Made by a program: the position numbers and the translations under genes
Notes under the pieces: generated by a model
What the model saw: the letters and a program-made list of their open reading frames with translations, nothing else
The model's database searches: none
Told to the model about the DNA's origin: nothing
Source of the DNA: an uncultured Pseudomonadota bacterium
GTDB lineage: Bacteria > Pseudomonadota > Alphaproteobacteria > Rs-D84
Direction: 5' to 3'
Length of the DNA stretch: 64,000 nt
Assembly: GCA_902762295.1 (NCBI GenBank)
Contig: CACWNX010000001.1
Location: 596,094 to 660,093, forward strand
Part shown: positions 1 through 64,000 of the stretch, in pieces
How positions within the stretch are numbered: the first letter of the stretch is position 1
Layout of the letters: the number at the start of each line of letters is the position of its first letter

Positions 1-215
1 TCCCATACGGTCACGGTTAAAGTCTGATTGTCGGGGGTTGAAACGGTTGCTAGTTGGTTAAGTGGCATGTCTGAACCATATGTTTCAACGCGTACACCGT
101 CCAACAAATGTACCGATGCACGTCCGGTGCGCAGGCCCGCGTATTCATTGCGCAAAACATCAATTGTTTGGGTGGTTTTTTGTTCAACTTCGTTCTTTAA
201 AGATTGATAGTCCAT
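1..215 (-). CDS. frr: ribosome recycling factor, N-terminal ~71 codons; gene continues beyond window start
   Basis: Minus-strand ATG at 213-215 with SD AAGGAG 7 nt upstream. Translation MDYQSLKNEVEQKTTQTIDVLRNEYAGLRTGRASVHLLDGVRVETYGSDMPLNQLATVS matches the conserved RRF N-terminus (TGRASxxLLD). Absent from the ORF track because no stop falls inside the window. Confidence 0.8.
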   Translation of the reverse strand, partial: MDYQSLKNEVEQKTTQTIDVLRNEYAGLRTGRASVHLLDGVRVETYGSDMPLNQLATVSTPDNQTLTVTVW

Positions 216-299
216 GTATAACACTCCTTGTTTACAAACCCAGATTAGCAAATATATTTGACATTTGGCAAGAAGAAATATAAAATAAGCATCCGATAT

Positions 300-375
300 G
301 GGGTTGTAGCTCAGTTGGTAGAGCACTTGCATGGCATGCAAGGGGTCGTCGGTTCAAGTCCGATCAGCTCCACCA
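300..375 (+). tRNA. tRNA-Ala (anticodon GGC)
   Basis: Cloverleaf read by eye: GGGGTTG acceptor with G3:U70, anticodon loop ATGGCAT, T-loop GGTTCAAGTCC, encoded CCA. Confidence 0.9.
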
Positions 376-379
376 AAAA

Positions 380-412
380 TTCAAACCGCCGACCGGCGGT
401 TTTTTAATTTTT
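380..412 (+). terminator. intrinsic terminator after tRNA-Ala
   Basis: aaaccgccgaccggcggtttttt: GC hairpin followed by T-run. Confidence 0.6.
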
Positions 413-428
413 AATACGGCTTCAAATA

Positions 429-1349
429 CTAAATCAAATACCAAATATATGCAGCATAGGATGCGATAAATAAAATACCGGCAATATGCGATAGTTTTGA
501 TTTTCGTGCAACAAATATCATCAACATTGTGACCGCCAAAAGTGCGATGGCACCATCTGTTAAAAATGCGGAACTGAATGGCATCGGCTGTATTGCGGCG
601 GCAATTCCTAGAACAAACAAAATGTTAAATATATTTGAACCGACAATGTTTCCAATCGCCATATCAAATTCATGTTTTATTGTGGCGGCTATTGTCACAA
701 CCAGTTCTGGTAAACTTGTTCCAAAAGCAATAAGTGTTAAACCAATTACGCGTTCGGATATACCAAAGTGCCGTGCGATATCTGTTGCAGATTTCGTCAC
801 CATATTTGCCCCGATAATCAACGCAATAATTCCGGCAACTATGACAATAATGGTTTCTGACAATGGCATGATTTTAAATTCTTTGATTTCGCGCTTTGAT
901 TTATATGCTAAAATCGTCATATAACACAAAAATATCACGAACAGCCCCAGTAAAATCAGTCCAGAAATTCGCGATATCTTGCCAAACCACATTCCCATTA
1001 CACACATAATGATTGTAATAAATCCAACAAACGGTAATTCAATAAATTTTGTGCTTTTATGAATTATTGGCGCGCCAATTAAAGCCGTTATCCCAAGAAT
1101 AAGGAATATGTTTGTAATGTTGCTGCCGATGACATTACCGATTGAAACACCGTCTGATTCATGCAATGCCGCGGTGATGCTGATTGCGGCCTCTGGTGCG
1201 CTGGTTCCGATGGCAACCAGTGTTGTTCCAATCACAATTGCCGGAATGCGAAAACGACGGGCGATTCCAACTGCGCCATCAACGAACGCATCTGCACCCC
1301 GAATCAATAACACAAATCCAACAACTAAAAAAATCCAAGAAATAATCAT
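429..1349 (-). CDS. Na+/Ca2+ exchanger family (CaCA, YrbG-like) inner-membrane antiporter
   Basis: Two internal alpha-repeats (GNVIGSNITNIFLILG and GNIVGSNIFNILFVLG). Polytopic membrane protein. Start moved from the ORF-track 1421 to the in-frame ATG at 1349 (MIISWIFLVVG...). Confidence 0.8.
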   Translation of the reverse strand: MIISWIFLVVGFVLLIRGADAFVDGAVGIARRFRIPAIVIGTTLVAIGTSAPEAAISITAALHESDGVSIGNVIGSNITNIFLILGITALIGAPIIHKSTKFIELPFVGFITIIMCVMGMWFGKISRISGLILLGLFVIFLCYMTILAYKSKREIKEFKIMPLSETIIVIVAGIIALIIGANMVTKSATDIARHFGISERVIGLTLIAFGTSLPELVVTIAATIKHEFDMAIGNIVGSNIFNILFVLGIAAAIQPMPFSSAFLTDGAIALLAVTMLMIFVARKSKLSHIAGILFIASYAAYIWYLI

Positions 1350-1442
1350 GCGTGCATTATAACATAAAAATGCTTTTTTTATAAATGCTTTTATGATAAA
1401 ATAGACAAGAAATAAAATCATAAAACAAACGGGAGAGGAATT

Positions 1443-4400
1443 ATGCCAGAAAATATTCGTGCAACATCAGATGAAAACTTAATCGCATTTGCCAAGAATA
1501 TTGCGACCACATATGGAAAAATGGGCTTGCTGGCAAAAAGGTTGGTGACCCAGGTCGTTACGTCAACCAATAATATAGATGCAGTTAATCGGGTTATATC
1601 AAAGGTTGGGCAACTTGACCCAGAAAGCAAAAAACTGTTTGGAAATTATTTTGTCGGCGAAAATCTGGAAAATCTGGAAATGGCGACACGTGCACCGGCA
1701 ATTCTGGCGGCGGCATACGAATATATATCTGAACACCGTGATGACAGTGACGAAATGCGTGAACGCTTTGCACGAATTGGCGCGCATGTTGATACATTAT
1801 CGGCGAATTTTGCAAACACCGGTGGCATGGTTGTAAATGGCGGTGAATGGCCATTGGTTGATACGAATAATATCGCCGATGCATACACAGGATTACTGCG
1901 TACATTCGCAGCACGACGCGCCGATATTGAACGTTCGGGTGATAATGCCAAGGTTGCTGAATTCAATAATAATTTAGATTTGTTGCAAACGGTTATTGCT
2001 GAATACGATCATAATTGGGGGCTTTCGAACCTGTATCCCGAACATGCAGGCAAACTTGAAGACCGCTGGAGTGATTTATGGGATGCGCTGAATCGTGCAG
2101 AATTAACCCCCGAATTAAAGGAAAAATTGCACCAGTGGGGGTTCACTGATGCAAAAGGTAACGAAATTCCGCAATTCAAAAAGAATGGTAAATTGGATAA
2201 ATCCGGACGCTTGGCGGCGATTATCGATTTAACTCGCCACGATATTGCAAAGCAACATGCTGCTCGTATTAATGAAAAGATTGATGAAGATGCGTTGGCT
2301 GTGGAATTGAACGAAAAAATTGAATTTAAACTTTATAACATGGCGGTTGCTGATAAAGTAGCATCGTCAGCCAAAATTCAAGCAATGCGCGAGCAAAACC
2401 CGGATTATGAACCTGACTATGAACCAGAAATTGATATAGCGCGTTTTAATTCAGATCAAGATTATCGTGCGGCAGTGTTAGATAAATTATCCGAATATGG
2501 TGCGATTATTTCTGATACAGGTTATAACGCTCAGGTTGATGCCGACGTTAACGCAACCGCGGGTTGGACGGCGCGTGTTAAATCTAAATTAAGAAATGGC
2601 GCAGAAAATCTCGGCGGTTTCTTTGAACGTGTGTTTCATCCGATTAGTCGTGTTGACCGTTTGGCAAATGTTCGTTTAGCAGGTAGTATGGTTGATAAGC
2701 GCACAAGACGTATCCAGTTTATTAAACGCCTTGCTAAAGGATTTGGCAGTGCATTCATATACAGTGCATTTTTGACTGTAATTGTTACTACGGTTGCGGC
2801 AACAACTGGTATGTCGGCGGCTGTTGCGACAGCCGTACTTGGTGGGTCGCTAGCAATAGGTATTGGGGTTAAACAGGTGTTACGTTGGCGCCGGGCGCAA
2901 CAGAAAGCAAATAAACCAACCGATATCCATGCGTTTTTATCGGATAAACGATTGGTTGCGTCACTTGGGGTCAGCGCGATTGCCGTCATCGCAATGTGTT
3001 TTGGTGCTGCTGGTATGACAGAATTAGCTCGCGGATTTGGTGGACTAGCATTAGGGGTTGGGGCTACCAAAAATGCTGTGGAGGGTGGCTTAGATACCTG
3101 GGCACGTGGTGGATCTACATTGCAGGCAATAGCTGCCGGTTTAGCAAATGCTGGTGCAGTTATCGCTGGTGGACTGACAGGTCGTGGTTTGACGAATCTT
3201 GGAATGGATTGGATCAATAAACTGTTCCCAAGAAATACATTCTTGCAGACTGAACACACTCATACGGAGCAACGTGAAGTCACAGAACAAGTTGAACACA
3301 CTCGGACTGTGACCGATTGGCCAACAGAAACAACGCATGAAGCCGCAGTAAGGAATTGGTTCGGTGCCCGTTATCCACATAATCCTGAAGTTATGCAGGG
3401 GCTTCTTGATGCTGTAAATCATTATAACGCAGATACTGGGGCTAATTTGGATCCATGGGCCGCATTGCGTGGAATTGCATTATCTGGTGGTGATCCAAAT
3501 CACGGTGTATATAATGCTCCCGATTGGTTTAATTCGCACGGGTTTGCGGCAGAACAAATTCATGATGCGGCTAATGCATTACATCCTGATGGAACTTACG
3601 ACCCAGTTGGAATGGAAACATTAAAAGATTTGGTGACCCATCACCTTAGTTCAAAGGGTTATGTGGGAGAAATGCCTGGACATACGATAAAAACAAGTAC
3701 AGACGTATATCAATCGCGTGGCGAGATGCCGACTCAACGTACTGAAACGTGGACTGAATTAAAGAGTCATGTGGAAAATTACGATAAAACTGATTACGAT
3801 AGTGTAAATGATGGTGCATATGCGGCAGGTGGCAATTACAATTCCAAAGTTTATCGTGGCCTTCGTGACCGTATTGGTGCGGTGGATAATTATCCATTTA
3901 ATTCACTGCGACCATCTGATCGTCGCAAACCGATTGAACCGATTATCAAACCAACGGATGATGAACGGGATGGTGATATAGATGTGTTCCCACCGGTTGT
4001 TGTACGCAGACCAGATTTGCCGGTAAAACGCCAAAAACCCGAATTACCGGCAGAACGCGAAAAACCTGAATTGCCGGTAAAACCAGGTGGCGATGTTGAT
4101 ATCTTCAAACCGGTACCAATTGAAAAGCCGGTCCCGAAACCGGTGGTTGTTCCAATCTTGGATGACGATGAACCCGAAGACAAGATTTTTGCCATTACTC
4201 GTCCCCAGGCCAAAGCATGGAAAGATTTGCAAGAACGTCTGAAAAAGGTTCGTGCAAAACTAAAAAAAGGCCCACATGGATCCAAGGCGGCAAAATTGCG
4301 CGAGGAAGAATCAAAATTGACATATTTTATCAAAAATTTATGCAACCAGATTGGTCATTATGATCCTGATGTCATAGATCTTGCATCCAAAGAGGCACTT

Positions 4401-5717
4401 TTGCGTGAAAACCTAAATAGAAAAAACGCATTGATTGAGGATAAGCCTGGTGATAATGCATCTCAATGGGAGGTTGTTGATTGGCGCGCTGAAATTGCAA
4501 GGTTGGATAAAAAGATCAACGAACAGATTAAAGAATTTGGTTCTGCAGCTGATGCTGTTGCACATGCGAGTGCGGATGAATCACGTTTGTATTATCCAAT
4601 GCCGGTTCCCGGCATCCAGGCGCAAAAGAAGGCTGCGCGTCGTGCCGAATATGAATCGCATCGTGCAGAAATCTTGGAAACCCCATTGCCAAAACCAACA
4701 TCGCGCGTAAAACCAACCCAAGACGAAATTGTTGAAGATGCTGAATTCGTACCCGAATTTGATTTGCCAGAATATGAAAGTCAATTCAACGATGATGTGG
4801 ATTTAGACATTTCAAATCATCGTGTGCCTAAATTAGATTTGGGTCGGTTCAAAAAACCAAAATATGATATTAGTGATGATGAAATTCGTGTAATTGGCGG
4901 CAATGATGAATTTGTACCAGATTTATCAAAAAACACGAATGAAAAACCGGTGTCGCACGTGATTCATGAAAAACCACGTCACAATGAACGCGGTGGTTTG
5001 GTCGCGGCATTGCGCAATGCGTATAACAAAATCAAGAAACGCGTTTCGGGTCGTGAATATTTTGTGCCGGAATCTTTGATTTCAATCGCCGAAAATGCAA
5101 ACTTGATGCACGATCCGGTTGCAACAATTAACGGTGTACCGATTCATTTGGTTGATTTAACCGGTAATAATACACCAATCACACAAAACAATGATCGTGC
5201 CGTTGTGGTTGTTGATATTCGTGGATTACGTATACCGTTCTATTTATCAAACGGTGACGAGGACGGCAAGGCAGGGCATTGGACACCGTTGCAATCATTG
5301 TTCCGTGATGGTAAATGGAAGTCGTTCATGTTCATCAATAATAAGTTATCACATATCCAGGCGTTGTCTATGATAGCCGATGCATTAGATAACAAACTTG
5401 GCGATATTCGTAACTATCGTGATATTGAATTGACCGCAGAGTACCAGGCCAGTGGCAAAGATGGTTTTGTCGGCGGCGCAGATGCAATCGAACATGTTAA
5501 CCCAGATACCATATTCCGATTGATAAACGGTGCAAGATACGAAAGTGTCAACAACCATATGATATTCGGGACATACAGTGACAGTCGTGTTAGTGCCGAA
5601 GCAGCATGGTTGCAAGAATATTTGGACGAAAATGGATTGCCATCTGATGATGTAGTAGAAGAAAATATGAATTTGCTGCAGAGATGGCGCGCAAGACGCA
5701 AATCCAAGCATGAATAG
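1443..5717 (+). CDS. very large (1424 aa) hypothetical membrane protein with soluble N-terminal domain, Gly/Ala-rich TM block and Pro-rich KPELP/KPVP repeats; no recognisable catalytic motif
   Basis: Long uninterrupted ORF, GGAGAGGAAT SD-like sequence before the ATG. Hydrophobic segments at about aa 420-560. Repeats PDLPVKRQKPELPAEREKPELPVKPGG...KPVPIEKPVPKPVVVP. Confidence 0.7.
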   Translation: MPENIRATSDENLIAFAKNIATTYGKMGLLAKRLVTQVVTSTNNIDAVNRVISKVGQLDPESKKLFGNYFVGENLENLEMATRAPAILAAAYEYISEHRDDSDEMRERFARIGAHVDTLSANFANTGGMVVNGGEWPLVDTNNIADAYTGLLRTFAARRADIERSGDNAKVAEFNNNLDLLQTVIAEYDHNWGLSNLYPEHAGKLEDRWSDLWDALNRAELTPELKEKLHQWGFTDAKGNEIPQFKKNGKLDKSGRLAAIIDLTRHDIAKQHAARINEKIDEDALAVELNEKIEFKLYNMAVADKVASSAKIQAMREQNPDYEPDYEPEIDIARFNSDQDYRAAVLDKLSEYGAIISDTGYNAQVDADVNATAGWTARVKSKLRNGAENLGGFFERVFHPISRVDRLANVRLAGSMVDKRTRRIQFIKRLAKGFGSAFIYSAFLTVIVTTVAATTGMSAAVATAVLGGSLAIGIGVKQVLRWRRAQQKANKPTDIHAFLSDKRLVASLGVSAIAVIAMCFGAAGMTELARGFGGLALGVGATKNAVEGGLDTWARGGSTLQAIAAGLANAGAVIAGGLTGRGLTNLGMDWINKLFPRNTFLQTEHTHTEQREVTEQVEHTRTVTDWPTETTHEAAVRNWFGARYPHNPEVMQGLLDAVNHYNADTGANLDPWAALRGIALSGGDPNHGVYNAPDWFNSHGFAAEQIHDAANALHPDGTYDPVGMETLKDLVTHHLSSKGYVGEMPGHTIKTSTDVYQSRGEMPTQRTETWTELKSHVENYDKTDYDSVNDGAYAAGGNYNSKVYRGLRDRIGAVDNYPFNSLRPSDRRKPIEPIIKPTDDERDGDIDVFPPVVVRRPDLPVKRQKPELPAEREKPELPVKPGGDVDIFKPVPIEKPVPKPVVVPILDDDEPEDKIFAITRPQAKAWKDLQERLKKVRAKLKKGPHGSKAAKLREEESKLTYFIKNLCNQIGHYDPDVIDLASKEALLRENLNRKNALIEDKPGDNASQWEVVDWRAEIARLDKKINEQIKEFGSAADAVAHASADESRLYYPMPVPGIQAQKKAARRAEYESHRAEILETPLPKPTSRVKPTQDEIVEDAEFVPEFDLPEYESQFNDDVDLDISNHRVPKLDLGRFKKPKYDISDDEIRVIGGNDEFVPDLSKNTNEKPVSHVIHEKPRHNERGGLVAALRNAYNKIKKRVSGREYFVPESLISIAENANLMHDPVATINGVPIHLVDLTGNNTPITQNNDRAVVVVDIRGLRIPFYLSNGDEDGKAGHWTPLQSLFRDGKWKSFMFINNKLSHIQALSMIADALDNKLGDIRNYRDIELTAEYQASGKDGFVGGADAIEHVNPDTIFRLINGARYESVNNHMIFGTYSDSRVSAEAAWLQEYLDENGLPSDDVVEENMNLLQRWRARRKSKHE

Positions 5718-5736
5718 TAATACATATATCAAATAA

Positions 5737-5768
5737 TAAAAATGCGGGGATTTTTCCCCGCGTTTTTT
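5737..5768 (+). terminator. intrinsic terminator
   Basis: aaaaatgcggggatttttccccgcgttttttt: perfect hairpin followed by T-run. Confidence 0.65.
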
Positions 5769-5776
5769 TAAATAAT

Positions 5777-6757
5777 ATGTTTTTTATTATGAAAATTTAT
5801 GATATAATGCTTGGTATGAAGGCAGGGATTTTATACATCTTATCCGCATGTGTGGCGCTGAATTCGGGCGCGGCAATGGCAAATTGGCAATATTCCGGCG
5901 AATACACATATGATATGTCATATTATGATAATGGTGGTCGTACGGCGGTATCACTGCGTGGTGGCGCATCGTATGCGATGTCGGGTATGAAAAACAACGC
6001 TAATTCAATTGTGTATGCGCTGTGTATAAATGATAATGGCGAATTTGATTTTCCAACCGCAGATGGTTGCCCTTCTGGATACACCTATGCAGGTACGGGT
6101 AATTTGTCGTCTTTGGGGTTATCTGATTTATCGGGTTTAAATTTTTCCGCCGGGGTCAGTTTGGGTTGGATAATGCCGAATCATCCTCAGTGGCGATTGG
6201 AAATTGGGTGGGACACATTTTCGGATGTTGATTATAATAAGACCCCGCTGTTTTCCGGAAATATGCAGTTAAGTGGCGGATATACATTGGCGAATTTGAC
6301 GGTTGGCGGTGTTCAATCAACTGTATCCAGCGATGTAATCAGTGCAATGGCATTTTATGATTTCTTTGATGGGTTGTATAAGCCGCTACACCAAATGATT
6401 CCGTACATTGGAATTGGTGTCGGTTATGGTGATACCAAAACAGTAATGAGTCTTTTTGACCCAACCGGTGATTTATCGCAATTTGAAGATTTGACAAACT
6501 TTGGTCAATTGGAAAACAATGTTATTCATTTTTACCGTGCGACAACGAATACAACAAATATTGTTGGTATTGGGGCGCTTGGGATTTCCTATGGCCTTAG
6601 TGATAAATTTTTTATAGATTTTGGTGCGCGCGTGTTTTATTTGCCACGCGTAAAGTACCAGTTGGTGAATTCTGATGCATCGCGGCGGCTTGATTGGTTC
6701 AGTGCCAAGAATTTGATATATGCCAATGTCATGCTGGGCATTCGTTTTGAATTCTAA
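5777..6757 (+). CDS. outer-membrane β-barrel protein (surface-antigen / OmpA-like), C-terminal Phe
   Basis: Signal-peptide-like N-terminus (the in-frame MKAGILYILSACVALNSGAAMA is the likely true start). Alternating amphipathic β-strand pattern; ends ...GIRFEF, the terminal aromatic typical of β-barrel OMPs. Confidence 0.6.
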   Translation: MFFIMKIYDIMLGMKAGILYILSACVALNSGAAMANWQYSGEYTYDMSYYDNGGRTAVSLRGGASYAMSGMKNNANSIVYALCINDNGEFDFPTADGCPSGYTYAGTGNLSSLGLSDLSGLNFSAGVSLGWIMPNHPQWRLEIGWDTFSDVDYNKTPLFSGNMQLSGGYTLANLTVGGVQSTVSSDVISAMAFYDFFDGLYKPLHQMIPYIGIGVGYGDTKTVMSLFDPTGDLSQFEDLTNFGQLENNVIHFYRATTNTTNIVGIGALGISYGLSDKFFIDFGARVFYLPRVKYQLVNSDASRRLDWFSAKNLIYANVMLGIRFEF

Positions 6758-6759
6758 AT

Positions 6760-8289
6760 TTATTTCACGCTGTATTTACCACGATTTGTTGGACGATATG
6801 ACAGTGCCTCGGTGATATCGGACATTTCAACATTTTCCGCCCCACGCAAATCGGCAATTGTACGTGCAATGCGTTTAATGCGATTATATCCGCGTGCAGA
6901 CATCCCCATCTTTTCCGCCGCCATGTTCAAGAAATTTGTCAATTCATCGGAAAGTGGCACATGTTTTTCTAAATCGGCACCATCAAGGCGCGCATTCACA
7001 TAGCCCTGGCGCGATATTTGGGCGGCGCGTGCACGAACAACGCGTTCGCGAATTGTCGCACTGGATTCCGCCGGTGCCGAATTATCATTCTTCATTTCCC
7101 ATGGATTTACCGCATCAACATCAACATGCAAATCAATACGGTCAAGCAATGGCCCCGAAATTTTATTCTGATATGCCTCGGCACATCTGGGCGCGCGCGA
7201 ACAGGACAGGGCGGCATTACCCAAATGGCCACATGGACACGGATTCATCGCCGCAATCAGTTGGAATTGTGCCGGATATGTCGCGTTACGCCGTGCGCGT
7301 GAAATCATAATTTTGCCCGATTCCATTGGTTGTCGCAGTATTTCCAATGTCGCACGATTAAATTCAGGTAATTCGTCCAAAAACAAAACCCCGTTGTGCG
7401 CCAATGATATCTCACCCGGTCGCGCATCCGAACCACCGCCCGCCAATGCGACCGGACTTGATGTGTGGTGCACACTGCGGAATGGACGTTGCGATACAAG
7501 GCTTTTATTATCTAATCCACCGGCAATAGAATAAATAACGGATGTTTCCAGAATTTCATCTGCGGTCATTTCGGGCAGAATGGTTGCCAATCGCGATGCC
7601 AACATCGTTTTTCCCGATCCCGGCGGGCCAACCATTAACATTGCATGTCCACCCGCCGCCGCGATTTCCAGCGCGCGTTTTGCCGCGGCCTGGCCATGAA
7701 CCTCGGCCATATCAATATTTGATTGATTTGTTTGATTCATCACTGGTGCATCCGGCAACGCAATCGGATTTTTACCATTAAAGTGATTTATCAGTTCTAA
7801 AACATGATTTGCCGCCAAAATATTATCATGTCCCGCCAATCGTGCCTCGGTTCCCTGGGGGCCAGGGCATATAATACCAAATCCGTTTTTATTTGCCCAA
7901 ACACTTGCCGCCAGAACGCCATTTGTTTTAACAATCGCACCATTCAGACCGACTTCGCCAATAATAATATATTTTGATAACTTATCTTCGGGCAGTATAT
8001 CAAATGCACACAATATTCCGCACAGTATCGGCAAATCAAAATGTGCACCGGTTTTTTCTACATCGGCGGGCGACAGGTTTACCGTTAAACGTTTTGATGG
8101 TAATTGCAATCCCAGTGCAGATAACACATTTATAATGCGTTGCGCCGATTCTTTGACCGCGCGATCCGCCAACCCGATAATACTAAAATCTGGCCGTGCC
8201 AGTCCATGTGAAATCTGAACCTGGACATCTATCTTGGTGGCATCCATGCCATTAAAGATAACAGAATATAACGAAATCATGATTATCAC
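6760..8289 (-). CDS. comM: Mg-chelatase-like AAA+ ATPase ComM/YifB
   Basis: N-terminal Lon-protease-like subdomain, Walker A GPPGSGKT, C-terminal ChlI-like domain with CPCG zinc motif. Confidence 0.85.
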   Translation of the reverse strand: MIIMISLYSVIFNGMDATKIDVQVQISHGLARPDFSIIGLADRAVKESAQRIINVLSALGLQLPSKRLTVNLSPADVEKTGAHFDLPILCGILCAFDILPEDKLSKYIIIGEVGLNGAIVKTNGVLAASVWANKNGFGIICPGPQGTEARLAGHDNILAANHVLELINHFNGKNPIALPDAPVMNQTNQSNIDMAEVHGQAAAKRALEIAAAGGHAMLMVGPPGSGKTMLASRLATILPEMTADEILETSVIYSIAGGLDNKSLVSQRPFRSVHHTSSPVALAGGGSDARPGEISLAHNGVLFLDELPEFNRATLEILRQPMESGKIMISRARRNATYPAQFQLIAAMNPCPCGHLGNAALSCSRAPRCAEAYQNKISGPLLDRIDLHVDVDAVNPWEMKNDNSAPAESSATIRERVVRARAAQISRQGYVNARLDGADLEKHVPLSDELTNFLNMAAEKMGMSARGYNRIKRIARTIADLRGAENVEMSDITEALSYRPTNRGKYSVK

Positions 8290-8362
8290 ATTATAGACTT
8301 GCCATAACCGAATTCAAGTTATAAAATGCAAATCGTTGAATTTATAAAAGAAAGGAAAGATT

Positions 8363-9241
8363 ATGCCAACAAAACATAAAAATCGTGTCCGTGAATGGTT
8401 TGATACATTGTTTTATGGAATTCTGATTGCCGTTGTTTTCCGCAGTTTACTTTTGGAACCATTTAATATTCCGTCGGGTTCAATGATACCATCGCTGCAT
8501 ATTGGTGACCATATCTTTGTGCAAAAATGGGCATATGGATATTCGCGATATTCATTCCCGTTTGGTTCGTGGCATCTGTGGAATGGTCGTATGTTCAAGA
8601 AAATGCCGACGGTTGGCGATGTTATCGTATTTCGCAATCCGCATGATGAATCGGTTGATTATGTTAAACGTTTAATTGGTTTGCCGGGTGATGTTATTCA
8701 AATGAAGGCAGGGCGTTTATATATAAATGGTAAAATGGTTGAACGCAAAGATCCACGACCCTACGTTGTCGCGGTATTGCCACGATCATTGCGTTCGGTC
8801 GGATATTATGCGGATAATATGACGGTCAAAGGAAACAAAATTTTTGTTGATGGAAAACCTGCGGATTTTAATTATACGATTGAATATAAAAGTGATAAAT
8901 TATGTCGCAGTTACGAAAATATGTGCGGTGTGTTTCGTGCAACCGAATATACCGAAATACTGCCAAATGGTGTTGAACACAGTATCATAGAATTCACAGA
9001 TAACGGAAATTTGGATAATACAACCGAATTCTTGGTCCCAGAAAACCATTTATTCTTTATGGGCGATAATCGCGATAATAGCAACGATAGTCGTGCCGAT
9101 GTTGGATTTGTTCCGGTTGATAATATGCTGGGGCGCGTTTGGTTTATATGGTATTCGCATAATTACGCATCCCCAATGGTTGCATTTTGGAATTGGAATG
9201 CTAAGATGCGGTGGAACAGATTTGGCAAAGGAATAAACTAA
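8363..9241 (+). CDS. lepB: signal peptidase I
   Basis: N-terminal TM segment, catalytic GSMIPSL (Ser) and KRLIGLPGD (Lys) boxes, GDNRDNSNDSR box. Confidence 0.9.
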   Translation: MPTKHKNRVREWFDTLFYGILIAVVFRSLLLEPFNIPSGSMIPSLHIGDHIFVQKWAYGYSRYSFPFGSWHLWNGRMFKKMPTVGDVIVFRNPHDESVDYVKRLIGLPGDVIQMKAGRLYINGKMVERKDPRPYVVAVLPRSLRSVGYYADNMTVKGNKIFVDGKPADFNYTIEYKSDKLCRSYENMCGVFRATEYTEILPNGVEHSIIEFTDNGNLDNTTEFLVPENHLFFMGDNRDNSNDSRADVGFVPVDNMLGRVWFIWYSHNYASPMVAFWNWNAKMRWNRFGKGIN

Positions 9242-9242
9242 A

Positions 9243-9887
9243 ATGAAGTTAAAGTATAAATTTAAAGACGAAGGTTTGCTGGATTTAGCATTGACCCAGA
9301 GTGGTGCGAATTGCGCGCATAATAATGAAAAACTGGAATTTGTGGGTGACCGCGTGCTGGGGTTATCGGTTGCAACATTGTTATACCAAATGTTTCCAAC
9401 CGAAACCGAGGGCGAATTGGCGCGCCGTTTTGCGGTATTGGTTTCAACCGATACATTGGCAACGATTGCAAATCGTATGGAACTGGACAAATCATTGCGA
9501 CATGGTCATGTGACGGGGGGGCGTAAACGGCATCTGATTGCCAACGCGATGGAGGCCGTTCTTGGTGCAATGTTTTTTGATTCGGGCTTTGATGCGACAC
9601 GCAATTTTATATGGGAAATATGGCGGCCGCTGGCGGCGGCGGAGGCCGAGGCCCCAAAAGATTCAAAAACTAAATTACAAGAATATGTGCAAAAACACGA
9701 CAATGGTGCATTGCCAGTATATAAGTTTTTAGAGCAAACCGGTGCGGCGCACGCGCCAATATTCACCGTTGATGTGACGGCAATGGGGCAAACCGCAACC
9801 GGGTCGGGAACATCAAAAAAGGCGGCGAGTATCGCGGCGGCGGCGGCACTGTTTAAAAAACTTGCAATTTTGCCGGCTGATAAGTAA
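9243..9887 (+). CDS. rnc: ribonuclease III
   Basis: RNase III signature ERLEFVGDRVLG, C-terminal dsRBD. Immediately follows lepB (classic lepB-rnc arrangement). Confidence 0.9.
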   Translation: MKLKYKFKDEGLLDLALTQSGANCAHNNEKLEFVGDRVLGLSVATLLYQMFPTETEGELARRFAVLVSTDTLATIANRMELDKSLRHGHVTGGRKRHLIANAMEAVLGAMFFDSGFDATRNFIWEIWRPLAAAEAEAPKDSKTKLQEYVQKHDNGALPVYKFLEQTGAAHAPIFTVDVTAMGQTATGSGTSKKAASIAAAAALFKKLAILPADK

Positions 9888-9921
9888 AATCGGGAAAAAT
9901 AGATAAAAAAAGGATTAAGAT

Positions 9922-10293
9922 ATGTTTTCAATTTTATTGGTGTTGTTGATTATTGTGGCGGTGTTTATGACTGGGTTGATTTTGCTCCAGAAATCCGAGG
10001 GCAGTGGCATGTCCGGTTCGGCGGCGGCATCTATGTTTGGTGGCGCGTTGACTGGGGCGGCGGCGGGTAATTTTTTGACCAAATTGACAACATGGCTGGC
10101 GATTATATTTTTTGTGCTGTGTGCGGCATTGGCATTGGTTTCATCAAAGTCTGATATTGCAAATGTAAATCAAAGTGGTCTGCGTGATGAACTGGCGGCG
10201 GACGAATTGGCAAATGAACCGACACCGGAAAATGCGACTGCACCGGCAACACCGGCGGAAAGTGAACCTGTGACGGTTGATGATAAAAAATAA
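9922..10293 (+). CDS. secG: preprotein translocase subunit SecG
   Basis: MFSILLVLLIIVAVFMTGLILLQKSEGSGMSGS...: typical SecG N-terminus and Gly-rich loop. Confidence 0.8.
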   Translation: MFSILLVLLIIVAVFMTGLILLQKSEGSGMSGSAAASMFGGALTGAAAGNFLTKLTTWLAIIFFVLCAALALVSSKSDIANVNQSGLRDELAADELANEPTPENATAPATPAESEPVTVDDKK

Positions 10294-10343
10294 GATTTTA
10301 CTTTTAAAAATGCCCCAGATGGGGCATTTTTAATGGTTTGTGT

Positions 10344-11480
10344 TTATTGTTTTTCTAAATTTCTTTTTAATTGCGCAATCTGTGCGGCCAGGTCTTTACC
10401 TTTGTTTAAAACAGACCCCGTTGCGCGTTTTTCGGATTCAGAAATAAATGTTTTAATTGTAGCACGTAAAACCGCATTTTTAGATTTTTCTGTTCCCAAT
10501 TCGCTTTCCAGTTCTGCAATTTGATCTTGCAAATCACGATTTTCACGGTTGCGTTCATCTAATGTCTTGCGAGCATTGGTTGCATATTGTTTGTTTTGTT
10601 CAGATTCTTGTTGCATTTTTTTTAATTCTTGTTCCGCCATTGACAATTCAATAGATGCCTGGGTTTCAAATTGTTGTACATAATCTCGCTGACCATTATT
10701 TAGTATGCTTTCTAAAGAATATTTTTGTTCTGTTTTTTTTGCCAGTGTTCGTATTGCGTTCATATCATCAGCGGATGCACCTTGACGTTGCATTATGCGC
10801 AGTATCTCCTCAACCAACCCCGGCAATGTCAGAACACCGGTATTGCGTATTCTTTCTATATTTGGTGCGTCTTTGTCCAATTCGTGTTTAAGTTCACTAT
10901 CAACCTTTACTGTTTGGTCATTAAACATCTGAATCAGTTCATACGGCGCATCACGATAATATTTGGATTGTTGATTATTTGCCAGTGCAACCGCGTAATT
11001 ATAAACATCATACGGTTTTGCCACCGGATTCATCGCAATCAACCGTTTAATATCAAATTTCAATTCCGGTGATGTTGCCCGCTCTTCAATTACTTTCAAT
11101 AATCGTAACGCATAGTGTTGGTTTTTAATTTTATTGTTTTGAGTCATATGTACAACTGCTAGATACGCATCGTTCAAATTATGTTGTTTATTATCATCGG
11201 CGTATAACACTGTAATAGTTTTGACGATATTCAAGAAATCTGCGGCCTCGGGGGAATCATTATAATCATAATCTTTACGCGCATTCCAATATTGTTTATA
11301 CAACTTTTCGCCGTTTGGACCAAAAGAAGGGGCACTCAGACTGGGCAATTCTGGATTCTGCGCAACCATATTGGGAAAGTAACCTATACGATCTTCGTGT
11401 TTATCTTGTGCGGTAAAAAATGTTTCCAAAAATTCATTAAGATTCATATATTTTGACTGGTTTTGCTTTGGTTCCAACAT
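10344..11480 (-). CDS. hypothetical 378-aa protein with C-terminal coiled coil (ORFan, effector-like)
   Basis: Long ORF. C-terminal 100 aa is heptad-rich (ELKKMQQESEQNKQYATNARKTLDERNRENRDLQDQIAELESELG...). No enzymatic motif recognised. Confidence 0.55.
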   Translation of the reverse strand: MLEPKQNQSKYMNLNEFLETFFTAQDKHEDRIGYFPNMVAQNPELPSLSAPSFGPNGEKLYKQYWNARKDYDYNDSPEAADFLNIVKTITVLYADDNKQHNLNDAYLAVVHMTQNNKIKNQHYALRLLKVIEERATSPELKFDIKRLIAMNPVAKPYDVYNYAVALANNQQSKYYRDAPYELIQMFNDQTVKVDSELKHELDKDAPNIERIRNTGVLTLPGLVEEILRIMQRQGASADDMNAIRTLAKKTEQKYSLESILNNGQRDYVQQFETQASIELSMAEQELKKMQQESEQNKQYATNARKTLDERNRENRDLQDQIAELESELGTEKSKNAVLRATIKTFISESEKRATGSVLNKGKDLAAQIAQLKRNLEKQ

Positions 11481-11537
11481 GAATTTTCTCCTTCGCCTTT
11501 TGATAGATATTATATCATAAAAACATAATGATTAAAA

Positions 11538-11757
11538 GTAAAAACACCGCACAAGGCGATGTTTTTATTTTTATCCTGGCGCACCCAGAAGGATTGTTCG
11601 CGTTGCTCACCACACGTAAGACTCGAACTTCATTTCATTCGTTCTCGTCAACTATCGTGTCGAACCAGGGTTCGCATCCCCGTTGTTCCAACGGTAAAAA
11701 CAAAAACACCGCACAAGGCGATGTTTTTATTTTTATCCTGGCGCACCCAGAAGGATT
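11538..11757. repeat. direct repeat (~56 bp, copies at 11538-11595 and 11700-11757) bracketing a 103-bp insert at the 3' end of tRNA-Arg(ACG)
   Basis: Identical strings aaaaacaccgcacaaggcgatgtttttatttttatcctggcgcacccagaaggatt at both positions. The repeat equals the tRNA 3' terminus (T-loop to CCA) plus its downstream flank. Confidence 0.85.
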
Positions 11758-11815
11758 CGAACCCTCAGTCTTCTGATCCGTAGTCAGACGCTTTATCCAG
11801 TTGAGCTATGGGTGC
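11739..11815 (-). tRNA. tRNA-Arg (anticodon ACG)
   Basis: Acceptor GCACCCA/TGGGTGC, anticodon loop CTACGGA, T-loop TTCGAAT, encoded CCA. Confidence 0.9.
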
Positions 11816-11863
11816 AACGCGTATTATTCTATACCAAAATATTGCGATTGCAAGAAAAATTAT

Positions 11864-12826
11864 TTACATGCTTTCTAATCGGCGGATTCGTTCTGCAATT
11901 GGTGGGTGCGTCGCCAGTATTTTCGACATAAATGCACGTGCGCGACCCGGGTTCGCAATGCAAATATGTGCCATCGCACTTTGTGTTGCAATCGTTTGAA
12001 CATGTGAATTGCCCGATATTTTTCGCAGTGCATCGGCCAATGCACGTGGATTACGCGTAATCATTGCACCCGTTGCATCGGCGGCATATTCACGCCGCCG
12101 CGAAATTGCCATACGCAACACCGGGGTTATAATCAGGTTAAATACCGTGAATGCCAACCATACCATTAACAGCACCGCACCGGTATTATTTTTTTCATCA
12201 CTGTGGTGATTTGTGTATGTAATGTTTCGCAAAATCGTATTTGCAATAAATACCGTCACACCAACACCCGTAATTACCAACATATCCAGTCTAATATCAC
12301 GATTACCAATATGTGCCATTTCGTGTGCAATTACACCTTCTAGTTCGGGTTGACTAAGTTTTTCAATAATTCCACGGGTCAGGGCGATTGTCGCATCACG
12401 TGGCCCGCGTCCCGTTGCAAATGCGTTTAAATGTGAATCCGAAATAACATATACGCGCGGGGTTGGCAGCCCTGCGGCCAGTGCAACATTTTCAACCGAT
12501 TTATAGATATATTTGTAATCTGGGTCGCCTTCATTTATTTGTTTTGCCCCCGCCATATTCAGCATCATTGAATCACCAAAAACCCATGAAATTATCATCC
12601 ATATAACACATACTATACCGGTTGGAATTGCAACCGATACCGCCGTATTCAACGCGTCATTTGCCGGCATAATAATCCAAGTAAACAAAAACACCAATGC
12701 GATAAATATAATCGGAAACAGAATAACCAGTACAGCGGTCTTAATATTGTTTTCGCGAATATGGTCATAAACAGTCTTGATTCTTTTCATGCAAAAAATG
12801 GTATTAGAAAAAAATATTTCCTGCAA
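11864..12826 (-). CDS. htpX: membrane zinc metalloprotease HtpX
   Basis: HEMAHIGNRD (HExxH) between TM segments; M48 family architecture. Confidence 0.85.
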   Translation of the reverse strand: MQEIFFSNTIFCMKRIKTVYDHIRENNIKTAVLVILFPIIFIALVFLFTWIIMPANDALNTAVSVAIPTGIVCVIWMIISWVFGDSMMLNMAGAKQINEGDPDYKYIYKSVENVALAAGLPTPRVYVISDSHLNAFATGRGPRDATIALTRGIIEKLSQPELEGVIAHEMAHIGNRDIRLDMLVITGVGVTVFIANTILRNITYTNHHSDEKNNTGAVLLMVWLAFTVFNLIITPVLRMAISRRREYAADATGAMITRNPRALADALRKISGNSHVQTIATQSAMAHICIANPGRARAFMSKILATHPPIAERIRRLESM

Positions 12827-12865
12827 GATATTTTATTTATTACAAATATATGATAAAATAGTCTT

Positions 12866-13756
12866 ATGAGAATGTCAGGAATTTTTTTTGTTATTATGCT
12901 GATATATGCGCCGGCATTGGCGGGGTTCTTGGAACCAACATCATTTCCAACGGTTGTTTCGGATATGTCGTTTATTGACCGAATGGCGTTGTTGGCATCG
13001 GGGTATGAACAATTTGAATCAGAATATGATGCGGATGGAAACTGTATATCCGGCTGCAGTTATGCCGCCCCAAAACTGGAAGACGAAATTGCCGCAATGG
13101 AACGATGGAACGCGTTGGTGAAACATGAATTGGTTGAAGAATATAACTATACAGAAAATATTGATGGTTCATTGACACCATCATCCCAAATTACTTTTAA
13201 TACCAAACCGTCAATAACTTCTGTATCACAAACACAATTTCCATCACAAAATCCTGTGCCCGCAAATGTTGTTGATAATGCAAATTGTGCGATACGCGCG
13301 GCATCGTTTGGTGACCGTACGATTCCGTTTGGCAGTCCACTTGGCTATGTTTCGTGTATATCATCACCATATGGGGTTAAACGAAATCTGTTCGGAAATA
13401 CTCACATTCACTATGGTATGGATTTGCGAGCGAAAACTGGGACCCCGGTATATGCACCTGCATCGGGTACTGTGACGGTTGTAATGTTAGGAAATGCAAC
13501 ATGTGGTAATGGAATAGTTATTAAACACGCAAACGGATATTCAACCAAGTATTGTCATTTTAGTGCGGTTGCGGTGACCCGCGGTCAACAGGTTTTGGCC
13601 GGATGCATGATTGGACGCGTTGGCAATACTGGGCAAAGTACCGGACCACACCTGCATTACGCGGTGTATAAGGATGGTGGCACAACCAGTAAACATAGTG
13701 TTGATCCAAAATATTTTATTGAGCCCGAAAACCAGTGTTGCCCTGGTAAGTGTTAG
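12866..13756 (+). CDS. M23 (LytM-type) peptidoglycan endopeptidase, secreted
   Basis: Signal peptide. C-terminal HxxxD...HxH arrangement (HIHYGMD ... GPHLHYAV). Confidence 0.8.
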   Translation: MRMSGIFFVIMLIYAPALAGFLEPTSFPTVVSDMSFIDRMALLASGYEQFESEYDADGNCISGCSYAAPKLEDEIAAMERWNALVKHELVEEYNYTENIDGSLTPSSQITFNTKPSITSVSQTQFPSQNPVPANVVDNANCAIRAASFGDRTIPFGSPLGYVSCISSPYGVKRNLFGNTHIHYGMDLRAKTGTPVYAPASGTVTVVMLGNATCGNGIVIKHANGYSTKYCHFSAVAVTRGQQVLAGCMIGRVGNTGQSTGPHLHYAVYKDGGTTSKHSVDPKYFIEPENQCCPGKC

Positions 13757-14147
13757 AAATATTTTTACGGAATTTGACGGCAAAACTGCCGTTGTTGATT
13801 GGATTGTATGACACAATATATGGTGCCAAGATGCTGTCGCGAACCCATTCTTGAAATTTAATTTTTAATATACCACTTGCGCCGGTGATAATTGTTGCCG
13901 TTTTTGTACCAGATTTTGCCAGATCCATAATTTCAGTCCATGCCTGTTCAATGGTATGCATGTGCAAGTCCAGTATTGCATGCGATGGAACACGAACCGG
14001 ATGCGGAATGCGTTGCGACAAATGCAATTCACCCCGCACCCGTTTGCGAATATCATCATTATTTGGCGCAAATTCTGCCCCAATCATTTCAGCAATATCT
14101 TGGTCGGTCAATTTTCGCATATTTATTTTTCCAGTTTTTTTGTCCAA
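13716..14147 (-). CDS. Smr-domain protein
   Basis: LDLHMHTIEQAW...IITGASG resembles the Smr (MutS2 C-terminal) nuclease-domain core. Overlaps the bamD 3' end by about 25 nt. Confidence 0.55.
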   Translation of the reverse strand: MDKKTGKINMRKLTDQDIAEMIGAEFAPNNDDIRKRVRGELHLSQRIPHPVRVPSHAILDLHMHTIEQAWTEIMDLAKSGTKTATIITGASGILKIKFQEWVRDSILAPYIVSYNPINNGSFAVKFRKNISNTYQGNTGFRAQ

Positions 14148-14848
14148 TCATTGTCTGGAAAATTCAGTTTTAGCATTTCTGCATAACCCGCCGCCTGTTC
14201 TGGGAAACCAATTGCGGTATAGGCCTGGGTCAAACGATAAATTGCTTCGGGTGTCATAACGGTTTCTTGGGCATCGGTCACAACGGATTGCAGTTTTGTA
14301 ATCGCACTTGCCCAGTTTTCTTTGCGCATATCAACGCGTGCCGAATACATTACTTTTCCGGCGATATAGTTTTTCAATATTGTAATCTTGTTTTTTGCAT
14401 TTTTTGCATAAGACGATTTCGGAAAACGATCAACTAATTGTTGGAACTGTTGCAGGGCATAGACCGACATACCCGGTTCACGACGAACATCGCTTACCTG
14501 GCGATAATAACACATTCCACGCAGATACAGCATATATGGAACATCTTTGTGCCCGGGGTGAAAGCGCATAAATCGGTCAACGGTCAATATTGCACCGGCA
14601 AAATCGTTATCCAAGTATTGTGAATACGCCGCCATAATCAACGCATCGGCGGCCCATGGACTTGCCGGGTATTGGGTTTCAACGGTTAAAAACTTTTCGG
14701 CGGCATCATCATAGTCTTTATCTTCAAATTCGGCATATGCCGTGTCAAAAAGATTGTCAATTGGTTCGTATGGAACAATTTTCTGGGAATCTTCGGCACA
14801 GCCTGCAAGGATTGTGCCAGTTAAACAAATTAAAAATATTTTTTTCAT
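14123..14848 (-). CDS. bamD: outer-membrane assembly lipoprotein BamD (YfiO), TPR-containing
   Basis: Lipobox LAGC after a signal peptide; TPR-like repeats. Start set at ATG 14848 (MKKIFLICLTG...), which has an AGGA SD; the ORF-track start at 14920 lacks one. Confidence 0.75.
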   Translation of the reverse strand: MKKIFLICLTGTILAGCAEDSQKIVPYEPIDNLFDTAYAEFEDKDYDDAAEKFLTVETQYPASPWAADALIMAAYSQYLDNDFAGAILTVDRFMRFHPGHKDVPYMLYLRGMCYYRQVSDVRREPGMSVYALQQFQQLVDRFPKSSYAKNAKNKITILKNYIAGKVMYSARVDMRKENWASAITKLQSVVTDAQETVMTPEAIYRLTQAYTAIGFPEQAAGYAEMLKLNFPDNDWTKKLEK

Positions 14849-14902
14849 TTCTTTATATTCCTGTCTTGATTTTGTTTCTCTGGGTCTAGTATAATCCAAA
14901 CT

Positions 14903-16366
14903 ATGAAACTTGGCAAACATATTTTCGGGGTCGGCCTGATGACCGGTATAAGTCGCATATTCGGATTTGTTCGTGATATGCTTATTGCGCGTGTGTTGGG
15001 CGCAGGACGACTTTCCGATATATTTTTGGCGGCATTTAAATTGCCGAATCTGTTTCGTGATTTATTGGGCGAGGGCGCATTATCGGTTATTTTTATTCCA
15101 ATGTATACCGATTGCAAAAAGGATGAATCTTTTGCCAAAAATGTGTTTTCATGGTTGATTGTGGTGTTGCTTGGTATCACATTGGTCTTTGAAATATTTA
15201 TGCCGTTGATTGTATGGGGTCTGGCACCCGGATTTTCCGAGGTTCCCGGTAAAATGGAATTAACCGTTATTATATCGCGTATAATGTTTTTTTATGTGAT
15301 TTTTGTGTGTGCGGCGGCATTTTTATCGGCGATTCTGAATGCTTTTTCGCGTTTTATGTTGGCGGCATTTATGCCGGTTATGTTGAATATTATGCTGATT
15401 TTGGCATTGGTTGCATCTATGCATTTGGGTGTATCAGATACTGTTCTTTACATTATGGCGGGAACGGTGGTTCTGTCTGGGATAATCCAGTGTATCGTGC
15501 TTTGGCTGCGAATTCGGCATAAACATTTTGGATTGCATTTGGTCATTCCGCGTTGGACAAATGGAATCAAGACGATGTTTAAACGTCTTGGGGTAAGTAT
15601 TATTGGTAATGGTTTCTATCAGATAACAATCATACTGGGTACATTGGTGGCAAGTTTTGAAAGCGGTGCAGTTTCGTGGTTGTATTATTCTGACCGCATT
15701 GTCCAGTTGCCATTTGCGATGATTGGTTTGGCGGTTGGGACGGTTTTGATGTCGTCCATATCAAATGCGCTTTCGGAAAAAAATATGCGCAGTGTTTATA
15801 TCCAGCAAAATTCGTCTATGCGCCAATCTATGATGTTGATAATGCCGTGTGTGGCGGGTTTGTTTGTATTGGCGGAACCAATTATCAAGTATTTGTTTGA
15901 ATATGGTGCATGGACTGCGCATTCTACACACGCGGTTGCGGTTGCAATTATGATTCAGATTTTTGTTTTGCCTGTGATGTTAATAAGTCAGATTTATAGC
16001 AAGACTCTTTACGCATCCCAGGATGTAAAAACACCGGTTAAAACCAGTATGATTTCACTGGGGGTTGCATCGGTAATATATGTTGGTTTGTTCTGGTTTG
16101 TTGGATATCTGGCAATACCAATTGGAATTGTAATCAGTGGTTATGTCAAAAATTACTTGCTGGGGCGGGCATGCCGCCGGCGCGGACTGATTAAACCGGA
16201 TGGTCGAACAATTCGTGCAATGGTTGTATTTGGATTGTTGTCGGCAATATTGGGTTTGGGGCTTTGGTTTATCCCGATAACCAGTGTTTTCACACTCGGT
16301 TTGGCAATCGTCGGATTTGGAATTGTGTATTTACCTGTTGCGTTTTTATTGAATCGAAAAATATAA
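14903..16366 (+). CDS. murJ: lipid II flippase MurJ (MviN)
   Basis: MKLGKHIFGVGLMTGISRIFGFVRDMLIARVLGAG...: canonical MurJ N-terminus; about 14 TM segments. Confidence 0.9.
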   Translation: MKLGKHIFGVGLMTGISRIFGFVRDMLIARVLGAGRLSDIFLAAFKLPNLFRDLLGEGALSVIFIPMYTDCKKDESFAKNVFSWLIVVLLGITLVFEIFMPLIVWGLAPGFSEVPGKMELTVIISRIMFFYVIFVCAAAFLSAILNAFSRFMLAAFMPVMLNIMLILALVASMHLGVSDTVLYIMAGTVVLSGIIQCIVLWLRIRHKHFGLHLVIPRWTNGIKTMFKRLGVSIIGNGFYQITIILGTLVASFESGAVSWLYYSDRIVQLPFAMIGLAVGTVLMSSISNALSEKNMRSVYIQQNSSMRQSMMLIMPCVAGLFVLAEPIIKYLFEYGAWTAHSTHAVAVAIMIQIFVLPVMLISQIYSKTLYASQDVKTPVKTSMISLGVASVIYVGLFWFVGYLAIPIGIVISGYVKNYLLGRACRRRGLIKPDGRTIRAMVVFGLLSAILGLGLWFIPITSVFTLGLAIVGFGIVYLPVAFLLNRKI

Positions 16367-16434
16367 TTAAAAAAAGTTGAAAGACGACTTTTTATGTGAT
16401 ACAATATCCTTATAAGAATGTAAGGAGTCCTTAA

Positions 16435-17307
16435 ATGAAAAAATTAGTATCTTTTACGGTTTTGGCTGCATTGCTTGGCGGCTGTATTGAAACGACACCG
16501 ACAACATCGGAATATGGTTCGGATGGTTTCGGCGAAGAAACACTGGCCACCGAAAGTTTTAATGACACATATCTGATGGCACCGGCACCGCGCTACTATA
16601 TTGGTAATGCGTACAAAGTGGAAGATGTTCAATATATTCCAACCGAAGATTTTACATATAATCAGACCGGTATGGCGGGTATAATTCCGTCCGAATTGAA
16701 TGGTACAAAAACCAGTAACGGCGAAACATACGACATGAATCAAATGGCCGCAACCAGCAAGACTTTGCCATTGCCAACAATTGCCAAGGTCACAAACCTG
16801 GAAAATGGGGAAAGTGTGGTTGTTCGTGTGAATAATCGTGGCCCGTTTGTGAATACTCGTATTATGGATTTGTCTGTGGCGGCGGCCCAGAAAATTGGTT
16901 TGACCAACCAAACCAGGGTTCAGATTCAGGTTCTGCCTGAACAGTCATTGGCGGTAAAGAATGCAACACTGGGCAAAACCGAACAAGTGACCGCAACCGA
17001 AGAAGTTGTTGTCGCGCAACCGACACCAGAGCCGGCACCCGCCCCGGTCCAGGTTGTACCCCAAGGGGGTGAATACAGTGTCCAGGTCGCGGCATTCTAT
17101 GCCGAAGACAGTGCCGATGCATTGGTCGCCCGTCTGCGTAACTATGGCAATGCAACCGTTGTCAAAGAAGGTGACATGTATAAGGTTCGCATTGTTAACC
17201 TGAATGCGTCCGAAGCGCGTCGCGTGATTGACAGCCTGCGCAGTAATGAAGGTATGGCGCCGGGACTGTTAAAGAACGGTCGTTGGGTCAACGCGGACAG
17301 CATTTAA
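16435..17307 (+). CDS. rlpA: septal ring lytic transglycosylase RlpA-like lipoprotein with C-terminal SPOR domain
   Basis: Lipobox LGGC. DPBB fold region (GETYDMNQMAA...VVVRVNNRGPF). Pro-rich linker. C-terminal SPOR-like EYSVQVAAFYAEDSADALVARLRNYG. Confidence 0.75.
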   Translation: MKKLVSFTVLAALLGGCIETTPTTSEYGSDGFGEETLATESFNDTYLMAPAPRYYIGNAYKVEDVQYIPTEDFTYNQTGMAGIIPSELNGTKTSNGETYDMNQMAATSKTLPLPTIAKVTNLENGESVVVRVNNRGPFVNTRIMDLSVAAAQKIGLTNQTRVQIQVLPEQSLAVKNATLGKTEQVTATEEVVVAQPTPEPAPAPVQVVPQGGEYSVQVAAFYAEDSADALVARLRNYGNATVVKEGDMYKVRIVNLNASEARRVIDSLRSNEGMAPGLLKNGRWVNADSI

Positions 17308-17324
17308 TAATCTAATAGTTTACT

Positions 17325-17352
17325 AAAAAAAATCCCCGCAAAACGCGGGGAT
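17325..17352. terminator. bidirectional intrinsic terminator between convergent rlpA and dCMP deaminase genes
   Basis: aaaaaatccccgcaaaacgcggggattatttattt: hairpin flanked by A/T runs on both sides. Confidence 0.6.
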
Positions 17353-17355
17353 TAT

Positions 17356-17853
17356 TTATTTAGATTTTATGTTATTCACCCCAAGTGATTTATAAATAAC
17401 ACCGGCCTCGTCAAACATTTTAAATGAAATTTCTAATTTGTCACGCCATCCGGGAATATTTTGGGTTTTGTCTGTCGGCATATCCATGTATATTACTTCG
17501 CGAATACCACTTTGGATAATTCCGCGGGCACAGTCTGCACACGGTGGAAATGTCACATACATAATGCAATTTTTGACCGATGCGCCATATAAACTGGCAT
17601 TATAAATCGCATTTCGTTCGGCATGTTCGGTAAAATCGTATTTTGCCGGGCGCAGTTTGCGTGCCGGAATTGTATCATCAACGCCGCGCGGAAATCCATT
17701 GTAGCCTGTTGACCGAATTTCTTTATCGGGACCAATTATCACGCATCCGACCTTGGTGCTGGTATCTTTGAACCATGTCGCAATCATTTTTGCTAGTTCC
17801 ATAAATCGTGCATCCCATACATCCGAAAAAGTGAATCTAGGTTTCTTTGCCAT
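17356..17853 (-). CDS. dCMP deaminase / ComEB-type cytidine-deoxycytidylate deaminase
   Basis: Zinc-binding HAERNAI ... PCADCARGI motifs of the CMP/dCMP deaminase family. Confidence 0.8.
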   Translation of the reverse strand: MAKKPRFTFSDVWDARFMELAKMIATWFKDTSTKVGCVIIGPDKEIRSTGYNGFPRGVDDTIPARKLRPAKYDFTEHAERNAIYNASLYGASVKNCIMYVTFPPCADCARGIIQSGIREVIYMDMPTDKTQNIPGWRDKLEISFKMFDEAGVIYKSLGVNNIKSK

Positions 17854-17942
17854 ACGAACTCCTTTTAGCCGAATCTACAATAAATTAGGGATTTTTCAAG
17901 TTTTTTGTTCACTTTTGAAATTTGTGTGCTATTGTTTACGAC

Positions 17943-18836
17943 ATGACCAAGACATATTCTGGATTTATTGCGATTATTGGGCCAACTAATGCCGGAAAAA
18001 GCACCCTGATGAATCAAATCATGGGGCGCAAGGTTTCTATTGTTTCGCATAAGGTTCAAACCACACGGACAACCCTGCGGGCGGTAAAAATGGTTGGTGC
18101 GCGGCAACTGATTTTTGTGGATACACCGGGAATTTTTCGCCCCAATCGTCGATTGGACCGTGCAATGGTGTCGGCGGCGATGGATGCGCTTTCTGATGCG
18201 GATGCGGTATTACTGATTATCGATGCAACCAAGGGGATTACAGAAACTGTGCGAAATCTGATTGAAAAAATTCGTGAACATAAAAATATTTTTGTCGCGT
18301 TAAATAAAACGGATTCTGTGAAAAAGCCTGATTTATTGCCGATTGCCGCGGAATTAAATGAAATGGCGAATTTTCGTGAAATATTTATGATTTCGGCAAT
18401 GAAAAACGATGGTATCGCGGAAATGCTAAATGCGTTGGCATCCGTTATGCCGGAATCTCCGTACTTATTTGATGCGGCGGACACTGTGGATGTGCCGGAT
18501 AATCTCTATTTGGCAGAATTAACACGGGAAAAGATTTATCGCTTCATTCATCAAGAATTGCCTTATCATATAAATGTTGTGACCGAGCGCGTTGATGTTG
18601 ATGACGAAGGTGTCTTGGACATATATCAAAAAATTGTTGTGAAAAGTGAAGGGCACAAGAAAATTGTTGTTGGTCGTGGTGGTGCGCAATTAAAGAAAAT
18701 TGGAACGGCGGCGCGCCATGATATCCAAGACCAATGGGGGGTAAACGCGCGATTGCACCTGTTTGTGCGGGTTGAAGAAAACTGGGAAGATATCGCCGAA
18801 AATTACACTGACCAAGGTTTAGAGTTTAAAAAATAA
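17943..18836 (+). CDS. era: GTPase Era
   Basis: G1 GPTNAGKST, G3 DTPG, G4 NKTD, C-terminal KH domain. ATG at 17943 preferred over the TTG at 17922. Confidence 0.9.
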   Translation: MTKTYSGFIAIIGPTNAGKSTLMNQIMGRKVSIVSHKVQTTRTTLRAVKMVGARQLIFVDTPGIFRPNRRLDRAMVSAAMDALSDADAVLLIIDATKGITETVRNLIEKIREHKNIFVALNKTDSVKKPDLLPIAAELNEMANFREIFMISAMKNDGIAEMLNALASVMPESPYLFDAADTVDVPDNLYLAELTREKIYRFIHQELPYHINVVTERVDVDDEGVLDIYQKIVVKSEGHKKIVVGRGGAQLKKIGTAARHDIQDQWGVNARLHLFVRVEENWEDIAENYTDQGLEFKK

Positions 18837-18847
18837 AGGGTAAAAAA

Positions 18848-19261
18848 ATGAAAAAACATCAAAACATAAAAATTCGTCCGGGCTATAAAACACTTGCAAC
18901 GATTTTGTTATTTGGATTGGCGGGTTGTAAAAAGTACGAACATAAAAACGTGATCACCGGAATAGGGGCGATTGAAAATCAAAAAATTCTTTTGTTAGAT
19001 GATGTCGAAACAGGTATCGAAAGAATTTACAATGTTCCTAAAACTTGTGATTTTTATGACTGGTTACAATTGGGTGATACTGTGATAATTTATGTTGGTC
19101 CTGATGTTTATCCTGGACTAGAGAAATATTATCAAAAAGATCGTATTTTGGACGAAAACTTTGCTCGCCTTCGCTACAATACTGACAGTATTTACGCAAG
19201 GAAACAACGCAAAAAGTTTAGCGACATGAAACAAAAAATGTTCGAAGAAAATCAAAGATAA
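18848..19261 (+). CDS. small lipoprotein, unknown function
   Basis: Lipobox LAGC after a hydrophobic N-terminus. Immediately followed by queA (start overlaps the stop). Confidence 0.5.
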   Translation: MKKHQNIKIRPGYKTLATILLFGLAGCKKYEHKNVITGIGAIENQKILLLDDVETGIERIYNVPKTCDFYDWLQLGDTVIIYVGPDVYPGLEKYYQKDRILDENFARLRYNTDSIYARKQRKKFSDMKQKMFEENQR

Positions 19262-20275
19262 ATGCTGCATACATCGGATTTTGATTTTGAATTGCCAACC
19301 GAATTGATTGCATCACACCCATTGGAACGGCGCGATGCATCGCGTATGTTGGTGGTTCGCGATAGTGGTGTTGAAGATAAACATATTCGTGATTTTTTGG
19401 ATTACCTGCGACCCGGTGATGTGGTTGTGTTTAATAACTCTCGTGTTATTCCGGCGCGCTTTGATGCGGACGGACATGAAATCACACTGCATACTGCGCT
19501 AGATGATAAAAATTGGTGGGGGCTGTGTAAAAAATTTAATAAAATAAATATCGGCGACATATTAACAATGACCGACGGTACAACGATTACGGTTGTTGAT
19601 AAAGATGATGAAAGCGGATTGTTGTTGCGGTTTAATTGCGATAATGTTTTTGATGTGCTGGGGCGCATCGGCAAAATGCCATTGCCGCCATATATGAAGC
19701 GTGAAGCCGAGATTGCCGACCAAACACGTTATCAAACGGTCTATGCCGACCCATTGGGTTCTATGGCGGCACCAACTGCGGGACTGCATTTTACGCCCGA
19801 ATTGATGGCGGAAATTGAAAATCGTGGCGCAAAAATTGTAAAGATAACTTTACATGTTGGCGCGGGTACATGGATGCCGGTCAAGACCGAAAATCTTTCC
19901 GAACATAAAATGCACAGCGAATGGTGCTGTATCACACCAGAGCAGGCAGACATTATAAACAACGCCACGCGTGTAATCGCCGTTGGCACAACGACACTCC
20001 GCACACTGGAAAGTGCCGCCCGAAATGCCACCGGTGGGGCGCGCGTTGCGCCAATTTGCCGGACAACCGATATATTTATTACACCGGGTTATAAATTTCG
20101 TGCGGTTGATGTGTTGTTAACGAACTTTCATTTACCAAAATCTACATTGTTTATGTTGGTGTCGGCGTTTTCGGGCCTGGATGAGATGAAGGCGGCATAT
20201 GCCCACGCCGTTGCAGAAAAATATAGATTTTTCAGTTATGGCGATTGTTGTTTGTTGTTTAGAAAGGATACATAA
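19262..20275 (+). CDS. queA: S-adenosylmethionine:tRNA ribosyltransferase-isomerase
   Basis: Characteristic QueA N-terminus (FDFELP..LIA..P...RD.SRLL) and length; adjacent to tgt. Confidence 0.9.
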   Translation: MLHTSDFDFELPTELIASHPLERRDASRMLVVRDSGVEDKHIRDFLDYLRPGDVVVFNNSRVIPARFDADGHEITLHTALDDKNWWGLCKKFNKINIGDILTMTDGTTITVVDKDDESGLLLRFNCDNVFDVLGRIGKMPLPPYMKREAEIADQTRYQTVYADPLGSMAAPTAGLHFTPELMAEIENRGAKIVKITLHVGAGTWMPVKTENLSEHKMHSEWCCITPEQADIINNATRVIAVGTTTLRTLESAARNATGGARVAPICRTTDIFITPGYKFRAVDVLLTNFHLPKSTLFMLVSAFSGLDEMKAAYAHAVAEKYRFFSYGDCCLLFRKDT

Positions 20276-20276
20276 T

Positions 20277-21389
20277 ATGTCACTAAAATTCAATTTAATT
20301 GCAACCGATGGAAATGCGCGGCGGGGCGCGGTTTCAACCGCGCACGGGACATTTCAAACGCCCGCTTTTATGGCGGTGGGGACGGCGGCGACGGTCAAGG
20401 CATTGACTATGGACCAGGTTCGCGCGACCGGAACCGAAGTAATTTTGGGCAACACATATCATTTAATGATGCGCCCCGGTGGCGATTTGGTTGAACGCAT
20501 GGGCGGTTTGCACAAATTTAGTGGTTGGCATGGCCCAATTTTGACCGACAGTGGCGGGTTCCAGGTTATGTCGCTGTCTAATCTGGTTAAAATGAAGGAA
20601 GAGGGTGTAGAATTTACTTCACACATTGATGGTGGTGTAAAACATTTCCTGCGCCCCGAAGATTCTGTGCATATTCAGCATCAACTGGATTCCAATATCA
20701 CAATGGTGTTGGATGAATGTCTGCATTTGCCGACCACGCGCGACCGCGCCGAAAAAAATGTAGATATGGTGACGCGTTGGGCGGCGCGCAGTAAATCTGC
20801 GTTTGTTGACCGCGATGGATACGGCATTTTCGGTATTGTCCAAGGCGCAGATTTCCCCGACCTGCGTGAAAAATCTGCGCGGGAATTGACCGCGATTGGT
20901 TTTGACGGGTACGCGATTGGTGGGCTGGCCGTGGGTGAACCCCAGGAAGTAATGTTCAAAATGATTTCAACCGTTGCACCGATGTTGCCAAATGATAAAC
21001 CGCGATATTTAATGGGGGTTGGAACGCCACTGGATATACTGGGCGCGGTGGAACGCGGTGTTGATATGTTCGATTGTGTTATGCCAACGCGCGCGGGCCG
21101 TACGGCAATGGCATTTACCCGTCATGGTACAATGAATATGCGCAATGCAAAATATCGTGATGACAGCGCGCCCATTGATGATAAGTGTGGTTGCCCGGCG
21201 TGTAAACTTTCGCGCGCGTATATTCATCACCTTATAAAGTGCAACGAAATTTTGGGTGCGACATTACTTACACAACATAACCTTTGGTTTTATCAAGATT
21301 TGATGCGTGGCATCCGCGAAGCAATAGAGCAGGGACGTTTTGCGGAATTCAAATCTGAATTTATAAAAAATTACACGGGTGAAAACTAA
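20277..21389 (+). CDS. tgt: queuine tRNA-ribosyltransferase
   Basis: MSLKFNLIATDGNARRGAV...TPAFMAVGT...: Tgt N-terminus; zinc site CxCxxC...H near the C-terminus. Start set at ATG 20277 (AAAGGA SD) rather than the ORF-track 20199, which would overlap queA. Confidence 0.9.
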   Translation: MSLKFNLIATDGNARRGAVSTAHGTFQTPAFMAVGTAATVKALTMDQVRATGTEVILGNTYHLMMRPGGDLVERMGGLHKFSGWHGPILTDSGGFQVMSLSNLVKMKEEGVEFTSHIDGGVKHFLRPEDSVHIQHQLDSNITMVLDECLHLPTTRDRAEKNVDMVTRWAARSKSAFVDRDGYGIFGIVQGADFPDLREKSARELTAIGFDGYAIGGLAVGEPQEVMFKMISTVAPMLPNDKPRYLMGVGTPLDILGAVERGVDMFDCVMPTRAGRTAMAFTRHGTMNMRNAKYRDDSAPIDDKCGCPACKLSRAYIHHLIKCNEILGATLLTQHNLWFYQDLMRGIREAIEQGRFAEFKSEFIKNYTGEN

Positions 21390-21448
21390 ACTGTTGATTT
21401 AATTTTTCAAAAGTTGAAAAATCCATCTGTAAAACGAAAGGATTCAAC

Positions 21449-22423
21449 ATGGCAAAGAAAAAAGAAATTGAAGTAATCGATCGTGGTGGCGCAAAAACCG
21501 TCGCAAAAAAAACTTCGGTCGTCACACATGCCAAACGCATATTTTTAATAGTCAGTGTTATATGGTTGGCATTTGTTGCGTGGTTTCCGCTGCATGTGAA
21601 AAATAAATATTCTGATTCGATAAAGCAATCAACGGTTGTTGCGATTTTCTATGACTTGCAACGCAATGTCGCGGAACAATATGAAAGAATGCTGAATGGA
21701 ATTAAAAATGCGATAAATCTTGAAAAACCTGTGTCAATTGCCATTGACAAGGTTAAAATGGTTGAATCCAAGGTTGATAAAGTGACCGATGCAACCGCCA
21801 AGGCCAAAGAACAAACCGAAAAAGTAAAAGAACAAACATCTGGGGTACGCGCACTGACCGGATTGGCAAATAAATTTGGTGTGAAAACCGGTGCGGTTGA
21901 TAATGCTTTGAATAAAGCAGATGGAATGGTTGATAAAGCCAATGCGACGGTAGACAAAGTAGATAATGTCGCAAAATTGGTCAATGACAAATTGGATGGG
22001 GTCGAGAAAGAATTAACCAAAGTCACCCAGTTAGAGGTTGATAAAGTAATTGATGCCGCGATAAAAAGTCAAATGGATTCTGCGGTGGCAATGTTGTTTA
22101 CAAAATACGATATCAAACATGTGTATCCTTGGGAACCGTCCAGTTGGCCGACCGCGCGCAAGATTTATCGTGAATTGGTGAATTCAAATCTTGATTTTGT
22201 TCACACTATTATTAAAACAGTAAATAAATATTTCGGCTATGTTGCATGGGGATTGGTGTTTGCGGCGTGGTTGCTGGGGCTTTATATCTGGACATTTATA
22301 CACGGAAAATACAAGGCGACGATTGCACCGTTTATTGTGTGCCCGCGTTGTGGTCACGCGTTTGCAGATAAAAGAACCGCCATGAGTATGCTAAAATTAT
22401 TACAGCCATGGAAATGGTTTTAA
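21449..22423 (+). CDS. hypothetical membrane-anchored coiled-coil protein with C-terminal CPRCGH zinc-ribbon-like motif
   Basis: N-terminal TM helix, repetitive KVDKV/DKVDNV coiled-coil middle, second hydrophobic segment, then CPRCGHAF. Confidence 0.5.
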   Translation: MAKKKEIEVIDRGGAKTVAKKTSVVTHAKRIFLIVSVIWLAFVAWFPLHVKNKYSDSIKQSTVVAIFYDLQRNVAEQYERMLNGIKNAINLEKPVSIAIDKVKMVESKVDKVTDATAKAKEQTEKVKEQTSGVRALTGLANKFGVKTGAVDNALNKADGMVDKANATVDKVDNVAKLVNDKLDGVEKELTKVTQLEVDKVIDAAIKSQMDSAVAMLFTKYDIKHVYPWEPSSWPTARKIYRELVNSNLDFVHTIIKTVNKYFGYVAWGLVFAAWLLGLYIWTFIHGKYKATIAPFIVCPRCGHAFADKRTAMSMLKLLQPWKWF

Positions 22424-22424
22424 T

Positions 22425-22457
22425 AGCAAAGCAATACCGCCCATTCGGGCGGTGTTT
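22425..22457. terminator. bidirectional terminator
   Basis: gcaataccgcccattcgggcggtgttttt: hairpin plus T-run. Confidence 0.6.
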
Positions 22458-23567
22458 TTATATTGAATATTTTTCAAATACTTTGTTCAATTGATTATGA
22501 ACTTGAATTATCGTTGCGCACTTTGCCATATGTTTTACCGATGTCGCACCAATATATGTACAACACGATGCGATACCGCCTGTAATATCCTGCAAAATTT
22601 TATCTATTGCCCCTGTATATGGTATCAGTAATTCGCGTCCTTCGGATGTTTTATAGTCTGACATTCCGCCTGCAAATTTGTTGTTTGCATACTCTGATGA
22701 CATACCATAGTATGCCTTGAAATATTTTGTTTGAATACTCCGCACCCCATCAATAATTTCATTTGTTTCAAAATGTTTTTCAACTATATCGCCGGCGGCT
22801 TCGTCGGTCCCGGCGAACATTCCGCCCACCATAATAAAATCAGAATTCAGACAAAATGCCTTGCAAATATCGCCGGCATTCACAATTCCCCCATCGGCAC
22901 AAATATGTCCGCCGACCGAGTGCGCAATATCAGCACATTCAACAACCAGTGATACCATCGGTGTCCCGCAACCGGTCTGGCGACGGGTCAGACATGCCGA
23001 ACCACTGCCTATGCCACATTTTATAATATCTGCAAAGTCTAACAGTTTCAAACAAATGTCGCCACTGGCGATATTACCCGCCATGATAACTGCATCTGGA
23101 AATTCATGACGCACGCGTCGCAAAACATCCAATGCATTTGGAATATAAAAATTCGGCGCATCTATACATATATTGCGTGACGATGTCCATTTATATTTTG
23201 ATTCTAAATCTTTCAGTTTTTGAATTTCGGCATCTGCGTTTTTTAATCCAATCGTCAGAAATAAATTGTCCAGTGATACATTTGCCGTACGACAAGAATC
23301 CATAAATATCCCGATTTCATCAACCGTATAGTGCTTGTGCAGTGTCGCAAACATTCCGCGTGCTAATAATTTTTGCGCCACTGTAAAATTACCAACTGTT
23401 GCCATATTCGCGTTAAAAATGCCCAGACCAGTGCGCACCTGGCCGTGTTTGAATTTGAAAACGCGTTGTAAATCAACATCTTTGCGTGAATTCAGGTTTA
23501 TGCCCATTTTCGGACGAATTAAAATATCGGAATAGTCCAGAAAAACTTCGGACAAAATCTGTGTCAT
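22458..23567 (-). CDS. guaC: GMP reductase / IMPDH-family TIM-barrel oxidoreductase
   Basis: Catalytic-loop motif GIGSGSACLTRRQTGCG (compare GIGPGSICTTR of GuaC). Length 369 aa with no CBS pair, which favours GMP reductase over IMPDH. Confidence 0.7.
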   Translation of the reverse strand: MTQILSEVFLDYSDILIRPKMGINLNSRKDVDLQRVFKFKHGQVRTGLGIFNANMATVGNFTVAQKLLARGMFATLHKHYTVDEIGIFMDSCRTANVSLDNLFLTIGLKNADAEIQKLKDLESKYKWTSSRNICIDAPNFYIPNALDVLRRVRHEFPDAVIMAGNIASGDICLKLLDFADIIKCGIGSGSACLTRRQTGCGTPMVSLVVECADIAHSVGGHICADGGIVNAGDICKAFCLNSDFIMVGGMFAGTDEAAGDIVEKHFETNEIIDGVRSIQTKYFKAYYGMSSEYANNKFAGGMSDYKTSEGRELLIPYTGAIDKILQDITGGIASCCTYIGATSVKHMAKCATIIQVHNQLNKVFEKYSI

Positions 23568-23624
23568 AATTTATCCCTTTTGTCGGTGGGATTATAGACG
23601 ATAACACCGTAATCTTGCAAGAAA

Positions 23625-23885
23625 TTTCAAAGTACTTCGGCAACAAAAGTTGCCTCGCCTCGCAACCCTTCGGGTTCTCGCCCCTTTGCCGACAAAATTA
23701 AAAACCGACCTAACGGACGGTTTTAAAATTTTGGTGCGAGCAAAGTACTTCGGTGGCATACGCCACCTCGCCTCGCAACCCTTCGGGTTCTCGCCCCTTT
23801 GCCGACAAAATTAAAAACCGACCTAACGCCCTTTGCCGACAAAATTAAAAACCGACCTAACGGACGGTTTTAAAATTTTGGTGCG
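23625..23885. repeat. tandem ~120/140-bp repeat units ending in duplicated tRNA-Gly 3' terminus, between guaC start and tRNA-Gly
   Basis: Unit caaagtacttcgg...ctcgcctcgcaacccttcgggttctcgcccctttgccgacaaaattaaaaaccgacctaacggacggttttaaaattttggtgcgagcaaag occurs twice (23625-23744 and 23745-23885). The second unit has an extra internal 34-bp duplication. The last 25 bp equal the tRNA-Gly 3' end plus flank. Confidence 0.85.
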
Positions 23886-23955
23886 AGCAAAGGGGCTCGA
23901 ACCCTCGACCTCAACCTTGGCAAGGTTGCGCTCTAGCCAACTGAGCTACGCTCGC
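23879..23955 (-). tRNA. tRNA-Gly (anticodon GCC)
   Basis: Acceptor GCGAGCG/TGCTCGC, anticodon loop TTGCCAA, T-loop TTCGAGC, encoded CCA. Confidence 0.9.
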
Positions 23956-24188
23956 ATTGCGTGGTGTATTCTTACATACAAAAATTCATTTTGCAAGTAA
24001 AAAATTGCCGGCGGTTTAGGCGAAAGTGTGCGGGCATCTATTTTCCTTGTGTTTAATGCAAAAATTATGTATCATTCGGCGTAGATGCCCCGCAGTCACG
24101 GATTCACTACGAATAGAGCATGGTGCTTTATTGGCAATGGATTCCGGTGATTGCGGAAATGTTTTGTTAAAAAAAAGGATTATTATAA

Positions 24189-26012
24189 ATGGTAAAATTA
24201 CATAAACACACTGAACCGGACGAAATCGCCGAATTAGACGGTCCAGAAGATTTAACATTGCATGTGTCGGCGGATGGTACCGGCACCGATGTTGCCCACC
24301 CAGAATCAGACGAAAATGATGAAAAAGTTTACTTTATGGCATTGGGTGGCTTGGAACATGTCGGCCAGAATATGTATGTATATAAGTACAAGGGTAAATA
24401 CATTATCGTTGATTGCGGTATGGGATTCTTAGAGGAAGAAATCGGTGCCGGCGATGTGCAGTACTGTGATACGAAATGGCTGGAAAAGCGCAAAAAAGAT
24501 GTCGTCGCATTTGTTGTCACACATGGACACGAAGACCATATTGGCGCATTAAAATATATCTGGCCAAAGTTCAGAAAACCAATCTATTGTACTCGTTTTC
24601 CGGCGGAAATTTTGCGTCGCACATTTCGTGGAATTGAATTAGATTTTGACCCGAAACGTGATATTGTTGAATTTGATGCCACGGGCGCAACACTGGATTT
24701 AAAACCGTTTACGGTTGAAACATTCCATGTCAGTCATTCTGTACCAGAGGCTCAGATGCTGATTATCAAAACCGGTGCGGGTAAAATTTTGCATACCGGG
24801 GATTGGACTTTTAACGACGGTAATCCGATTGAACCAGAAACTGATTATGCACGTTTGCGCGAAATTGGGTCTGACCCGAAATTGTTGGCGTGCGTTTGTG
24901 ATTCAACATCGTCGTCACGTCAAACACCGCAAACAACCGAGATTCAGGTTCGTGAAACATTAACCGAAATTATGCGTAATGCCCCAGGTCGTGTTTTTGT
25001 GACCGGATATTCGCGCAGTTTGGCGCGTATAAAAATGTTTGCCAGCGCCGCGCGTGCCGCCGGTCGTGTTGCGGCGATAAAAGAACGCAGTAACCCAAAT
25101 CCTGTGCCATATGTTGGATTGCCAGAATTTCGCGAAATTGGTATTGAATTTAAATACTTGAATGAAGACGATGTATATCTGCATTCGGAAATCAAGGATT
25201 TGCCGGCGGAAAAACAGGCGATTTTCTTGACCGGATCCCAGGGCGAAAAATTCGCAATGTTGACCCGCCTGTGTCGTGGTCAGGTCAAAGAATTGAAATT
25301 GATGCCAACTGATACGGTCGTATTCAGTGCCATTATTATTCCGGGACGTGAACAAGATGTTTCATTTCTTTATAACAAACTGGCAAAAATGGGTATCCGT
25401 ACACACACAATTTATGACACCGATCATGTTCATGCCAGTGGTCACGCCGGTCGTCCAGAATTTGAACGATTCTATGATATGGTGCACCCCCAGGTATCTA
25501 TTCCGATGCATGGCGATTACATTAATGAAATGCTGAACGGAAAAATGGCAATGGAACGTGGTGGTGCAAAACATATGATGCTGGTTCGTAATGGTGAAAT
25601 GGTCGCATTGGCAGATGGCACCGAACCATATGTTTGCGAAACAATAGATACCGGTTTCGTTGTTATGGAGGGCGAAACCGAACGCAGTGCCAACGACCAG
25701 GTTTACAAGAACCGCAAAAAAATTGCATCTAATGGTGCAATATTTGTGACATTGCCGGTGGATAAACGCGGATTCTTAAAAGGTACACCCGAAGTTTCCA
25801 GTGCCGGTATATTTGAATCTGATACAACGGGATTTATGAAACGACAAATTCAGATTGAAATTACCAAGGCAATTGACGGACTGTCCAAGACCGAACGAAA
25901 GGTTCAAGATAACTTGGTCAAGGCCGTTCAAGTTGCGGCAAACAAGGTTGTACGCGCATCATTGGGGGCCGACAAAAAACCACAATATAGTGTGCACTTT
26001 GTTCAGAAATAA
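24189..26012 (+). CDS. rnj: ribonuclease J (β-CASP metallo-β-lactamase RNase)
   Basis: HGHEDH motif (VVTHGHEDHIGAL), β-CASP region, C-terminal domain. An N-terminal ~45-aa acidic extension precedes the conserved MALGGLEHVGQNM; the true start may be internal. Confidence 0.85.
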   Translation: MVKLHKHTEPDEIAELDGPEDLTLHVSADGTGTDVAHPESDENDEKVYFMALGGLEHVGQNMYVYKYKGKYIIVDCGMGFLEEEIGAGDVQYCDTKWLEKRKKDVVAFVVTHGHEDHIGALKYIWPKFRKPIYCTRFPAEILRRTFRGIELDFDPKRDIVEFDATGATLDLKPFTVETFHVSHSVPEAQMLIIKTGAGKILHTGDWTFNDGNPIEPETDYARLREIGSDPKLLACVCDSTSSSRQTPQTTEIQVRETLTEIMRNAPGRVFVTGYSRSLARIKMFASAARAAGRVAAIKERSNPNPVPYVGLPEFREIGIEFKYLNEDDVYLHSEIKDLPAEKQAIFLTGSQGEKFAMLTRLCRGQVKELKLMPTDTVVFSAIIIPGREQDVSFLYNKLAKMGIRTHTIYDTDHVHASGHAGRPEFERFYDMVHPQVSIPMHGDYINEMLNGKMAMERGGAKHMMLVRNGEMVALADGTEPYVCETIDTGFVVMEGETERSANDQVYKNRKKIASNGAIFVTLPVDKRGFLKGTPEVSSAGIFESDTTGFMKRQIQIEITKAIDGLSKTERKVQDNLVKAVQVAANKVVRASLGADKKPQYSVHFVQK

Positions 26013-26110
26013 ATTTTTCATCCCCCAATTGGGGGATGTTTTTTTAAAAAATTCTTTACTTAATAAAAATATTTTATACAATTAACATGGTCAAACCAAA
26101 AGGAAGGAAT

Positions 26111-26509
26111 ATGCCAAGAAAAACTGTAAAAAAAACTAACACAAAAAAAATGACAATACAAAAAAATACCAAGGTTATTGCGGCGACGAAACCTGAGTTG
26201 CATGAATGTCACTGTGGTTGCAGTTGCGGCCCGGTAAAGAAAACCATTATTTTGACATGTATGTTTTTGTTGGGTTTTGCCGTTGCAAAATTCGCATTTT
26301 GTTCATGCCGTTATCGCATACCGAAAATGGCACATGAACACCCGGTATTTGTAGATGGCTGTTTGGATATGGAATCTATTAAATGTCCCAAGATGCAGGA
26401 AATATTGGCGAATGCCGATATGGACGCGGACGGTTGCATCAGTGTTTCTGAATTTAATGCAGTCAAACGCATCATGCGTCAGGGTCCAAAGAAGCCGATT
26501 GCAGAATAA
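26111..26509 (+). CDS. small membrane protein with Cys cluster and canonical EF-hand Ca2+-binding loop
   Basis: AGGAAGGA SD before ATG 26111. Lys-rich N-terminus, HECHCGCSCG cluster, one TM helix, then DMDADGCISVSEF, which fits the DxDxDGxIxxxE EF-hand loop. Flanked by hairpin terminators on both sides. Confidence 0.55.
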   Translation: MPRKTVKKTNTKKMTIQKNTKVIAATKPELHECHCGCSCGPVKKTIILTCMFLLGFAVAKFAFCSCRYRIPKMAHEHPVFVDGCLDMESIKCPKMQEILANADMDADGCISVSEFNAVKRIMRQGPKKPIAE

Positions 26510-26562
26510 TAAGTTTACTAAAAAAAACACACACCCGCAAATCGCGGGTGTGTGTTTATAAT

Positions 26563-27105
26563 TTAATTAAATTTTACTTTTGGGGCGATGCGTTCAGATT
26601 CATCCATTTCAAACAATTTTTCTTTTGTTATACCAAACATGCGGGCAACAATATTTGATGGAAACTGCTCAATCGTGGTGTTCAGCGACATAACAACCGT
26701 ATTATAAAATTGTCGCGCCGATTGAATTTTTGTTTCTGTATCGGTCAATTCGCGTTGCAATTCCAAGAAATTTTCGTTCGCACGCAGTGTTGGATACGCT
26801 TCGCCCAGTGCAAACAATTTGTTCAGCGCACCGGTCAATCCGCGTTCCGCCGCCGCACCGTCCAGTGGATTTGTTGACATTGCTGTATTGCGCGCAGCGA
26901 TAACCGCGGACAATGTATCTTTTTCGTGCGCCGCTGCACCACGCACCGTTTCAACCAAGTTTGGTATTAAATCATAACGACGTTTTAATTGTGTATCTAT
27001 GGTTGCCCATGCTTCACGTGCCTGGTTTCGGCGTGAAACCAAACCATTATAAACCGCGATAAAATATAAAACTAACACTGCAACTATACCGATAGCCGTC
27101 CACAT
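26563..27105 (-). CDS. lemA: LemA family membrane protein
   Basis: N-terminal TM helix followed by a LemA-type domain (...ARNTAMSTNPLDGAAAERGLTGALNKLFALGEAYPTLRANENFLELQRELTDTE...). Confidence 0.8.
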   Translation of the reverse strand: MWTAIGIVAVLVLYFIAVYNGLVSRRNQAREAWATIDTQLKRRYDLIPNLVETVRGAAAHEKDTLSAVIAARNTAMSTNPLDGAAAERGLTGALNKLFALGEAYPTLRANENFLELQRELTDTETKIQSARQFYNTVVMSLNTTIEQFPSNIVARMFGITKEKLFEMDESERIAPKVKFN

Positions 27106-27204
27106 TTTAAAATCCTTTTGTTATTATTAAATATGCCTAGTCATTTTGATATAAATTCCGATTAAAATCAACCCATAAAAAATCCCGCATCTGCGGGATT
27201 TATT

Positions 27205-27543
27205 TTATTTTTTCCAGAACGCGAATCCAGAATGTTTTTTTTCTTCGTGACTTTTTCTTTCTTCGCGGGCGCGTCTGCGTTCGGCACGACGTTCTTGAAA
27301 TCTTTTTGCAGATTCTTCGTCACGTTGAATCATTTTGATTGTTGTGACCGACAGTTTTCCGTTGCGAACTTCTTCTTCAAACTCAACGACATCCCCTTCG
27401 TTCAAGAACCGCAAATCTGCATTTTTTAACGAACTGGAATGCACGAACACATCATCCGTATTGCCGTCTTCGTTTGGTGTATCGGGTGCAATAAAACCGA
27501 AACACTTTTTACCATTATACCATTTTACTTTACCTTGGCGCAT
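27205..27543 (-). CDS. cold-shock domain protein (CspA family) with basic/acidic C-terminal tail
   Basis: MRQGKVKWYNGKKCFGFIAPD...DVFVHSS: RNP1/RNP2 CSD motifs, followed by an Arg/Glu/Lys-rich 40-aa extension. Confidence 0.8.
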   Translation of the reverse strand: MRQGKVKWYNGKKCFGFIAPDTPNEDGNTDDVFVHSSSLKNADLRFLNEGDVVEFEEEVRNGKLSVTTIKMIQRDEESAKRFQERRAERRRAREERKSHEEKKHSGFAFWKK

Positions 27544-27678
27544 CTTTTTTTCCTTTACTAACCTTGTTTATGATTTAACAAACATGTCAAATCTGATTTG
27601 ATTGTTGCACATCAACTGAGTTAAATCAAGTAAATATCATATATGACAAAAAGGACAATTGTCCCTTGGGTGTTCAGA

Positions 27679-29067
27679 CTACATATTCTTGTGATAATAG
27701 CGGTAAACTTCGGCCATTACGAAATTAAACAGCCGTGCCGCCGGTCCATCGTCTTTTACGAATTTACCAAGCCGTGTGTACGGCATTGCCGCCACCAGAA
27801 CAAACCGTGCCATAAAACGAAAGATTGCAATCTGTTGTGTCATATCAAGTTTTGAAGATGAATGCACCACACGAAATATTTCGTTTTGCACCGCGGCATC
27901 CAGTTTATTCATTATCGTATCAACAATATGCGTTGGGTAATACATTTTGCATTCGCGCGGGAAACCTTCAAATAACGATACATCACCACCGCGACTGTAT
28001 AAAATATTCCATCCAACGCGTTCAAACAAATCGTCCAAGCATTGGCATATCATCAAATTATATTTATCTATGCCGTCCTTCATAAGGTCCGCCGCTTCTT
28101 GTTCAATGATTGCATCGGCGGTATCTGGGTGTTCACGCAGTGTTGCATAATAGTCATGTGTTTTGCGTTCAAATTCAAAGAATGTTCGAACCTGGCAAAT
28201 TATTTCCATTGGGATAACATTGTCGGGTGTGCCAATATTCACAATAACCTTGGAATCACGATAGTTGCGTGGATTTCCAATATCATAGAATTTATCACGC
28301 ACCGTCAAAACACGTTCCGGCATAATTTCGTGCAGCCGTTCAATAAATGTTCGCGCCTGGGGTATTAAATCAAACAGACATTTCACGCGCCAAACATCAT
28401 TCAAATGCTTATGCGGTTTCTTGATTTTATCAAGATTGCGAACCAGTGTCGCGACCAGTTCTTTGTCTGAACAATCTATTAACGATAAAACCGCCGCAGA
28501 TGCATCAGTAATATATTTTTCGGAAAAACATTTACGAATTTTGGTTATGGTTTCCGCAGTTTGTTTTTTTCCAAATTTATCCGATACGGTTTTTTCAACC
28601 ACAGATATTACATCTTCAATAAAAAAACGATAGTATTTACCACAAACCTTGTCTATGGCGCGTTCTACGTTTTTTTGTGCACCGACAATAACCGTGACAA
28701 TTGACGATACCGACAAATCAATTTTATGCGCCGCGCCCGATGTAAAGAACTGATTACGCATTGGGTCAACATCTAAGCGATGATTCACCAAATACGCCGA
28801 CAGCGGATTTATATCTGCAATCTTTATTGGTTTTTCCACCGGCAAATCGGTTTCTGGGTTATATTCCATCACCGCCGTTTTTGGTGCGCCGAAACATTTA
28901 CCCAATGTATGAAAAACATCACGATAGCAGTCCATACCGTTGCTGTAAAGTCGCGTTAAATAATCGGCGGCTTCGTCATTTATGCGACCAGATGCGCGAA
29001 CCTTGGCAATATATTCAAGGTTGTGGCGGTCGCGGTCGGCGGTCAAAAGATTTACATCTGGTTGCAT
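27679..29067 (-). CDS. hypothetical 462-aa soluble protein (ORFan)
   Basis: Long ORF with no internal stops. No motif I can assign; no TM segments. Ends 4 nt from the lysS start, so probably co-transcribed. Confidence 0.55.
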   Translation of the reverse strand: MQPDVNLLTADRDRHNLEYIAKVRASGRINDEAADYLTRLYSNGMDCYRDVFHTLGKCFGAPKTAVMEYNPETDLPVEKPIKIADINPLSAYLVNHRLDVDPMRNQFFTSGAAHKIDLSVSSIVTVIVGAQKNVERAIDKVCGKYYRFFIEDVISVVEKTVSDKFGKKQTAETITKIRKCFSEKYITDASAAVLSLIDCSDKELVATLVRNLDKIKKPHKHLNDVWRVKCLFDLIPQARTFIERLHEIMPERVLTVRDKFYDIGNPRNYRDSKVIVNIGTPDNVIPMEIICQVRTFFEFERKTHDYYATLREHPDTADAIIEQEAADLMKDGIDKYNLMICQCLDDLFERVGWNILYSRGGDVSLFEGFPRECKMYYPTHIVDTIMNKLDAAVQNEIFRVVHSSSKLDMTQQIAIFRFMARFVLVAAMPYTRLGKFVKDDGPAARLFNFVMAEVYRYYHKNM

Positions 29068-29071
29068 TTTT

Positions 29072-30541
29072 CTACTTCATAATCGGAAATAATATAACAT
29101 CGCGCAATGTTGGTTGGTCAAAGACAATCGCGGCCAGACGGTCAATCCCCATTCCAACACCCGAAATCGGTGGAAATCCATGTTCCATTGCGCGAACAAA
29201 ATCGTTGTCGGGGTTGAATGCCTCTTGTTCGCCACCCTCTATGCTTTTTGCCTGGTCTTCAAAGGCTTTGGCTTGTTGAATCGGGTTTACCAATTCGGAA
29301 TATCCCTTGCACAGTTCACCCCCGGCGACCAATAATTGGTACATATCTAAACGGCGATCATCTTCGTTGTTATGCCGTGCCAATGGTACCATATATGTTG
29401 GATAGTTGTACAGGATTGTTGGCTGGACAATACTATCACGGATTTTCCGCTTGTACACATAGTCCACCAATGTCGCCAGCGATTTTAAATCTTCCAGTTC
29501 ATCCGCCGGGAACATACCTTCGTCAACCAATTTTTGGCGCAACACATCAACATCGTCAAAGTCTAAAATATTGCATCCGAACAATTCGTTCATCTTTGCG
29601 GTATAGTCAATCATTTCGTAACTTGAAAAATCCAGTTTGGTTCCCTGGTATTCAATTTGCAATGTTCCGCGTGCCTTCATAATCAGTTCTTGAACCATTG
29701 CCCATGTGAAATCTATATTGCGTTTATAGTCCCAATATGCCGCATACCATTCAATCATGGTAAATTCTTGCAGGTGCATCGCATCCATACCTTCGTTGCG
29801 GAAATCCTTTGCCACTTCGTAGACACGATCAAAACCCGCCCCAATCGCCATTTTTAAAAACAGTTCCGGTGAAATACGCAACTGGAAATCGGTGTCCAGT
29901 GCGTTATGATGTGTCGTAAACGGCCGTGCCGCCGCGCCCGATGCGATATTTTGCATAATCGGTGTTTCAATTTCCAAAAATCCATGATTGTTCATAAAAT
30001 CACGCAGATTTTGTGTCATTTGAAACCGCCCCAGTAATGCCGCGCGCGCATCTGGGTTTGATATGATATCCAGATAACGTTGACGATAGCGCGTTTCCAT
30101 ATCGGTCAGTCCATGAAACTTTTCCGGCAATGGACGCAAAGCCTTGGCCAGTATTTCATATGCCGACACACGCACGGTCAATTCGCCGGCGGTCGTGTGA
30201 TACAGTTCGCCAGTAATCCCGATAAAGTCGCCCATATCAACATTAGTCTTCATAAATTTATAGTTTTCTTCGCCTAATTCTTCACGCGACATTGAAAACT
30301 GAATTTCGCCGTTTATATCGTAAATGCGTCCAAACATCAGTTTACCCAACCAACGCAATGCCGTCACACGACCGCAAAGTTTTACCGCCGTTCCATCTGG
30401 CAAATCGCGTGATTCGGCGATTGTATGTGTGCGATCAAATTTATCTTTCCATACAACGCCATCGCGTGCGCGAATGTTTTCCGCCTTTTGCAGACGCGCG
30501 GTTAATTCGTTTGTGGACATAGTGTTGTTCTGTTCTGACAT
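29072..30541 (-). CDS. lysS: lysyl-tRNA synthetase, class II
   Basis: N-terminal OB-fold anticodon-binding domain; class II motifs 1-3 (e.g. ...GFLEIETPIMQ..., ...FRNEGMDAMHLQEFTMIEWY..., ...GVGMGIDRLAAI...). Confidence 0.9.
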   Translation of the reverse strand: MSEQNNTMSTNELTARLQKAENIRARDGVVWKDKFDRTHTIAESRDLPDGTAVKLCGRVTALRWLGKLMFGRIYDINGEIQFSMSREELGEENYKFMKTNVDMGDFIGITGELYHTTAGELTVRVSAYEILAKALRPLPEKFHGLTDMETRYRQRYLDIISNPDARAALLGRFQMTQNLRDFMNNHGFLEIETPIMQNIASGAAARPFTTHHNALDTDFQLRISPELFLKMAIGAGFDRVYEVAKDFRNEGMDAMHLQEFTMIEWYAAYWDYKRNIDFTWAMVQELIMKARGTLQIEYQGTKLDFSSYEMIDYTAKMNELFGCNILDFDDVDVLRQKLVDEGMFPADELEDLKSLATLVDYVYKRKIRDSIVQPTILYNYPTYMVPLARHNNEDDRRLDMYQLLVAGGELCKGYSELVNPIQQAKAFEDQAKSIEGGEQEAFNPDNDFVRAMEHGFPPISGVGMGIDRLAAIVFDQPTLRDVILFPIMK

Positions 30542-30809
30542 ACATTTTCCCTTTTGGTTTAAAAAAACGGGGCACCGTGAAAGTGCGCCCGTAAATTACT
30601 TTATGGTCGCACCGTTATAACAAAGATTTCTTGCCATTTGTACGCATTTTATTTTCCCGCTGTGTTAACCACAACATGGGCATTATGCAGTGTTTTATAT
30701 TAAATGTCAAAGTAATTATTTAAAAAAATACGAAAAAACTTACTGGAAATCATTTTTATGTATGAATACAATCCAGTCCATAAATTACGAAAGGAAAAGA
30801 GAAAAAGAG

Positions 30810-30989
30810 ATGGTAAAGACCGTGTACCCACCCGTCTTTGATAAAGAATCGGGCAAGTGGATACTGCGAATTTTGAATACGAATGGATATTTACAAATTG
30901 TTGAATTTGTAAATCGCCAATCCTTGGAAAACTATCGTGATGAAATGATGGCGTTCCAACGCAATTTGCATCCGGAATTATCGCGCTAG
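30810..30989 (+). CDS. small hypothetical protein (59 aa)
   Basis: AAGGAAAAGAGAAAAAGAG purine-rich SD immediately upstream of ATG 30810. The ORF-track version starts further upstream at 30690. Confidence 0.35.
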   Translation: MVKTVYPPVFDKESGKWILRILNTNGYLQIVEFVNRQSLENYRDEMMAFQRNLHPELSR

Positions 30990-32233
30990 GCGCGTTTCAC
31001 ACCGGTGGCATGTACGGTTTGTGGTGCATGTGATTTTCCATGAATTTTTGATGTCGCCGTTTTATATACCTGACGTTTCATTTCATTGCGGAATGCGATA
31101 AAGTCCGCCGTTTTGTTATCCTGGGTAATATCTGATGTGCCGAATACCAGTTTATCATCATCAAAGTATTCAATTATATCTGGATTTATTCGGTTCAACA
31201 GGTTTCCAATTGTTCTATCACTGAACTTTGTTTTGCCATCGTGTGCGACCGGATTTCCCAACCATTCATCAAATGGGATCAGTGTTTCCATATTTATGAT
31301 CGGGTGTTCTTTGTCGCCACCCCAGAAAACATCTTTTTTACCGCCCATCATCTTCATAAATTCGGACAGTGTTCCCATTGGTAATTCCAAGAAACTTTTT
31401 GGATTTATGTTGCCCATTAAAACCTGGCCCTCCATCCAGCGACGCGACCATAATCCCCGACCACCAACGACATACAGCCCCAATACATTCGCAAGTTCTT
31501 TATCCGATGCGCCACTGATTGCCAATTTTCCAAAAGACCGCGGTTCGGTAATTGGGTATTTTGCAAAGCATTCACGAACCATTTCCGCCGTCACATTATT
31601 GCCATATTCTTTATACAATTTCCGCAGTGTTTCATTACGATTGCGATGGTTTTTGTTTTCGGGTTCTTCCATCAGTTTGGTTCCTGAATTATAAAATATC
31701 GATGCGAACGCGCATTGACGACCGGGGGTATCCAAACGCAGGCTATCACAGCCCACATCATAGCAATACATCATAAAATATGTTTCACGATTTTCCAGCA
31801 CATTAACCGATTCATCCCATGCGTTTTCTATTGGTATTGGTTCGGTTTTTGATGTCACTTTTTTGCCGTCGCGGGTACTGGTCATGCCGAACGCGATTGT
31901 CCATATACCGCGGGAATCTTTGTACGGAATGCAATAGTTGCCGGTTTTATCCAATTTTACCCCTTCGGTCAGCATCAGTTCCAGCATTACATACGGTGTA
32001 ACCGGATTCAGCATTTTCCGATATTCGCCATATGTCATATCTTTTTGATTTTTTTTGATATGTTTTGTATTGGTGGTTTGTTCTGTTGGGGTGGGGGACT
32101 TGTCACGTGTATCGCGTGCACCTTTGACAATTCCCTGGCCAAGTATGGCGGTTGCCGCCAATGCCAGTGTTGCATTGGTCAGTGTAGTTTTATTCAGTTT
32201 GCGTTTTTTCTGTATTATTTTCATATCTATCAC
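30986..32233 (-). CDS. secreted GH24 (phage/T4-type) lysozyme-like muramidase with ~200-aa C-terminal extension
   Basis: Signal peptide (TLTNATLALAATAILG). LMLTEGVKLDKTGNYCIPYKDSRGIWTIAFGMTS matches the GH24 catalytic E...D...G(x)WTIG(x)G pattern; later FASIFYNSG. Confidence 0.6.
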   Translation of the reverse strand: MIDMKIIQKKRKLNKTTLTNATLALAATAILGQGIVKGARDTRDKSPTPTEQTTNTKHIKKNQKDMTYGEYRKMLNPVTPYVMLELMLTEGVKLDKTGNYCIPYKDSRGIWTIAFGMTSTRDGKKVTSKTEPIPIENAWDESVNVLENRETYFMMYCYDVGCDSLRLDTPGRQCAFASIFYNSGTKLMEEPENKNHRNRNETLRKLYKEYGNNVTAEMVRECFAKYPITEPRSFGKLAISGASDKELANVLGLYVVGGRGLWSRRWMEGQVLMGNINPKSFLELPMGTLSEFMKMMGGKKDVFWGGDKEHPIINMETLIPFDEWLGNPVAHDGKTKFSDRTIGNLLNRINPDIIEYFDDDKLVFGTSDITQDNKTADFIAFRNEMKRQVYKTATSKIHGKSHAPQTVHATGVKRA

Positions 32234-32297
32234 CTTTTAGTGACATTCTATCATAAATACGCAATAAAATCAAAACCGCCCGAACGGGCGGATTTTT

Positions 32298-32684
32298 TTA
32301 ATTTTTATTCCACAGCCAGCAATTTGCATCCGTATGTGTTGCGCCGTCCGGCCATCCGGCACAGTACATTTTTGCCTGGGTAACAGCCGCAATTGCACCC
32401 GCCGTAGGAATTACATTATCATAATAGCCAGGGTCATTATAAATATCCATATCTAGTGTATCCGAATCACCTATACTCATCTTTCCAACAATACCATCGG
32501 TGGTTGTGTTGGTTAACACAGATTGAATTTCACAATTAGGGTTGTATGCTTCAATTTTATTTTGTTTTTGTTCTAGTGCATTATCAACATATGATTTAGA
32601 TGTCACGATGTTTTCACCGGTTGCAAATGATGATGATGTTATTGCGGCAAAAATGCCCGCAAATATTAGCGATTTGTTTGTCAT
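32298..32684 (-). CDS. secreted protein, family member A (conserved ATGENxVTSKSYVD N-module and CAGWPDG...THTDANCWLW C-module)
   Basis: Signal peptide, then ATGENIVTSKSYVDNA; C-terminal Cys...Cys loop. Paralog of 56248-57174. Confidence 0.6.
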   Translation of the reverse strand: MTNKSLIFAGIFAAITSSSFATGENIVTSKSYVDNALEQKQNKIEAYNPNCEIQSVLTNTTTDGIVGKMSIGDSDTLDMDIYNDPGYYDNVIPTAGAIAAVTQAKMYCAGWPDGATHTDANCWLWNKN

Positions 32685-33071
32685 TTTCCTCTCTTTTATT
32701 TTTTTGTAAAGACTAAAAATTCCTCAGTCCTATTGTCACATAAAAGGTACCTTTTTTGTGTCAATTTTTTGGCGGATTTCCGGGCGTTTCAAAATTTACT
32801 GTCAAATTTAGTTTGTAAAAACCCCAGTGTTTCTGGGCGGTTCGGTGCCAAATTTTGATTTTTAAAAACTATTTTTCCCGGTTTTCTGCACACTTCCCCG
32901 ATTCGTTCCCACCACCGAAGTGCGGTGTTTGTTCTTGGACGGTGTAATAAAGAGATCCCGGTATGCGCCGGGATGACGATTTATTCCGCCGGGATGACGG
33001 TTCGCATTATAAATATGAAATAACAAAAATGATTTCTGAAATAAAAAATCGCCCTACTGGGCGACTTTTTA

Positions 33072-33278
33072 CTAGAATCCGAAAACCATTCTTTGTTTTG
33101 ATTGACGTTTCTTTTCGTTGCGAACGGCTTCTTCTTTTAAACGTTTGCGTTTTGTTGTTGGTTTTTCATAACGCTGGCGTTCTTTCATTTCGCGGTATAA
33201 ACCCTCTTTCTGGGATTTGCGTTTTGCGACACGTAATGCCTGTTCAACATTATTATCACGAACCAGAACTTTTACCAT
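33072..33278 (-). CDS. rpsU: 30S ribosomal protein S21
   Basis: [21 protein letters not shown]...: S21 signature. GGGGG SD before ATG 33278. Hairpin terminator at 33046-33070. Confidence 0.9.
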
Positions 33279-33323
33279 AAAGTATTCACCCCCTTTTGGC
33301 GTCAATTTATTTTTGAGAACTTG

Positions 33324-33400
33324 TGGTGGAGCTGATGGGACTCAAACCCACGACCTCCTGAATGCAAATCAGGCGCTCTAATCAACTGAGCTACAACCCC
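33324..33400 (-). tRNA. tRNA-Ala (anticodon TGC)
   Basis: Acceptor with G3:U70, anticodon loop TTTGCAT, T-loop TTTGAGT, encoded CCA. Confidence 0.9.
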
Positions 33401-33499
33401 AGAACTCTGTGACGCGTATTTTATGTGGTTTTTACGCAAAAGTCAACAAAAAAATATTTACTTTACACGCAACCGAACAATTCCTATAATTGGGGCATT

Positions 33500-35296
33500 A
33501 TGATGAAAATAATACATAAAATAAAAAATTTCTTTCGCGGCGATGCATCAAACGCACGCATTAAATGGTCACTGTATGGTCGCATATGGCGTGAAATCGG
33601 TCGTCCCCAATGGAAGTGGTTGGCACTTGGGATTATTGCAACAATCGGTGCCGCCGGTGCCGAAGGGTATTCAATCACACTGGTACAGCGTGTTGTTGAT
33701 AATGCATTCATAGATAAGAATATGCAGTCAACATATATTGTTGGGTTGCTGATTATCATGGCGTTCGGGGCCAAAGGCGCATTTAACTATGCGCGGTCGT
33801 TACTTATGGCTAAGGGCGGTTTGGCGGCCAGTGCATCATTGCAAAAACGCATATATTCGCATATGGTGCATATGGGAATTGCGGGATTCTATGGCGATGG
33901 TGTTGGAAAGCATTTGAATTATTTCTATGTTCAATCGGGCGCGGTGTTGCGTTTAGTAACGGAAAACATTTTATCACTGGTGCAACAGTTGGCAACACTG
34001 GTTATCACATTAACCCTGATGATATACTATGCACCCCAGGTATGCGCGATTCTGATTTTCTTGGTGCCGGCGATAATTGTGCCGTTGCTGATAATTATGC
34101 GTCGCCGGCGCAAACTGTCACGGCAATCATTTGGTATTGCAAACACTGTGTCCCAGCATTTAAACCAAACACTGCGCGGAATCAAAACCATTCAGGCATT
34201 TGCAAACGAAGATGTCGAAACACGCAAGTTCGCCGATGTTTTGCATCAATCTATGATAAATTCGTATAAGACGACCCAGGCCGCCGCGATTCAATCACCG
34301 TTATTGGAACTGATGATTTCAATCGGACTGTGTTTCGCATTGATTTTAGGTGGACATTTTATTGTGAATGGCGCGATTACAACCGGTGATTTTACGGCAT
34401 TCTTGCTGGCACTGATTGCGGCGTACAAACCGGCCAAGGCGATTACCGGAACCGGGGATACGGTTCAACATGGCTTACTGGCGGCAGAGGTTTTGTTTGA
34501 TTTCTTGGACACCAAACCAACAATTCGCAACAAACGCGATGCCAAGGATTTACGCGCCGTCCAACCATCGGTTGAATTCAAAAATGTTGATTTTTCATAT
34601 ATTGACGGTGAACAAGTTCTGCACGATATAAACCTGCATGTTGCCCCGGGTCAGGTTTGCGCCCTGGTCGGTCCCAGTGGTGGTGGCAAGACAACAATGT
34701 TTAACCTGATTGAACGTTTCTATGAACCAAATAATGGTTTTGTTGCGATAAACGGTACAAATATTCAGAAATATACTCTGGATTCGTTGCGTCGCAATAT
34801 TGCCGAAGTTTCCCAGGATGTATTTTTATTCAACGATACGATAGAGGCGAATATTAAATACGGTGCGCCACATGCATCGCATGACGAAGTTGTCGCGGCG
34901 GCACGCGCGGCGAATGCCGATGAATTTATTTGCGCATTGCCACATGGCTATGATTCCTGTGTCGGTGAAGGTGGTGCGTTATTGTCAGGTGGCCAGAAAC
35001 AGCGCATCGCGATTGCACGTGCAATATTGAAAAATGCACCGATATTGTTGCTGGACGAGGCGACATCCGCATTAGATACCGAGAGTGAGAAACTGATTCA
35101 ATCGGCATTAAAAGATTTGATGCAGGGACGCACGACATTTGTAATTGCGCATCGGTTGTCTACAATTCTGGATGCTGATATCATCTGTGTTATCAAGAAC
35201 GGTCACATTGTTGAACAGGGAACCGATGCTGAATTGGTCGCGATGGACGGCGAATACAAAAAACTGCGCGACATTCAATTCAAGAGCAAAAAATAG
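33500..35296 (+). CDS. ABC exporter, fused TMD-NBD (MsbA/lipid A exporter-like)
   Basis: Six-helix TMD followed by an NBD with Walker A GPSGGGKTT, signature LSGGQKQR, Walker B ILLLDEAT. Start at the MMKII ATG (33500) rather than the GTG at 33425. Confidence 0.85.
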   Translation: MMKIIHKIKNFFRGDASNARIKWSLYGRIWREIGRPQWKWLALGIIATIGAAGAEGYSITLVQRVVDNAFIDKNMQSTYIVGLLIIMAFGAKGAFNYARSLLMAKGGLAASASLQKRIYSHMVHMGIAGFYGDGVGKHLNYFYVQSGAVLRLVTENILSLVQQLATLVITLTLMIYYAPQVCAILIFLVPAIIVPLLIIMRRRRKLSRQSFGIANTVSQHLNQTLRGIKTIQAFANEDVETRKFADVLHQSMINSYKTTQAAAIQSPLLELMISIGLCFALILGGHFIVNGAITTGDFTAFLLALIAAYKPAKAITGTGDTVQHGLLAAEVLFDFLDTKPTIRNKRDAKDLRAVQPSVEFKNVDFSYIDGEQVLHDINLHVAPGQVCALVGPSGGGKTTMFNLIERFYEPNNGFVAINGTNIQKYTLDSLRRNIAEVSQDVFLFNDTIEANIKYGAPHASHDEVVAAARAANADEFICALPHGYDSCVGEGGALLSGGQKQRIAIARAILKNAPILLLDEATSALDTESEKLIQSALKDLMQGRTTFVIAHRLSTILDADIICVIKNGHIVEQGTDAELVAMDGEYKKLRDIQFKSKK

Positions 35297-35397
35297 CAAT
35301 CTTAAATTAAAAATGCTGTTTTTGTGATTTTTGCTTGATTTTTTATAAAACTGTGTCATAATTTGCCCCGAACTGCTGGAAAAAGACAGAAAGTTCT

Positions 35398-35473
35398 GGG
35401 GCTATAGCTCAGTTGGTAGAGCAAATGACTTTTAATCATTGGGTCCAGGGTTCGAGTCCCTGTGGCCCCACCA
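35398..35473 (+). tRNA. tRNA-Lys (anticodon TTT)
   Basis: Acceptor GGGGCTA/TGGCCCC, anticodon loop CTTTTAA, T-loop TTCGAGT, encoded CCA. Confidence 0.9.
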
Positions 35474-35676
35474 AAAATCAAAACCGACCTTGTGTCGGTT
35501 TTTGTTTTTTGATTGGGAAAACAAGACGAGAACCCGTGGGTTCGACACGATAGTTGGTGAAAACAAGCCTTGGCGCAGTTTGAACCTTACGAGTGGAAGG
35601 GTCCCAACACGCAGTGTTGGGATGTGCAATCCCTGTGGCCCCACCAAAAATCAAAACCGACCTTGTGTCGGTTTTT
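35458..35676. repeat. direct repeat (46 bp, copies at 35458-35503 and 35631-35676) bracketing a ~125-bp insert downstream of tRNA-Lys
   Basis: ccctgtggccccaccaaaaatcaaaaccgaccttgtgtcggttttt twice: the tRNA 3' terminus plus its terminator hairpin. The second copy is preceded by gggtcc, which matches the tRNA variable loop. Confidence 0.85.
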
Positions 35677-36385
35677 ATTTTTTATTTTCGTTTTTTATCG
35701 GTGGTGGCGCAACCTGGGTCAACATCTGGTCAAAATTCTTAGAAATTTCGGCGGTTGAATCCAGCCAATCGGTTATTTCGTCTATAATATTTCGTATATG
35801 GCGCGCAATTACGCGCCGACCACCCCCAAGGTGATGCGTGCCAACCAGTCGCGACATATCACGTGTTAGTTCCGTCATTATGCGCATTTGTTCCGGCGAA
35901 AAAACATTTTCCTTTGCGTACCCCAGAATAAGATTTTCCAGTTCTTCGTAATATTGGTGCAGTAAATTCATATTGTCCATTCGCAACGACAATTCGCGTG
36001 CAATGTGCGCCTCGGAAAGGGCGCGCATAGAATTTACAGCACCGCGTGTCAGCCGCCCACGCATCTTTATCATCTTGCGCAGAATAATCAGCGTATGCAA
36101 CATAATCGTATTGATTTTATCGGTCATGCCATTAATCAGGGTTTCTTGCAATCGTCGCGACACCCGGTTTGTCGTGTAATCGTAAAGCAAAAACACCAGC
36201 GGTATCGCCAACAATGATGCGGAAATATTGCTAATCAAACCTTCAACTGCCGGGTCCCGGACATTGTCCAATGATACCGAAAACAGAACAATTCCGCCGG
36301 CGATGGATATTGCATACGGCAAAGTTTTCAGCAAAAAATTACGAATTTTGTTTCTCATGGCATAAATTTTGCCAAAAATACCCAC
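35675..36385 (-). CDS. hypothetical membrane-anchored protein (236 aa)
   Basis: Two N-terminal TM helices, then a soluble helical region. No motif recognised. Confidence 0.45.
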   Translation of the reverse strand: MGIFGKIYAMRNKIRNFLLKTLPYAISIAGGIVLFSVSLDNVRDPAVEGLISNISASLLAIPLVFLLYDYTTNRVSRRLQETLINGMTDKINTIMLHTLIILRKMIKMRGRLTRGAVNSMRALSEAHIARELSLRMDNMNLLHQYYEELENLILGYAKENVFSPEQMRIMTELTRDMSRLVGTHHLGGGRRVIARHIRNIIDEITDWLDSTAEISKNFDQMLTQVAPPPIKNENKK

Positions 36386-36485
36386 ACCCCGCTATAAGAT
36401 AAAATCCCCGAACGCGCTTGAATTTCCCCGCATTTTGTACTATAATTATGGGTGTGTGGTGACATCAAACCAAAGGGGTCAGACA

Positions 36486-38999
36486 ATGACAATGAGTATG
36501 AAAAAATTTCTTGAAACATATTTTAAACTTGTTCGCTTGAAAGAAATGCGGTCTGATGATATCGAACGCTGGGTTCAATTTGAATCTTTGGTAAAAAAAG
36601 CCGACCTTACAAAAAACATGGCCGATTGGGTCAAGTTGTTAGAAAAGGATCCAATAACTGGTAATATTACCATAGACCCCGCGGATGGTTTCTATAAATT
36701 GATAAATTTAGACCCGAATGAATTAAGTGATAATGACTGGAAAGAATTATTTCTTAACACACAAAATGCTATGTCGGGACTGGTTGCACGACGCAAATCT
36801 TATGCAAACTTAGGTGAAGATGATATAGTAAATTTTATAGATGATAACAAAGACCGTTTTGAAAAAGCATGGGGCGACACAAAAGAGGCAACGCCAGAAA
36901 CAGAAGCGGCCATTGATTATTTAGTCAATAAACTAGATGATTTATTGAAAAAAAATCCTGATTTGTTTAGACAGCTTGGTTTATCCTATGTTAATATACA
37001 TGAACTAAAAGCTAAAGTTGCGCGTAAAGATTATAATAAAGCAGAATTTCAGAAAGAGATACGTGATATTGCGCAAAAATATACAGAATTTGTTTATGAT
37101 GATAGTAAAAAAATTGCCGGTATCGATAAAGACGCTGAAAATCTGGCTGATGAGTTTCGTGCCAATAATGTTGGATTTATCAGTAATGATTATGCCGGTT
37201 GGATTACCCCAGAGGTTGATGCTGCTAAATTGGCAGATTTTAAACTGCATTACCCAGATTTTATGCAAACATTGTATAAGAATCAAAAGGTTCTTGATGC
37301 GTTTAAACAGCACGAAGGCCAAAACAATCAGATATCTGCTGCTATTGCCGTTGCCAAAGAAAAAGTTGATTATGCAAATCCAGAATCAAAAGATTATGTC
37401 CAGCCAAAGCGTTCGGACGAACTTACGTTATTTCAACAAGTAAAGAAATACGTTGGTGATACATATGAAAATTTATTTGAAAAATATACAAAGTTACGTG
37501 GAGATAGAATATACCTTAATCCGGCAACAAAAGATGTTTGTAAAGCCATAGATAAAGCAGGCATAAAACCAACAGATGGATTAGGAAAAATTGTTGAAAC
37601 CGCATCAAACATAAAAGCAAATTTAAAAGGCAAACATAATGCCAGCGCTGCGTTTGAATGGTTAGAATCAACACTTAACGATTTTAAAAATGATTTAAAT
37701 ATGGCAAAATCTTTTGCAGGCGCTTTAAAGAACGGACGTCAAATGAAAAATTTGATCGCGGAACTTATTATGAAAGCCGCCAAGGATGCGCAAGATCCAA
37801 AAAACGGGAAAACAAAAGAAGATGTTATAAAAAATGTCAAAATTGCTATGGAGGTTTTATCCATCATTAAATATGCCAACACAACAAGCAAAATTATGGG
37901 TGCAATTAAAGACGACAAAGAATTATTCAACTTTATGTCAAACAAGGACTTGTCGTGGAATAAAAATGCGGGCGTACAGTTCGTAACAAGCGCGCTAGAT
38001 AAAAGTGTCCGTGCCGCTTTCATTGGTATTGGTTATGGTGCAACTTTACTAACAAATACTATCAGAAAATCTGGAAGTAAATTTAATCAGAAATTCAAAA
38101 ACAAAGGCATGAAAAATTCTTACAAGACATGGAACACAAAAAACACCGCATACAAAGGTGAGCTTAATACGCGAGTGGCTGCAGATGCCGCCGGCACTTC
38201 GGCGGATGCGATGAATCGCGATGCAAATGTTATGAGAAAAGGCGCTGCTTTGGTTGGGTTGGGTGTTGCCGGTGGTGGCGCGGCGGATGTTGAATTAAAA
38301 CAAAAAGAGTTAGATACTACGGGGCGTCAAGATGAATTAAAGGCTCAGTATGCACTTGAACCATATGAACAATTATTACAACAATTACAACAAGTCCTTG
38401 ATATCAAGAAAAAATTAGAACCGATTGAGGCACAAGAAGCCGCCCTGCGAGCGGCTGTAATGGCAGCAGGACCAGATAAAGACGTAAAAGTTGCAGAATT
38501 AACAGCATTGTTAAATTCAAAAAAAAGTCTTGTGGAACAATTGGAAAATTTCAGGGATGTTATTGATTTAGGAATTGTTGGTCTTGGCGTCGTAGATATT
38601 GATGCAGTTACTGTTGCTGATATTGAAGCAATAATGGATCATATTCAGAATGTTGATCCCGGTTATCAGAATGCTGTGTTAGATTATGAATTAATCAGTC
38701 AAGAAAACGCAGAAAAGCAACAACATATAAATGATTTTCGCAAAGCGACAGAAGAAATAAAAAATTCACAAGCAAGTATGGATCGTCGTGCAAAAGAATT
38801 AGCAGATTGGGATAAAAAACACATTGATGTATACAATGAATTAATGGCGTATTGGGATTTCTTGGAAACTGGGCGCGATTCTCATACAGGAAAGTTATAT
38901 AGCTGGCGTCCGGGTAATGCCGAAAACAAACAAAAACCTATGCGTGCCGATGCATTAGCTAAGTTTGCTGCATTCCGCAGTGGATACCATGCGGCGTAA
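36486..38999 (+). CDS. large hypothetical protein (~838 aa) with extensive coiled-coil/Lys-rich regions and a Gly/Ala-rich hydrophobic segment
   Basis: AAAGGGG SD before ATG 36486 (MTMSMKKFLE...). Heptad-rich segments (ELKAQYALEPYEQLLQQLQQVLDIKKKLEPIEAQEAALRAAV). GAALVGLGVAGGGAA segment. No enzymatic motif. Confidence 0.6.
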   Translation: MTMSMKKFLETYFKLVRLKEMRSDDIERWVQFESLVKKADLTKNMADWVKLLEKDPITGNITIDPADGFYKLINLDPNELSDNDWKELFLNTQNAMSGLVARRKSYANLGEDDIVNFIDDNKDRFEKAWGDTKEATPETEAAIDYLVNKLDDLLKKNPDLFRQLGLSYVNIHELKAKVARKDYNKAEFQKEIRDIAQKYTEFVYDDSKKIAGIDKDAENLADEFRANNVGFISNDYAGWITPEVDAAKLADFKLHYPDFMQTLYKNQKVLDAFKQHEGQNNQISAAIAVAKEKVDYANPESKDYVQPKRSDELTLFQQVKKYVGDTYENLFEKYTKLRGDRIYLNPATKDVCKAIDKAGIKPTDGLGKIVETASNIKANLKGKHNASAAFEWLESTLNDFKNDLNMAKSFAGALKNGRQMKNLIAELIMKAAKDAQDPKNGKTKEDVIKNVKIAMEVLSIIKYANTTSKIMGAIKDDKELFNFMSNKDLSWNKNAGVQFVTSALDKSVRAAFIGIGYGATLLTNTIRKSGSKFNQKFKNKGMKNSYKTWNTKNTAYKGELNTRVAADAAGTSADAMNRDANVMRKGAALVGLGVAGGGAADVELKQKELDTTGRQDELKAQYALEPYEQLLQQLQQVLDIKKKLEPIEAQEAALRAAVMAAGPDKDVKVAELTALLNSKKSLVEQLENFRDVIDLGIVGLGVVDIDAVTVADIEAIMDHIQNVDPGYQNAVLDYELISQENAEKQQHINDFRKATEEIKNSQASMDRRAKELADWDKKHIDVYNELMAYWDFLETGRDSHTGKLYSWRPGNAENKQKPMRADALAKFAAFRSGYHAA

Positions 39000-39002
39000 A
39001 CA

Positions 39003-39030
39003 TTTCCCCACAGCATGTGGGGATTTTTGT
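39003..39030 (+). terminator. intrinsic terminator
   Basis: ttccccacagcatgtggggattttt: hairpin plus T-run. Confidence 0.6.
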
Positions 39031-39099
39031 TGAAATCGCGCAGACTGGGTGCTAAGATTCCCGCGTGATAATCATTTAATTCAACCAAAAGGAAATAAT

Positions 39100-40341
39100 A
39101 TGTATATCATGGCGTTGAACTGTGGTTCGTCCAGTTTGAAATATCAAATCTTTGATGCGGATTCTAAAAAACAGGTTGTCGGTGGCAATGTTGAAAAAAT
39201 CGGATCTGATGATTCTTTCGTCACCCAGAAATATCCCGATGGAACAAAACAGAAAAAAGAAACACCTATGAAAAATCATAACGAAGCATTGGGCGTAGTT
39301 ATGAATATGCTGCGCGATGCATCGGTTGATATGAACGAAATTCGTGGTGTTGGTCATCGCGTTGTTATGGGCGGTTCTAAATTTGCATCATCCGTAGAAA
39401 TAAATGACGAAGTTATGCGTGAAATTGAAAACTGGCGCGATTTGATGCCGTTGCATATTCCGGCATCCTTGATGGGAATTGAAAGCGCGCGCCAGATGTT
39501 ACCAAATGCAACCCAGGTTGCCGTATTTGATACTGCGTTTTTGCAGACTATGCCGGAATATGCGTATCGCTATGCAATTCCCGAGGCATGGTATAAAAAC
39601 CTTGGGGTGCGTCGTTATGGTTTCCATGGAACAAGCCATTTATATGTGTCAAAGCGCGCAGCGGCAATGTTGGGGCGGCCCGCAGACAAATGCAATTTGA
39701 TTACTATGCATATTGGTTCGGGTGCATCAGGTGTCGCGATTAAAAACGGTGTTGCGGTTGACACAACACTGGGGATGACACCGACCGCCGGTCTGGTTAT
39801 GGGGACACGTCCGGGCGATGTTGATGCCGGCGCGTTGCTCTATGTGATGCAGCAATTAAACCTGACACCGGAACAGATGACAAAGCACCTGAATAAAGAT
39901 TCTGGTTTAATGGGTATAACCAAGTGCTTTGCCGACCGCCGCGATGTAGAAGGCAATCGTGAAACAAATCCAGACTGTAAATTGGCATTGGAAATAGAAG
40001 TGCATAATGTTAAAAAATACATTGGTGCATTTATGGCCGAACTTGGTCATGTTGATGCGTTGGTATTCACCGCGGGCGTTGGCGAAAACGACAATTATCT
40101 GCGCGCAAAATACTGTGAAGGACTGGAAGAACTGGGCATCAAATTGGATCCGGAAAAGAATGACAAAGCCCTGGCGCGTCTGGATGCCGGCGAATGCGAA
40201 ATCAGCGCACCCGACAGTCGCGTTAAAATATTTATGATTCCAACAAACGAAGAAATTGTTATCGTCGAGGATACAATCGGGATTATGAATAAAACATACG
40301 ATGCAAACCATCTGAATATGAAGTATTCATTTGCAAAATAA
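39100..40341 (+). CDS. ackA: acetate kinase
   Basis: MYIMALNCGSSSLKYQIFD (the LNCGSSS phosphate-1 motif) and the downstream RVVHGG-type motif (RVVMGG here). AAAGGAAA SD before ATG 39100. No pta gene adjacent. Confidence 0.9.
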   Translation: MYIMALNCGSSSLKYQIFDADSKKQVVGGNVEKIGSDDSFVTQKYPDGTKQKKETPMKNHNEALGVVMNMLRDASVDMNEIRGVGHRVVMGGSKFASSVEINDEVMREIENWRDLMPLHIPASLMGIESARQMLPNATQVAVFDTAFLQTMPEYAYRYAIPEAWYKNLGVRRYGFHGTSHLYVSKRAAAMLGRPADKCNLITMHIGSGASGVAIKNGVAVDTTLGMTPTAGLVMGTRPGDVDAGALLYVMQQLNLTPEQMTKHLNKDSGLMGITKCFADRRDVEGNRETNPDCKLALEIEVHNVKKYIGAFMAELGHVDALVFTAGVGENDNYLRAKYCEGLEELGIKLDPEKNDKALARLDAGECEISAPDSRVKIFMIPTNEEIVIVEDTIGIMNKTYDANHLNMKYSFAK

Positions 40342-40434
40342 CACGATGTTTTCCGTTACCAATTGCTTGTGGCAACGGAAAACTTGCATTTTTATTCTGT
40401 GGGTGGTATTCTTGAACACCGTAAGAAGGTTTTC

Positions 40435-41460
40435 ATGTCATTTGGTGCAAAAAAAACATTTAAAAAACTGCTTGGGTATTCGGGTATAGTGTTCTTTTGT
40501 TTGGCGGCCGGAATGCTCTGGTGGCAATTGCGGAATTATTCTTTATCAGACATTGCGCATGCATTATTGGATATTCCGTTTATTAACCTTGTTCTTGCAT
40601 CGTTGGCATGTCTGGCGGGCTATGTGGCATTGGCATTATATGATTATTTGGCATTAAAATATGTTGGCGCAGGCGACCGCGTAAGTTGGTGGAAATGGAT
40701 GTTGGCGGGTATGCTTGGGTTCGCAATCAGTAATAATGCCGGTCATGCGGTTGTGTCGGGCGGCGCGATTCGTTATCGGCTGTACACACGGTGGCGTATT
40801 CGTGGTGGCGATATCGTCAAAATTGTGACAATAAATGGTTTTACATACTTTCTTGGGGCGACGGCGATTGCGGTTGTTGGATATTTTCTGATTCCGCATG
40901 ATATTTTTGCTGAATCGGTCGGTGCCAGTGTAGGGCTTAATACTTTATTCATATTCTGTTTGGCGGCATTGCTGGCGTATTTTGCGATTACCGTATTTTT
41001 CCGCAACAAAAGTATTAAAATCGGTCAATTGCGGTTTGATGTGCCATCTACAAAAATGGCGTTTTTGCAGACTTTACTTGGCATGGCGGACAGTGTTCTG
41101 GCGGGGTTGGTTCTGTATTTTTGTCTGATACCATTTGTGCATATTCCGTTTGGAACATTTATTGGACTTTTTGTTGTAGCCCAAACCACCGGTGTATTCA
41201 GCCAGGTTCCCGGTGGTATCGGTGTGTTTGAAAGTGTCTTTTTGCTTGCGGTGCCCGATGGCGCGGACAAGGCAAGTATTTTCGGTGCGTTATTGGCATA
41301 CCGTATTATTTATTATGTTTTGCCGTTGATTGGGGTTGGCGGATTGTTCTTTATATATGAACGGTGGTTGCGTGCGCGTATGCGTCGGTGGCTTGACGAA
41401 GCAAAACAGAAAATGCAGCATTTGCCCCGGATTTCTAAGAATAAAACACCTATGGAATAA
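40435..41460 (+). CDS. polytopic inner-membrane protein, UPF0104 / MprF-flippase-domain-like
   Basis: About 8 TM helices. Resembles the lysylphosphatidylglycerol synthase TM-region family. AAGAAGG SD before ATG 40435. Confidence 0.5.
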   Translation: MSFGAKKTFKKLLGYSGIVFFCLAAGMLWWQLRNYSLSDIAHALLDIPFINLVLASLACLAGYVALALYDYLALKYVGAGDRVSWWKWMLAGMLGFAISNNAGHAVVSGGAIRYRLYTRWRIRGGDIVKIVTINGFTYFLGATAIAVVGYFLIPHDIFAESVGASVGLNTLFIFCLAALLAYFAITVFFRNKSIKIGQLRFDVPSTKMAFLQTLLGMADSVLAGLVLYFCLIPFVHIPFGTFIGLFVVAQTTGVFSQVPGGIGVFESVFLLAVPDGADKASIFGALLAYRIIYYVLPLIGVGGLFFIYERWLRARMRRWLDEAKQKMQHLPRISKNKTPME

Positions 41461-41670
41461 AATACCTTGCCAAATCATATTTTATCGTGTTAAACTATCA
41501 TCTGGCATTTAACTGATGGAATTATAAGGCGATGTTATTTTTATCACTTGTATCTTTAATTCGATGGACATTGTTGGGTATCGTGATGTTATCCCTTGGC
41601 ATGGGCTTGGACGCCCCACGGGGACGGATTATTGCCCACGGTTATGCATTTAACACAAAAGGATTATTTA

Positions 41671-43473
41671 ATGTCAAAAAAGATATATGTGGACGCAGTC
41701 CACCCGGAGGAAACGCGCGTTGTTGTCGTAGACTCCGCCAATAATCGTGTCTCGGATTTTGATGTTGAAACCACCACCAAACCCCAGATAAAGGGTAATA
41801 TCTATCTGGCCAAGGTGATACGGGTGGAACCATCACTCCAGGCGGCGTTTGTTGATTATGGAACGGGTAAAAATGGGTTCTTGCCGTTTTCGGAAATTCA
41901 TCCAGATTATTACCAGGTGACCGCCGAACAGAAAAAGAAATTGCTGGAATTGGCGCATGCAAATATCGTTGATGATGACGATGACCCCGATGACGAGGTT
42001 GACGAAGTCGCCGACTATGACGATCACAGCGCCGGCGAAGATAACAAAGAATTCGCCAAACGCGCCCGTGAATTTAAAATTCAAGATGTTATAAAGCCAA
42101 AGCAAATTTTGTTGGTCCAGGGGGTCAAGGAAGAACGCGGACAAAAGGGCGCATCTATGACAACATATTTGTCATTGGCGGGTCGTTTTGCGGTTTTAAT
42201 GCCAAATTCGCGTAAACGGAACAGTTATGGTATTTCTAAAAAGATTTCTGATAAATCTGAACGCGCGCGTCTGCGTGAAATTCTGCACACATTGAAAATA
42301 CCGCGTGGTATGACGGTTGTGCTGCGCACGGCGGCATTTGGTGCATCGGCGGCGGAAATATCAGCGGATTATGATTATTTGGTGAATTTATGGAATGATA
42401 TTCGTAAAACGACATTGGAATCGGTTGCACCGGTGACAATTCACACCGAAGATTCACTGTTGCGGCGTGTGGTTCGTGACTTCTTGTCGTCCAAGGACGA
42501 CGTTCTAACGATTCAAGGTGAAGAGGCATACGATGCTGCAAAAACTTATTTCCAGCAACTTTATGGTCGTGCGCCGCGAAAGCAATTAGTTTTATATAAA
42601 GACACTGCGGTACCACTTATGACCAAGGCGGGTGTTGAAAAACAGTTAGAAGGTCTGCATGGTCCATATGTTCAGTTGCCGTCCGGCGGTTCATTGGTTA
42701 TCAACCAGACCGAAGCAATGGTGACAATTGATGTCAATTCGTCCCGTGCGATTAAGGAAAAAGATATCGAACAAACCGCATTAAACACTAATTTAGAGGC
42801 CGCCGAAGAAATCGCCTTGCAATTACGCCTGCGCGATTTGGCGGGTATTGTCGCGATTGACTTTATCGATATGGAAGAAGAACGCAATAATCGTAAATTA
42901 GAAATGAAAATGCGCGAAGTTATGAAACACGACCGCGCTCGGACCCAGGTTGCCAAGATAAACGCGTTTGGGGTTCTTATGCTGTCACGTCAAAGATTGC
43001 GCAGCAGTTTTATTGAATCGTCCTATGTTCCATGCCCACACTGTATGGGGGCGGGCGTAGTACCAAGCATTCAAACCGCATCTATTATTCTGTTCCGTCA
43101 TTTGCAGGAAAAATTGCTGGCAAAATCGGCGCAAAAGATAATTATGACGGTGCCAACCGATATCGCAATTTATATCTTGAATCATAAACGCGCAGAATTA
43201 AATGCGATGGAAAATGAATTTGGCACAGAAATTGTGATTGTCGGTGACGACAGTTTAATGAATATTGACCAATATTCAATCCAACGTGTCGCACCAGAGC
43301 AGGCAAAAACCGATGAAATCTTGATGGCGAATGCGCCGTCAACGGACGCAAAAAAGAAAAATGCCCAACATACCGAGGCAAAGCGGACAACAATGAACGC
43401 ACCGCATCGCACGCGTAAGCGCCAAAATCAAAAAGGCAAAAAGAAAAGCCTTTGGCACAAATTGGTTGGTTAA
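41671..43473 (+). CDS. rne: ribonuclease E/G family endoribonuclease (catalytic domain plus basic tail)
   Basis: MSKKIYVDAVHPEETRVVVVD start. S1 domain with an acidic DDDDDPDDEVDEV insertion, DNase-I-like and Zn-link (CPHCMGAG) regions, short K/R-rich C-terminus. Roughly 200-nt 5' UTR upstream. Confidence 0.85.
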   Translation: MSKKIYVDAVHPEETRVVVVDSANNRVSDFDVETTTKPQIKGNIYLAKVIRVEPSLQAAFVDYGTGKNGFLPFSEIHPDYYQVTAEQKKKLLELAHANIVDDDDDPDDEVDEVADYDDHSAGEDNKEFAKRAREFKIQDVIKPKQILLVQGVKEERGQKGASMTTYLSLAGRFAVLMPNSRKRNSYGISKKISDKSERARLREILHTLKIPRGMTVVLRTAAFGASAAEISADYDYLVNLWNDIRKTTLESVAPVTIHTEDSLLRRVVRDFLSSKDDVLTIQGEEAYDAAKTYFQQLYGRAPRKQLVLYKDTAVPLMTKAGVEKQLEGLHGPYVQLPSGGSLVINQTEAMVTIDVNSSRAIKEKDIEQTALNTNLEAAEEIALQLRLRDLAGIVAIDFIDMEEERNNRKLEMKMREVMKHDRARTQVAKINAFGVLMLSRQRLRSSFIESSYVPCPHCMGAGVVPSIQTASIILFRHLQEKLLAKSAQKIIMTVPTDIAIYILNHKRAELNAMENEFGTEIVIVGDDSLMNIDQYSIQRVAPEQAKTDEILMANAPSTDAKKKNAQHTEAKRTTMNAPHRTRKRQNQKGKKKSLWHKLVG

Positions 43474-43505
43474 ATCAAAAAATCCCCATTGTTGGGGATC
43501 TTTTA

Positions 43506-44108
43506 TTACTTCAATTCGCTTATCACATCGGCGATTTTATAGGACAATTCTGCAATCAACCGGCTTTGTGTGCGCACGATTGCATCATAGTCTGGGGCAT
43601 TTATATCGCCGTCCGGTGTCACCGCTGTTTTTGTCGTCTTTTTCTGGGCGACAACATCTCCGCGATTATTCGTCACCGTCCACCATGCAGATATTGTTAT
43701 CACACCATCTATTTCGGTATCAAATCGCACAAAGTCAATCGCCAGATGATAATTATTGTTTGATTCAGACATTTGTCGCCGACCTGGGCGCGCATTTATG
43801 TTTTTTGCATATATATTCATGTTTTCTGAAATTACAATTGGCAATGCGTTCGGCAAACCCTCTATCCAGCGGTCAAATTCAGATACCGAAAGCATATTTG
43901 AATTGGGATGTTTTATAACAATTTGTGGACGGTCAACCGATTGCGGTACCGATACATTGTCAATTGCAACATTTACCCGCGATTTTGGTCCACGAATCTG
44001 TTCAATATTTGGTGTTGAAAGTGTATAGAATCGTGCGGGTTCGCTGCTATGACCAAATGTACATGCCGCCAAAGAAGCCGCAGTTAAAACTAAACATATT
44101 TTTTTCAT
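43506..44108 (-). CDS. ABC-transport auxiliary lipoprotein (PqiC/YmbA-like) of the Mla/MCE cluster
   Basis: Lipobox LAAC; about 200 aa. Lies immediately downstream of mlaD on the same strand. Confidence 0.55.
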   Translation of the reverse strand: MKKICLVLTAASLAACTFGHSSEPARFYTLSTPNIEQIRGPKSRVNVAIDNVSVPQSVDRPQIVIKHPNSNMLSVSEFDRWIEGLPNALPIVISENMNIYAKNINARPGRRQMSESNNNYHLAIDFVRFDTEIDGVITISAWWTVTNNRGDVVAQKKTTKTAVTPDGDINAPDYDAIVRTQSRLIAELSYKIADVISELK

Positions 44109-44109
44109 A

Positions 44110-44886
44110 TTAGTATCCTCCTTTTCCCTTTAATAATGCCTCGGGGTGACGTTCCAGATAATCACTCAATCGTGATACTGCGCGTGCCGCATCACTGACA
44201 TCGCGAATCATTTTATTTAAATCATTTATTGTTGTTGAACCTGGCCCCGATAGCGCGTTTGCCAATTTGTTAATGCTGGCCACCGCCGCCGTTGATTGAC
44301 GCATCAAATCGGGTATGTCGTTGTTCAGATTTTGCAACAATGTGTTCATGTTTCCTGTAATATCGGACAATGGAATTTTTTCCAGGTTGTGCGAAATTTC
44401 ATCTAACATAGATGGCAATGTCGGAATTTCTATATCATTTATATCATATTTCCCCGCCAAAAATCGTTCGGGGTATCCCGGATAGAAATCTAATTCTATC
44501 GTCATTTGTCCGGTCAGAACACTTTGCGCCTGTAATTTCCCTTTTAACCCGTGCGCGACCAAATCACGAATCCAGTTTTCCATCTGGGACTTTGACATTT
44601 GACCGTTTGCCGCCATACGCGGGTCAATACGCACATAGACCGGAATAACAATTTTATCTTGGTTGTTCGGTATCAGTTGTATCTTATCAACCCGACCAAT
44701 CGGCACACCACGAAAATATACATTTGAACCGACATTCAGGCCCTTGACCGAACCTTCAAAGAATAATACCGGTGTCACATAATTTCGTTCCAGTCGCCCG
44801 CCAAAAAAGAATACCAATGCCCCAATAATCAGCAAGAAACTGAATATCAAAAATCCGCCGATTGCGCTTTTACTTGGTCGTTTCAT
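44110..44886 (-). CDS. mlaD: MCE-domain protein MlaD
   Basis: N-terminal TM anchor followed by an MCE domain (EGSVKGLNVGSNVYFRGVPIGRVDKIQL). GGGGG SD before ATG 44886. Confidence 0.75.
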   Translation of the reverse strand: MKRPSKSAIGGFLIFSFLLIIGALVFFFGGRLERNYVTPVLFFEGSVKGLNVGSNVYFRGVPIGRVDKIQLIPNNQDKIVIPVYVRIDPRMAANGQMSKSQMENWIRDLVAHGLKGKLQAQSVLTGQMTIELDFYPGYPERFLAGKYDINDIEIPTLPSMLDEISHNLEKIPLSDITGNMNTLLQNLNNDIPDLMRQSTAAVASINKLANALSGPGSTTINDLNKMIRDVSDAARAVSRLSDYLERHPEALLKGKGGY

Positions 44887-45646
44887 GTTTACCCCCATTT
44901 GGTTTAAGGAATTTTATAATTTCACCGTTCTTGGTTGTCCTAAGGATATTGCGTGGCGCACCGTACGCACCAACCGTTTTAGTGTTTATGTCAATATATA
45001 CCGCATTTGTTGCAATGTTCATAATTGACGATAAATCATGTGTCACCATAACAATCGTTGTTCCGGTCCGCCGGTTTATATCTAATATAATGTTATCTAA
45101 TTCTGCCGACCGTACCGGGTCCAGACCGGCGGACGGTTCATCAAAGAATAACACGTGTGGATTCAATGCCATCGCGCGTGCAATTGCTACGCGCTTTACC
45201 ATACCACCACTGATTTCTGATGGATATAAATCATCACAATTATCAAGTCCAACCATATGCAGTTTTTCGCGCACGCGTTTGTTTATCTCGGATATGTTCA
45301 TATTTGTTTTTAATTGCAATGGCAATGCAACATTTTCCCATACCGTCATAGAAGAAAATAATGCGCCACTTTGATACGATACCCCAAATCCAGATATAAT
45401 ATGATTGCGTTTTTCTTCGTCCGCCGTCCACATATCTGTGCCATCAATAATAATTTGCCCCTTGTGTGGTGGCAACAGACCAATCATTGACCGCATAATC
45501 GTACTTTTTCCACATCCCGACATACCCATAATCACGAATATATCGCCACGATTTACGGTAAAGTTTATATTATGCACAACAATCTTGCGGTCGTATGCAA
45601 CCGATAAATCACGAACACAAATAAAAGGCGTATCTTTTCTATTCAT
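44870..45646 (-). CDS. mlaF: ABC transporter ATP-binding protein MlaF
   Basis: Walker A GMSGCGKST, signature ISGGMVKR, Walker B LFFDEPSAGLD. Confidence 0.85.
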   Translation of the reverse strand: MNRKDTPFICVRDLSVAYDRKIVVHNINFTVNRGDIFVIMGMSGCGKSTIMRSMIGLLPPHKGQIIIDGTDMWTADEEKRNHIISGFGVSYQSGALFSSMTVWENVALPLQLKTNMNISEINKRVREKLHMVGLDNCDDLYPSEISGGMVKRVAIARAMALNPHVLFFDEPSAGLDPVRSAELDNIILDINRRTGTTIVMVTHDLSSIMNIATNAVYIDINTKTVGAYGAPRNILRTTKNGEIIKFLKPNGGKHETTK

Positions 45647-46488
45647 TATATGTCAAGCCAGTTAAATATTATCGTCAATATTGCCGTTGCCACAACGCAT
45701 CCAACGATACCCGCCACCACGGCACGCGTTGTTGCACGGCCAATTCCATCGGCGGTGCGTTCTGCGCGCATACCACAGATGCATCCTGCAATTGCAATAA
45801 CCCAACCAAACAACCATCCATGCAACACCCCAACCGCAAAGTTATTAAACGAAATCCAATCCAGTGTCATGCGCCAATATTCCATCATGGACACATTCAT
45901 AATTGTCATTGCAACGAACATTCCACCGGCAATAGCAACGATATCAGAAATGATTGTTAAAATCGGCATAGTAATAGTCAGCGCCAGAACCCGTGGCAAA
46001 ACCAGAAATTCGGTTGGTGAAACGCCCATTGTTTTTAATGCATCAATTTCCTGGTTTACACGCATAGAACCAATTTCGGCGGCATATGCCGCACCTGTGC
46101 GCCCCGCCATAATAATTCCGGTCATAATTGCACCCATAATACGAACCGTTGCAATCGCGACCAAGGCCGCAACATAAATCTGGGCCCCGAACATTTTCAG
46201 TTGCATATTTCCAACAAATGCCATAATCATACCAATCATAAAACTGATAAGACATACAATCGGTATCGCACGCAATCCGGCATTATTAATTTCAATTGCC
46301 AAATCAACACGGCGCAGATTTGTCAGACCACGAAACATATTCCAAATGGCAACAAATATTGCGCACACAAATCGGGCGACCGATGCAATACTGTGCCACG
46401 CAGAAATTGCAACATTACCCACCGATTCCCGAAAGTTTTTCGGTAAAATCACACGTTTTTTGAAAAAGATTTCGTCCCTCCGCTGCAC
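45646..46488 (-). CDS. mlaE: ABC transporter permease MlaE
   Basis: Five-helix permease with the conserved EIDALKTMGVSP motif. Confidence 0.8.
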   Translation of the reverse strand: MQRRDEIFFKKRVILPKNFRESVGNVAISAWHSIASVARFVCAIFVAIWNMFRGLTNLRRVDLAIEINNAGLRAIPIVCLISFMIGMIMAFVGNMQLKMFGAQIYVAALVAIATVRIMGAIMTGIIMAGRTGAAYAAEIGSMRVNQEIDALKTMGVSPTEFLVLPRVLALTITMPILTIISDIVAIAGGMFVAMTIMNVSMMEYWRMTLDWISFNNFAVGVLHGWLFGWVIAIAGCICGMRAERTADGIGRATTRAVVAGIVGCVVATAILTIIFNWLDI

Positions 46489-46660
46489 AGAATTACACCC
46501 AAATATTATTGGTTCAATTCAACAATAGCAAAGTCAAAAATTTCATTCAACACAAAAATGCATCCGCACCAACCAAAGGAATTTTTACAACAAAAAAATC
46601 TGCGCCAGTTTCCTGTGCGCAGATTTTATTCACTCTTTCGAAAGAGCAATTGGTGGGTTA

Positions 46661-46737
46661 TGTAGGACTCGAACCCACGACCAAAGCGTTATGAGCGCTC
46701 CGCTCTAACCAACTGAGCTAATAACCCACGGCGGTTA
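46661..46737 (-). tRNA. tRNA-Met (anticodon CAT); elongator type, could alternatively be the lysidine-modified tRNA-Ile2
   Basis: Acceptor GGGTTAT/ATAACCC with a paired 1:72, so not initiator. Anticodon loop CTCATAA. Encoded CCA. Two downstream hairpin terminators. Confidence 0.8.
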
Positions 46738-46820
46738 TTATTATATATTTCTTTTACCGTTGCAAGTTAAAATTTTTATTTCTGCTTTATTTTTATTCCC
46801 TTTTATGCCAAAATGCGCGT

Positions 46821-48089
46821 ATGTCTGAAATTGTTCCTATTTTAAGTGATGTCCAGAAAATTGCGTTTGACACGATTGAACGCACTAATTCAAATGTGCT
46901 TATCTTGGGTCAGGCGGGAACCGGCAAGTCAACATTTATAAACTATATTAAATCTGCTACGAAAAAGCGCGTTGTTTGCGCGTGTCCAACGGCGGTCGCG
47001 GCGCTTAATATTGGTGGTGCAACAATCCATTCGTTGTTCAGAATTCTGCCACGCGACTTTATATTTCCGGAATTCTTGGAATTACATGCCAAGGTTCGTA
47101 ATATTTTGACCGCGACCGATGTTTTGATTTTGGACGAAGTTTCAATGATTGCTCCCGATTTGATGGATGCAATGGATATATTGGCGCGTCGCGCGCGCAA
47201 GAATGATGCGCCGTTTGGCGGAATCCAGGTTGTTGCAATCGGCGATTTGTTTCAATTACCACCGGTTATAACACGCGATGCAACCAAATATTATGAATCT
47301 GAATATGGACATAGCAAATCGTATTTCTTTGACAGTCATGTTTACCCGCGTATAAATTTTATACGATTCAATTTTGATTTGGTTTATCGTCAAAGTGATA
47401 TTGAATTATTGGAAAAATTGACCGCGCTGCGAACCGGCAATATGAACGCCCTGGGGTTCTTTAATGCATGTAAAATATCTGATAATGAACGATATAAAAA
47501 TGCGGTTTTGATAACACCTTTTCGCGCGGTGGCCGATCGGGTAAATATGGAACGACTGGGACAAATTGATGCGCCTGTTGTTTCGTATGTTGGGGAATTG
47601 TCGGGCAATTTTTCCGAACGTGATGTACCGGCACCGATGAATTTAGAACTAAAGGTTGGTGCGTTGGTTGTGTTTGTTAAAAACGGTGACCGGTGGCACA
47701 ACGGTTCAATGGGTGTTGTGCAAAGCATGACATCGCGTGAAATAATTGTTCAATTACTGAATCGTGAACGCGATATCGTCGTTGTAAAACCCGAAAAGTG
47801 GCAGAAAATTGAATATTCGCGTGATGAGAATGACCGATTGGTTGAAAATGAAATTGGCGCATATAAGCAGTTTCCGCTTGCATTAGGCTATGCGATGACC
47901 ATACATAAATCCCAGGGCAAAACACTGGATTCGGTAATTGTTGATATATCGCGTGGCGCGTTCGAGCATGGTCAAACCTATGTTGCACTTTCACGCACGC
48001 GTTCTGCCAACGATATGCATATTGCCCGACCACTTTCCATGCGAGATGTAATCTTTGACCCGCGGGTGCTGGGATTTGTGGGCGAGTAA
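46821..48089 (+). CDS. Pif1-family (RecD-like SF1B) DNA helicase
   Basis: Walker A GQAGTGKST, Pif1 motifs (DEVSMI, GDLFQLPPV, ...TIHKSQG...). About 420 aa; no N-terminal accessory domain. Confidence 0.8.
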   Translation: MSEIVPILSDVQKIAFDTIERTNSNVLILGQAGTGKSTFINYIKSATKKRVVCACPTAVAALNIGGATIHSLFRILPRDFIFPEFLELHAKVRNILTATDVLILDEVSMIAPDLMDAMDILARRARKNDAPFGGIQVVAIGDLFQLPPVITRDATKYYESEYGHSKSYFFDSHVYPRINFIRFNFDLVYRQSDIELLEKLTALRTGNMNALGFFNACKISDNERYKNAVLITPFRAVADRVNMERLGQIDAPVVSYVGELSGNFSERDVPAPMNLELKVGALVVFVKNGDRWHNGSMGVVQSMTSREIIVQLLNRERDIVVVKPEKWQKIEYSRDENDRLVENEIGAYKQFPLALGYAMTIHKSQGKTLDSVIVDISRGAFEHGQTYVALSRTRSANDMHIARPLSMRDVIFDPRVLGFVGE

Positions 48090-48099
48090 AAAACGCGGG

Positions 48100-48489
48100 T
48101 TAGCGTTTTTTTTGATTTCGCAGTTTTATAATTTCTTTTCGTTGTTTTTCAATTATTTCTACTAATTCTGGAACAGATTTGGTATATAAAATATTGTTTT
48201 TTGTTGGATGAATTTTAATATTGCCGTATTTTAATTTTTGTAACATAAAATTTACAATGGTTTGCGGTGTTGGGTCCTGGTTGAATATTTCATAAAACAA
48301 ATCTTCTTCATCGGTGTTAAAATTGCAATGCACGCGGTGCGCCACCCGCACAAAAATTTCTGCTTTATCCAAAGAATCTAATTCAAAATTATATACCAAA
48401 TTTGTATCTTGTTGTATAGATTTAGGCTCAATACAAAAGATATGACCAATTACATCCTGAACAATTGTCAATATTTGTTTTTCATTCAT
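48100..48489 (-). CDS. acyl-carrier-protein-like protein with C-terminal basic extension
   Basis: FELDSLDKAEIFVRV matches the ACP phosphopantetheine-attachment DSL(D) motif; 129 aa. Confidence 0.45.
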   Translation of the reverse strand: MNEKQILTIVQDVIGHIFCIEPKSIQQDTNLVYNFELDSLDKAEIFVRVAHRVHCNFNTDEEDLFYEIFNQDPTPQTIVNFMLQKLKYGNIKIHPTKNNILYTKSVPELVEIIEKQRKEIIKLRNQKKR

Positions 48490-48500
48490 GTTTTTATCCT

Positions 48501-48911
48501 TTAAATTTCTTTGATCATTAAAATTGCATCTACACCGTCATAGTATTTTGGGCGGCGACCATTTTGGTTGAAACCGCATTTTTTATACAGATTGATTGCC
48601 GGAATATTTTCCGCCGATGCTTCTAAAAATATTTTCTTTACACCGGATTTTTTAATCTCGTTTTCCATGATACCAAGCAGGGCGATTGCAATTCCTGTGC
48701 CACGCGCATCGGGGTGAACACCAATAGTTATAATTTCTGCTTCGTCAAGAACGGTGCGCCAAACAATAAAACCATTTTCAGATGCCACGATTTCACATCC
48801 CGATTTTTTTAATTCTGCAAAATCGTCCGCACCCCACGGTTTATGTGGAAAACAAAGTTTATGAAGTTCGGCAATTTTATTTAGCATTTTTATTTTTTGC
48901 TTCTTCGGCAT
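48501..48911 (-). CDS. rimI: GNAT N-acetyltransferase RimI (ribosomal-protein-alanine acetyltransferase)
   Basis: GNAT acetyl-CoA motif (IGVHPDARGTGIAIALL). Classic position immediately downstream of and overlapping tsaB. Confidence 0.75.
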   Translation of the reverse strand: MPKKQKIKMLNKIAELHKLCFPHKPWGADDFAELKKSGCEIVASENGFIVWRTVLDEAEIITIGVHPDARGTGIAIALLGIMENEIKKSGVKKIFLEASAENIPAINLYKKCGFNQNGRRPKYYDGVDAILMIKEI

Positions 48912-49428
48912 AACTTTGGCGCAAATACATTGGCACGACCGGTTCTGACCCGCCCCGATTCAATTTATCTTGAACAATTCCAGTAGCCAATTTTAAATCA
49001 AATGGTTTATGCCCAACGGTACGCGGACATTTCATTTGTTCAGATTCAACTTCTTCAATACTCATCGTACAAGGTTCGTGTTGTGGTGACGCAACAAAGA
49101 AATCACCGCGCCCGGAATCGATTGCAACAAATGCATCCGGTGTTGCCGTCAAATATAATTCAAACGCGTTGATTCCGACAACCGGAATATTTAATCCTAA
49201 TGCTAGGCCCTTGGCATAGGCAATTCCCATGCGAATTCCGGTAAAACTGCCCGGCCCGACAACAACACCAATCGCGTTTAAATCTGACCATTTTGCACCG
49301 CATTCGTTTAAAAATGATTCCGCCGCCGCGGGCAGGGCGATTGACTGTTTTTCCACCACAACAGACTTGTGATGCTTATCTAGCACAAATTCTAAACCCG
49401 TTCCCGAAGTATTTATAATAAATATCAT
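48877..49428 (-). CDS. tsaB: tRNA threonylcarbamoyladenosine biosynthesis protein TsaB (YeaZ)
   Basis: GVVVGPGSFTGIRMGIAYAKGLA motif of the inactive Kae1/YgjD homologue family. Overlaps rimI by 35 nt. Confidence 0.8.
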   Translation of the reverse strand: MIFIINTSGTGLEFVLDKHHKSVVVEKQSIALPAAAESFLNECGAKWSDLNAIGVVVGPGSFTGIRMGIAYAKGLALGLNIPVVGINAFELYLTATPDAFVAIDSGRGDFFVASPQHEPCTMSIEEVESEQMKCPRTVGHKPFDLKLATGIVQDKLNRGGSEPVVPMYLRQSYAEEAKNKNAK

Positions 49429-49437
49429 AATAGTCCC

Positions 49438-51234
49438 CTAAATACCAACCCCGAATCCAATGCGTTTGGAAAAACCGGCAGACTGTTGCAATGATAACAA
49501 ATCATCTATCTTTTGAATTGTGAATTCGGTTGGCGTATCGTTGCCATCGTTTTCCAATAATTGCCGTCGCAGAATTGCCGCAATTTCGCGTTGCAGTTGG
49601 CGAACCCCCGATTCCGCAGTATATTTTTGAATTATATGCCGAATTGCATCGTCAGAAATGGTTATGTTGTCTGGATTCCAACCTGTATCCGCCGCCGCAC
49701 GCGCAATCAAATGTTCGCGTGCAATTTGAACCTTATCATCTTCGCTGTAGCCGGGAATTTCAATAATTTCCATTCTATCCTTTAATGCGCCCGACATATT
49801 CAAACTGTTTGCGGTTGCGATGAACAATACATTTGATAAATCAAAGTCAACCTCAAGATAATGGTCACGAAACGCACGATTTTGTTCGGGGTCTAATACT
49901 TCTAGCAATGCCGATTCTGGGTCGCCACGCCAATCGCGTCCCATTTTATCTATTTCGTCCAACACGATAACTGGATTGTTTGATTTTGCGCGTTTTAACG
50001 CATCCATAATGCGTCCAGGTTGCGAACCAATATAGGTTTTACGATGCCCACGAAAGTGCGCCTCGTCCGAAACCCCGCCAAGTGATATACGATGATATTT
50101 TCGTCCCAATGCCGCGGCGATAGATTTACACAGTGATGTTTTTCCGACACCCGGTGCCCCAACAAAGCATAAAATGCTGCCTTTATTTGAACCGGTCTTT
50201 TTCATAACCGCAATGTGTTCTAAAATGCGTTCTTTGACGGCGCGCATGCCGGAATGTTCGCTGTCCAGTATTTTGCGTGCAACATTTAAATCAATTTCCG
50301 ATTTATCGGACTTTCCCCACGGCATCGCCAACAATTCATCAAGATATGTTTTAATAAGTCCACCTTCGTTTGACATTGGCGACATATTGCGCATGCGTTT
50401 CCATTCAGATACCGCCTTGTCCTTGACATCCGATGGCATTGCGGATTTTTCAATTTTCTTGCGCATATTTACTGTATCAGATTCTTCGTCATCTTCGCCC
50501 ATTTCTTTTTGAATTGCGCGCATTTTTTCTTGCAATATGGCATCACGACGACCTTGCTCCATCTGCATGCTGATACGGCGATTTATGCTGTCTTCTACCT
50601 TAGATGTTTCATATATTACACGAATTTTTTCAAACAGCATAACCATTTTATCATACCACGACGGGGTAATCAGAATCTGGATTGCGACATCTGTATCAAT
50701 CTCGGCGGTTTGCAACATAGAATCGATGAATGCCGGCATCGGATAGTTTTGAATCACACTGCGCAATTTATCCATTTTTAACTTTCGGAACAGTGACATT
50801 GCCTGGACCATTTCAAAAATTTTATCACGCATTAAAATTGTGCGTTCATCGGCAATATCATCACCCATTGGAACGATATCAACATCAGATGTGAAAATGC
50901 CATTATCAACCGAGATATTTTTCATTCGGACAACCATTGTTGTGCGAATCACCGTATGCAATGAACCATCTGGCATGCGCAGAACTTGGGCAATTTCGCC
51001 AATTGTACCGTATTCATACAAATCGCCCGGTGCAGACGGATATGCCGTTCCATGTTGCGGCGCCAATATAACATTCTGATGCGCGGCAACCGCCGATTCA
51101 ATACAGGCAATTGAAACCAGGTTATCAATATAGATTGGCACCGTCATTCCGGGATGCACAACCAAATCACGACAAGGTAAAATGAATTCTTTCATAGCAA
51201 TACTAAATATAGACACAATTTTATCGTTTTTCAA
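49438..51234 (-). CDS. Lon-like ATPase: Lon N-terminal (LON/PUA) plus AAA+ module, without an S16 peptidase domain
   Basis: N-domain, then Walker A GAPGVGKTS, Walker B VIVLDEIDKM, sensor and helical subdomain (VRQLQREIAAILRRQL). The ORF stops about 15 aa past the point where Lon's protease domain normally begins. Confidence 0.8.
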   Translation of the reverse strand: MKNDKIVSIFSIAMKEFILPCRDLVVHPGMTVPIYIDNLVSIACIESAVAAHQNVILAPQHGTAYPSAPGDLYEYGTIGEIAQVLRMPDGSLHTVIRTTMVVRMKNISVDNGIFTSDVDIVPMGDDIADERTILMRDKIFEMVQAMSLFRKLKMDKLRSVIQNYPMPAFIDSMLQTAEIDTDVAIQILITPSWYDKMVMLFEKIRVIYETSKVEDSINRRISMQMEQGRRDAILQEKMRAIQKEMGEDDEESDTVNMRKKIEKSAMPSDVKDKAVSEWKRMRNMSPMSNEGGLIKTYLDELLAMPWGKSDKSEIDLNVARKILDSEHSGMRAVKERILEHIAVMKKTGSNKGSILCFVGAPGVGKTSLCKSIAAALGRKYHRISLGGVSDEAHFRGHRKTYIGSQPGRIMDALKRAKSNNPVIVLDEIDKMGRDWRGDPESALLEVLDPEQNRAFRDHYLEVDFDLSNVLFIATANSLNMSGALKDRMEIIEIPGYSEDDKVQIAREHLIARAAADTGWNPDNITISDDAIRHIIQKYTAESGVRQLQREIAAILRRQLLENDGNDTPTEFTIQKIDDLLSLQQSAGFSKRIGFGVGI

Positions 51235-51242
51235 GGGTAATA

Positions 51243-51270
51243 AAAAATCCCCAGAATTTGGGGATTTTTA
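51243..51270. terminator. bidirectional intrinsic terminator
   Basis: aaaaaatccccagaatttggggattttt. Confidence 0.6.
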
Positions 51271-51288
51271 ATGTCTGGGTCAATGTTT

Positions 51289-51513
51289 TTAACGACGGCG
51301 ACCGTTAAAACCATGCTGTTGGCTGCTGCCTGAACGTTTTGACAGATAACGTGCGGCGATAATCACCAACCATTCCAGTGCCAATGCACCCATTGCAACC
51401 ATTTTCTGTTCTAATTCTAACCAACCAATAACATAAACCAACTGGGCAATGAAAGATATATACAAAATTCCAAAAACACCACTAAAAAACACTTTTTTTA
51501 TTTTTCCTAACAT
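51289..51513 (-). CDS. small hydrophobic protein (74 aa, two predicted TM helices)
   Basis: ORF with an AAAGG SD-like sequence upstream. Hydrophobic throughout. Low certainty that it is expressed. Confidence 0.35.
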   Translation of the reverse strand: MLGKIKKVFFSGVFGILYISFIAQLVYVIGWLELEQKMVAMGALALEWLVIIAARYLSKRSGSSQQHGFNGRRR

Positions 51514-51640
51514 TTTATTACCTTTTTGTTCCTGTTATGTTTCATATATTATATTCCGGGTTTCTGGTGCCAGGCACCCGGCGGCCCCGCAAAAAAGCTG
51601 AACAGATATAATCAACAATCGCCAATTATATCAAACCTAA

Positions 51641-53669
<2,029 letters not shown>

Positions 53670-53741
53670 TCTTTTTGATTTTTTCACAAAATTTTGCTAG
53701 ACTGCATGCGTTAACAATTCATAACCAAGGGAGAAAAGTTT

Positions 53742-54365
53742 ATGACATCATTAAAGGGCACACAAACCGAAAAAAATTTGTTAATCGCATTTGCCGGCGA
53801 ATCCCAGGCACGCAATCGTTATTCTTTCTTTGCATCACGCGCCAAGGATGAAGGATACCAGGCGATTGGAAAAATATTTCTTGAAACCGCAGAACAGGAA
53901 CGCGAACACGCATCGCGACTTTTTAAATTTCTAGAAGGTGGTGCCATTGAAATAACTGCGGCATTTCCGGCGGGAAAAATTGGTACAACATTGGAAAACT
54001 TGCAGGCGGCGGCATACGGCGAACACGAAGAAAATACCGAAATGTATCCACACTTTGCACAAATTGCCGCCCAGGAAGGTTTTGATTCTATTGCATCGGT
54101 GTTAAAGAATATTGGACTTGCCGAACGTTATCATGAATCGCGTTTCCGTGCCTTGATAGATGCGATTGAAAACGGTACATTGTTCAAGCAAGATAAAATT
54201 GTTATGTGGCGTTGCACGAATTGCGGAATGTGGCATATTGGAACCGAGGCACCATCGGTTTGTCCGGCATGCCTGCACCCCCAGGGGTATTTTATCAGCG
54301 AAGGTACAATTTCCCGTTGTGACACGAACGAAGGTTTCTGTGAATATGCAAAAATAGATGACTAG
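53742..54365 (+). CDS. rubrerythrin (ferritin-like diiron domain plus C-terminal rubredoxin-like CxxC...CxxC)
   Basis: ExxH diiron ligands (EQEREHASR, GEHEENTEMY). C-terminal WRCTNCGMW...CPAC. Confidence 0.85.
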   Translation: MTSLKGTQTEKNLLIAFAGESQARNRYSFFASRAKDEGYQAIGKIFLETAEQEREHASRLFKFLEGGAIEITAAFPAGKIGTTLENLQAAAYGEHEENTEMYPHFAQIAAQEGFDSIASVLKNIGLAERYHESRFRALIDAIENGTLFKQDKIVMWRCTNCGMWHIGTEAPSVCPACLHPQGYFISEGTISRCDTNEGFCEYAKIDD

Positions 54366-54387
54366 TGTTCAATTATGTATAAACAAA

Positions 54388-54414
54388 AACGGTGCGCATC
54401 GCACCGTTTTTTAT
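54388..54414. terminator. bidirectional intrinsic terminator
   Basis: aaaaacggtgcgcatcgcaccgtttttt. Confidence 0.65.
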
Positions 54415-54995
54415 CGTGATTTTATCCGATTTGCATAAATTGTTGCACGTCGCCGCAGTTTATTTGGCATAGTTTCAATATTAAAAACATCTAAAATTTT
54501 TTGTGCATCCACCGGATGCGATTTCAGATGTCCAAACAAAATATTTTCTGCAATTTTTTTATCTGTAATTGAATTTGGATTTTGCATGAATTTATCAAAG
54601 ATGCCCGGATTGTGTTTTGCGATATTTTGCAGCACCAGTAAGTTAAATTTATCATCACTGTTAATTTTTAAGACACCATCTCGGATATAGATTTTAACAA
54701 TATCATTAATATTATTTGCGCGTTCTTTCATTTGGTCTTTTTTGTGTTCAACCGCATATTTACCCCAGCATGCACAGGTTGCGAACACAAGAATACTTGC
54801 AGAAAGCAGAAATTCCCCACATTTTCCCATTTTATAATTTTCGTTTGTTAACATCAGCCCCGTTAATCCTGCGCCAATAATTGCCGGTATTATCGGGCGC
54901 AACACGCCTGCGCGAATCATCAAGAATGGCGGTAATCTGTATTTGTTTGTTTCGGTATATCCTGGAAAAATTGCTTTTGATTTATTGCTTTGCAT
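54411..54995 (-). CDS. hypothetical membrane protein (194 aa)
   Basis: Two TM helices near the N-terminus, soluble C-terminal half. Forms an apparent two-gene unit with the lipoprotein at 54998-55465. Confidence 0.45.
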   Translation of the reverse strand: MQSNKSKAIFPGYTETNKYRLPPFLMIRAGVLRPIIPAIIGAGLTGLMLTNENYKMGKCGEFLLSASILVFATCACWGKYAVEHKKDQMKERANNINDIVKIYIRDGVLKINSDDKFNLLVLQNIAKHNPGIFDKFMQNPNSITDKKIAENILFGHLKSHPVDAQKILDVFNIETMPNKLRRRATIYANRIKSR

Positions 54996-54997
54996 TG

Positions 54998-55465
54998 TTA
55001 ATCCTTTTTTTCTAATTCATCCAGGATTTCATTTAATTTTCTGATAGAACTGTTCTGGCAACCGCGCCCGCGCCAAGACAGGATTTCTTTGCCGGTTTTT
55101 TGGTCTGCAACCGATACATTAAATCGCCACCACCACAGCCCATTGAATATGCACCATGGCATAAACAGTTCGCGACTTTCAGCAACTTTTACAACATATT
55201 CTGCCTTGATATACTTTTCTGATTTTGAATCGTCATAGAAAGTATCAACATCAACAACATCGGTCATTTTATTTGCACGTCCGACAATAACATTATAACC
55301 GCGTTTGTCCATGGTTTCTTTGATACTGCGCTTCATTGTAAATCCGCCCCGGTCGGCATATATTGTTTTTGTTGTGTCCAGTGTTCCCGGTTTCATATAA
55401 ACACTGTTGCATGCGGTCAAAGATAAAACAGCAACAAGAATCAGGATTTTTTTCATAAATACCAC
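54998..55465 (-). CDS. hypothetical lipoprotein (155 aa)
   Basis: MKKILILVAVLSLTACNSV: signal peptide plus lipobox. Confidence 0.5.
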   Translation of the reverse strand: MVFMKKILILVAVLSLTACNSVYMKPGTLDTTKTIYADRGGFTMKRSIKETMDKRGYNVIVGRANKMTDVVDVDTFYDDSKSEKYIKAEYVVKVAESRELFMPWCIFNGLWWWRFNVSVADQKTGKEILSWRGRGCQNSSIRKLNEILDELEKKD

Positions 55466-55474
55466 CTATAAAAA

Positions 55475-55663
55475 TGGCGCACCCGGCGCGATTCCCTCGG
55501 GCAAATGTCCTGCGGGGCATTCGTTAGCGCTTGAACTTCGTTTTACTCGTTCTCGCTTACTCATTGTCGAACGCGACGCGTTCAAATCGCGGGGCGCACA
55601 GCAATAAATTCAAATCATCATTGCGGGATAATTTAAATTTATTGGCGCACCCGGCGCGATTCG
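55475..55663. repeat. 20-bp duplication of the tRNA-Arg(CCG) 3' terminus (55475-55494 and 55644-55663) bracketing a ~149-bp insert
   Basis: tggcgcacccggcgcgattc occurs twice. The insert contains a T-arm-like gcgttcaaatcgcggggcgca and a tcgttctcg...gtcgaac segment resembling the Arg(ACG) and Lys inserts. Confidence 0.8.
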
Positions 55664-55719
55664 AACGCGCAATCCCCGCCTTCGGAGGGCGGTGCTCTAT
55701 CCAGTTAAGCCACGGGTGC
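55644..55719 (-). tRNA. tRNA-Arg (anticodon CCG)
   Basis: Acceptor GCACCCG/CGGGTGC, anticodon loop CTCCGAA, T-loop TTCGAAT, encoded CCA. Confidence 0.9.
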
Positions 55720-55960
55720 GTGACCGCATAAATTATATTCGTTCACCGTTAAAAATCAAGCATAAAAGCATCGGTAAATCGGCATCGTTTTGTATCGGCA
55801 TACCGGCGAAAATTTGTATGTGCGAACAACTGAACACGCAGTTCAAGCAACTACAAATTTACACGCAGGGCTTTGCCCTAGTGAAACCCGGTATAGTGTC
55901 ACTCTTGGCGGGCGCAAGCGCGCGCGCTTTACAATGTTTTGTTGTGTATGAAATTTTTGC

Positions 55961-55995
55961 TTGTACATAAATTGCATTTCTGATAAAATACAGGT
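55961..55995 (+). promoter_or_regulatory. σ70-like promoter (TTGTAC-17-TAAAAT) upstream of a ~220-nt leader
   Basis: ttgtacataaattgcatttctgataaaat: -35 and -10 hexamers with 17-bp spacing, read by eye. Confidence 0.4.
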
Positions 55996-56185
55996 GAACT
56001 GGGTGGGAACCTGGTTCGGGGCAGTAGCATGCCTTCTCAGAATCGGTGCAATGCATCGTAATCCGTTGTGATTTCCATGTTTTTGCACCGTATTTAGAAT
56101 CCCCGTATGTCGGGGTGCCTGTGGTTATATAATAGGCTTGTCCGAAAACTACAGGGTCATGATTCTGAGTGATATGCTAACGCCC

Positions 56186-56217
56186 CGACCGTCTTGGATT
56201 CCCATGACGGTTTTTTT
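56186..56217 (+). terminator. intrinsic-terminator-like hairpin plus T7 run, 30 nt before the start codon of family member B (possible attenuator or 3' end of an sRNA)
   Basis: gaccgtcttggattcccatgacggttttttt: 6-bp stem ACCGTC/GACGGT, 12-nt loop, seven T. Confidence 0.4.
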
Positions 56218-56247
56218 ACAACAAACAAAAAACAATGGGGGGAATCC

Positions 56248-57174
56248 ATGAAATCAAACCCAACATTTATCTTTGCCGGAATAATGTCGGCAATAGTCGG
56301 CAATGCGTACGCAACCGGCGAAAACACTGTGACAAGTAAAAGTTACGTTGATGCCCAAGATGCATTGAAACAGAATTTAATTCCGGCGAAAAGCACCGCA
56401 ACTTCATATTCCAATGCGAGCCTTGTAGAAGCGAGCGGGACACCCGGTATGATAGGTGAACGTAAAATTTTCGATCACATGGTGGATTTGGATACGGAAA
56501 CACTTGGGCAGACATCAGATTTTTACACAGGTGCGGGTTGGGACGACGATGCTGATTGGACAGAGTTACAATCATATATTCCAACCACTGGCGCGGTTGT
56601 TGATGCAATTGATGGTGCCATATATAGTTTGCAAAACAAAATTGCCAAATCTGGATACGGAGTGATGGGTGGTTTTAACAGGTATACAGAACAGGACCCT
56701 TCTAACACCAGTCTAAGTTGGTTAAGTTCGGGTGTCAAAGGAACAGGTTTGGTTACCAAAACAAATGAAGATGGTCGTGTTGGTGAACGTAAGATATTTG
56801 AAGAAACCGATGTTTCGGGCTATCACGCGGACGGATTGACCCAAAATCAAAAAGATATTCAAGATATTTCTATTCCGACCGTTGGGGCGATGATGACGGC
56901 GATTTCAAATGGTGTTAATGCCGCGACACCAACCGGAACACCAAACACAATTGCAAACTATGGTGCCAATGGCGAACTGGATTCTGGTATTGCAACATAT
57001 ACCGGTGCGGCGGCATACAATGCAACAAATGATTCAGCAAAGATTCCAACTATGGCGGGTGTCACAACTTATGCCCAGGCGAAAAAGACCTGTGCCGGGT
57101 GGCCTGATGGCACAACAACATACGATGCCACACATACCGATGCGAATTGTTGGCTGTGGACTTTCCCAGACTAA
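56248..57174 (+). CDS. secreted protein, family member B (same N- and C-terminal modules as 32298-32684; middle region with IPTxGA repeats)
   Basis: GGGGGGAA SD before ATG 56248. Signal peptide; ATGENTVTSKSYVDAQ. Three IPT(T/V/M)GA-type repeats. C-terminal CAGWPDGTTTYDATHTDANCWLW. Confidence 0.65.
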   Translation: MKSNPTFIFAGIMSAIVGNAYATGENTVTSKSYVDAQDALKQNLIPAKSTATSYSNASLVEASGTPGMIGERKIFDHMVDLDTETLGQTSDFYTGAGWDDDADWTELQSYIPTTGAVVDAIDGAIYSLQNKIAKSGYGVMGGFNRYTEQDPSNTSLSWLSSGVKGTGLVTKTNEDGRVGERKIFEETDVSGYHADGLTQNQKDIQDISIPTVGAMMTAISNGVNAATPTGTPNTIANYGANGELDSGIATYTGAAAYNATNDSAKIPTMAGVTTYAQAKKTCAGWPDGTTTYDATHTDANCWLWTFPD

Positions 57175-57206
57175 GTGTTTAGTTATCAAACAATCGTCAC
57201 TCCGTT

Positions 57207-57232
57207 GAAAAACGGGGCATTTGCCCCGTTTT
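57207..57232. terminator. bidirectional intrinsic terminator
   Basis: aaaacggggcatttgccccgtttt. Confidence 0.65.
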
Positions 57233-57253
57233 ACTAACCAGTAACACTAACCA

Positions 57254-57973
57254 CTATCGTGCTTTTTCATTTGAATTCACACGTGCCATTGTCTGGGTCA
57301 GGGTGAATATTTTTTCGGCGCGTTCCGCATCCATCTTTTGACCACTGATTTTTGCCCAATATTTTAACAAATACGCAAAGTCTTCATACGGATATTTTAT
57401 CCATGTCCGCGCCAGGAACATATTTGATGTACTTAATGTAATCGCGTTTGTGTCCAGTAATCCCGCCACATGCCCATCATCGGAAACCAATATGTTGCCG
57501 GCGTGCAAATCGTTGTGGAAAAATCCCATTTTTGTATCAAATACTTTATAGAACAAAAATTCTTTGTCTGATGCGAACATAGTTTTACCCCAGCGCTTTG
57601 GGTTGACCGGAATTTGCGACATTTTATATACTGTATTAAACGCTTCGCCGTAAATTTTGCTGATTTCATTTGCGGGCATACCATTGTTGATTAAATCGTA
57701 AAGGGTCTTGCCGGGTTGATATTCATATACGGTAAAGCACAAATCTTCGTGCTTTTTAATTTTGGTCTTTGGTACATTTATGCCGTTCGCATTTAAAATC
57801 TTGCTGACAAAAACATCATGGCGACATGCATTCAAATCATCAAATTTACAGACCAATTTCTTGCGCGATGTTGTCGCCAGTAAAATATTGTCGGTCAATT
57901 TGCCATGATGCAATGGTTCGATATTTTGAACATTTTTAATGTTATATGTTATTGCGTTTGTATATTTTTCCAT
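57254..57973 (-). CDS. small-molecule kinase of the aminoglycoside/choline-kinase (APH/ChoK) fold
   Basis: Brenner motif FHNDLHAGNILV and downstream GLLD (compare HGDLHPGN...GLID). 239 aa. Substrate unknown. Confidence 0.65.
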   Translation of the reverse strand: MEKYTNAITYNIKNVQNIEPLHHGKLTDNILLATTSRKKLVCKFDDLNACRHDVFVSKILNANGINVPKTKIKKHEDLCFTVYEYQPGKTLYDLINNGMPANEISKIYGEAFNTVYKMSQIPVNPKRWGKTMFASDKEFLFYKVFDTKMGFFHNDLHAGNILVSDDGHVAGLLDTNAITLSTSNMFLARTWIKYPYEDFAYLLKYWAKISGQKMDAERAEKIFTLTQTMARVNSNEKAR

Positions 57974-57976
57974 TTT

Positions 57977-59048
57977 TTAACCCCTTTGTAATAAACTTAT
58001 CATGAACCCATCTAAATCGCCGTCCAGAACGGCATCTGAATCTGTGTTTTCAAATCCGGTGCGTACATCTTTGACCAAGCGGTACGGGTACAGGACATAG
58101 TTTCGTATTTGGCTGCCCCATTCAATTTTCTTTTGTGCGGCCTTGGCGGCATCTTCGGCGGCGGCGCGTTTCTGCATTTCTAATTCATACAGCCGCGACC
58201 GCAACATCTTCATCGCCATATCTTTGTTTTGAAATTGACTGCGTTCGTTTTGACATGTGACAACAATACCGGTTGGAATATGGGTGATGCGGACGGCGCT
58301 GTCGGTTTTATTAACATGTTGACCACCGGCACCCGATGAACGATAGGTATCAATTCGTAAATCTTTTTCATTTATATCAATTTGAATAGAATCATCAACA
58401 TCTGGCCATACATCAACCGATGCAAAACTGGTCTGGCGTTTACCATTGGCATTAAATGGTGAAATGCGAACAAGGCGATGAACACCAATTTCGTTTCGTA
58501 ACCATCCATACGCACGTTCGCCAATAATTCGCATAGTAATACTTTTAATTCCGGCGGTATCGCCAATGTGTTCTTCAATAATTTCTACGGTAAAGTTATG
58601 TCGTTCCGCCCATCGCGCATACATCCGCGCCAGCATTTGCGCCCAGTCCTGGGCCTCGGTCCCGCCGGCACCCGCCTGGATAAATAAAAACGCATTGTTT
58701 TCATCCGCCGGATTATTGAACAGTGTAATATATTTCGCATTTTGAACACGCGCCGCCAATTTTTCAATTGCAGAAACTATATCTTTATCATCTGGCGCCA
58801 ACGAATAAAGTTCGTTCAGGTTGTTATATTCGTCATTCATTGAATTAAATTCTTTTAACTCACGCTCCATAGCGGATTTTCGTTGCATAACTGCGCGCGC
58901 ATTATCGGGATTATCCCATAAATCAGGTGCCAATGACTGCTGTGTGATTTCGGCAATTCGTTCCTGTAATTTATCGGGGTCAAAGAAACCCCCGAATTGC
59001 AATCAGGTTATCAGATATTTCGTTCAAAACTTCATTGACTAATATCAT
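57977..59048 (-). CDS. prfB: peptide chain release factor 2, with programmed +1 ribosomal frameshift
   Basis: Frame 1 reads MILVNEVLNEISDNLIAIRGFL, then TGA at 58982-58980, within CGG GGG TTT CTT TGA C (internal SD plus the CTT TGA C shift site). The +1 frame continues DPDKLQERIAEITQQ... through the GGQ-containing RF2 body (SGAGGQHVNKTDSAVRITH). Confidence 0.9.
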
Positions 59049-59148
59049 ATTTTGTATAATATCATAATTTTTTTCAAAATCAACAATAAAACAAATGTTG
59101 CCTTTCGGTTTTATCTGTGATAAAATAATGCCTAAGAGAGAGGTTTCA

Positions 59149-60384
59149 ATGAAACATATTTTCAATACTGTTGGTGCGGTGTGTTTGTGTATGACAACCG
59201 GTGCGGCGTGTGCCGTGTCGGCGGGAACGGTTGCAAATAATACGGCGCGTGGCATAAACCCAAATACCCAAATTAGCAATGCAAATCTGCGTGGGAACCA
59301 GGCACTGGCCAATGCATATGTGACAAACCAACGCAATACCTACTATATGGTGAATGTTCCAGATGTGGACAGTGCATGTCGCACAAAAATTATGAAATGT
59401 TTTACCGATTATTGTGGTGATATAACGGTTGTCCCGGGTCAGGTATCTGGTCGTTGTGCCTATGCAACCGAAAGCGAATTGTATAACTATGCGATGTTGT
59501 GCCTGCGTAATGACACATCGGTATTGTTGCCCCAGTATAATACAAATACAAAAATGGGTGTTGGGGGGCTGAATACTGCGGCGCATTTGTGCCCATCGTA
59601 TGTCCAGCAAGAACTTATGGCATATTTATCTATGGCGAATATGGCGAATGAATTGACCAAGGCACATTCGCCCCAGTGTCTGGAACGTCGCCAGGAATTA
59701 GAGGCTGCGTTGTCGTGTCATTCGGTTGCGTTGGCATATGGCAATGAAACATCCAGTATGCTGATGTCCCAGTTGACCGATTATTGTGGCGCAGGCGTGC
59801 CGGGCGGTTCGGCGGAAATGGTGTCGCGATTTGCAAATGCCGGTAATGTTGGTGCAAATATATGGGGCTGGGCGGAAAAAATCGTCAGTTTGGATTTGAA
59901 TAAAAAGGCATCAGATTGGGAAACGGCGGTTGATGCGGTATTGGCATCGTATACCAATCGTATGAATTTGGCATGTGGCGACGATATGAAATTAAATACT
60001 GTGCCACATACATCATCAACGGGAACGCCCGCCCTGCAAACCGCGGCGGCAATCGCAACCGGAATCGCGTTCCCCGATGCACAAAAAAAAACTAGCGATA
60101 CCCCAAATGTCAGTCTTTATATGGATGTGACATCTCATTACGAGATATACGATTATGCAACCGCAAACCAGGTTGTCCAGGCAGGATTGTCTAATTCGCC
60201 ATTGACCCAAAATGCATTTTTAACATCGTCACAAATGGATGATATGCAGACCGCATACAAGCGCGGAACAAAATTATTTGTTATCCGTGATACTGCGCGT
60301 TGTTTTTTGGTGCCGGTTGCCGATATGACGACATCTGAAAAATCTATGTTGGCGCAACAGTTTAGTACATGTATCTATAAATAA
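59149..60384 (+). CDS. secreted Cys-rich hypothetical protein (~412 aa)
   Basis: GAGAGAGG SD before ATG 59149. Signal peptide MKHIFNTVGAVCLCMTTGAACA. Multiple Cys pairs (CRTKIMKCFTDYCGD, CAYATESELYNYAMLC). No enzymatic motif. Confidence 0.55.
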   Translation: MKHIFNTVGAVCLCMTTGAACAVSAGTVANNTARGINPNTQISNANLRGNQALANAYVTNQRNTYYMVNVPDVDSACRTKIMKCFTDYCGDITVVPGQVSGRCAYATESELYNYAMLCLRNDTSVLLPQYNTNTKMGVGGLNTAAHLCPSYVQQELMAYLSMANMANELTKAHSPQCLERRQELEAALSCHSVALAYGNETSSMLMSQLTDYCGAGVPGGSAEMVSRFANAGNVGANIWGWAEKIVSLDLNKKASDWETAVDAVLASYTNRMNLACGDDMKLNTVPHTSSTGTPALQTAAAIATGIAFPDAQKKTSDTPNVSLYMDVTSHYEIYDYATANQVVQAGLSNSPLTQNAFLTSSQMDDMQTAYKRGTKLFVIRDTARCFLVPVADMTTSEKSMLAQQFSTCIYK

Positions 60385-60460
60385 TAAAACAGTTTTATAA
60401 TACCGCGCGCCCGTTTTTTCTTTTGAAAACGGGTGTGTTTTTTGATATAATACCTGTGCT

Positions 60461-61618
60461 ATGAGAATATCGCGTCGGAATCTTTTGCAAATTACGGGCG
60501 TTGGAATTGTTATTGCGGGGCTTTTGCCGCGTATGGCGTTTGCTGCGCGTAATTCATTGAAGTCTATGCGCACCGGGGTCCAGCCGAATGGTAAAACACG
60601 TCTTGTAATTGAAACGGCAAACCGCCCGTCATATACATTGGTTTACGGTGAAAATACATTGACGGTTAAGTTATCAAATACGCACGGGGACAAATCTGTA
60701 AATGCAAAGTTGGCATCGGGCACATTGGTAAAATCTATAAGTCAAACCCAAGTAGGCGATTCACTGAATATTGTTGCAGATTTAAAAAAACATGTCGCCG
60801 ATATTCCAAAGAATCAAATTATGATTTTAGAACCAAATGGTGATAATGATTATCGGTTGGTTCTGGATTTTGTGGCGGGAACATCGGGGACCAAGGCAAC
60901 GGCAAAAAACGAAAATGATAATGCAACTAAATCTGCAACAAAGAAGCATATAATTGTTGTTGATGCGGGACATGGTGGCAAGGACCCAGGCTGTATTGGA
61001 CGTGGCGGAACAAAAGAAAAAACGATTGTTTTATCGGTTGCACGCAAATTGCGTAATGCATTGCAATCTGCGGGTTTTGGTGTATATTTAACGCGAAATG
61101 ATGATACATATTTAAAATTGAATGAACGTTCTGCGATTGGTGAAAAACGACGCGCAGATTTGTTCTTGTCAATTCACGCGAATGCGAACCCAAGTCGTGC
61201 AATGAAAGGATTTTCTATTTATACATTGTCCGAAAAGGCATCTGACGAAGAGGCACAAAAACTTGCAGATGCCGAAAATGCAGCGGACAAGATCGATGTT
61301 TCTGGGTTTGAAAGTTTTTCCAAAGATATTCGTATCGCCTTATCATCACTGCAACAACACGCCGTTGCAGAAATGTCCGAAGAATATGCAAATGGTTGCG
61401 CACGTGCGTTTAATCGCGCAGGAATAGAGCAACAGCCTGGACCTGCGGTTCGTCATGCGCCATTGGCAGTACTGCGTTCGACTGTGCCGGGTGCGCTGAT
61501 TGAATGCGGGCATTTATCAAATTCAGCCGAAGAAAAATTACTGAAAAGTTCTGCGCACCAGGATAAATTAGTCGCGGCAATTGTAAAATCTGTAAAAAAT
61601 TATGATTTTGAGGCATAA
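60461..61618 (+). CDS. amiC: N-acetylmuramoyl-L-alanine amidase AmiC-like (Tat signal, AMIN domain, Amidase_3 domain)
   Basis: Twin-arginine signal SRRNLLQITGVGIVIAGLLPRMAFA. AMIN-type N-domain. Catalytic domain begins IIVVDAGHGGKDPG. Confidence 0.85.
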   Translation: MRISRRNLLQITGVGIVIAGLLPRMAFAARNSLKSMRTGVQPNGKTRLVIETANRPSYTLVYGENTLTVKLSNTHGDKSVNAKLASGTLVKSISQTQVGDSLNIVADLKKHVADIPKNQIMILEPNGDNDYRLVLDFVAGTSGTKATAKNENDNATKSATKKHIIVVDAGHGGKDPGCIGRGGTKEKTIVLSVARKLRNALQSAGFGVYLTRNDDTYLKLNERSAIGEKRRADLFLSIHANANPSRAMKGFSIYTLSEKASDEEAQKLADAENAADKIDVSGFESFSKDIRIALSSLQQHAVAEMSEEYANGCARAFNRAGIEQQPGPAVRHAPLAVLRSTVPGALIECGHLSNSAEEKLLKSSAHQDKLVAAIVKSVKNYDFEA

Positions 61619-61865
61619 AATCAAAAAATCCGCGATTGCGGATTTTTAACATTTTAATCTGGCGGAGATAGGTTTCTGTCCTTGATAAACAATAATCAAA
61701 ATCTATAAAAATCTTGTTCCGGCGATTTTTATGATTTTTCTAATTGTTCATCTGCGTATTGTGCGCTGCGTTCTGTGGGACTCGCACACATCCCCCTATC
61801 TCCTTGGTTAAAATCAAAAAATCCGCGATTGCGGATTTTTAACATTTTAATCTGGCGGAGATAGG
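61617..61865. repeat. 56-bp direct repeat (61617-61672 and 61810-61865) bracketing a 137-bp insert downstream of tRNA-Ser
   Basis: aaaatcaaaaaatccgcgattgcggatttttaacattttaatctggcggagatagg twice: the tRNA 3' end plus its terminator hairpin. The insert ends in ccccctatctcc, an inverted copy of the tRNA acceptor/T-stem. Confidence 0.85.
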
Positions 61866-61943
61866 GGGATTCGAACCCTCGATACAGTTTCCTGTATACG
61901 CGATTTCGAGTCGCGCGCATTCAACCAGCTCTGCCATATCTCC
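61853..61943 (-). tRNA. tRNA-Ser (anticodon CGA), long variable arm
   Basis: GGAGATA acceptor, anticodon loop CTCGAAA, extended variable arm, T-loop TTCGAAT, encoded CCA. Confidence 0.9.
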
Positions 61944-62071
61944 GGTGCCGGCATTATACACAACCTAAGATGTTTTGCAAGGTGAAAGTTCAAAATGTTA
62001 TATATTTTAGGTCGTTTGACTTTCTTGGAAAAATTTTATATTGTTAACACTAAGAAACAGGTGTTTATATA

Positions 62072-62416
62072 ATGTCCGGATTCTATAACGATGTTTATAA
62101 AATTGTAGAAAAAATTCCATATGGGCGTGTCGCCACATTTGGTCAAATTGCGTGTATGATTGGGCGACCGCGTATGGCGCGTTTCGTTGGATATGCATCA
62201 AATAATAAAAAGTATTGGCATCTGCCGTGGCATCGCGTAGTTTTTCGCGATGGAACACTGATTGGCGAACCGTATCGTGATATGCAGTACCGAACTCTGA
62301 AATCCGAAGGCGTAAATTTTACACACGACCGGCGCGTAAAATTACCCGATTTTCAGTGGCATCCCGAAAGCGAAACGGCCCCCGCAGATATTCGCGATTG
62401 GCCGTTAAAGTTTTAG
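62072..62416 (+). CDS. alkyltransferase-like (ATL) protein: MGMT DNA-binding domain with Trp replacing the active-site Cys
   Basis: MGMT C-domain helix-turn-helix (GRVATFGQIACMIGRPRMARFVG); the active-site PCHRV is replaced by PWHRVV. Confidence 0.7.
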   Translation: MSGFYNDVYKIVEKIPYGRVATFGQIACMIGRPRMARFVGYASNNKKYWHLPWHRVVFRDGTLIGEPYRDMQYRTLKSEGVNFTHDRRVKLPDFQWHPESETAPADIRDWPLKF

Positions 62417-63177
62417 TTTTTTCGCCTGGATCTCTTTTTTTCGCCAGTAATGTATTTTTGATGTGTGATTTTATCAAGAATCATTTCCGGACTGATATGT
62501 TTAAACATTAAAAACCAATTGCGCCCGCCTGTGGTCTTGGCCCGAACGCGTGCGCGCGCATCGGCAACTGTGTTTGGTGCCGGCACAATAACATCATCGC
62601 CTGGAATCCATTCGGCCGGGGTTGCAACACGAAATGCATCGGATGTCTGCAACGCAATCAGCACGCGTTTAATTTCGGTGATATTGCGCCCAACCGCTTT
62701 TGGATAATAGAGTATTGTTCGCACAATTCCACGTGGGTCAATTATAAAGACTGCGCGAATCGTGTCTGTATTGCCCGATGCATCATGAATCATTCCGTAT
62801 TTATGTGCGACCATTCCGGTATTATCGGCGATAATTGGGAACATAATTTCCATGTTTTTCCATCCTGAAAAGACAACATCATTCTGAATCGCCTGAATCC
62901 AGGCGATATGTGATGCATTTGAATCAACCGATAATCCCAACAGTTCTGTGTTTAATGCCCGAAATTCATCGTACATAGATTGAAATGTCATAAATTCGGT
63001 TGTACAGACCGGCGTAAAATCACCGGGGTGCGAAAAGAATACAACCCATTTGCCGCGATAATCGTGCGGAAAGTTGATATATCCATTGGTAGAATTTGCG
63101 CCAAATTCTGGGGCCATTTCACCGATATTCGGCATATGGTTGCATTTGTAGTCGGCATCGTTGTTAAAATCATTCAT
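62413..63177 (-). CDS. 1-Cys peroxiredoxin (Prx6-type) with basic C-terminal tail
   Basis: FTPVCTTE peroxidatic-Cys motif; no resolving Cys in the usual 2-Cys position. GGGAG SD before ATG 63177. Confidence 0.85.
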   Translation of the reverse strand: MNDFNNDADYKCNHMPNIGEMAPEFGANSTNGYINFPHDYRGKWVVFFSHPGDFTPVCTTEFMTFQSMYDEFRALNTELLGLSVDSNASHIAWIQAIQNDVVFSGWKNMEIMFPIIADNTGMVAHKYGMIHDASGNTDTIRAVFIIDPRGIVRTILYYPKAVGRNITEIKRVLIALQTSDAFRVATPAEWIPGDDVIVPAPNTVADARARVRAKTTGGRNWFLMFKHISPEMILDKITHQKYITGEKKRSRRKN

Positions 63178-63447
63178 AGAAAGCTCCCTTGGTTATATAA
63201 GTTGATGCATTATACCAAAGATATTTATATGTGTCCCCAAGACTGATTTCTTATGGTGTCACAGGAATCGCAAAATCAAATCATGCACAGTTAATATTTT
63301 ACTATTACAACCAAACAAGGTATGTTTTCTTTCTGTCGCGTTTCAAGGCATAATTCAGACGGATACTCTTCATACAAACGTTCAGATAATAAAACAATTT
63401 TTCAATTATAATAATAAAAATACCCCACGACTATGGGACAAATAACC

Positions 63448-63643
63448 GCTTTTTTATAATGGGACGGATGACCGGATTGTTTCACCAATATTGTCCCATT
63501 TGCTTTCGCAAACCGGCGCACTTCCGTTCGCCTTGGGTCAATATTTCGAACCGGCTGCTTCGCCGGTTCAAACCCGAACATTCACGATTATAAAAAATCG
63601 CCCCAAATGGGACGCTTTTTTATAATGGGGCGGATGACCGGAT
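63448..63643. repeat. ~31-bp duplication of the tRNA-His 3' end plus flank (63448-63478 and 63613-63643) bracketing a ~134-bp insert
   Basis: gcttttttataatggg(a/g)cggatgaccggatt twice. The insert contains the tRNA-like fragment cagccggttcgaaatattgacc (compare the His T-arm gccggttcgaatccggtc). Confidence 0.8.
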
Positions 63644-63703
63644 TCGAACCGGCGACATTCGGTACCACAAACCGACGCTCTAACCAGCTGAGCTACATCC
63701 GCC
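63626..63703 (-). tRNA. tRNA-His (anticodon GTG) with encoded G-1
   Basis: Extra 5' G pairing with C73 (the His identity element). Anticodon loop TTGTGGT. T-loop TTCGAAT. Encoded CCA. Confidence 0.85.
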
Positions 63704-63808
63704 ATGCGAAACGCAGTCTAACATTAAAATATCCGGTTTTCAACATTTTTCTTTACATACCCCGAAAACAATGCATAATACCACAAAATCACAGAAAAAG
63801 GATATATT

Positions 63809-64000
63809 ATGGAACATCTTATTAGCATGTATGCCACATTGCAAACAAATCCCGTTAAAGTGTCTTACCCGAAAAATCAACCTTCTATAGATTCTGAAAA
63901 ATCTGTAATTAAAGATTTCAAATGGGACCATGATTTTATCACTTTTTACCATTTTGGTCCATATGAACTTAAACATGTTGAAATTGAACGCCGTTATAAC
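63809..64000 (+). CDS. 5' part of an unidentified gene running off the window end
   Basis: AAAGGA SD before ATG 63809. 64 codons open to the window edge (MEHLISMYATLQTNPVKVSYPKNQPS...). Confidence 0.4.
   Translation, partial: MEHLISMYATLQTNPVKVSYPKNQPSIDSEKSVIKDFKWDHDFITFYHFGPYELKHVEIERRYN

Follow-up and report, generated by a model that had tools for sequence, protein, structure and literature searches.

Background

Integron cassettes are promoter-less units without a recombinase of their own that form arrays at a single entry point. An imperfect inverted repeat (attC), conserved as a strand-specific fold, closes each unit; cargo lies between the folded site and what remains of the entry site, and empty or near-empty units occur. 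The elements that we describe here, found behind tRNA genes, are alike in all these respects. In integrons, however, attI lies next to intI, whereas here the entry points are the 3' ends of many different tRNA genes, the RYYYAAC/GTTRRRY boxes are absent, and no IntI-like gene was seen. Unlike integron cassettes, the present elements have inverted arms that are copies of the target tRNA, and a conserved three-helix core in place of the bulged, free-sequence hairpin of attC. IMEX of the CTXphi type, which use XerCD and a single-stranded attP, also carry two inverted target-like sequences ~100 nt apart, have no integrase of their own, and imitate a double-stranded chromosomal target by single-strand pairing, as the elements here may do. 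The CTXphi target is dif and the element is a 7-kb phage genome, whereas here the target is a tRNA and there is no dif-like site.

Islands at tRNA genes, tycheposons and CIMEs enter in the 3' part of a tRNA that the element restores, and partial tRNA copies form direct repeats, as in the present case. Tandem accretion is likewise common to tRNA-gene islands, tycheposons and the elements here (bioRxiv 10.1101/2020.12.28.424599). Those islands are kilobases long and employ tyrosine or serine recombinases, whereas the present inserts are non-coding, 75-190 nt long, and, unlike tRNA-gene islands, combine an inverted target copy with a covarying core across many tRNA specificities. REPIN/REP sequences with RAYT (IS200/IS605-like) resemble them as ~100-nt non-coding intergenic hairpin elements, and, if the reading preferred below is right, also in depending for movement on a single-copy enzyme that works in trans on hairpins of single-stranded DNA; but REPINs form hundreds of dispersed copies of one fixed sequence, have no tie to tRNAs, and neither copy nor duplicate their target. 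TRIMs and retrozymes show a similar order of repeat, tRNA-3'-end complement from position 59, non-coding interior, purine run and repeat, but they are eukaryotic, include the CCA complement in the PBS and carry no cargo between LTR and PBS; we know of no bacterial LTR element. Bacterial class C group II introns go in directly behind intrinsic terminator hairpins, which they recognise as single-stranded structures, but they are six-domain ribozymes, 600 nt or longer, that start with a fixed GUGYG, unlike the core here, which is ~110 nt long with a freely variable first helix. The family matches no described element class, in agreement with an earlier sequence-only reading: the inserts had no match to any Rfam family, and we found no description of such an element in the literature.

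Layout of the inserts

The window, that is, the whole 64,000-nt stretch analysed, belongs to a rumen-type alphaproteobacterial genome and contains nine tRNA genes and a two-piece tmRNA (ARAGORN), which the earlier reading had counted together as ten tRNA genes. Behind six of them (Arg-ACG, Gly-GCC, Lys-TTT, Arg-CCG, Ser-CGA and His-GTG) it had reported an insert followed by another, partial copy of the tRNA's own 3' end. The layout is present at all six: tRNA, terminator, insert of 75-130 nt, second 3'-end copy (Table 1). By repeat analysis of these loci, the direct repeats start in the T-loop or T-stem and extend through CCA. The insert follows an order found superfamily-wide, with first the local tRNA in reverse complement, running outward from position 59, then a conserved core, and then a direct copy of tRNA positions ~58/66-76 that often brings trailer and terminator along. 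The six inserts form one modular, protein-less superfamily. No insert was seen at Ala-GGC, Ala-TGC and Met-CAT, the remaining window tRNAs inspected.

Table 1. Features of the six tRNA loci in the window
Feature	Positions	Strand	Basis
tRNA-Arg(ACG), intact	11739-11815	-	ARAGORN, Rfam
Arg-ACG trailer + intrinsic terminator, first copy	11695-11738	-	sequence, repeat D4
Arg-ACG insert 5' arm, putative degenerate inverted tRNA 3'-end copy	11676-11693	-	sequence; architecture inferred
Arg-ACG insert core, type A (GCGAACC..GGUUCGACACGAUAGUUG.. hairpins)	11596-11675	-	sequence comparison
tRNA-Arg(ACG) 58-76 second copy (11577-11595) + trailer/terminator (11533-11576)	11533-11595	-	repeat D4
tRNA-Gly(GCC), intact	23879-23955	-	ARAGORN
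Gly unit a (whole)	23732-23878	-	sequence, repeats
Gly unit b (whole)	23628-23731	-	sequence, repeats D2, D3
tRNA-Lys(TTT), intact	35398-35473	+	ARAGORN
Lys insert 5' arm TGATTGGGAAAACAAGAC, tRNA-Lys 59-76 inverted and degenerate (18 nt)	35510-35527	+	inspection
Lys insert core, type A, includes shared 18-mer (35539-35556)	35528-35629	+	sequence comparison
tRNA-Lys 61-76 second copy + trailer + terminator	35630-35683	+	repeat D5
tRNA-Arg(CCG), intact	55643-55719	-	ARAGORN
Arg-CCG insert: inverted arm GTGCGCCCCGCGATT (55585-55599) + type A core (55494-55584)	55494-55599	-	sequence
tRNA-Arg(CCG) 58-76 second copy AATCGCGCCGGGTGCGCCA	55475-55493	-	repeat D7
tRNA-Ser(CGA), intact	61853-61943	-	ARAGORN
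Ser insert 5' arm GGAGATAGGGGGAT, matching the reverse complement of tRNA-Ser 59-72 exactly	61790-61803	-	sequence
Ser insert core, type B	61673-61789	-	z = -5.2; nhmmer E = 2e-26
tRNA-Ser 64-76 second copy + trailer + terminator	61616-61672	-	repeat D1; terminator
tRNA-His(GTG), intact	63626-63702	-	ARAGORN
His insert: hairpin + divergent core	63479-63591	-	sequence, z = -2.8, alleles
tRNA-His 58-76 second copy (one mismatch) + 13 nt trailer	63447-63478	-	repeat D6

At the Arg-ACG locus, the direct repeat D4 spans 63 nt with 97% identity (11533-11595 / 11695-11757), and the last bases of the 5' arm (...GGGGAU) are the complement of tRNA positions 59 onward. The Lys repeat D5 covers 54 nt (98%); its arm begins directly after the U-tract and ends in ..GAC, the complement of G59 U60 C61, and the end of its core (..AAU) is element-derived, tRNA-Lys having AGU there. 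These two inserts share the 18-mer GGTTCGACACGATAGTTG, which occurs exactly twice, at 11649-11666 (-) and 35539-35556 (+), against a chance expectation of 0.06 and 0/100 shuffles reaching two exact matches. The sharing had been noticed before, with the two copies described as opposite in orientation; because Arg-ACG lies on the minus and Lys on the plus strand, both in fact have the same orientation relative to their tRNAs.

The Gly locus consists of two 113-nt units in tandem plus a 34-nt internal duplication, with a direct repeat of 64 nt (100%). In unit a, a trailer and terminator containing this duplication precede the inverted arm GGCAAAGGGGC (23793-23803), a short core with the hairpin UGGCGUAUGCCA (23746-23792) and the 3' copy CTTTGCTCGCACCA (23732-23745). 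Unit b comprises a trailer/terminator copy, an inverted arm (23680-23690) and a core with the compensated hairpin CAACUUUUGUUG (23633-23679). Unit a equals 147 nt that are missing from the otherwise 100% identical contig L068, a difference that could be an assembly collapse of the tandem repeat. The Ser core is built of P2 (GUGUGCG/CGCACA), the junction AAUACGCAGAUG, a long AU-rich P3, AAGG and a purine-rich spacer, and the locus has a 57-nt direct repeat (D1, 100%). The hairpin of the His insert joins inverted and direct T-arm-like copies (GUUCGGGUUUGAACCGGC / GCCGGUUCGAAAU).

Duplication of the flanking terminator, reported earlier for all six loci, holds at Arg-ACG, Gly, Lys and Ser. It fails at Arg-CCG, where repeat D7 is about 19-20 nt long and has no terminator copy; at His, repeat D6 (32 nt, 97%) takes in only the first 13 nt of the trailer. 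The last Gly unit ends in CTTTG only (23628-23632), not in a full 3' end. The T-arm-like pseudo-tRNA fragments that had been described are present, but are not random: they are an inverted copy of the 3' portion of the adjacent tRNA and a conserved GGUUCGA-containing hairpin. Nor are the inserts non-palindromic, as had been thought. Each opens with the reverse complement of the tRNA 3' end, which lengthens the terminator hairpin into a long palindrome, and because of this inverted copy the inserts are palindromic relative to the tRNA 3' end and terminator.

Distribution and conserved fold in relatives

Using one 25-nt core pattern, we collected about 58 further copies, all in rumen/gut Alphaproteobacteria and all from MAGs and metagenome contigs. 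Nearly all are located just 3' of a same-strand tRNA, mostly at a distance of 77-150 nt, and these tRNAs represent nine isoacceptors; the exceptions are four chance matches in coding DNA, and cores without a visible tRNA lie at the ends of short contigs. With the type A copies of the window included, at least 13 isoacceptors are occupied. In relatives with flanking-protein identities of 93%, 86% and 57%, the units seen at Arg-ACG are of type A, A', A plus B, or B.

The arms are matched to the adjacent tRNA. In 46 type B copies (14 distinct tRNA 3' ends, nine isoacceptors), the inverted arm matched the cognate tRNA over 11.5 nt on average versus 5.5 nt for non-cognate tRNAs, and the direct copy over 10.7 versus 5.0 nt. 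In all copies the complement of position 59 (...GGAU) forms the end of the inverted arm, and the next base is G; type A arms extend past position 58. The core covaries strongly as read on the tRNA-sense strand, where 97.5% of cells are paired (21 pairs tested) compared with 27-44% after sliding the partners. Ten of the 21 pairs changed on both sides, the observed score was reached in 0/500 shuffles, and 14 cells of the alignment are G.U on this strand. About 30 nt of the core are near-invariant even among hosts with flanking protein just 57% identical, and the P2 variants (core subtypes) are independent of tRNA identity.

Turnover, arrays and cargo

Strains 98-99% identical to the window (L066/L067) carry other units at the Ser and His loci, which indicates recent turnover. 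Homology with the window ends exactly at the tRNA-Ser CCA, where an extra unit follows. It brings an inverted arm of its own (TGGCGGA...), its terminator and core differ from those of the window, and a 19-nt repeat, AATCCCCCTATCTCCGCCA, bounds it; three alleles exist at the His locus. The earlier suggestion of a protein-less miniature family with att-like geometry at tRNA 3' ends is supported, with sequence sharing far above chance and recent turnover. In near-identical strains no true empty site was captured; the polymorphisms are units swapped, added or deleted.

Alleles with deletions or fusions are common (L022, L034, L044, L005). Tandem arrays occur at L032, L045 and L052, mixed A-then-B arrays at L014 and L016, and units with their own terminators at L008 and L009. 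Some units bear 1-8 kb of cargo, positioned between terminator and inverted arm (L049, a Fic/HNH island; L059; L008; L021). None of the five cargo islands contains an integrase, and ORF clustering at 54 loci gave syntenic host genes only, with no integrase or transposase nearby. Reverse transcriptases near the elements are not recurrent, with one DGR-type example in one genome and none in the window, where 20 ORFs are housekeeping or unannotated by Pfam. At L070, an island-like segment with repeated GTCAA/GCAAA motifs adjoins a displaced tRNA-Gly 3' end, the right side being without a core; some cargo may therefore have come by ordinary integrase events beside a resident core.

Discussion

For this anatomy, with arms matched to each tRNA, structure conserved on one strand, alleles that differ between strains, arrays, cargo-bearing units and no recombinase in cis, we tentatively prefer the reading that the inserts are non-autonomous integrative cassettes of tRNA 3' ends, moved in trans and probably as folded single strands. 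On this reading a unit has five parts: the tRNA 3' end in a replacement copy; the trailer and intrinsic terminator; optional cargo genes; the tRNA 3' end again in reverse complement, with T-loop position 59 as its anchor, which makes tRNA end and terminator into a single long hairpin; and the conserved three-helix core. Since no recombinase was identified anywhere, movement in trans is an assumption. Against the cassette reading, standard site-specific recombination leaves unexplained how both arms come to match a new tRNA. Also against it, the trailer and terminator copies at four window loci are 97-100% identical, with identity stopping at the U-tract, a pattern that resembles local transcript-end duplication more than an imported cassette. 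The innermost bases of the arm (the complement of 59-63) find no counterpart in the downstream copy; they can pair with nothing but the real tRNA end. Further points against it are the lack of a captured empty site, the possible assembly collapse behind the Gly difference, the coreless side of L070, and the origin of all data in MAGs and metagenome contigs gathered by a single 25-nt pattern.

An alternative that we consider improbable, although the least so of those weighed, is a functional small RNA gene riding on tRNA genes and made by read-through of the tRNA terminator. Pairing of the inverted arm with the downstream 3' copy would give a helix resembling an acceptor stem, with NCCA as its free tail, to be matured by RNase P and tRNA 3'-end trimming enzymes and possibly by the CCA enzyme or a synthetase; its function would reside in the core, and local duplication with homologous exchange would spread it. 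The many compensatory changes that keep the sense-strand fold are typical of functional RNAs, and the near-invariance of ~30 core nucleotides despite flanking protein at 57% identity also favours this alternative. The inserts have no internal promoter and most are followed by a terminator; the arm is most commonly the complement of 59 to 71-72 and stops exactly where the acceptor stem does, so that NCCA stays unpaired, as in the Ser helix (GGAGAUAGG/CCUAUCUCC plus GCCA) and the Arg-ACG type B helix (GCGCCCA/UGGGCGC plus GCCA). Yet at L036, L045 and L058 the arm is a perfect 17-mer with the downstream acceptor strand absent, which makes the helix impossible, and that of the Gly units leaves a 7-nt tail. 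Cores behind opposite-strand cargo genes have no evident transcription route, an acceptor mimic need not match the neighbouring tRNA, and the frequent deleted or fused alleles are unexpected for a needed RNA.

It is distinctly less probable that the inserts are miniature LTR-like retroelements. The repeats of tRNA 3' end, trailer and terminator would then be the LTRs, and the right edge would fall where the transcript ends; the inverted arm, directly behind the left repeat, would be a primer-binding site copied from the tRNA 3' end up to position 59, and the purine-rich AAGGAnAGAAA before the right repeat a polypurine tract. Read-through transcripts would be copied by a reverse transcriptase whose gene lies elsewhere, with homologous recombination bringing in the cDNA. 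In retroviruses, the primer-binding-site copy stops at modified A58. The order of repeat, inverted arm, core, purine run and repeat agrees, as do the constant position-59 boundary, the stop of repeat identity at the terminator U-tract (Arg-ACG, Lys and Ser loci), the 97-100% identity expected of freshly made LTRs, and a left part forming an imperfect palindrome centred on the terminator loop, reminiscent of snap-back priming (L006, L045, L066). But type A arms run beyond position 58, the longest exact arm match in the 46 type B copies reaches the complement of C75 only, the usual span of 59-72 would leave the primer's CCA end unpaired, and a full CCA complement begins just one unit (type A' in L066). 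Cargo lies between 'LTR' and 'PBS', where LTR elements carry nothing, left and right trailers are unrelated in L009, L048, L008 and L066, the window has no reverse transcriptase (the sole one near an element being the DGR-type gene), and the model offers no route to a new tRNA locus. We give equally little credence to decayed, immobile CIME-like scars of integrase-borne islands or prophages whose interior was deleted, the core being an attP arm beside the crossover site. Att-like geometry, cargo-bearing versions, frequent deletion derivatives and the island-like DNA of L070 agree with this, and serial integration with near-complete excision of larger elements had been proposed earlier. The latter is unlikely: the inserts have a covarying structured core in common and are not random leftovers, and this core recurs behind many different tRNAs, each time with arms that fit the tRNA. 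The same 100-130 nt would not survive independent deletions at 13 different tRNAs, double-stranded arm-type binding sites do not evolve by G.U-tolerant compensatory changes, and P2 variants unlinked to tRNA identity, whole-unit differences between near-identical strains and 0/5 cargo islands with an integrase also speak against scars.

Under the preferred cassette reading, a unit would enter by recombination within tRNA positions ~58-66, leaving the tRNA intact, and the displaced original 3' end, its own terminator included, would land directly behind the core. An enzyme encoded elsewhere would act on a single strand folded so that inverted arm and tRNA-end copy pair and rebuild an image of the duplex target, a folding that we liken to integron attC sites and the CTXphi attP hairpin. 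The conserved core may be the handle that this enzyme recognises, and repeated entry at the same tRNA would give rise to the tandem arrays.

Organization of the inserts at the tRNA genes of the window

Nine tRNA genes were found in the window by ARAGORN, and the six for which the sequence-only reading had proposed a shared layout (Arg-ACG, Gly-GCC, Lys-TTT, Arg-CCG, Ser-CGA, and His-GTG) indeed have it. Read on the tRNA strand, each of these loci starts with an intact tRNA down to its CCA, continues with an A-rich trailer, a terminator hairpin, and an insert of 75-130 nt, and closes with the tRNA 3' end repeated. Direct repeats formed from the 3' part of a tRNA gene that is itself left intact are a feature of tRNA-targeting integrative elements, and the repeats found here are listed in the table below. 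The terminator, described earlier as duplicated at all six genes, has no copy at Arg-CCG, and at His only 13 nt of the trailer are copied; in four window loci, the two copies of trailer and terminator are nearly identical, with the identity stopping at the U-tract. The second tRNA 3' end at Gly has to be restated as two tandem 113-nt units, the final one of which stops at just CTTTG. The apical hairpins of these two units show compensating differences (UGGCGUAUGCCA versus CAACUUUUGUUG). An internal duplication in the first Gly unit, composed of the loop, the terminator 3' half, the U-tract, and part of the inverted arm, looks like slippage on a palindrome.

As had been noticed, the Arg-ACG and Lys inserts share an 18-mer. 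The window holds exactly two copies of it (0.06 expected); relative to their own tRNAs, both copies point the same way, and not in opposite orientations as claimed. No inserts were found behind Ala-GGC, Ala-TGC, and Met-CAT, which have plain terminators instead, and none of this family lies 3' of the tmRNA, a two-piece, permuted RNA of the alphaproteobacterial type identified with Rfam. A search with nhmmer and a comparison with type A (the core type of the Arg-ACG, Lys, and Arg-CCG inserts) revealed no further element copies within the window. One weak nhmmer match was rejected as an ordinary AT-rich terminator.

Features of the window and of contigs from related uncultured bacteria (L-numbers); direct repeats are from a repeat finder
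Feature	Contig	Position (strand)	Length	Identity	Remarks
Arg-ACG direct repeat	window		63 nt	97%	
Lys direct repeat	window		54 nt	98%	
Ser direct repeat	window		57 nt	100%	
Gly direct repeat	window		64 nt	100%	
His direct repeat	window		32 nt	97%	
Arg-CCG direct repeat	window		about 19-20 nt		
Weak nhmmer match	window	5686-5788			rejected as element copy
Internal duplication, first Gly unit	window	23829-23862 (-)	34 nt		
PIF1-like helicase gene	window	46821-48089 (+)			divergent neighbour of the insert-less tRNA-Met(CAT)
tmRNA	window	51553-51895 (-)			acceptor piece terminates in ...CACCUCCACCA; tag reading frame of 11 residues
TTGATA-16 nt-TATAAA	window	61684-61712 (+)			opposite strand of Ser-core P3; found by eye
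tRNA-Ser CCA	window	61853			
Peroxiredoxin gene	window	62413-63177			
Cargo	L008				169-aa ORF
Cargo	L059				two ORFs
Cargo	L049/L037		3.6 kb		gene set including Fic/DOC and HNH-domain proteins
Cargo	L021		possibly 8 kb		
Island between two units at tRNA-Tyr	L049 (also L037, L051)	853-3946			all genes on the opposite strand to the tRNA
Right cargo end	L049	4040-4135			repeated motifs
Right cargo end	L070	200-300			repeated motifs
DGR-type reverse transcriptase	L021	9020-10060	346 aa		motifs IGNLTSQ and YCDD
DGR-type reverse transcriptase	L028	1614-2654	346 aa		motifs IGNLTSQ and YCDD

Modular plan of the inserts in related bacteria

Public genomes and metagenomes were scanned with a 22- or 25-nt core motif, which gave 9 and 47 loci; the comparative set therefore comprises MAG and metagenome contigs only, collected with one conserved motif. 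Four matches of the metagenome scan (L018, L042, L057, L062) were dropped as chance matches in AT-rich coding DNA. These aside, most cores lie 77-150 nt 3' of a tRNA on the same strand (Arg-ACG, Tyr-GTA, Ser-CGA/GGA/TGA, Pro-GGG/TGG, or Gln-TTG/CTG), and the cores with no visible tRNA are at the ends of short contigs.

The key to the modular plan was the Arg-ACG orthologue on contig L006 (flanking protein 57% identical), which carries a Ser-type core with a tRNA-Arg arm and not the Arg-ACG insert of the window. Its core is identical to the window Ser copy over 32 nt, and the 5' end differs by host tRNA, with GCGCACCCAGAAGGAU in L006 being the exact reverse complement of tRNA-Arg and GGAGAUAGGGGGAU in the window Ser insert that of tRNA-Ser. 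Among 46 copies of type B, the core type of the window Ser insert, the local tRNA is represented on both sides of the core: as its reverse complement in the segment just before, and as a direct copy, running from about position 61-66 through CCA, in the segment after. The inverted arm is anchored at T-loop position 59 in every copy (...GGAU, then a G mismatching A58); it is usually 13-14 nt long (to position 71-72) and at most 17 nt, and an exact arm match never covers the complement of A76. The exception to this gap is a unit of L066 with a variant of the type A core (A'), the arm of which begins with TGGCGGA. The inverted arms match the cognate tRNA over 11.5 nt versus 5.5 nt for non-cognate tRNAs, and the direct copies over 10.7 versus 5.0 nt. 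The sequences at the junctions are ...GGAU|G and ...AAU|CC or RAGG(n)|CC.

The earlier description of the inserts as not palindromic does not survive this comparison: tRNA positions 59-76, the trailer, hairpin, U-tract, and inverted arm together make up a single long, imperfect palindrome with the terminator loop at its centre. It is perfect in L006 save for a 5-nt insertion, and in L045 and L066 it stays in register through CCA. The innermost bases of the inverted arm have a pairing partner only in the real tRNA.

The type A inserts of the window can be aligned with one another and follow the same plan as type B, with an inverted arm, G(A/C)GAACC-loop-GGUUCGACA, more hairpins, ..C|AAU|CC, and the 3' copy. 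The Gly and His inserts are shorter or divergent members with the same arms. In L022 and L034, an A unit is fused to a B unit with the intervening palindrome lost; four other loci (L012, L049, L063, L008), where an A-type 5' half directly joins a B module, may have arisen in the same way. The T-loop of tRNA-Lys reads A58 G59 U60, but the downstream copy starts with AAU, which indicates that these bases are derived from the element and places the crossover at 60|61 or later. At Lys, the inverted arm has ..GAC as its end, copied from the real tRNA-Lys.

Structure of the core

A structure alignment of 23 distinct minimal type B cores gave a consensus of three helices, with helix P2 and its inner hairpin followed by a junction, helix P3, and RAGG. 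The junction A-AUACGMARAU is near-invariant, and P3 is long and AU-rich with two apical variants. Pairing holds in 97.5% of 483 cells (with one closing pair added by hand) versus 27-44% after a shift of the 3' partners by 1-3 columns. Changes on both sides occur in 10 of the 21 pairs, among them CGCCA/UGGCG, GGUCA/UGACC, and GUGUGC/GCACAC, as well as GAUGAAC/GUUUAUC versus AAUACAC/GUGUAUU, and the observed covariation score was reached by none of 500 shuffles. Since 14 cells are G.U on the tRNA-sense strand and would be A.C on the opposite one, the folding strand is the tRNA-sense strand, as RNA or single-stranded DNA. Single-sequence folding of the type A inserts was not significant (z from -0.2 to -1.7), so our structural claims rest on the type B alignment.

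At the gathering threshold, Rfam 15 matched only tRNAs and the tmRNA in the whole window, and below it two inserts gave only chance-level overlaps. No promoter inside the inserts passed our scan. The sigma-70-like TTGATA-16-TATAAA is directed to the inverted arm and, in cargo units, to the cargo genes; as a promoter it failed the scan rule and is not conserved in the second apical variant, and it was not counted.

Variation between strains

Polymorphism in presence or allele among close relatives, another feature of integrative elements, was found at several loci. Strains with an identical peroxiredoxin differ at both flanking loci. Contigs L066 and L067 are 98-99% identical to the window as far as the tRNA-Ser CCA, and beyond it they have an extra unit that is not in the window, with its own terminator (ACCCGCC..GGCGGGT), an arm starting with TGGCGGA, and the different A' core; then follow the repeat AATCCCCCTATCTCCGCCA (19 nt, tRNA positions 58-76, in L066) and the native trailer of the window. 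Three alleles occur at the His locus: that with the window core, one with an A' core in L066, and a deleted form in L044 and L067, of which only the first hairpin is left. Depending on the relative, the Arg-ACG locus is occupied by A, by A with a variant hairpin, by A with a B remnant, by B, or by two Bs. At Gly, the window is 147 nt longer than the otherwise identical contig L068, which may reflect either a collapsed assembly or a difference between strains. The empty sites that the sequence-only reading had proposed to look for among relatives did not turn up in clean form.

Host lineage and genomic setting

Homologues of a lineage-specific neighbour protein are confined to metagenomes and to MAGs labelled Alphaproteobacteria, and the genome matches to the element are all rumen or gut MAGs (RUG, UBA3635, UBA3760, yak rumen, red deer). 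A 549-kb ENA contig is 100% identical to the window except at the Gly locus. Exact-protein look-ups for the Lys and Arg-CCG neighbours gave no matches. The window genes are housekeeping genes, including those for RNase J, MsbA, Tgt, QueA, Obg, Era, and RF-1. GC skew was too noisy over 64 kb to serve as a clue to the leading and lagging strands. As in many metagenome contigs, the ends of six contigs (L002, L003, L011, L015, L065, L066) fall inside or beside units, where short-read assemblies appear to be broken by repeats or population heterogeneity.

Cargo, arrays, and the search for an enzyme

Unit terminators can differ from that of the displaced original (L009, L008), and L008 has three tRNA-Pro 3'-end copies, each with a different terminator. 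In larger units, the stretch from the terminator to the inverted arm contains genes, most of them on the opposite strand to the tRNA. In the L049 island, a protein with a Fic/DOC motif (HPFREGNGRTQR) has a small partner encoded upstream of it; the other products are a membrane protein and a protein of 410 aa that bears an HNH-like motif at its C-terminal end. The right cargo ends of L049 and L070 have in common the repeated motifs GTGCTAAGCAAA, GTCAAGCAAAGGGCAA, GGTCAAAAGGG, and TGGTCAAATGCG, which stand directly in front of the inverted arm or of the displaced 3' end of the tRNA and could be protein-binding sites.

No ORF was found in the minimal inserts, no integrase or recombinase in the cargo units of L008, L021, L049, and L059, and no intI-like ORF in 54 loci, over which ORF clustering returned only syntenic host genes as recurrent neighbours. 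Likewise, the tested window ORFs included no integrase, transposase, or reverse transcriptase, 20 window ORFs had no recombinase domain, and no RAYT-like ORF was seen in the window and the loci scanned. Viral contigs scanned for both core motifs gave 0 matches, and hence no sign of a phage origin. The DGR-type reverse transcriptase of L021 and L028 faces a type B core in convergent orientation, its end lying about 7 nt past the tRNA-Ser 3' copy of that core; as a local partner it was rejected, being present in one genome only.

Comparison with known systems

The closest systems are integron cassettes, IMEX of the CTXphi type, tRNA islands (both integrase-borne and their derivatives without integrase), REPINs, LTR elements in miniature, and group II introns of class C. 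Some features of the inserts recur in each of them, and each also has at least one defining feature that was tested for and not seen in the inserts. tRNA genes are classic landing sites of islands and prophages, and all tRNA-gene integrators known to us bring a recombinase. Integrase-borne or CIME-like islands share the tRNA 3'-end repeats and the polymorphism, whereas the inserts have no recombinase gene in the loci searched. Integron attC sites are imperfect inverted repeats in which the single-strand fold, and not the sequence, is conserved; they carry the R''/R' core sites RYYYAAC ... GTTRRRY and belong to an intI-attI-Pc platform. The strand-specific fold of the inserts may be of this kind if it forms in single-stranded DNA, or may be that of an RNA, and the type B core is in addition strongly conserved in sequence. 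The junctions of the inserts lack these boxes, and no intI-like ORF occurs in the 54 loci. REP/REPIN-RAYT systems consist of many dispersed copies of one palindromic unit that flank a RAYT gene, whereas the insert copies lie 3' of tRNAs or at short-contig ends. Class C group II introns are six-domain ribozymes with a 5' GUGYG and a domain V; in contrast, the insert core is about 110 nt with a freely covarying first helix (GUGUGC, GCGCCA, CGGUCA), and no Rfam intron matched the inserts. In tmRNA and tRNA-like domains, an acceptor stem with a T-arm terminates in NCCA and undergoes RNase P processing and charging; an acceptor-like helix with a free NCCA can be drawn for many insert copies, although not for all.

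The earlier failure to match the inserts to a described class is borne out, as literature searches by topic and sequence string returned no description of them, and no Rfam family covers them. With these defining features lacking in the inserts, we classify them as a novel form of tRNA-site integrative element. The tycheposon paper concerns integrase-bearing elements only (bioRxiv 10.1101/2020.12.28.424599).

Proposed mechanism and alternative explanations

In the model that we favour, a cassette would consist of a tRNA 3' end, a terminator, optional cargo, the inverted arm, and the core. Its entry inside tRNA positions ~58-66 would restore the gene and push the old 3' end behind the core, and repeated entry would produce arrays. 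By analogy with the integron attC and the CTXphi attP hairpin, the units may have moved in trans via a folded single strand, a reading to which we give a little less than even confidence. It is suggested by the absence of an enzyme travelling with the units, by the smallest units (113-190 nt) being too short for duplex circularization, by the strand-specific fold, and by the ability of the inverted arm and the 3'-end copy to rebuild a duplex image of the target. The cassette model does not explain how both arms come to match a new tRNA, why the near-identical trailer and terminator copies end at the U-tract, which is a transcript-defined boundary, or why the real tRNA is the only pairing partner of the innermost arm bases. 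On account of these three points, a nucleic-acid-templated reading stays in play, and we see a real chance, although one well below even, that integration is target-templated or nucleic-acid-guided and the targeting principle new. In a guided version, the arm (complement of tRNA 59-72) would base-pair either with the tRNA or with its gene, on the exposed sense strand; in a templated version, the arm would be copied from the tRNA or pre-tRNA by snap-back or by reverse transcription stopping at T-loop position 58.

A tRNA-linked small RNA matured via an acceptor-stem mimic would agree with the covariation and with arms that usually reach position 72; this reading, which we judge unlikely, fails for units without a downstream acceptor strand and for cores behind opposite-strand cargo. 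The primer-binding site of LTR retroelements is complementary to the tRNA 3' end including CCA and directly follows the left repeat. The order of parts and the boundary at position 59, where the insert arm is likewise anchored, fit an LTR-like retroelement, but type B arms mostly end at 72 and never reach the complement of A76, cargo sits between the supposed LTR and primer-binding site, the repeats of several loci have unrelated trailers, and reverse transcriptase is limited, in the window and the loci searched, to the DGR-type enzyme of a single genome outside the window; we hold this origin to be improbable. That the inserts are scars of ordinary islands seems just as improbable: L070 does have ordinary island-like DNA at such a site, but scars would leave unaccounted a covarying core common to 13 tRNA identities.

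Implications

Most tRNA genes of a genome carry a folded module of roughly 100 nt with arms copied from its tRNA, which differs among near-identical strains and can hold defence-type cargo (Fic/DOC, HNH). If guided or templated integration is true, one conserved core would be retargetable to any tRNA, and the inserts would represent a bacterial protein-less programmable cassette system or a first retroelement of the LTR/PBS type in bacteria, as opposed to another form of integrase islands. If the units are moved in trans as a folded single strand, they would extend the integron/CTXphi principle to tRNA genes and suggest a recombinase or reverse transcriptase whose target is programmable; if they are RNA instead, they would form a new class of tRNA-linked RNA with an acceptor-stem mimic. 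Whether mobile DNA or RNA, the inserts would account for contig breaks at tRNA loci of rumen MAGs, and either way they mark tRNA loci as gene-flux hot spots of this uncultured lineage.

Follow-up and report, generated by a model that had tools for sequence, protein, structure and literature searches.

What has placed a second copy of the 3' end of tRNA-Arg(ACG) behind the intact gene, and what is the short insert that separates the two copies? The tRNA gene, the target and anchor of the insert, is located at 11739-11815 on the minus strand of the window, the whole 64-kb stretch of DNA analyzed here, which consists of housekeeping DNA with a GC content of about 42% outside of such inserts. It was recovered by ARAGORN and by the Rfam tRNA model (62.4 bits), and the same 77 nt are found in every relative examined. 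Inspection of the region 11533-11815 on both strands revealed an exact direct repeat of 56 nt (11540-11595 and 11702-11757), which lengthens to 63 nt if 97% identity is accepted (11533-11595 and 11695-11757); the starts of the two copies are 162 nt apart. The repeat reported in the preliminary description at 11538-11595 and 11700-11757 therefore exists, but its left edges were placed 2 nt off (exact starts 11540 and 11702), and the insert between the exact copies measures 106 nt (11596-11701) instead of 103 nt. The first repeat copy (11695-11757, minus strand; exact part 11702-11757) contains the last 19 nt of the tRNA (11739-11757, AATCCTTCTGGGTGCGCCA, from the T-loop A to CCA) together with a terminator flank that contributes 37 nt to the exact and 44 nt to the extended repeat. 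The upstream copy is indeed the genuine tRNA 3' end with its flank, as had been proposed. The second copy (11533-11595, minus strand) combines a pseudo tRNA tail (11577-11595, AATCC..CCA) with a second terminator flank (11533-11576), and the promoter of the downstream gene comes after it. An exact repeat of 56 nt within 64 kb is not a matter of chance, and an assembly artefact is ruled out by three independent metagenome assemblies of identical sequence (L001-L003).

A tmRNA-like nature of the insert, as considered in the preliminary description, did not find any support. Both checks for a tmRNA or a permuted tmRNA were negative: ARAGORN reported no tmRNA at 11.5 kb, and Rfam returned nothing on 11596-11701, neither at the gathering threshold nor at E<=5. 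A known RNA family was rejected in the same way, as the Rfam covariance models match no part of the insert. The absence of a convincing tag-peptide frame, which had been noted before, agrees with our analysis, and the 106 nt of the insert are without an ORF. The real tmRNA of this genome, of the alpha-type two-piece form, is encoded at 51553-51895 (169.8 bits); its coding piece begins with GGGGGUGUAUCAGUUUCGACAG and therefore the likeness to the insert is limited to a generic UUCGAC. In detail, the cassette motif GGUUCGAC is similar to UUCGAC in the tRNA-like domain of tmRNA and a 3' CCA tail closes the unit, but the tmRNA-looking GGTTCGA is a copy of the T-stem and T-loop of a tRNA, and it follows the host even in an unusual case such as tRNA-Met, where it reads GGGGTCCGA. 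A tmRNA-type acceptor stem in the window copy is confined to a GGAT/ATCC pair, and the 5' segment is an unrelated hairpin.

The insert is also not singular, and its membership in a probably mobile family had been overlooked. Inserts of about 50-150 nt, each with a duplicate of the respective tRNA 3' end behind it, accompany six of the nine tRNA genes of the window, namely Arg-ACG, Gly-GCC (two tandem units), Lys-TTT, Arg-CCG, Ser-CGA and His-GTG. The related inserts named earlier at Lys and Arg(CCG) are real, whereas those of the same kind at His, Gly and Ser had been missed. A sister cassette of type 1a is located behind tRNA-Lys(TTT) (35511-35629, plus strand) and is bordered by 54-nt repeats at 35457-35510 and 35630-35683. 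The 18-nt core that was described as shared, GGTTCGACACGATAGTTG, recurs there at 35539-35556, and a covariance model made from 32 cores extends this relationship to Arg(CCG), with 75.9 bits for Arg(ACG), 76.6 bits for Lys and 18.3 bits (E 0.04) for Arg(CCG). The Arg(CCG) copy is a divergent type-1 cassette (55495-55642, minus strand) followed by a 20-nt tail copy at 55475-55494. Behind tRNA-His (63479-63612, minus strand, 32-nt flanking repeats) a different core occupies the same slot, and the palindrome of this cassette, TTTGAACCGGC..GCCGGTTCGAA, agrees with the His T-stem. Two tandem short cassettes follow tRNA-Gly(GCC) (23628-23878, minus strand). The cassette behind tRNA-Ser(CGA) (61673-61808, minus strand, 57-nt perfect flanking repeats) is assigned to type 2, a family also present behind tRNA-Arg(ACG) in relatives, and its first 13 nt are exactly the tRNA 3' end in reverse complement.

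To follow the core through metagenomes the motif CGACACGATAGTTGRNRARAAC alone was used as query, which gave 52 matches in 48 loci. No fewer than 42 of these matches are located up to 460 nt downstream of a tRNA on the same strand, 34 of them at a distance of 66-84 nt, while about 5% would be expected by chance from position alone. The remaining ten comprise three chance or coding matches, three whose tRNA is lost at the end of the contig (L018 and two in L034), two behind a partial tRNA copy after a larger island (L045, L046) and two inside another small RNA-like gene, termed 'X' (L032, L053). Altogether, the scan added about 45 copies from Candidatus Enterousia-like bacteria of gut and rumen; eight tRNA species serve as hosts (Arg-ACG, Arg-CCG, Arg-TCT, Glu, Lys, Met, His and Val), and the covariance model contributes divergent copies behind tRNA-Asp. 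The spread of the core beyond this clade was examined in metagenomes only, and genome contigs were used for the orthologous loci. The relatives, which were recovered through a neighbouring protein of 378 aa, are MAGs from animal guts named Candidatus Enterousia or uncultured Alphaproteobacteria; Enterousia is a member of the order Rs-D84 with genomes smaller than about 1 Mb (PMC12306168). With confidence that is roughly balanced, we regard the insert as one copy of a family of non-coding, non-autonomous cassettes of about 100-130 nt at the 3' ends of tRNA genes in Enterousia-like Rs-D84 bacteria.

The architecture of the cassettes, read on the tRNA strand, is tRNA, terminator, a degenerate inverted tRNA tail, a palindrome ending in GGTTCGA, a hairpin core and once again the tRNA tail. 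Right behind tRNA-Arg(ACG) of the window stands a terminator flank of type A (11696-11738, minus strand, ggataaaaataaaaacatcgccttgtgcggtgtttttgttttt), of which the identical second copy scored terminator-like; in relatives, A-type flanks always stand before type-1 cassettes. The left arm (11676-11695, minus strand) is composed of a small hairpin, accgttggaacaacgg, and GGAT, the complement of the ATCC that opens the tail copy. The corresponding segment of other lineages can still be recognised, although in degenerate form, as the tRNA 3' end in reverse complement. The inverted arm of the window copy matches the tRNA over GGAT and CGAACC only, with GGAT as the entire match to the tail, and a source for the odd left-arm hairpin ATCCCCGTTGTTCCA, i.e. 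a tRNA with that tail, was not present among the tRNAs sampled. Next follows the palindrome CGAACC-CT-GGTTCGA (11660-11674, minus strand), whose right half duplicates the T-stem and the T-loop up to nt 58. In the RNAalifold consensus GAACC is paired with GGTTC, a hairpin that is present in 36 of 36 copies; GAGAACC-GCA-GGTTCGA is another form in which the palindrome occurs. The conserved 64-nt core of type 1a (11596-11659, minus strand, CACGATAG...GCGAAC) accounts for the covariance model match at 11610-11666. Throughout the family, cores begin with CACGATAG right after (T/C)CGA and end in ..GCGAAC(A/T) or ..GGGAATGTGCA. The slot of the core lies within a partial tRNA copy, at the junction of nt 58 and 59, and the final tail copy spans T-loop nt 59 to CCA, usually with a terminator behind it. 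This arrangement is tRNA-specific: the right half of the palindrome tracks the distinctive T-stem of the host (GGGGTCCGA for Met, GCGCG for Arg-CCG and GCCGG for His in the window), and GAGGG is found at this place in some Arg-ACG and Asp copies. As the right half follows the host tRNA, deletion of the core restores a T-arm, and it does so exactly, including the unusual Met sequence in which GGGGTCCGA is joined to ATCCC.

The core itself folds into a hairpin of ACACG/CGTGT, GAC/GTC, a tandem G.A and GAAC/GTTC, with G-R-Y/R-Y-C as family form of the second helix. Compensatory double changes occur at three core pairs (in 11, 7 and 3 sequences), 92.9% of the cells in the core helix are paired and the covariation score was reached by none of 500 shuffles. 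The stability of the fold is not unusual in comparison with shuffled sequences (z = -0.15 for the whole unit and -0.81 for the core), i.e. the structural support for an RNA fold comes from covariation only and the thermodynamic support is not significant. In both helices the non-Watson-Crick positions are G.U/G.T or tandem G.A on the tRNA-sense strand and A.C or T.C on the other strand. Therefore, it seems to be the sense single strand, either as RNA or as DNA, that folds. In a comparison of the inverted arm against 14 tRNA types the cassette's own tRNA was the best match in 16 of 36 copies, the pairing of the tail arm is weak and the inverted arm decays freely across copies. Furthermore, a long subfamily with two hairpins near both ends can be distinguished from a short subfamily with one hairpin and none at the right end, to which the Arg(ACG) copy of the window belongs.

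A conserved and covarying core hairpin, wobble pairs that indicate the sense strand, a unit that ends with a CCA tail and a terminator and the generic similarity between GGUUCGAC and the 5' part of tmRNA would also be expected from a functional small RNA gene of tRNA-like or tmRNA-like type that is resident at this site, stems from a local duplication of the tail and does not move. We consider such a gene very improbable, as the negative ARAGORN and Rfam results, the lack of a promoter-like site within the Arg(ACG) insert, the ordinary fold stability and the free decay of the inverted arm do not fit to it, and neither do the existence of both filled and empty sites, the occurrence of nearly the same core at different tRNAs, the arrays and the exchange of cassettes at a single locus.

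The latter observations come from a comparison of orthologous loci, which revealed an insertion polymorphism. The Arg(ACG) locus holds type 1a, 1b, 1c or 2 in nine relatives: type 1a is found in the window and in L025, type 1b in L004, L019, L023 and L030, type 1c in L012 and the unrelated type 2 cassette in L006-L011, while L005, L023 and L025 contain nested or tandem combinations. An empty Arg(ACG) site was not encountered, as 9/9 loci examined are occupied by some cassette. Filled and empty versions of the same site are available for two other tRNAs. The terminator gaatttaccgccgtttcggcgg comes directly after tRNA-Asp in L046, whereas L015 has a cassette with another terminator in between and the host terminator gaatttaccgccgtttcggcgg is displaced behind this cassette. 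The tRNA-Leu(TAG) site is empty in L018 and L041, and in L015, L021, L033 and L056 the gene is followed by a near-complete second tRNA copy, which carries a 34-42-nt insert in the D-loop at GGCGA^AA; the empty and the filled sites are both upstream of the same ribosomal-protein-like gene. Cassette-borne terminators are also evident at Arg-ACG, where flank A accompanies type 1 and flank B type 2. Since the terminators arrive with the cassettes, the family is unlikely to go back to a target duplication of the transposon type, and a pure target-site duplication was rejected. At the Arg(ACG) copy of the window both flanks are of type A, which leaves a displaced flank ambiguous at this particular copy.

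Hops between tRNAs can be followed as well. The cores at Arg-ACG in the window and at Arg-TCT in L047 are identical at 61 of 64 positions, an Asp-linked copy ends in a Lys-like tail, and the His copy in L028 combines a Glu-type left arm with a Lys-type core. Tandem arrays are present in L027, L034 and L043. Spontaneous fold-back replication errors of the tandem-inversion-duplication type at terminator or T-arm hairpins would yield, without dedicated machinery, just the order of tail, terminator hairpin, inverted tail and direct tail as a snap-back product, and TTCGAA is itself palindromic. Of all explanations considered we give this one the least credit: the same core and boundaries recur at many tRNAs in many genomes, the cassette-specific terminators differ from the host terminators, and both the filled and empty Asp sites and the identity of the Arg-ACG and Arg-TCT cores suggest a horizontal spread of whole units.

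An enzyme that could move these units was not found close by. ORF clustering of about 60 loci gave syntenic housekeeping genes only, a Pfam analysis of the neighbours detected no recombinase near the cassettes of the window, no recombinase, transposase or reverse transcriptase was seen in or recurrently near the cassettes, and about 400 kb of loci contained no parent element. A circular or excised form of a cassette was also not seen. An origin from a phage attP site was rejected, as blastn against 50,697 phage records matched the tRNA part only; exact-core scans of IMG/VR viral contigs gave nothing for type 1 or type 2.

Classical integrase islands occupy the same tRNAs in these genomes (L045), and in relatives the islands found there carry integrase, HNH and toxin-antitoxin genes. 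Together with the partial tRNA repeats starting in the T-loop, which are the classical signature of tyrosine-integrase elements (Williams 2002, as cited in 10.1101/2020.12.28.424599), this would agree with the insert being the scar of a larger integrase-borne island or prophage that lost nearly all of its interior. However, about 45 copies at nine tRNA species have a content of about 100 nt, boundaries and core covariation in common; therefore convergent independent deletions do not account for them and a degraded prophage scar is unlikely. In addition, nothing alike occurs in the phage records or the IMG/VR viral contigs, and an intact island or phage with the core beside attP was not found, which makes this origin quite improbable in our opinion.

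We come back to cassettes that move as such, and give an even chance to non-autonomous mobile units that undergo a site-specific type of recombination with the 3' segment of tRNA genes by means of an enzyme acting in trans. A cassette carrying a mimic of the tRNA tail would recombine with the chromosomal tRNA gene, and the 56-bp repeat would be the attL/attR-like duplication left by the integration. The tRNA would stay intact and the original tail or terminator would be pushed downstream. Formally, the arrangement fits a Campbell-type insertion of a unit of tail, terminator, inverted arm, palindrome and core at the T-loop, or, in an equivalent description, the insertion of a unit from the terminator to the core and tail after CCA. 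Tyrosine-integrase elements directed at the T-loops of tRNA genes follow the same logic. We assume that a site-specific enzyme of the tyrosine-recombinase type is supplied in trans. It is possible that this recombinase acts on the folded tRNA-sense single strand: base pairs of the inverted arm with the tail and the direct half of the T-arm would produce a structure that mimics the target duplex, and the core would be extruded exactly at the crossover point or junction. We consider such a folded strand the most economical account for all parts of the cassette, and it would correspond to the way in which integron attC sites and CTX-phage attP(+) work.

Besides the lack of an enzyme close by and of an excised form, the short match of the inverted arm in the window copy, the ordinary fold stability and the fully occupied Arg(ACG) locus, several aspects speak against this model. 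Many copies have near-identical terminators on both sides, as a target-site duplication would also give, a double-stranded circle of 160 bp is implausible as an integrase substrate, and gene 'X' contains the core and nothing else of the cassette. This non-tRNA gene has a tRNA-like fold of 77 nt (z = -3.35), has no Rfam match and carries the core at GTCGA^AT in unit 1 of L032 and in L053, while unit 2 of L032 is without it. The core is a clean indel at CGA^AT, with no duplication and with the other cassette parts absent, which fits a core moving by itself.

The main rival is an origin in two steps. Here the core would be a very small single-strand DNA transposon with TCGA^A specificity that belongs to the palindrome-associated elements of the IS200/IS605 kind. 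Insertion would take place 3' of (T/Y)CGA in sequences that resemble a T-loop, with no duplication of the target, and the core would survive only in dispensable partial tRNA copies that other events had left behind tRNA genes. Direct support comes from gene 'X', whose copies in L032 (tandem) and L053 either have or lack the core at GTCGA^AT, cleanly and with no duplication. In line with this are also the precise position of the core between nt 58 and 59 with restoration of the T-arm upon removal, the several unrelated cores in the same slot, the Leu(TAG) pseudo-copies with a D-loop insert at GGCGA^AA and the hairpins near both ends of the long subfamily. On the other hand, none of the about 60 loci contains a TnpA/TnpB-like gene, and the short subfamily including the window copy has no right-end hairpin. 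The two-step origin also leaves unexplained why a partial tRNA copy and a preceding inverted copy stand behind many tRNAs and why the slot is constantly occupied, as there is no uninterrupted T-arm copy among the type-1 loci. All in all, we regard it as unlikely.

RNA-mediated and fold-back origins are less likely. In the RNA-mediated case a read-through or chimeric pre-tRNA would be reverse-transcribed and the cDNA would recombine behind the gene, whereby the inverted tail acts as, or derives from, a primer-binding-site-like pairing with the tRNA 3' end or snap-back priming. The inverted segment complements the tRNA 3' end, over exactly 13-15 nt in type 2, the pairing rules indicate a tRNA-sense single strand and the duplicated segment reaches the terminator of the transcript. 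This must be weighed against the absence of a reverse transcriptase in about 60 loci and their neighbours and against an inverted arm without the core copy that a simple snap-back of the element RNA should produce. Furthermore, the type 2 complement ends before the terminal CA and terminators are not part of a mature tRNA, so that we attribute a low probability to this route.

The cassettes can also be compared with known systems. The closest known kind are tRNA-targeting integrative elements such as temperate phages, ICEs, PICIs and tycheposons, which leave partial tRNA copies and stack in arrays by tRNA (10.1101/2020.12.28.424599). The cassettes likewise are located at the tRNA 3' part and keep the tRNA intact. 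In both cases a partial tRNA copy starting from the T-loop or anticodon loop is left and arrays are formed, and the cassettes show the direct repeat, the intact tRNA and the displaced flank, the latter at Asp (L046/L015) and through flanks A and B at Arg(ACG). Empty sites are known for Asp and Leu(TAG), and Arg(ACG) is occupied in all nine loci. In contrast to these elements, a cassette is about 100 nt long and non-coding, has no integrase or other gene and contains an inverted target copy as well as an extra T-stem copy across the conserved hairpin.

The imperfect inverted repeats of integron attC sites and of CTX-phage attP(+) fold so that one strand mimics a duplex target. Strand-specific mismatches and cassette arrays are typical of these systems, and the enzyme need not be encoded by the cassette. 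Foldable inverted arms, strand-specific non-Watson-Crick pairs and arrays are shared by the tRNA cassettes, but their target is the T-arm and acceptor segment of a tRNA instead of attI or dif, and the R'/R'' core motif GTTRRRY of attC is only loosely matched by GTTCGAC. Similar to MITEs and to palindrome-associated elements of the IS200/IS605 type, the cassettes are about 100 nt long, non-coding, hairpin-rich and multi-copy, and with the latter they share a core that behaves as a clean indel beside a fixed short motif, CGA^A, without duplication. Unlike in MITEs, there is no fixed short target duplication, as anything between about 17 and 64 nt is duplicated, terminators of the cassettes included, and there are no convincing terminal inverted repeats common to all copies; the ends vary with the tRNA and GGAT...ATCC alone is constant. 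An autonomous parent of either element type is missing in the about 400 kb of loci, and the cassettes are strictly located behind tRNAs with a tRNA-specific tail. As to the sub-terminal hairpins at both ends of IS200/IS605 elements, the long subfamily has two hairpins and the short one, with the window copy, a single hairpin, and no TnpA was seen in the about 60 loci; the IS200/IS605 pattern is matched in part. Archaeal tRNA introns occur at non-canonical positions such as 58/59, and the core of the cassettes interrupts a tRNA-like sequence exactly between these T-loop nucleotides. However, the sequence interrupted in the cassettes comprises no more than the 3' third of a tRNA and stands behind an intact gene, and the bulge-helix-bulge splicing endonuclease is not known from bacteria.

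Literature searches did not reveal a described equivalent, and this miniature, gene-less family of tRNA-targeting cassettes is seemingly undescribed. More tentatively, and with considerable doubt, the cassettes might represent a distinct class of gene-less elements that, folded as a single strand, mimic the duplex of T-arm and acceptor of one particular tRNA gene and thereby guide a recombinase of the host or provided in trans to a precise insertion at this tRNA. The inverted tail would then be an exchangeable targeting module and the 58/59 slot would take interchangeable structured cores.

If the cassettes are mobile as assumed, the tRNA genes of gut symbionts with genomes below 1 Mb would be colonised by tiny gene-less elements that are missed by standard annotation. 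The prediction of islands and prophages based on att sites is complicated by them, because their partial tRNA copies are not prophage borders. The compact conserved hairpin motif GA-GAAC...GTTC-GA offers a handle to search for binding partners, and targeting by a folded mimic of the target would be of interest to engineers of site-specific insertion. Mobile cassettes would also hint at a site-specific recombination activity that is aimed at the T-loop of tRNA genes.

A second cassette family, type 2, is represented in the window at tRNA-Ser(CGA) (61616-61943, minus strand) and in related metagenome loci (L numbers, with coordinates within the locus) at tRNA-Arg(ACG) (L006:1857-2050; also L009, L010 and L011). 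These non-coding units 3' of a tRNA gene begin with a perfect reverse-complement copy of the tRNA's 3' end, followed by a highly conserved body (..GCAGCGCACAATACGCAGATGAACAATTAGAAAAATC..ATTGTTTATCAAGG) and a short tRNA tail. The complementary segment differs with the target tRNA, being GGAGATAGGGGGA at tRNA-Ser(CGA) and GCGCACC[C/A]AGAAGGA at tRNA-Arg(ACG) of the relatives.

Downstream of tRNA-Gly(GCC) (window 23628-23878, minus strand) two short cassettes are arranged in tandem, and their hairpin tips are distinguished by compensatory changes (ggtggcgtatgccacc versus ggcaacttttgttgcc). At the end of this array the tRNA tail is reduced to CTTTG and is followed by the promoter of the next gene. 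Further mini-units were observed after a CCA end (L009:5408-5470 and L012:5845-5875, and after CCA in L012, L027, L052, L054 and L059); one kind consists of the 30-nt repeat CCCTTCGCCAAGGCTATGGCTGGCAGGCCA, which itself ends in CCA, and another kind starts with TCCGTCTT. At tRNA-Leu(TAG) of the relatives (L015:10490-10630; L021; L033; L056:2873-3110) one or two near-complete pseudo-copies lie behind the gene, each of which lacks the first ~5 nt and contains, at GGCGA^AA in the D-loop, a hairpin insert of 34-42 nt. L018 and L041 have an empty site at the orthologous position.

An unannotated 77-nt tRNA-like RNA gene, termed gene X, was found at L032:309-473, L032:617-694 and L053:5463-5628. It combines an acceptor-like stem (GGGCGGA/TCCGCCC, plus ACC) with a promoter and a terminator of its own. 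Its fold has a z-score of -3.35, it gave no match in Rfam, and it is followed by an HTH-protein gene. Some copies contain at GTCGA^AT the type 1a core, the conserved 64-nt hairpin core of the tRNA-Arg(ACG) cassette in the window, and others lack it.

Cassette-bearing tRNA species also host larger islands, namely a tyrosine-integrase and DUF3800 island in tRNA-Met (L045:1000-4473) with a partial tRNA copy starting in the anticodon loop, a tRNA-Glu island that includes two HNH-like proteins (L046:4392-6950) and, at tRNA-Arg, a Gp49/HI1420 toxin-antitoxin cassette whose end reads ..gggcgcgcca (L011:4453-5330). Immediately 3' of the cassettes at the orthologous tRNA-Arg(ACG) site, a 103-122-aa ORF (MNAQEK...FGKRAK) recurs (L005:157-525; L006:2111-2422; L009; L011:5602-5967; L013:3506-3876), which has no match in Pfam and is absent from the window.

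In L033:1050-1420 an inversion has changed the orientation of tRNA-Asp with respect to its cassette; recombination between the inverted tail copies is the presumed cause. Also near tRNA loci, a conserved, structured-looking leader (..ggtcgggg..ccccgaccatgcgggga..ggtgcaaaaa..) lies upstream of small, unknown opposite-strand ORFs (L006:1460-1700; L043:9760-9990) and may be a cis-regulatory RNA.

No tail duplication was found in the window at tRNA-Ala(GGC) (300-375), tRNA-Ala(UGC) (33324-33400) and one tRNA-Met(CAT) (46651-46727), and Thr(GGU), Pro(UGG) and Ala of the relatives are likewise free of cassettes. Therefore, the cassettes target only a subset of tRNAs.

Follow-up and report, generated by a model that had tools for sequence, protein, structure and literature searches.

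tRNA-linked repeats (TLRs, also called RtT; rtT/RttR RNA) have been an unexplained feature of Escherichia coli tRNA and rRNA operons for more than 40 years and are usually deemed an enterobacterial curiosity. They were first seen at tyrT in 1978 (Egan & Landy 1978; also Rudd 1999; per PMC8144298). E. coli has 22 TLRs at ten loci, and the 3′ end of a TLR is the 3′-terminal 18–19 bp of the upstream tRNA (PMC8144298). No function is known for these elements except for three rRNA-operon members, which are read-through products between two terminators (PMC8144298). These members, rrA, rrB and rrF, follow 5S rRNA and bind Hfq and CsrA via GGA motifs; the final 18 nt of the stable RNA before them recur at their 3′ end, a repeat that, in the authors' proposal, guides cleavage by RNase E (PMC8144298).

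The anatomy of the class can be read from the two E. coli K-12 loci compared here, tyrT/tyrV and serV-argVYZQ. A tyrT unit reads GGGGAAGGATGAGAAGCTTCGA-cc-AAGGTTCGA-(68 nt, with a hairpin GTTGCC/GGCAAC)-ATCCTTCCCCCACCACCA; that is, an inverted tRNA-Tyr 3′ half, a forward T-stem with TTCGA, an insert at position 58/59 and the 18-nt tRNA end. The Arg TLRs (argV/Z/Q) have a tRNA-specific arm pair, GGGAGGAT/ATCCTCCC, and a core in common with the Tyr units. Both the Tyr and the Arg TLRs fold with their arms paired, matching the outer helix of the Rfam RtT consensus. The RtT model itself (RF00391; gathering threshold 45 bits) scores 133–137 bits on the tyrT units and overlooks the Arg TLRs of the same species. 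It hence covers less than the whole TLR class, and failure to match it does not exclude kinship.

The window analysed here, a 64-kb stretch of DNA from an uncultured alphaproteobacterium, carries a tandem array joined to the 3′ end of tRNA-Gly(GCC) (Table 1). That such an array exists, as the original prediction held, is confirmed by two direct repeats. One spans 88 nt (23628–23715 versus 23741–23828) with 91% identity at a spacing of 113 bp; the other spans 64 nt (23682–23745 versus 23829–23892) with 100% identity at an offset of 147 bp, and covers the tRNA 3′ end and the terminator. In the whole 64 kb, a 32-nt core and a 39-nt terminator segment have two copies each and no more, with an expectation of zero from 100 shuffles. 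The predicted two units are present, but their boundaries had been drawn ~7–13 nt out of the natural register, which is 23878..23732 and 23731..23628. Nor does the tRNA 3′ end occur three times, as had been claimed: the 3′ terminus GCTCGCACCA (or the 14-nt CTTTGCTCGCACCA) is found twice, at 23879 and 23732, and the third instance is CTTTG only.

The order within a unit after CCA is terminator, GCAAAG, GGGGCGAGAACCCGAAGGGTTGCGAGGCGAG, a 6-bp hairpin, GAAGTA and the 3′ arm. The segment GCAAAGGGGCGAGAACCC is complementary at 16 of 18 positions to a stretch of its own tRNA, GGGTTCGAGCCCCTTTGC. Although tandem, neither unit simply copies the other: the flanks are identical and the hairpins differ at 8–9 of 16 positions, with both versions pairing (GGTGGC-GTAT-GCCACC versus GGCAAC-TTTT-GTTGCC). 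The 34-bp duplication runs from the 3′ half of the terminator through GGCAAAGGG in the proximal unit only. Tandem Repeats Finder (TRF) confirms it, and it was rightly taken for a recent local event: the sister contigs L001 and L017 have a single copy of the segment. The array is also, as originally stated, unlike CRISPR, with contiguous units of 113–147 bp and no spacers. Terminator T was missed by the consensus scan because its stem carries a T-T mismatch (copy 1). The consensus promoter scan likewise did not call the candidate tRNA-Gly promoter at 23968..23996; the layout CTTGCA-N17-TGnnAnAAT also precedes tRNA-Gly in L006–L009, L013 and other loci with unrelated flanks. Two other identities for the units can be set aside. 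Small ORFs of 55, 54 and 39 aa lie in the array, and homologous units differ in length by 1, 2, 7 and 8 nt; since these are not multiples of three, the units hold no conserved ORF. A decayed copy of a whole tRNA is likewise ruled out, as similarity to the D-arm and anticodon arm is absent from the modules. Forward alignment to the tRNA recovers just the T-stem 5′ strand and TTCGA, with non-significant scores for most modules.

Table 1. Features of the array behind tRNA-Gly and of the tRNA tail copies in the window.
Feature	Position	Strand	Basis or remark
tRNA-Gly (anticodon GCC), CCA encoded	23879..23955	minus	ARAGORN; Rfam tRNA model 65.9 bits
Putative tRNA-Gly promoter: -35 TTGCAA (23996-23991), extended -10 TGTAAGAAT ending at 23968	23968..23996	minus	inferred
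Proximal TLR-like unit, 147 bp	23732..23878	minus	repeats; pairing backed by covariation in 22 homologous units
Distal TLR-like unit	23628..23731	minus	repeat comparison; tRNA 3′ copy cut short
Terminator hairpin T, copy 1: AAAACCGTCCGTTAGGTCGGTTTTT	23847..23871	minus	sequence; RNAfold −11.6 kcal/mol
Terminator hairpin T, copy 2, same as copy 1	23700..23724	minus	inside the 64-nt 100% repeat
Tandem duplication, 34 bp, 2.0 copies, 100% identical	23795..23862	minus	TRF
Proximal 5′ arm GCAAAG	23802-23797	minus	then core GGGGCGAGAACCCGAAGGGTTGCGAGGCGAG
Proximal hairpin B: GGTGGC / GCCACC	23767-23762 / 23757-23752	minus	then GAAGTA
Proximal 3′ arm CTTTGCTCGCACCA, equal to the tRNA 3′ end	23745-23732	minus	
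Distal 5′ arm GCAAAG	23689-23684	minus	then core identical to that of the proximal unit
Distal hairpin A: GGCAAC / GTTGCC	23654-23649 / 23644-23639	minus	then GAAGTA
Distal unit end CTTTG	23632-23628	minus	promoter region of the next gene follows
Sigma-70-like promoter TTGCAA-18 nt-TATAAT, 10/12 matches	23591..23620	minus	consensus scan; directly after the array
IMPDH/GMP-reductase-family (guaC-like) gene	23567..22458	minus	Pfam PF00478, E = 1e-49
Arg-ACG copy	11577-11594		18 nt
Gly copy	23732-23745		14 nt; distal unit just 5 nt
Lys copy	35630-35646		17 nt
Arg-CCG copy	55475-55493		19 nt
Ser copy	61660-61672		13 nt
His copy	63460-63477		18 nt, one mismatch

The original prediction treated the array as a single locus and missed a genome-wide family, represented at six of the nine window tRNAs, with the anatomy of the E. 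coli tRNA-linked repeats. Each of the nine tRNAs was tested for a downstream copy of its own tail, and in six the last 13–19 nt recur 147–193 bp downstream, the copies being mostly trailed by a second copy of the tRNA's own terminator. The resulting direct repeats measure 47–57 nt at Lys, Arg-ACG and Ser and 64 nt at Gly. The Gly array starts at the base after the tRNA-Gly CCA, on the same strand, and the five other module-bearing tRNAs have their modules in the same position and orientation.

An alignment of the six module types with MAFFT was uninformative, so the anatomy was worked out module by module. The 5′ arm corresponds, in inverted form, to the T-arm and acceptor 3′ strand of the module's own tRNA, and the 3′ arm is the tRNA 3′ end including CCA. 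The inverted match of the interior to the tRNA's own 3′ half is significant in five of the six modules (0–5 of 2000 shuffles), Lys being the exception, and the same test on the three tRNAs without modules returned none. Folded together, the tRNA 3′ half, the terminator and the 5′ arm give one hairpin, with an energy between −45 and −55 kcal/mol and z between −7 and −9; the Arg-ACG and Lys modules alone fold no better than shuffles. The His, Arg-CCG and Lys modules also contain a forward T-stem 5′ strand with TTCGA, beyond which the 3′ arm picks up again at ATCC. An insert of 65–90 nt lies exactly between T-loop positions 58 and 59 of the pseudo 3′ half in all three and, judged by eye, in Arg-ACG as well. 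In the Lys and Gly modules, GAGAA replaces TCGAA as the complement of the T-loop. Three window modules share the motif TTCGAC-N9-10-RYGARAAC; the form TTCGAC-N9-10-RYGARARM joins three window modules and two E. coli units and, having been defined post hoc, is a mere lead.

Rfam searches of the whole window at gathering score and of three sub-regions by E-value returned tRNAs and tmRNA only. The tmRNA in the window is of the alpha-type permuted form. The RtT model matched neither the whole window at gathering score nor the Gly and Arg-ACG regions even at E ≤ 10, a result that shows absence of close sequence homology only. Judged by their architecture, the window elements are classed here as TLR-like and not as RtT members.

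Homologues of the Gly module were found with exact 24- and 20-nt core patterns in metagenome contigs and GTDB genomes, yielding 25 relevant loci; those with a named source come from Candidatus Enterousia or from uncultured Alphaproteobacteria of the rumen and gut. tRNA-Gly(GCC) precedes the module in every locus found (25 or more lineages), and the next gene is variable (lysS and others). Terminators vary freely between lineages and are generally the same within an array. In some lineages, the terminator is absent between tRNA and module, and the sole terminator comes after the module, which favours co-transcription. The modules persist in every lineage found despite flanking direct repeats of 50–64 bp that would delete them.

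The hairpin-forming capacity that the original prediction ascribed to these segments is supported by covariation. In an alignment of 22 distinct Gly units, 98.7% of cells pair versus 89.7% in shuffles, a level that none of 500 shuffles reached, and slid-structure controls pair at 29–51%. Double-sided changes occur in five of the six hairpin pairs, and three G-U cells are consistent with an RNA of the tRNA's sense. In the arms, one pair has turned from A-U to U-A, and it has done so precisely in those lineages in which the T-stem of the tRNA has gone from GAGGG/CCCTT to GTGGG/CCCAT. The invariance of core columns 14–36 is partly an artefact of finding homologues by exact 20–24-mer searches; conservation of the Gly core extends beyond the search pattern, across genomes with unrelated flanks. 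RNAalifold offered a pseudo-acceptor stem between GCGAG repeats and CTCGC of the 3′ arm. This is at best compatible with the alignment, as no pair changes on both sides; the one-sided change T68 to C still pairs (G-U to G-C). The helix of 5′ arm and 3′ arm is preferred over it because it has one covarying pair. Nonetheless, covariation of hairpin and arms could also stem from palindrome-templated mutation at the DNA level and not from selection on an RNA.

Arms and cores are separable. Orthologous tRNA-Arg(ACG) loci in relatives were reached via the neighbouring protein. Three of these loci (L039–L041) are without the window's Arg core and carry the core found behind the window tRNA-Ser, ~90% identical over the shared part. 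Their 5′ arm follows the resident tRNA as a near-exact reverse complement of the tRNA-Arg 3′ end: at best, in L039 and L040, GCGCACCCAGAAGGAT matches exactly over 16 nt, and it is shorter in L041. Between a tRNA-Ser locus and tRNA-Arg loci with a neighbouring protein of just 54–57% identity, this type-2 core is about 90% identical. Other relatives have mosaics of both cores plus a small cargo ORF. At least three core types are thus joined to arms that match whichever tRNA precedes. Core swapping with re-specified arms could hardly be produced by point mutation alone and therefore points to a templated process.

The Gly locus is also variable in copy number. One unit is present in L001 and many other loci, one unit plus a stub in L007, and two-unit arrays in the window, L006, L018, L022, L023 and L028. 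L001, a 549-kb contig that encodes the same guaC-like protein (as do L017 and L004), has one unit and is 147 bp shorter. A truncated distal unit precedes the guaC-like gene in L001, L002, L004 and L017 as well. Some arrays contain additional DNA. In L017, from the same species, a 0.9-kb insert with a single gene encoding Zn-ribbon and PNPOx domains separates two units that have different terminators (T versus T_alt). The insert ends ...GCGTT|CCCCTTTGCTCGCACCA, the latter a 17-nt copy of the tRNA 3′ end, and another cargo ends at the same junction in L004. In L015, a related species, two cargo segments and one unit are stacked. Unlike this variable locus, the Arg-ACG module is identical in sister strains.

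We lean towards the view that the array consists of two TLR modules in the 3′ trailer of tRNA-Gly(GCC), which are co-transcribed into a tRNA-mimicking RNA and change in copy number by unequal recombination. RNA polymerase reading past a leaky first terminator would transcribe the module. The helix of 5′ arm and 3′ arm would imitate a stacked T-stem and acceptor stem with a single-stranded ...NCCA tail, and tRNA 3′-maturation enzymes might then cut behind the copied end to release a small structured RNA. Across the terminator, the 3′ half of the tRNA itself is a second possible partner for the 5′ arm. The direct-inverted-direct layout would most likely have arisen by palindrome-templated (snap-back) copying at the terminator hairpin. 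Unequal recombination between the identical 64-bp repeats of tRNA 3′ end and terminator would change copy number, and we propose that this is why the window has two units and the sister strain one. For the window array itself, the different hairpins between identical flanks make a recent simple duplication insufficient; recombination with another allele or import of a unit is needed.

The mosaic character of the arrays can be read in another way, in which the modules are integration modules or att-site relics stacked at the tRNA 3′ end, newest nearest the tRNA, with the copied ends serving as further attachment sites. The one-gene segment between the L017 units, with its terminal tRNA copy, and the other cargo ends in the same junction (L004, L015) speak for this, and different terminators (L017) or hairpins (window) within one array suggest separate origins for neighbouring units. 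The occurrence of one core with arms of different tRNAs (the window Ser core behind Arg(ACG) in L039–L041) would also fit. So would the start of tRNA identity at position 58/59, the T-loop being a classic crossover sublocation for tRNA-targeting integrases. However, no integrase was found near any of the six window modules, and no integrase or recombinase gene lies in or beside any module or cargo seen; a unit of 113–147 bp is too short to encode a recombinase. A search for the core in viral contigs, as a phage attP, gave no match, and no empty site for comparison was found. The cargo junctions vary, lying after T in L017 versus inside the terminator in L038/L043, and the constancy of the Arg-ACG module in sister strains also counts against integration, which we therefore consider unlikely. 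Somewhat less probable again is that the modules are a functionless by-product of replication errors, made by snap-back or template switching at the terminator hairpin, with unequal crossing-over and correction on palindromic templates then keeping the copies alike. Tandem inversion duplications and quasipalindrome template-switch products have such a direct-inverted-direct layout with junctions centred on pre-existing hairpins; they are transient, large and unselected. The tRNA 3′ half, terminator and 5′ arm indeed make up a long near-perfect palindrome on the terminator loop, the second junction is palindromic too (for example, His TTTGAACCGGC gaagca GCCGGTTCGAA), and arrays end at many different points. 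Terminator copies that are identical within a genome and free between lineages are what concerted evolution would give. Such an origin leaves unexplained the shared non-tRNA cores (the Gly core, and the type-2 core at Ser versus Arg loci) and the TTCGAC-N9-10-RYGARAAC motif of three modules. It also sits poorly with the retention of modules in all lineages in the face of loss-favouring repeats and with the same anatomy in E. coli.

Two further readings concern the window array alone. It might be an assembly artefact, either a mis-expanded repeat or hairpin-A and hairpin-B strain variants joined through the 64-bp repeat. The source appears to be a metagenome assembly, and the hairpin-B unit with the 34-bp duplication is in no other locus fetched. 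Contigs L002 and L003 begin inside the repeated unit, in keeping with a repeat that breaks assemblies, so assemblers do struggle here; a real multi-copy unit would cause the same breaks, however, and assemblers usually collapse repeats and do not expand them. With independent two-unit arrays in five other loci (L006, L018, L022, L023 and L028) and in E. coli K-12, we regard an artefact as highly improbable. Least credible is a role for the array as cis-regulatory leader of the guaC-like gene. The original prediction had suggested an effect on this gene's expression, and the gene does lie downstream of the array in the direction of tRNA-Gly transcription, on the same strand and 60 bp off. The comparative data contradict such a role: the module travels with tRNA-Gly and precedes lysS or unrelated genes, and the guaC orthologue of L015 shows no module core upstream. 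In the window, a good promoter (TTGCAA-18-TATAAT) intervenes between array and gene, and each unit opens with a terminator.

The main value of these observations extends beyond a single array: a TLR plan whose arms keep step with the tRNA is found at a great distance from the enterobacteria. Its presence behind most of the window's tRNAs, arms of this kind, covarying hairpins and swapped cores together suggest that some general mechanism, and not accident, maintains or regenerates this architecture. In a bolder version, which we put forward as a doubtful one, TLRs would form a modular class across Gamma- and Alphaproteobacteria, with a core and templated inverted and direct tRNA arms split at 58/59, cassette-like stacking and occasional cargo. 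If true, tRNA trailers would be an unrecognised platform for DNA insertion or for the production of tRNA-mimicking RNA. The loci collected here provide a comparative dataset for telling apart RNAs that mimic the acceptor/T-arm, palindrome-templated by-products and landing modules for foreign DNA. There are practical lessons as well. The repeat at this locus varies from strain to strain and breaks short-read assemblies, and duplicated 3′ ends adjacent to tRNAs are not automatically prophage att sites.

Comparison with known systems places the modules as follows. Like the attL/attR sites of integrative elements, they present a duplicated tRNA 3′ end downstream of an intact tRNA, and the related strains L017 and L015 carry real cargo between such copies. 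An integrative element, however, has an integrase and cargo between its repeats; the window copies are just 147 bp apart with an integrase absent, and, unlike att scars, the modules have an inverted tRNA half and a core that is structured and conserved. The direct-inverted-direct layout with junctions at hairpins (here the terminator and the T-arm) is held in common with tandem inversion duplications, from which the modules differ in their size of ~100–190 bp, their conservation across genera and their non-tRNA cores. With rrA, rrB and rrF they share a position between two terminators and a 3′ end that repeats the end of the upstream stable RNA, although those members follow 5S rRNA and the modules here follow tRNAs. 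Relative to E. coli TLRs as a whole, the modules have other cores, of which this clade has three types or more, and usually a copy of the rho-independent terminator of their own tRNA stands on either side of them; some strains carry cargo genes between units, and the host is an uncultured gut alphaproteobacterium and not an enterobacterium. The likeness in plan is nevertheless extensive. In both, the element lies directly behind a tRNA in its operon and ends in the tRNA 3′ end (18–19 bp in E. coli; 14 bp for Gly and 13–19 bp for the other five here), with tRNA identity beginning at ATCC of the T-loop. Several loci occur per genome, some of them tandem (three to four units at tyrT; one to two here). 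The E. coli Tyr TLR even shows the same change of the T-loop complement from TCGAA to GAGAA as the Lys and Gly modules, and in both systems the module is closed around a stable internal hairpin by 5′ and 3′ arms of complementary sequence.

Besides tRNA-Gly, five tRNAs in the window (Arg-ACG, Lys, Arg-CCG, Ser and His) are each followed by a module of 160-190 nt. Every one of these modules contains an inverted copy of the 3' half of its own tRNA and ends with a copy of the last 13-19 nt of that tRNA. No such module accompanies the Ala-GGC, Ala-TGC or Met tRNAs of the window. Together, the T-arm and acceptor 3' strand of the tRNA, the terminator and the module 5' arm make up a single long palindrome, close to perfect, with the terminator loop at its centre. 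At four window loci and at comparison locus L001, its predicted folding energy is -45 to -55 kcal/mol (z -7 to -9). Folding of the tRNA could face competition from the 5' arm, were this arm transcribed.

Modules, inserts and related features in the window and in comparison loci (L numbers; metagenome contigs, related genomes or E. coli)
Feature	Locus and position	Strand	Basis
Arg-ACG module	window 11577-11738	-	own-tRNA tail copy at end; inverted copy of tRNA 3' half
Lys module	window 35474-35646	+	same
Arg-CCG module	window 55475-55642	-	same
Ser module	window 61660-61852	-	same
His module	window 63460-63625	-	same
Palindromes	window 61790-61882, 11668-11768, 55578-55672, 63560-63655	-	predicted fold
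Palindrome	L001 2808-2898		predicted fold
Altered T-loop complement	window 23780-23795 (Gly), 35520-35535 (Lys); L005 about 1165-1185 (E. coli Tyr)		by eye
Ser-type core behind tRNA-Arg(ACG)	L039 557-745; L040 904-1100; L041 326-440
Cargo between Gly modules	L017 about 9545-10464; L015 580-1500; L004 1-320	reverse (L017)
Small ORF insert by Arg-ACG modules	L038 157-525; L043 198-566; L039 811-1122
Partial Gly units ending at hairpin	L022, second unit; L031 about 990; L020 about 160	reverse (L022)
Two-piece (permuted) tmRNA gene, alphaproteobacterial	window 51553-51895	-	169.8 bits

The core of the Ser module recurs behind tRNA-Arg(ACG) in related genomes, where its arms are Arg-specific; cores therefore pass from one tRNA locus to another, with the arms specified anew. 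Three comparison loci (L042, L038 and L043) combine two core types as mosaics. The permuted tmRNA gene fits the assignment of the related genomes to Candidatus Enterousia or uncultured Alphaproteobacteria. The sole Spirochaetales match of the 20-nt core pattern (L024, 2980-2999) has neither a tRNA-Gly nor a module nearby and was rejected as chance; a search of 596 Gb with a 20-mer should yield about this many.

Modules also adjoin other DNA. Cargo lies between Gly modules: a 0.9-kb segment carrying a single gene (Zn-ribbon plus pyridoxamine-phosphate-oxidase domains), and other inserts. At all three loci, the cargo ends in ...GC(G/A)TT followed by a 17-nt tRNA-Gly 3' copy, and no integrase was seen with it. 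Beside Arg-ACG modules, a small ORF of 103-122 aa with its own promoter and no Pfam match is inserted, in L043 interrupting a terminator (GAAATTCAAAAC / ... / CCGGCCGTTTGGTCGG).

In three lineages, the final partial Gly unit breaks off within the variable hairpin or at it (GGTGGCAT/ATATTGG in L022, GATGGCAC/TTG in L031 and GCGAGG/TACACGG in L020). In other arrays, the last element before the end is the terminator, GGGGCG or CCCGAAG. The identical guaC-like protein is also encoded on two contigs from other samples, L002 (1-20) and L003 (1-12). Both start within the repeated unit, with break points in the tRNA 3' copy and the core, as expected where a multi-copy unit breaks short-read assembly.

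The Rfam model of E. coli TLRs (RtT, RF00391) scored the three TLRs that follow argV, argZ and argQ (E. coli K-12, 2816500-2819500; L033) below its threshold, and the family therefore spans only part of the TLR class. Each of these TLRs ends in an 18-nt tRNA-Arg tail. By eye, the E. coli Tyr TLR resembles the Lys and Gly modules of the window in carrying, within the inverted arm, GAGAA in place of the T-loop complement TCGAA. The arm reads ATGAGAA in E. coli Tyr, ACGAGAA in Lys and GCGAGAA in Gly. Judging from sequence, G57 and A58 in the forward copy would then face tandem G-A/A-G.
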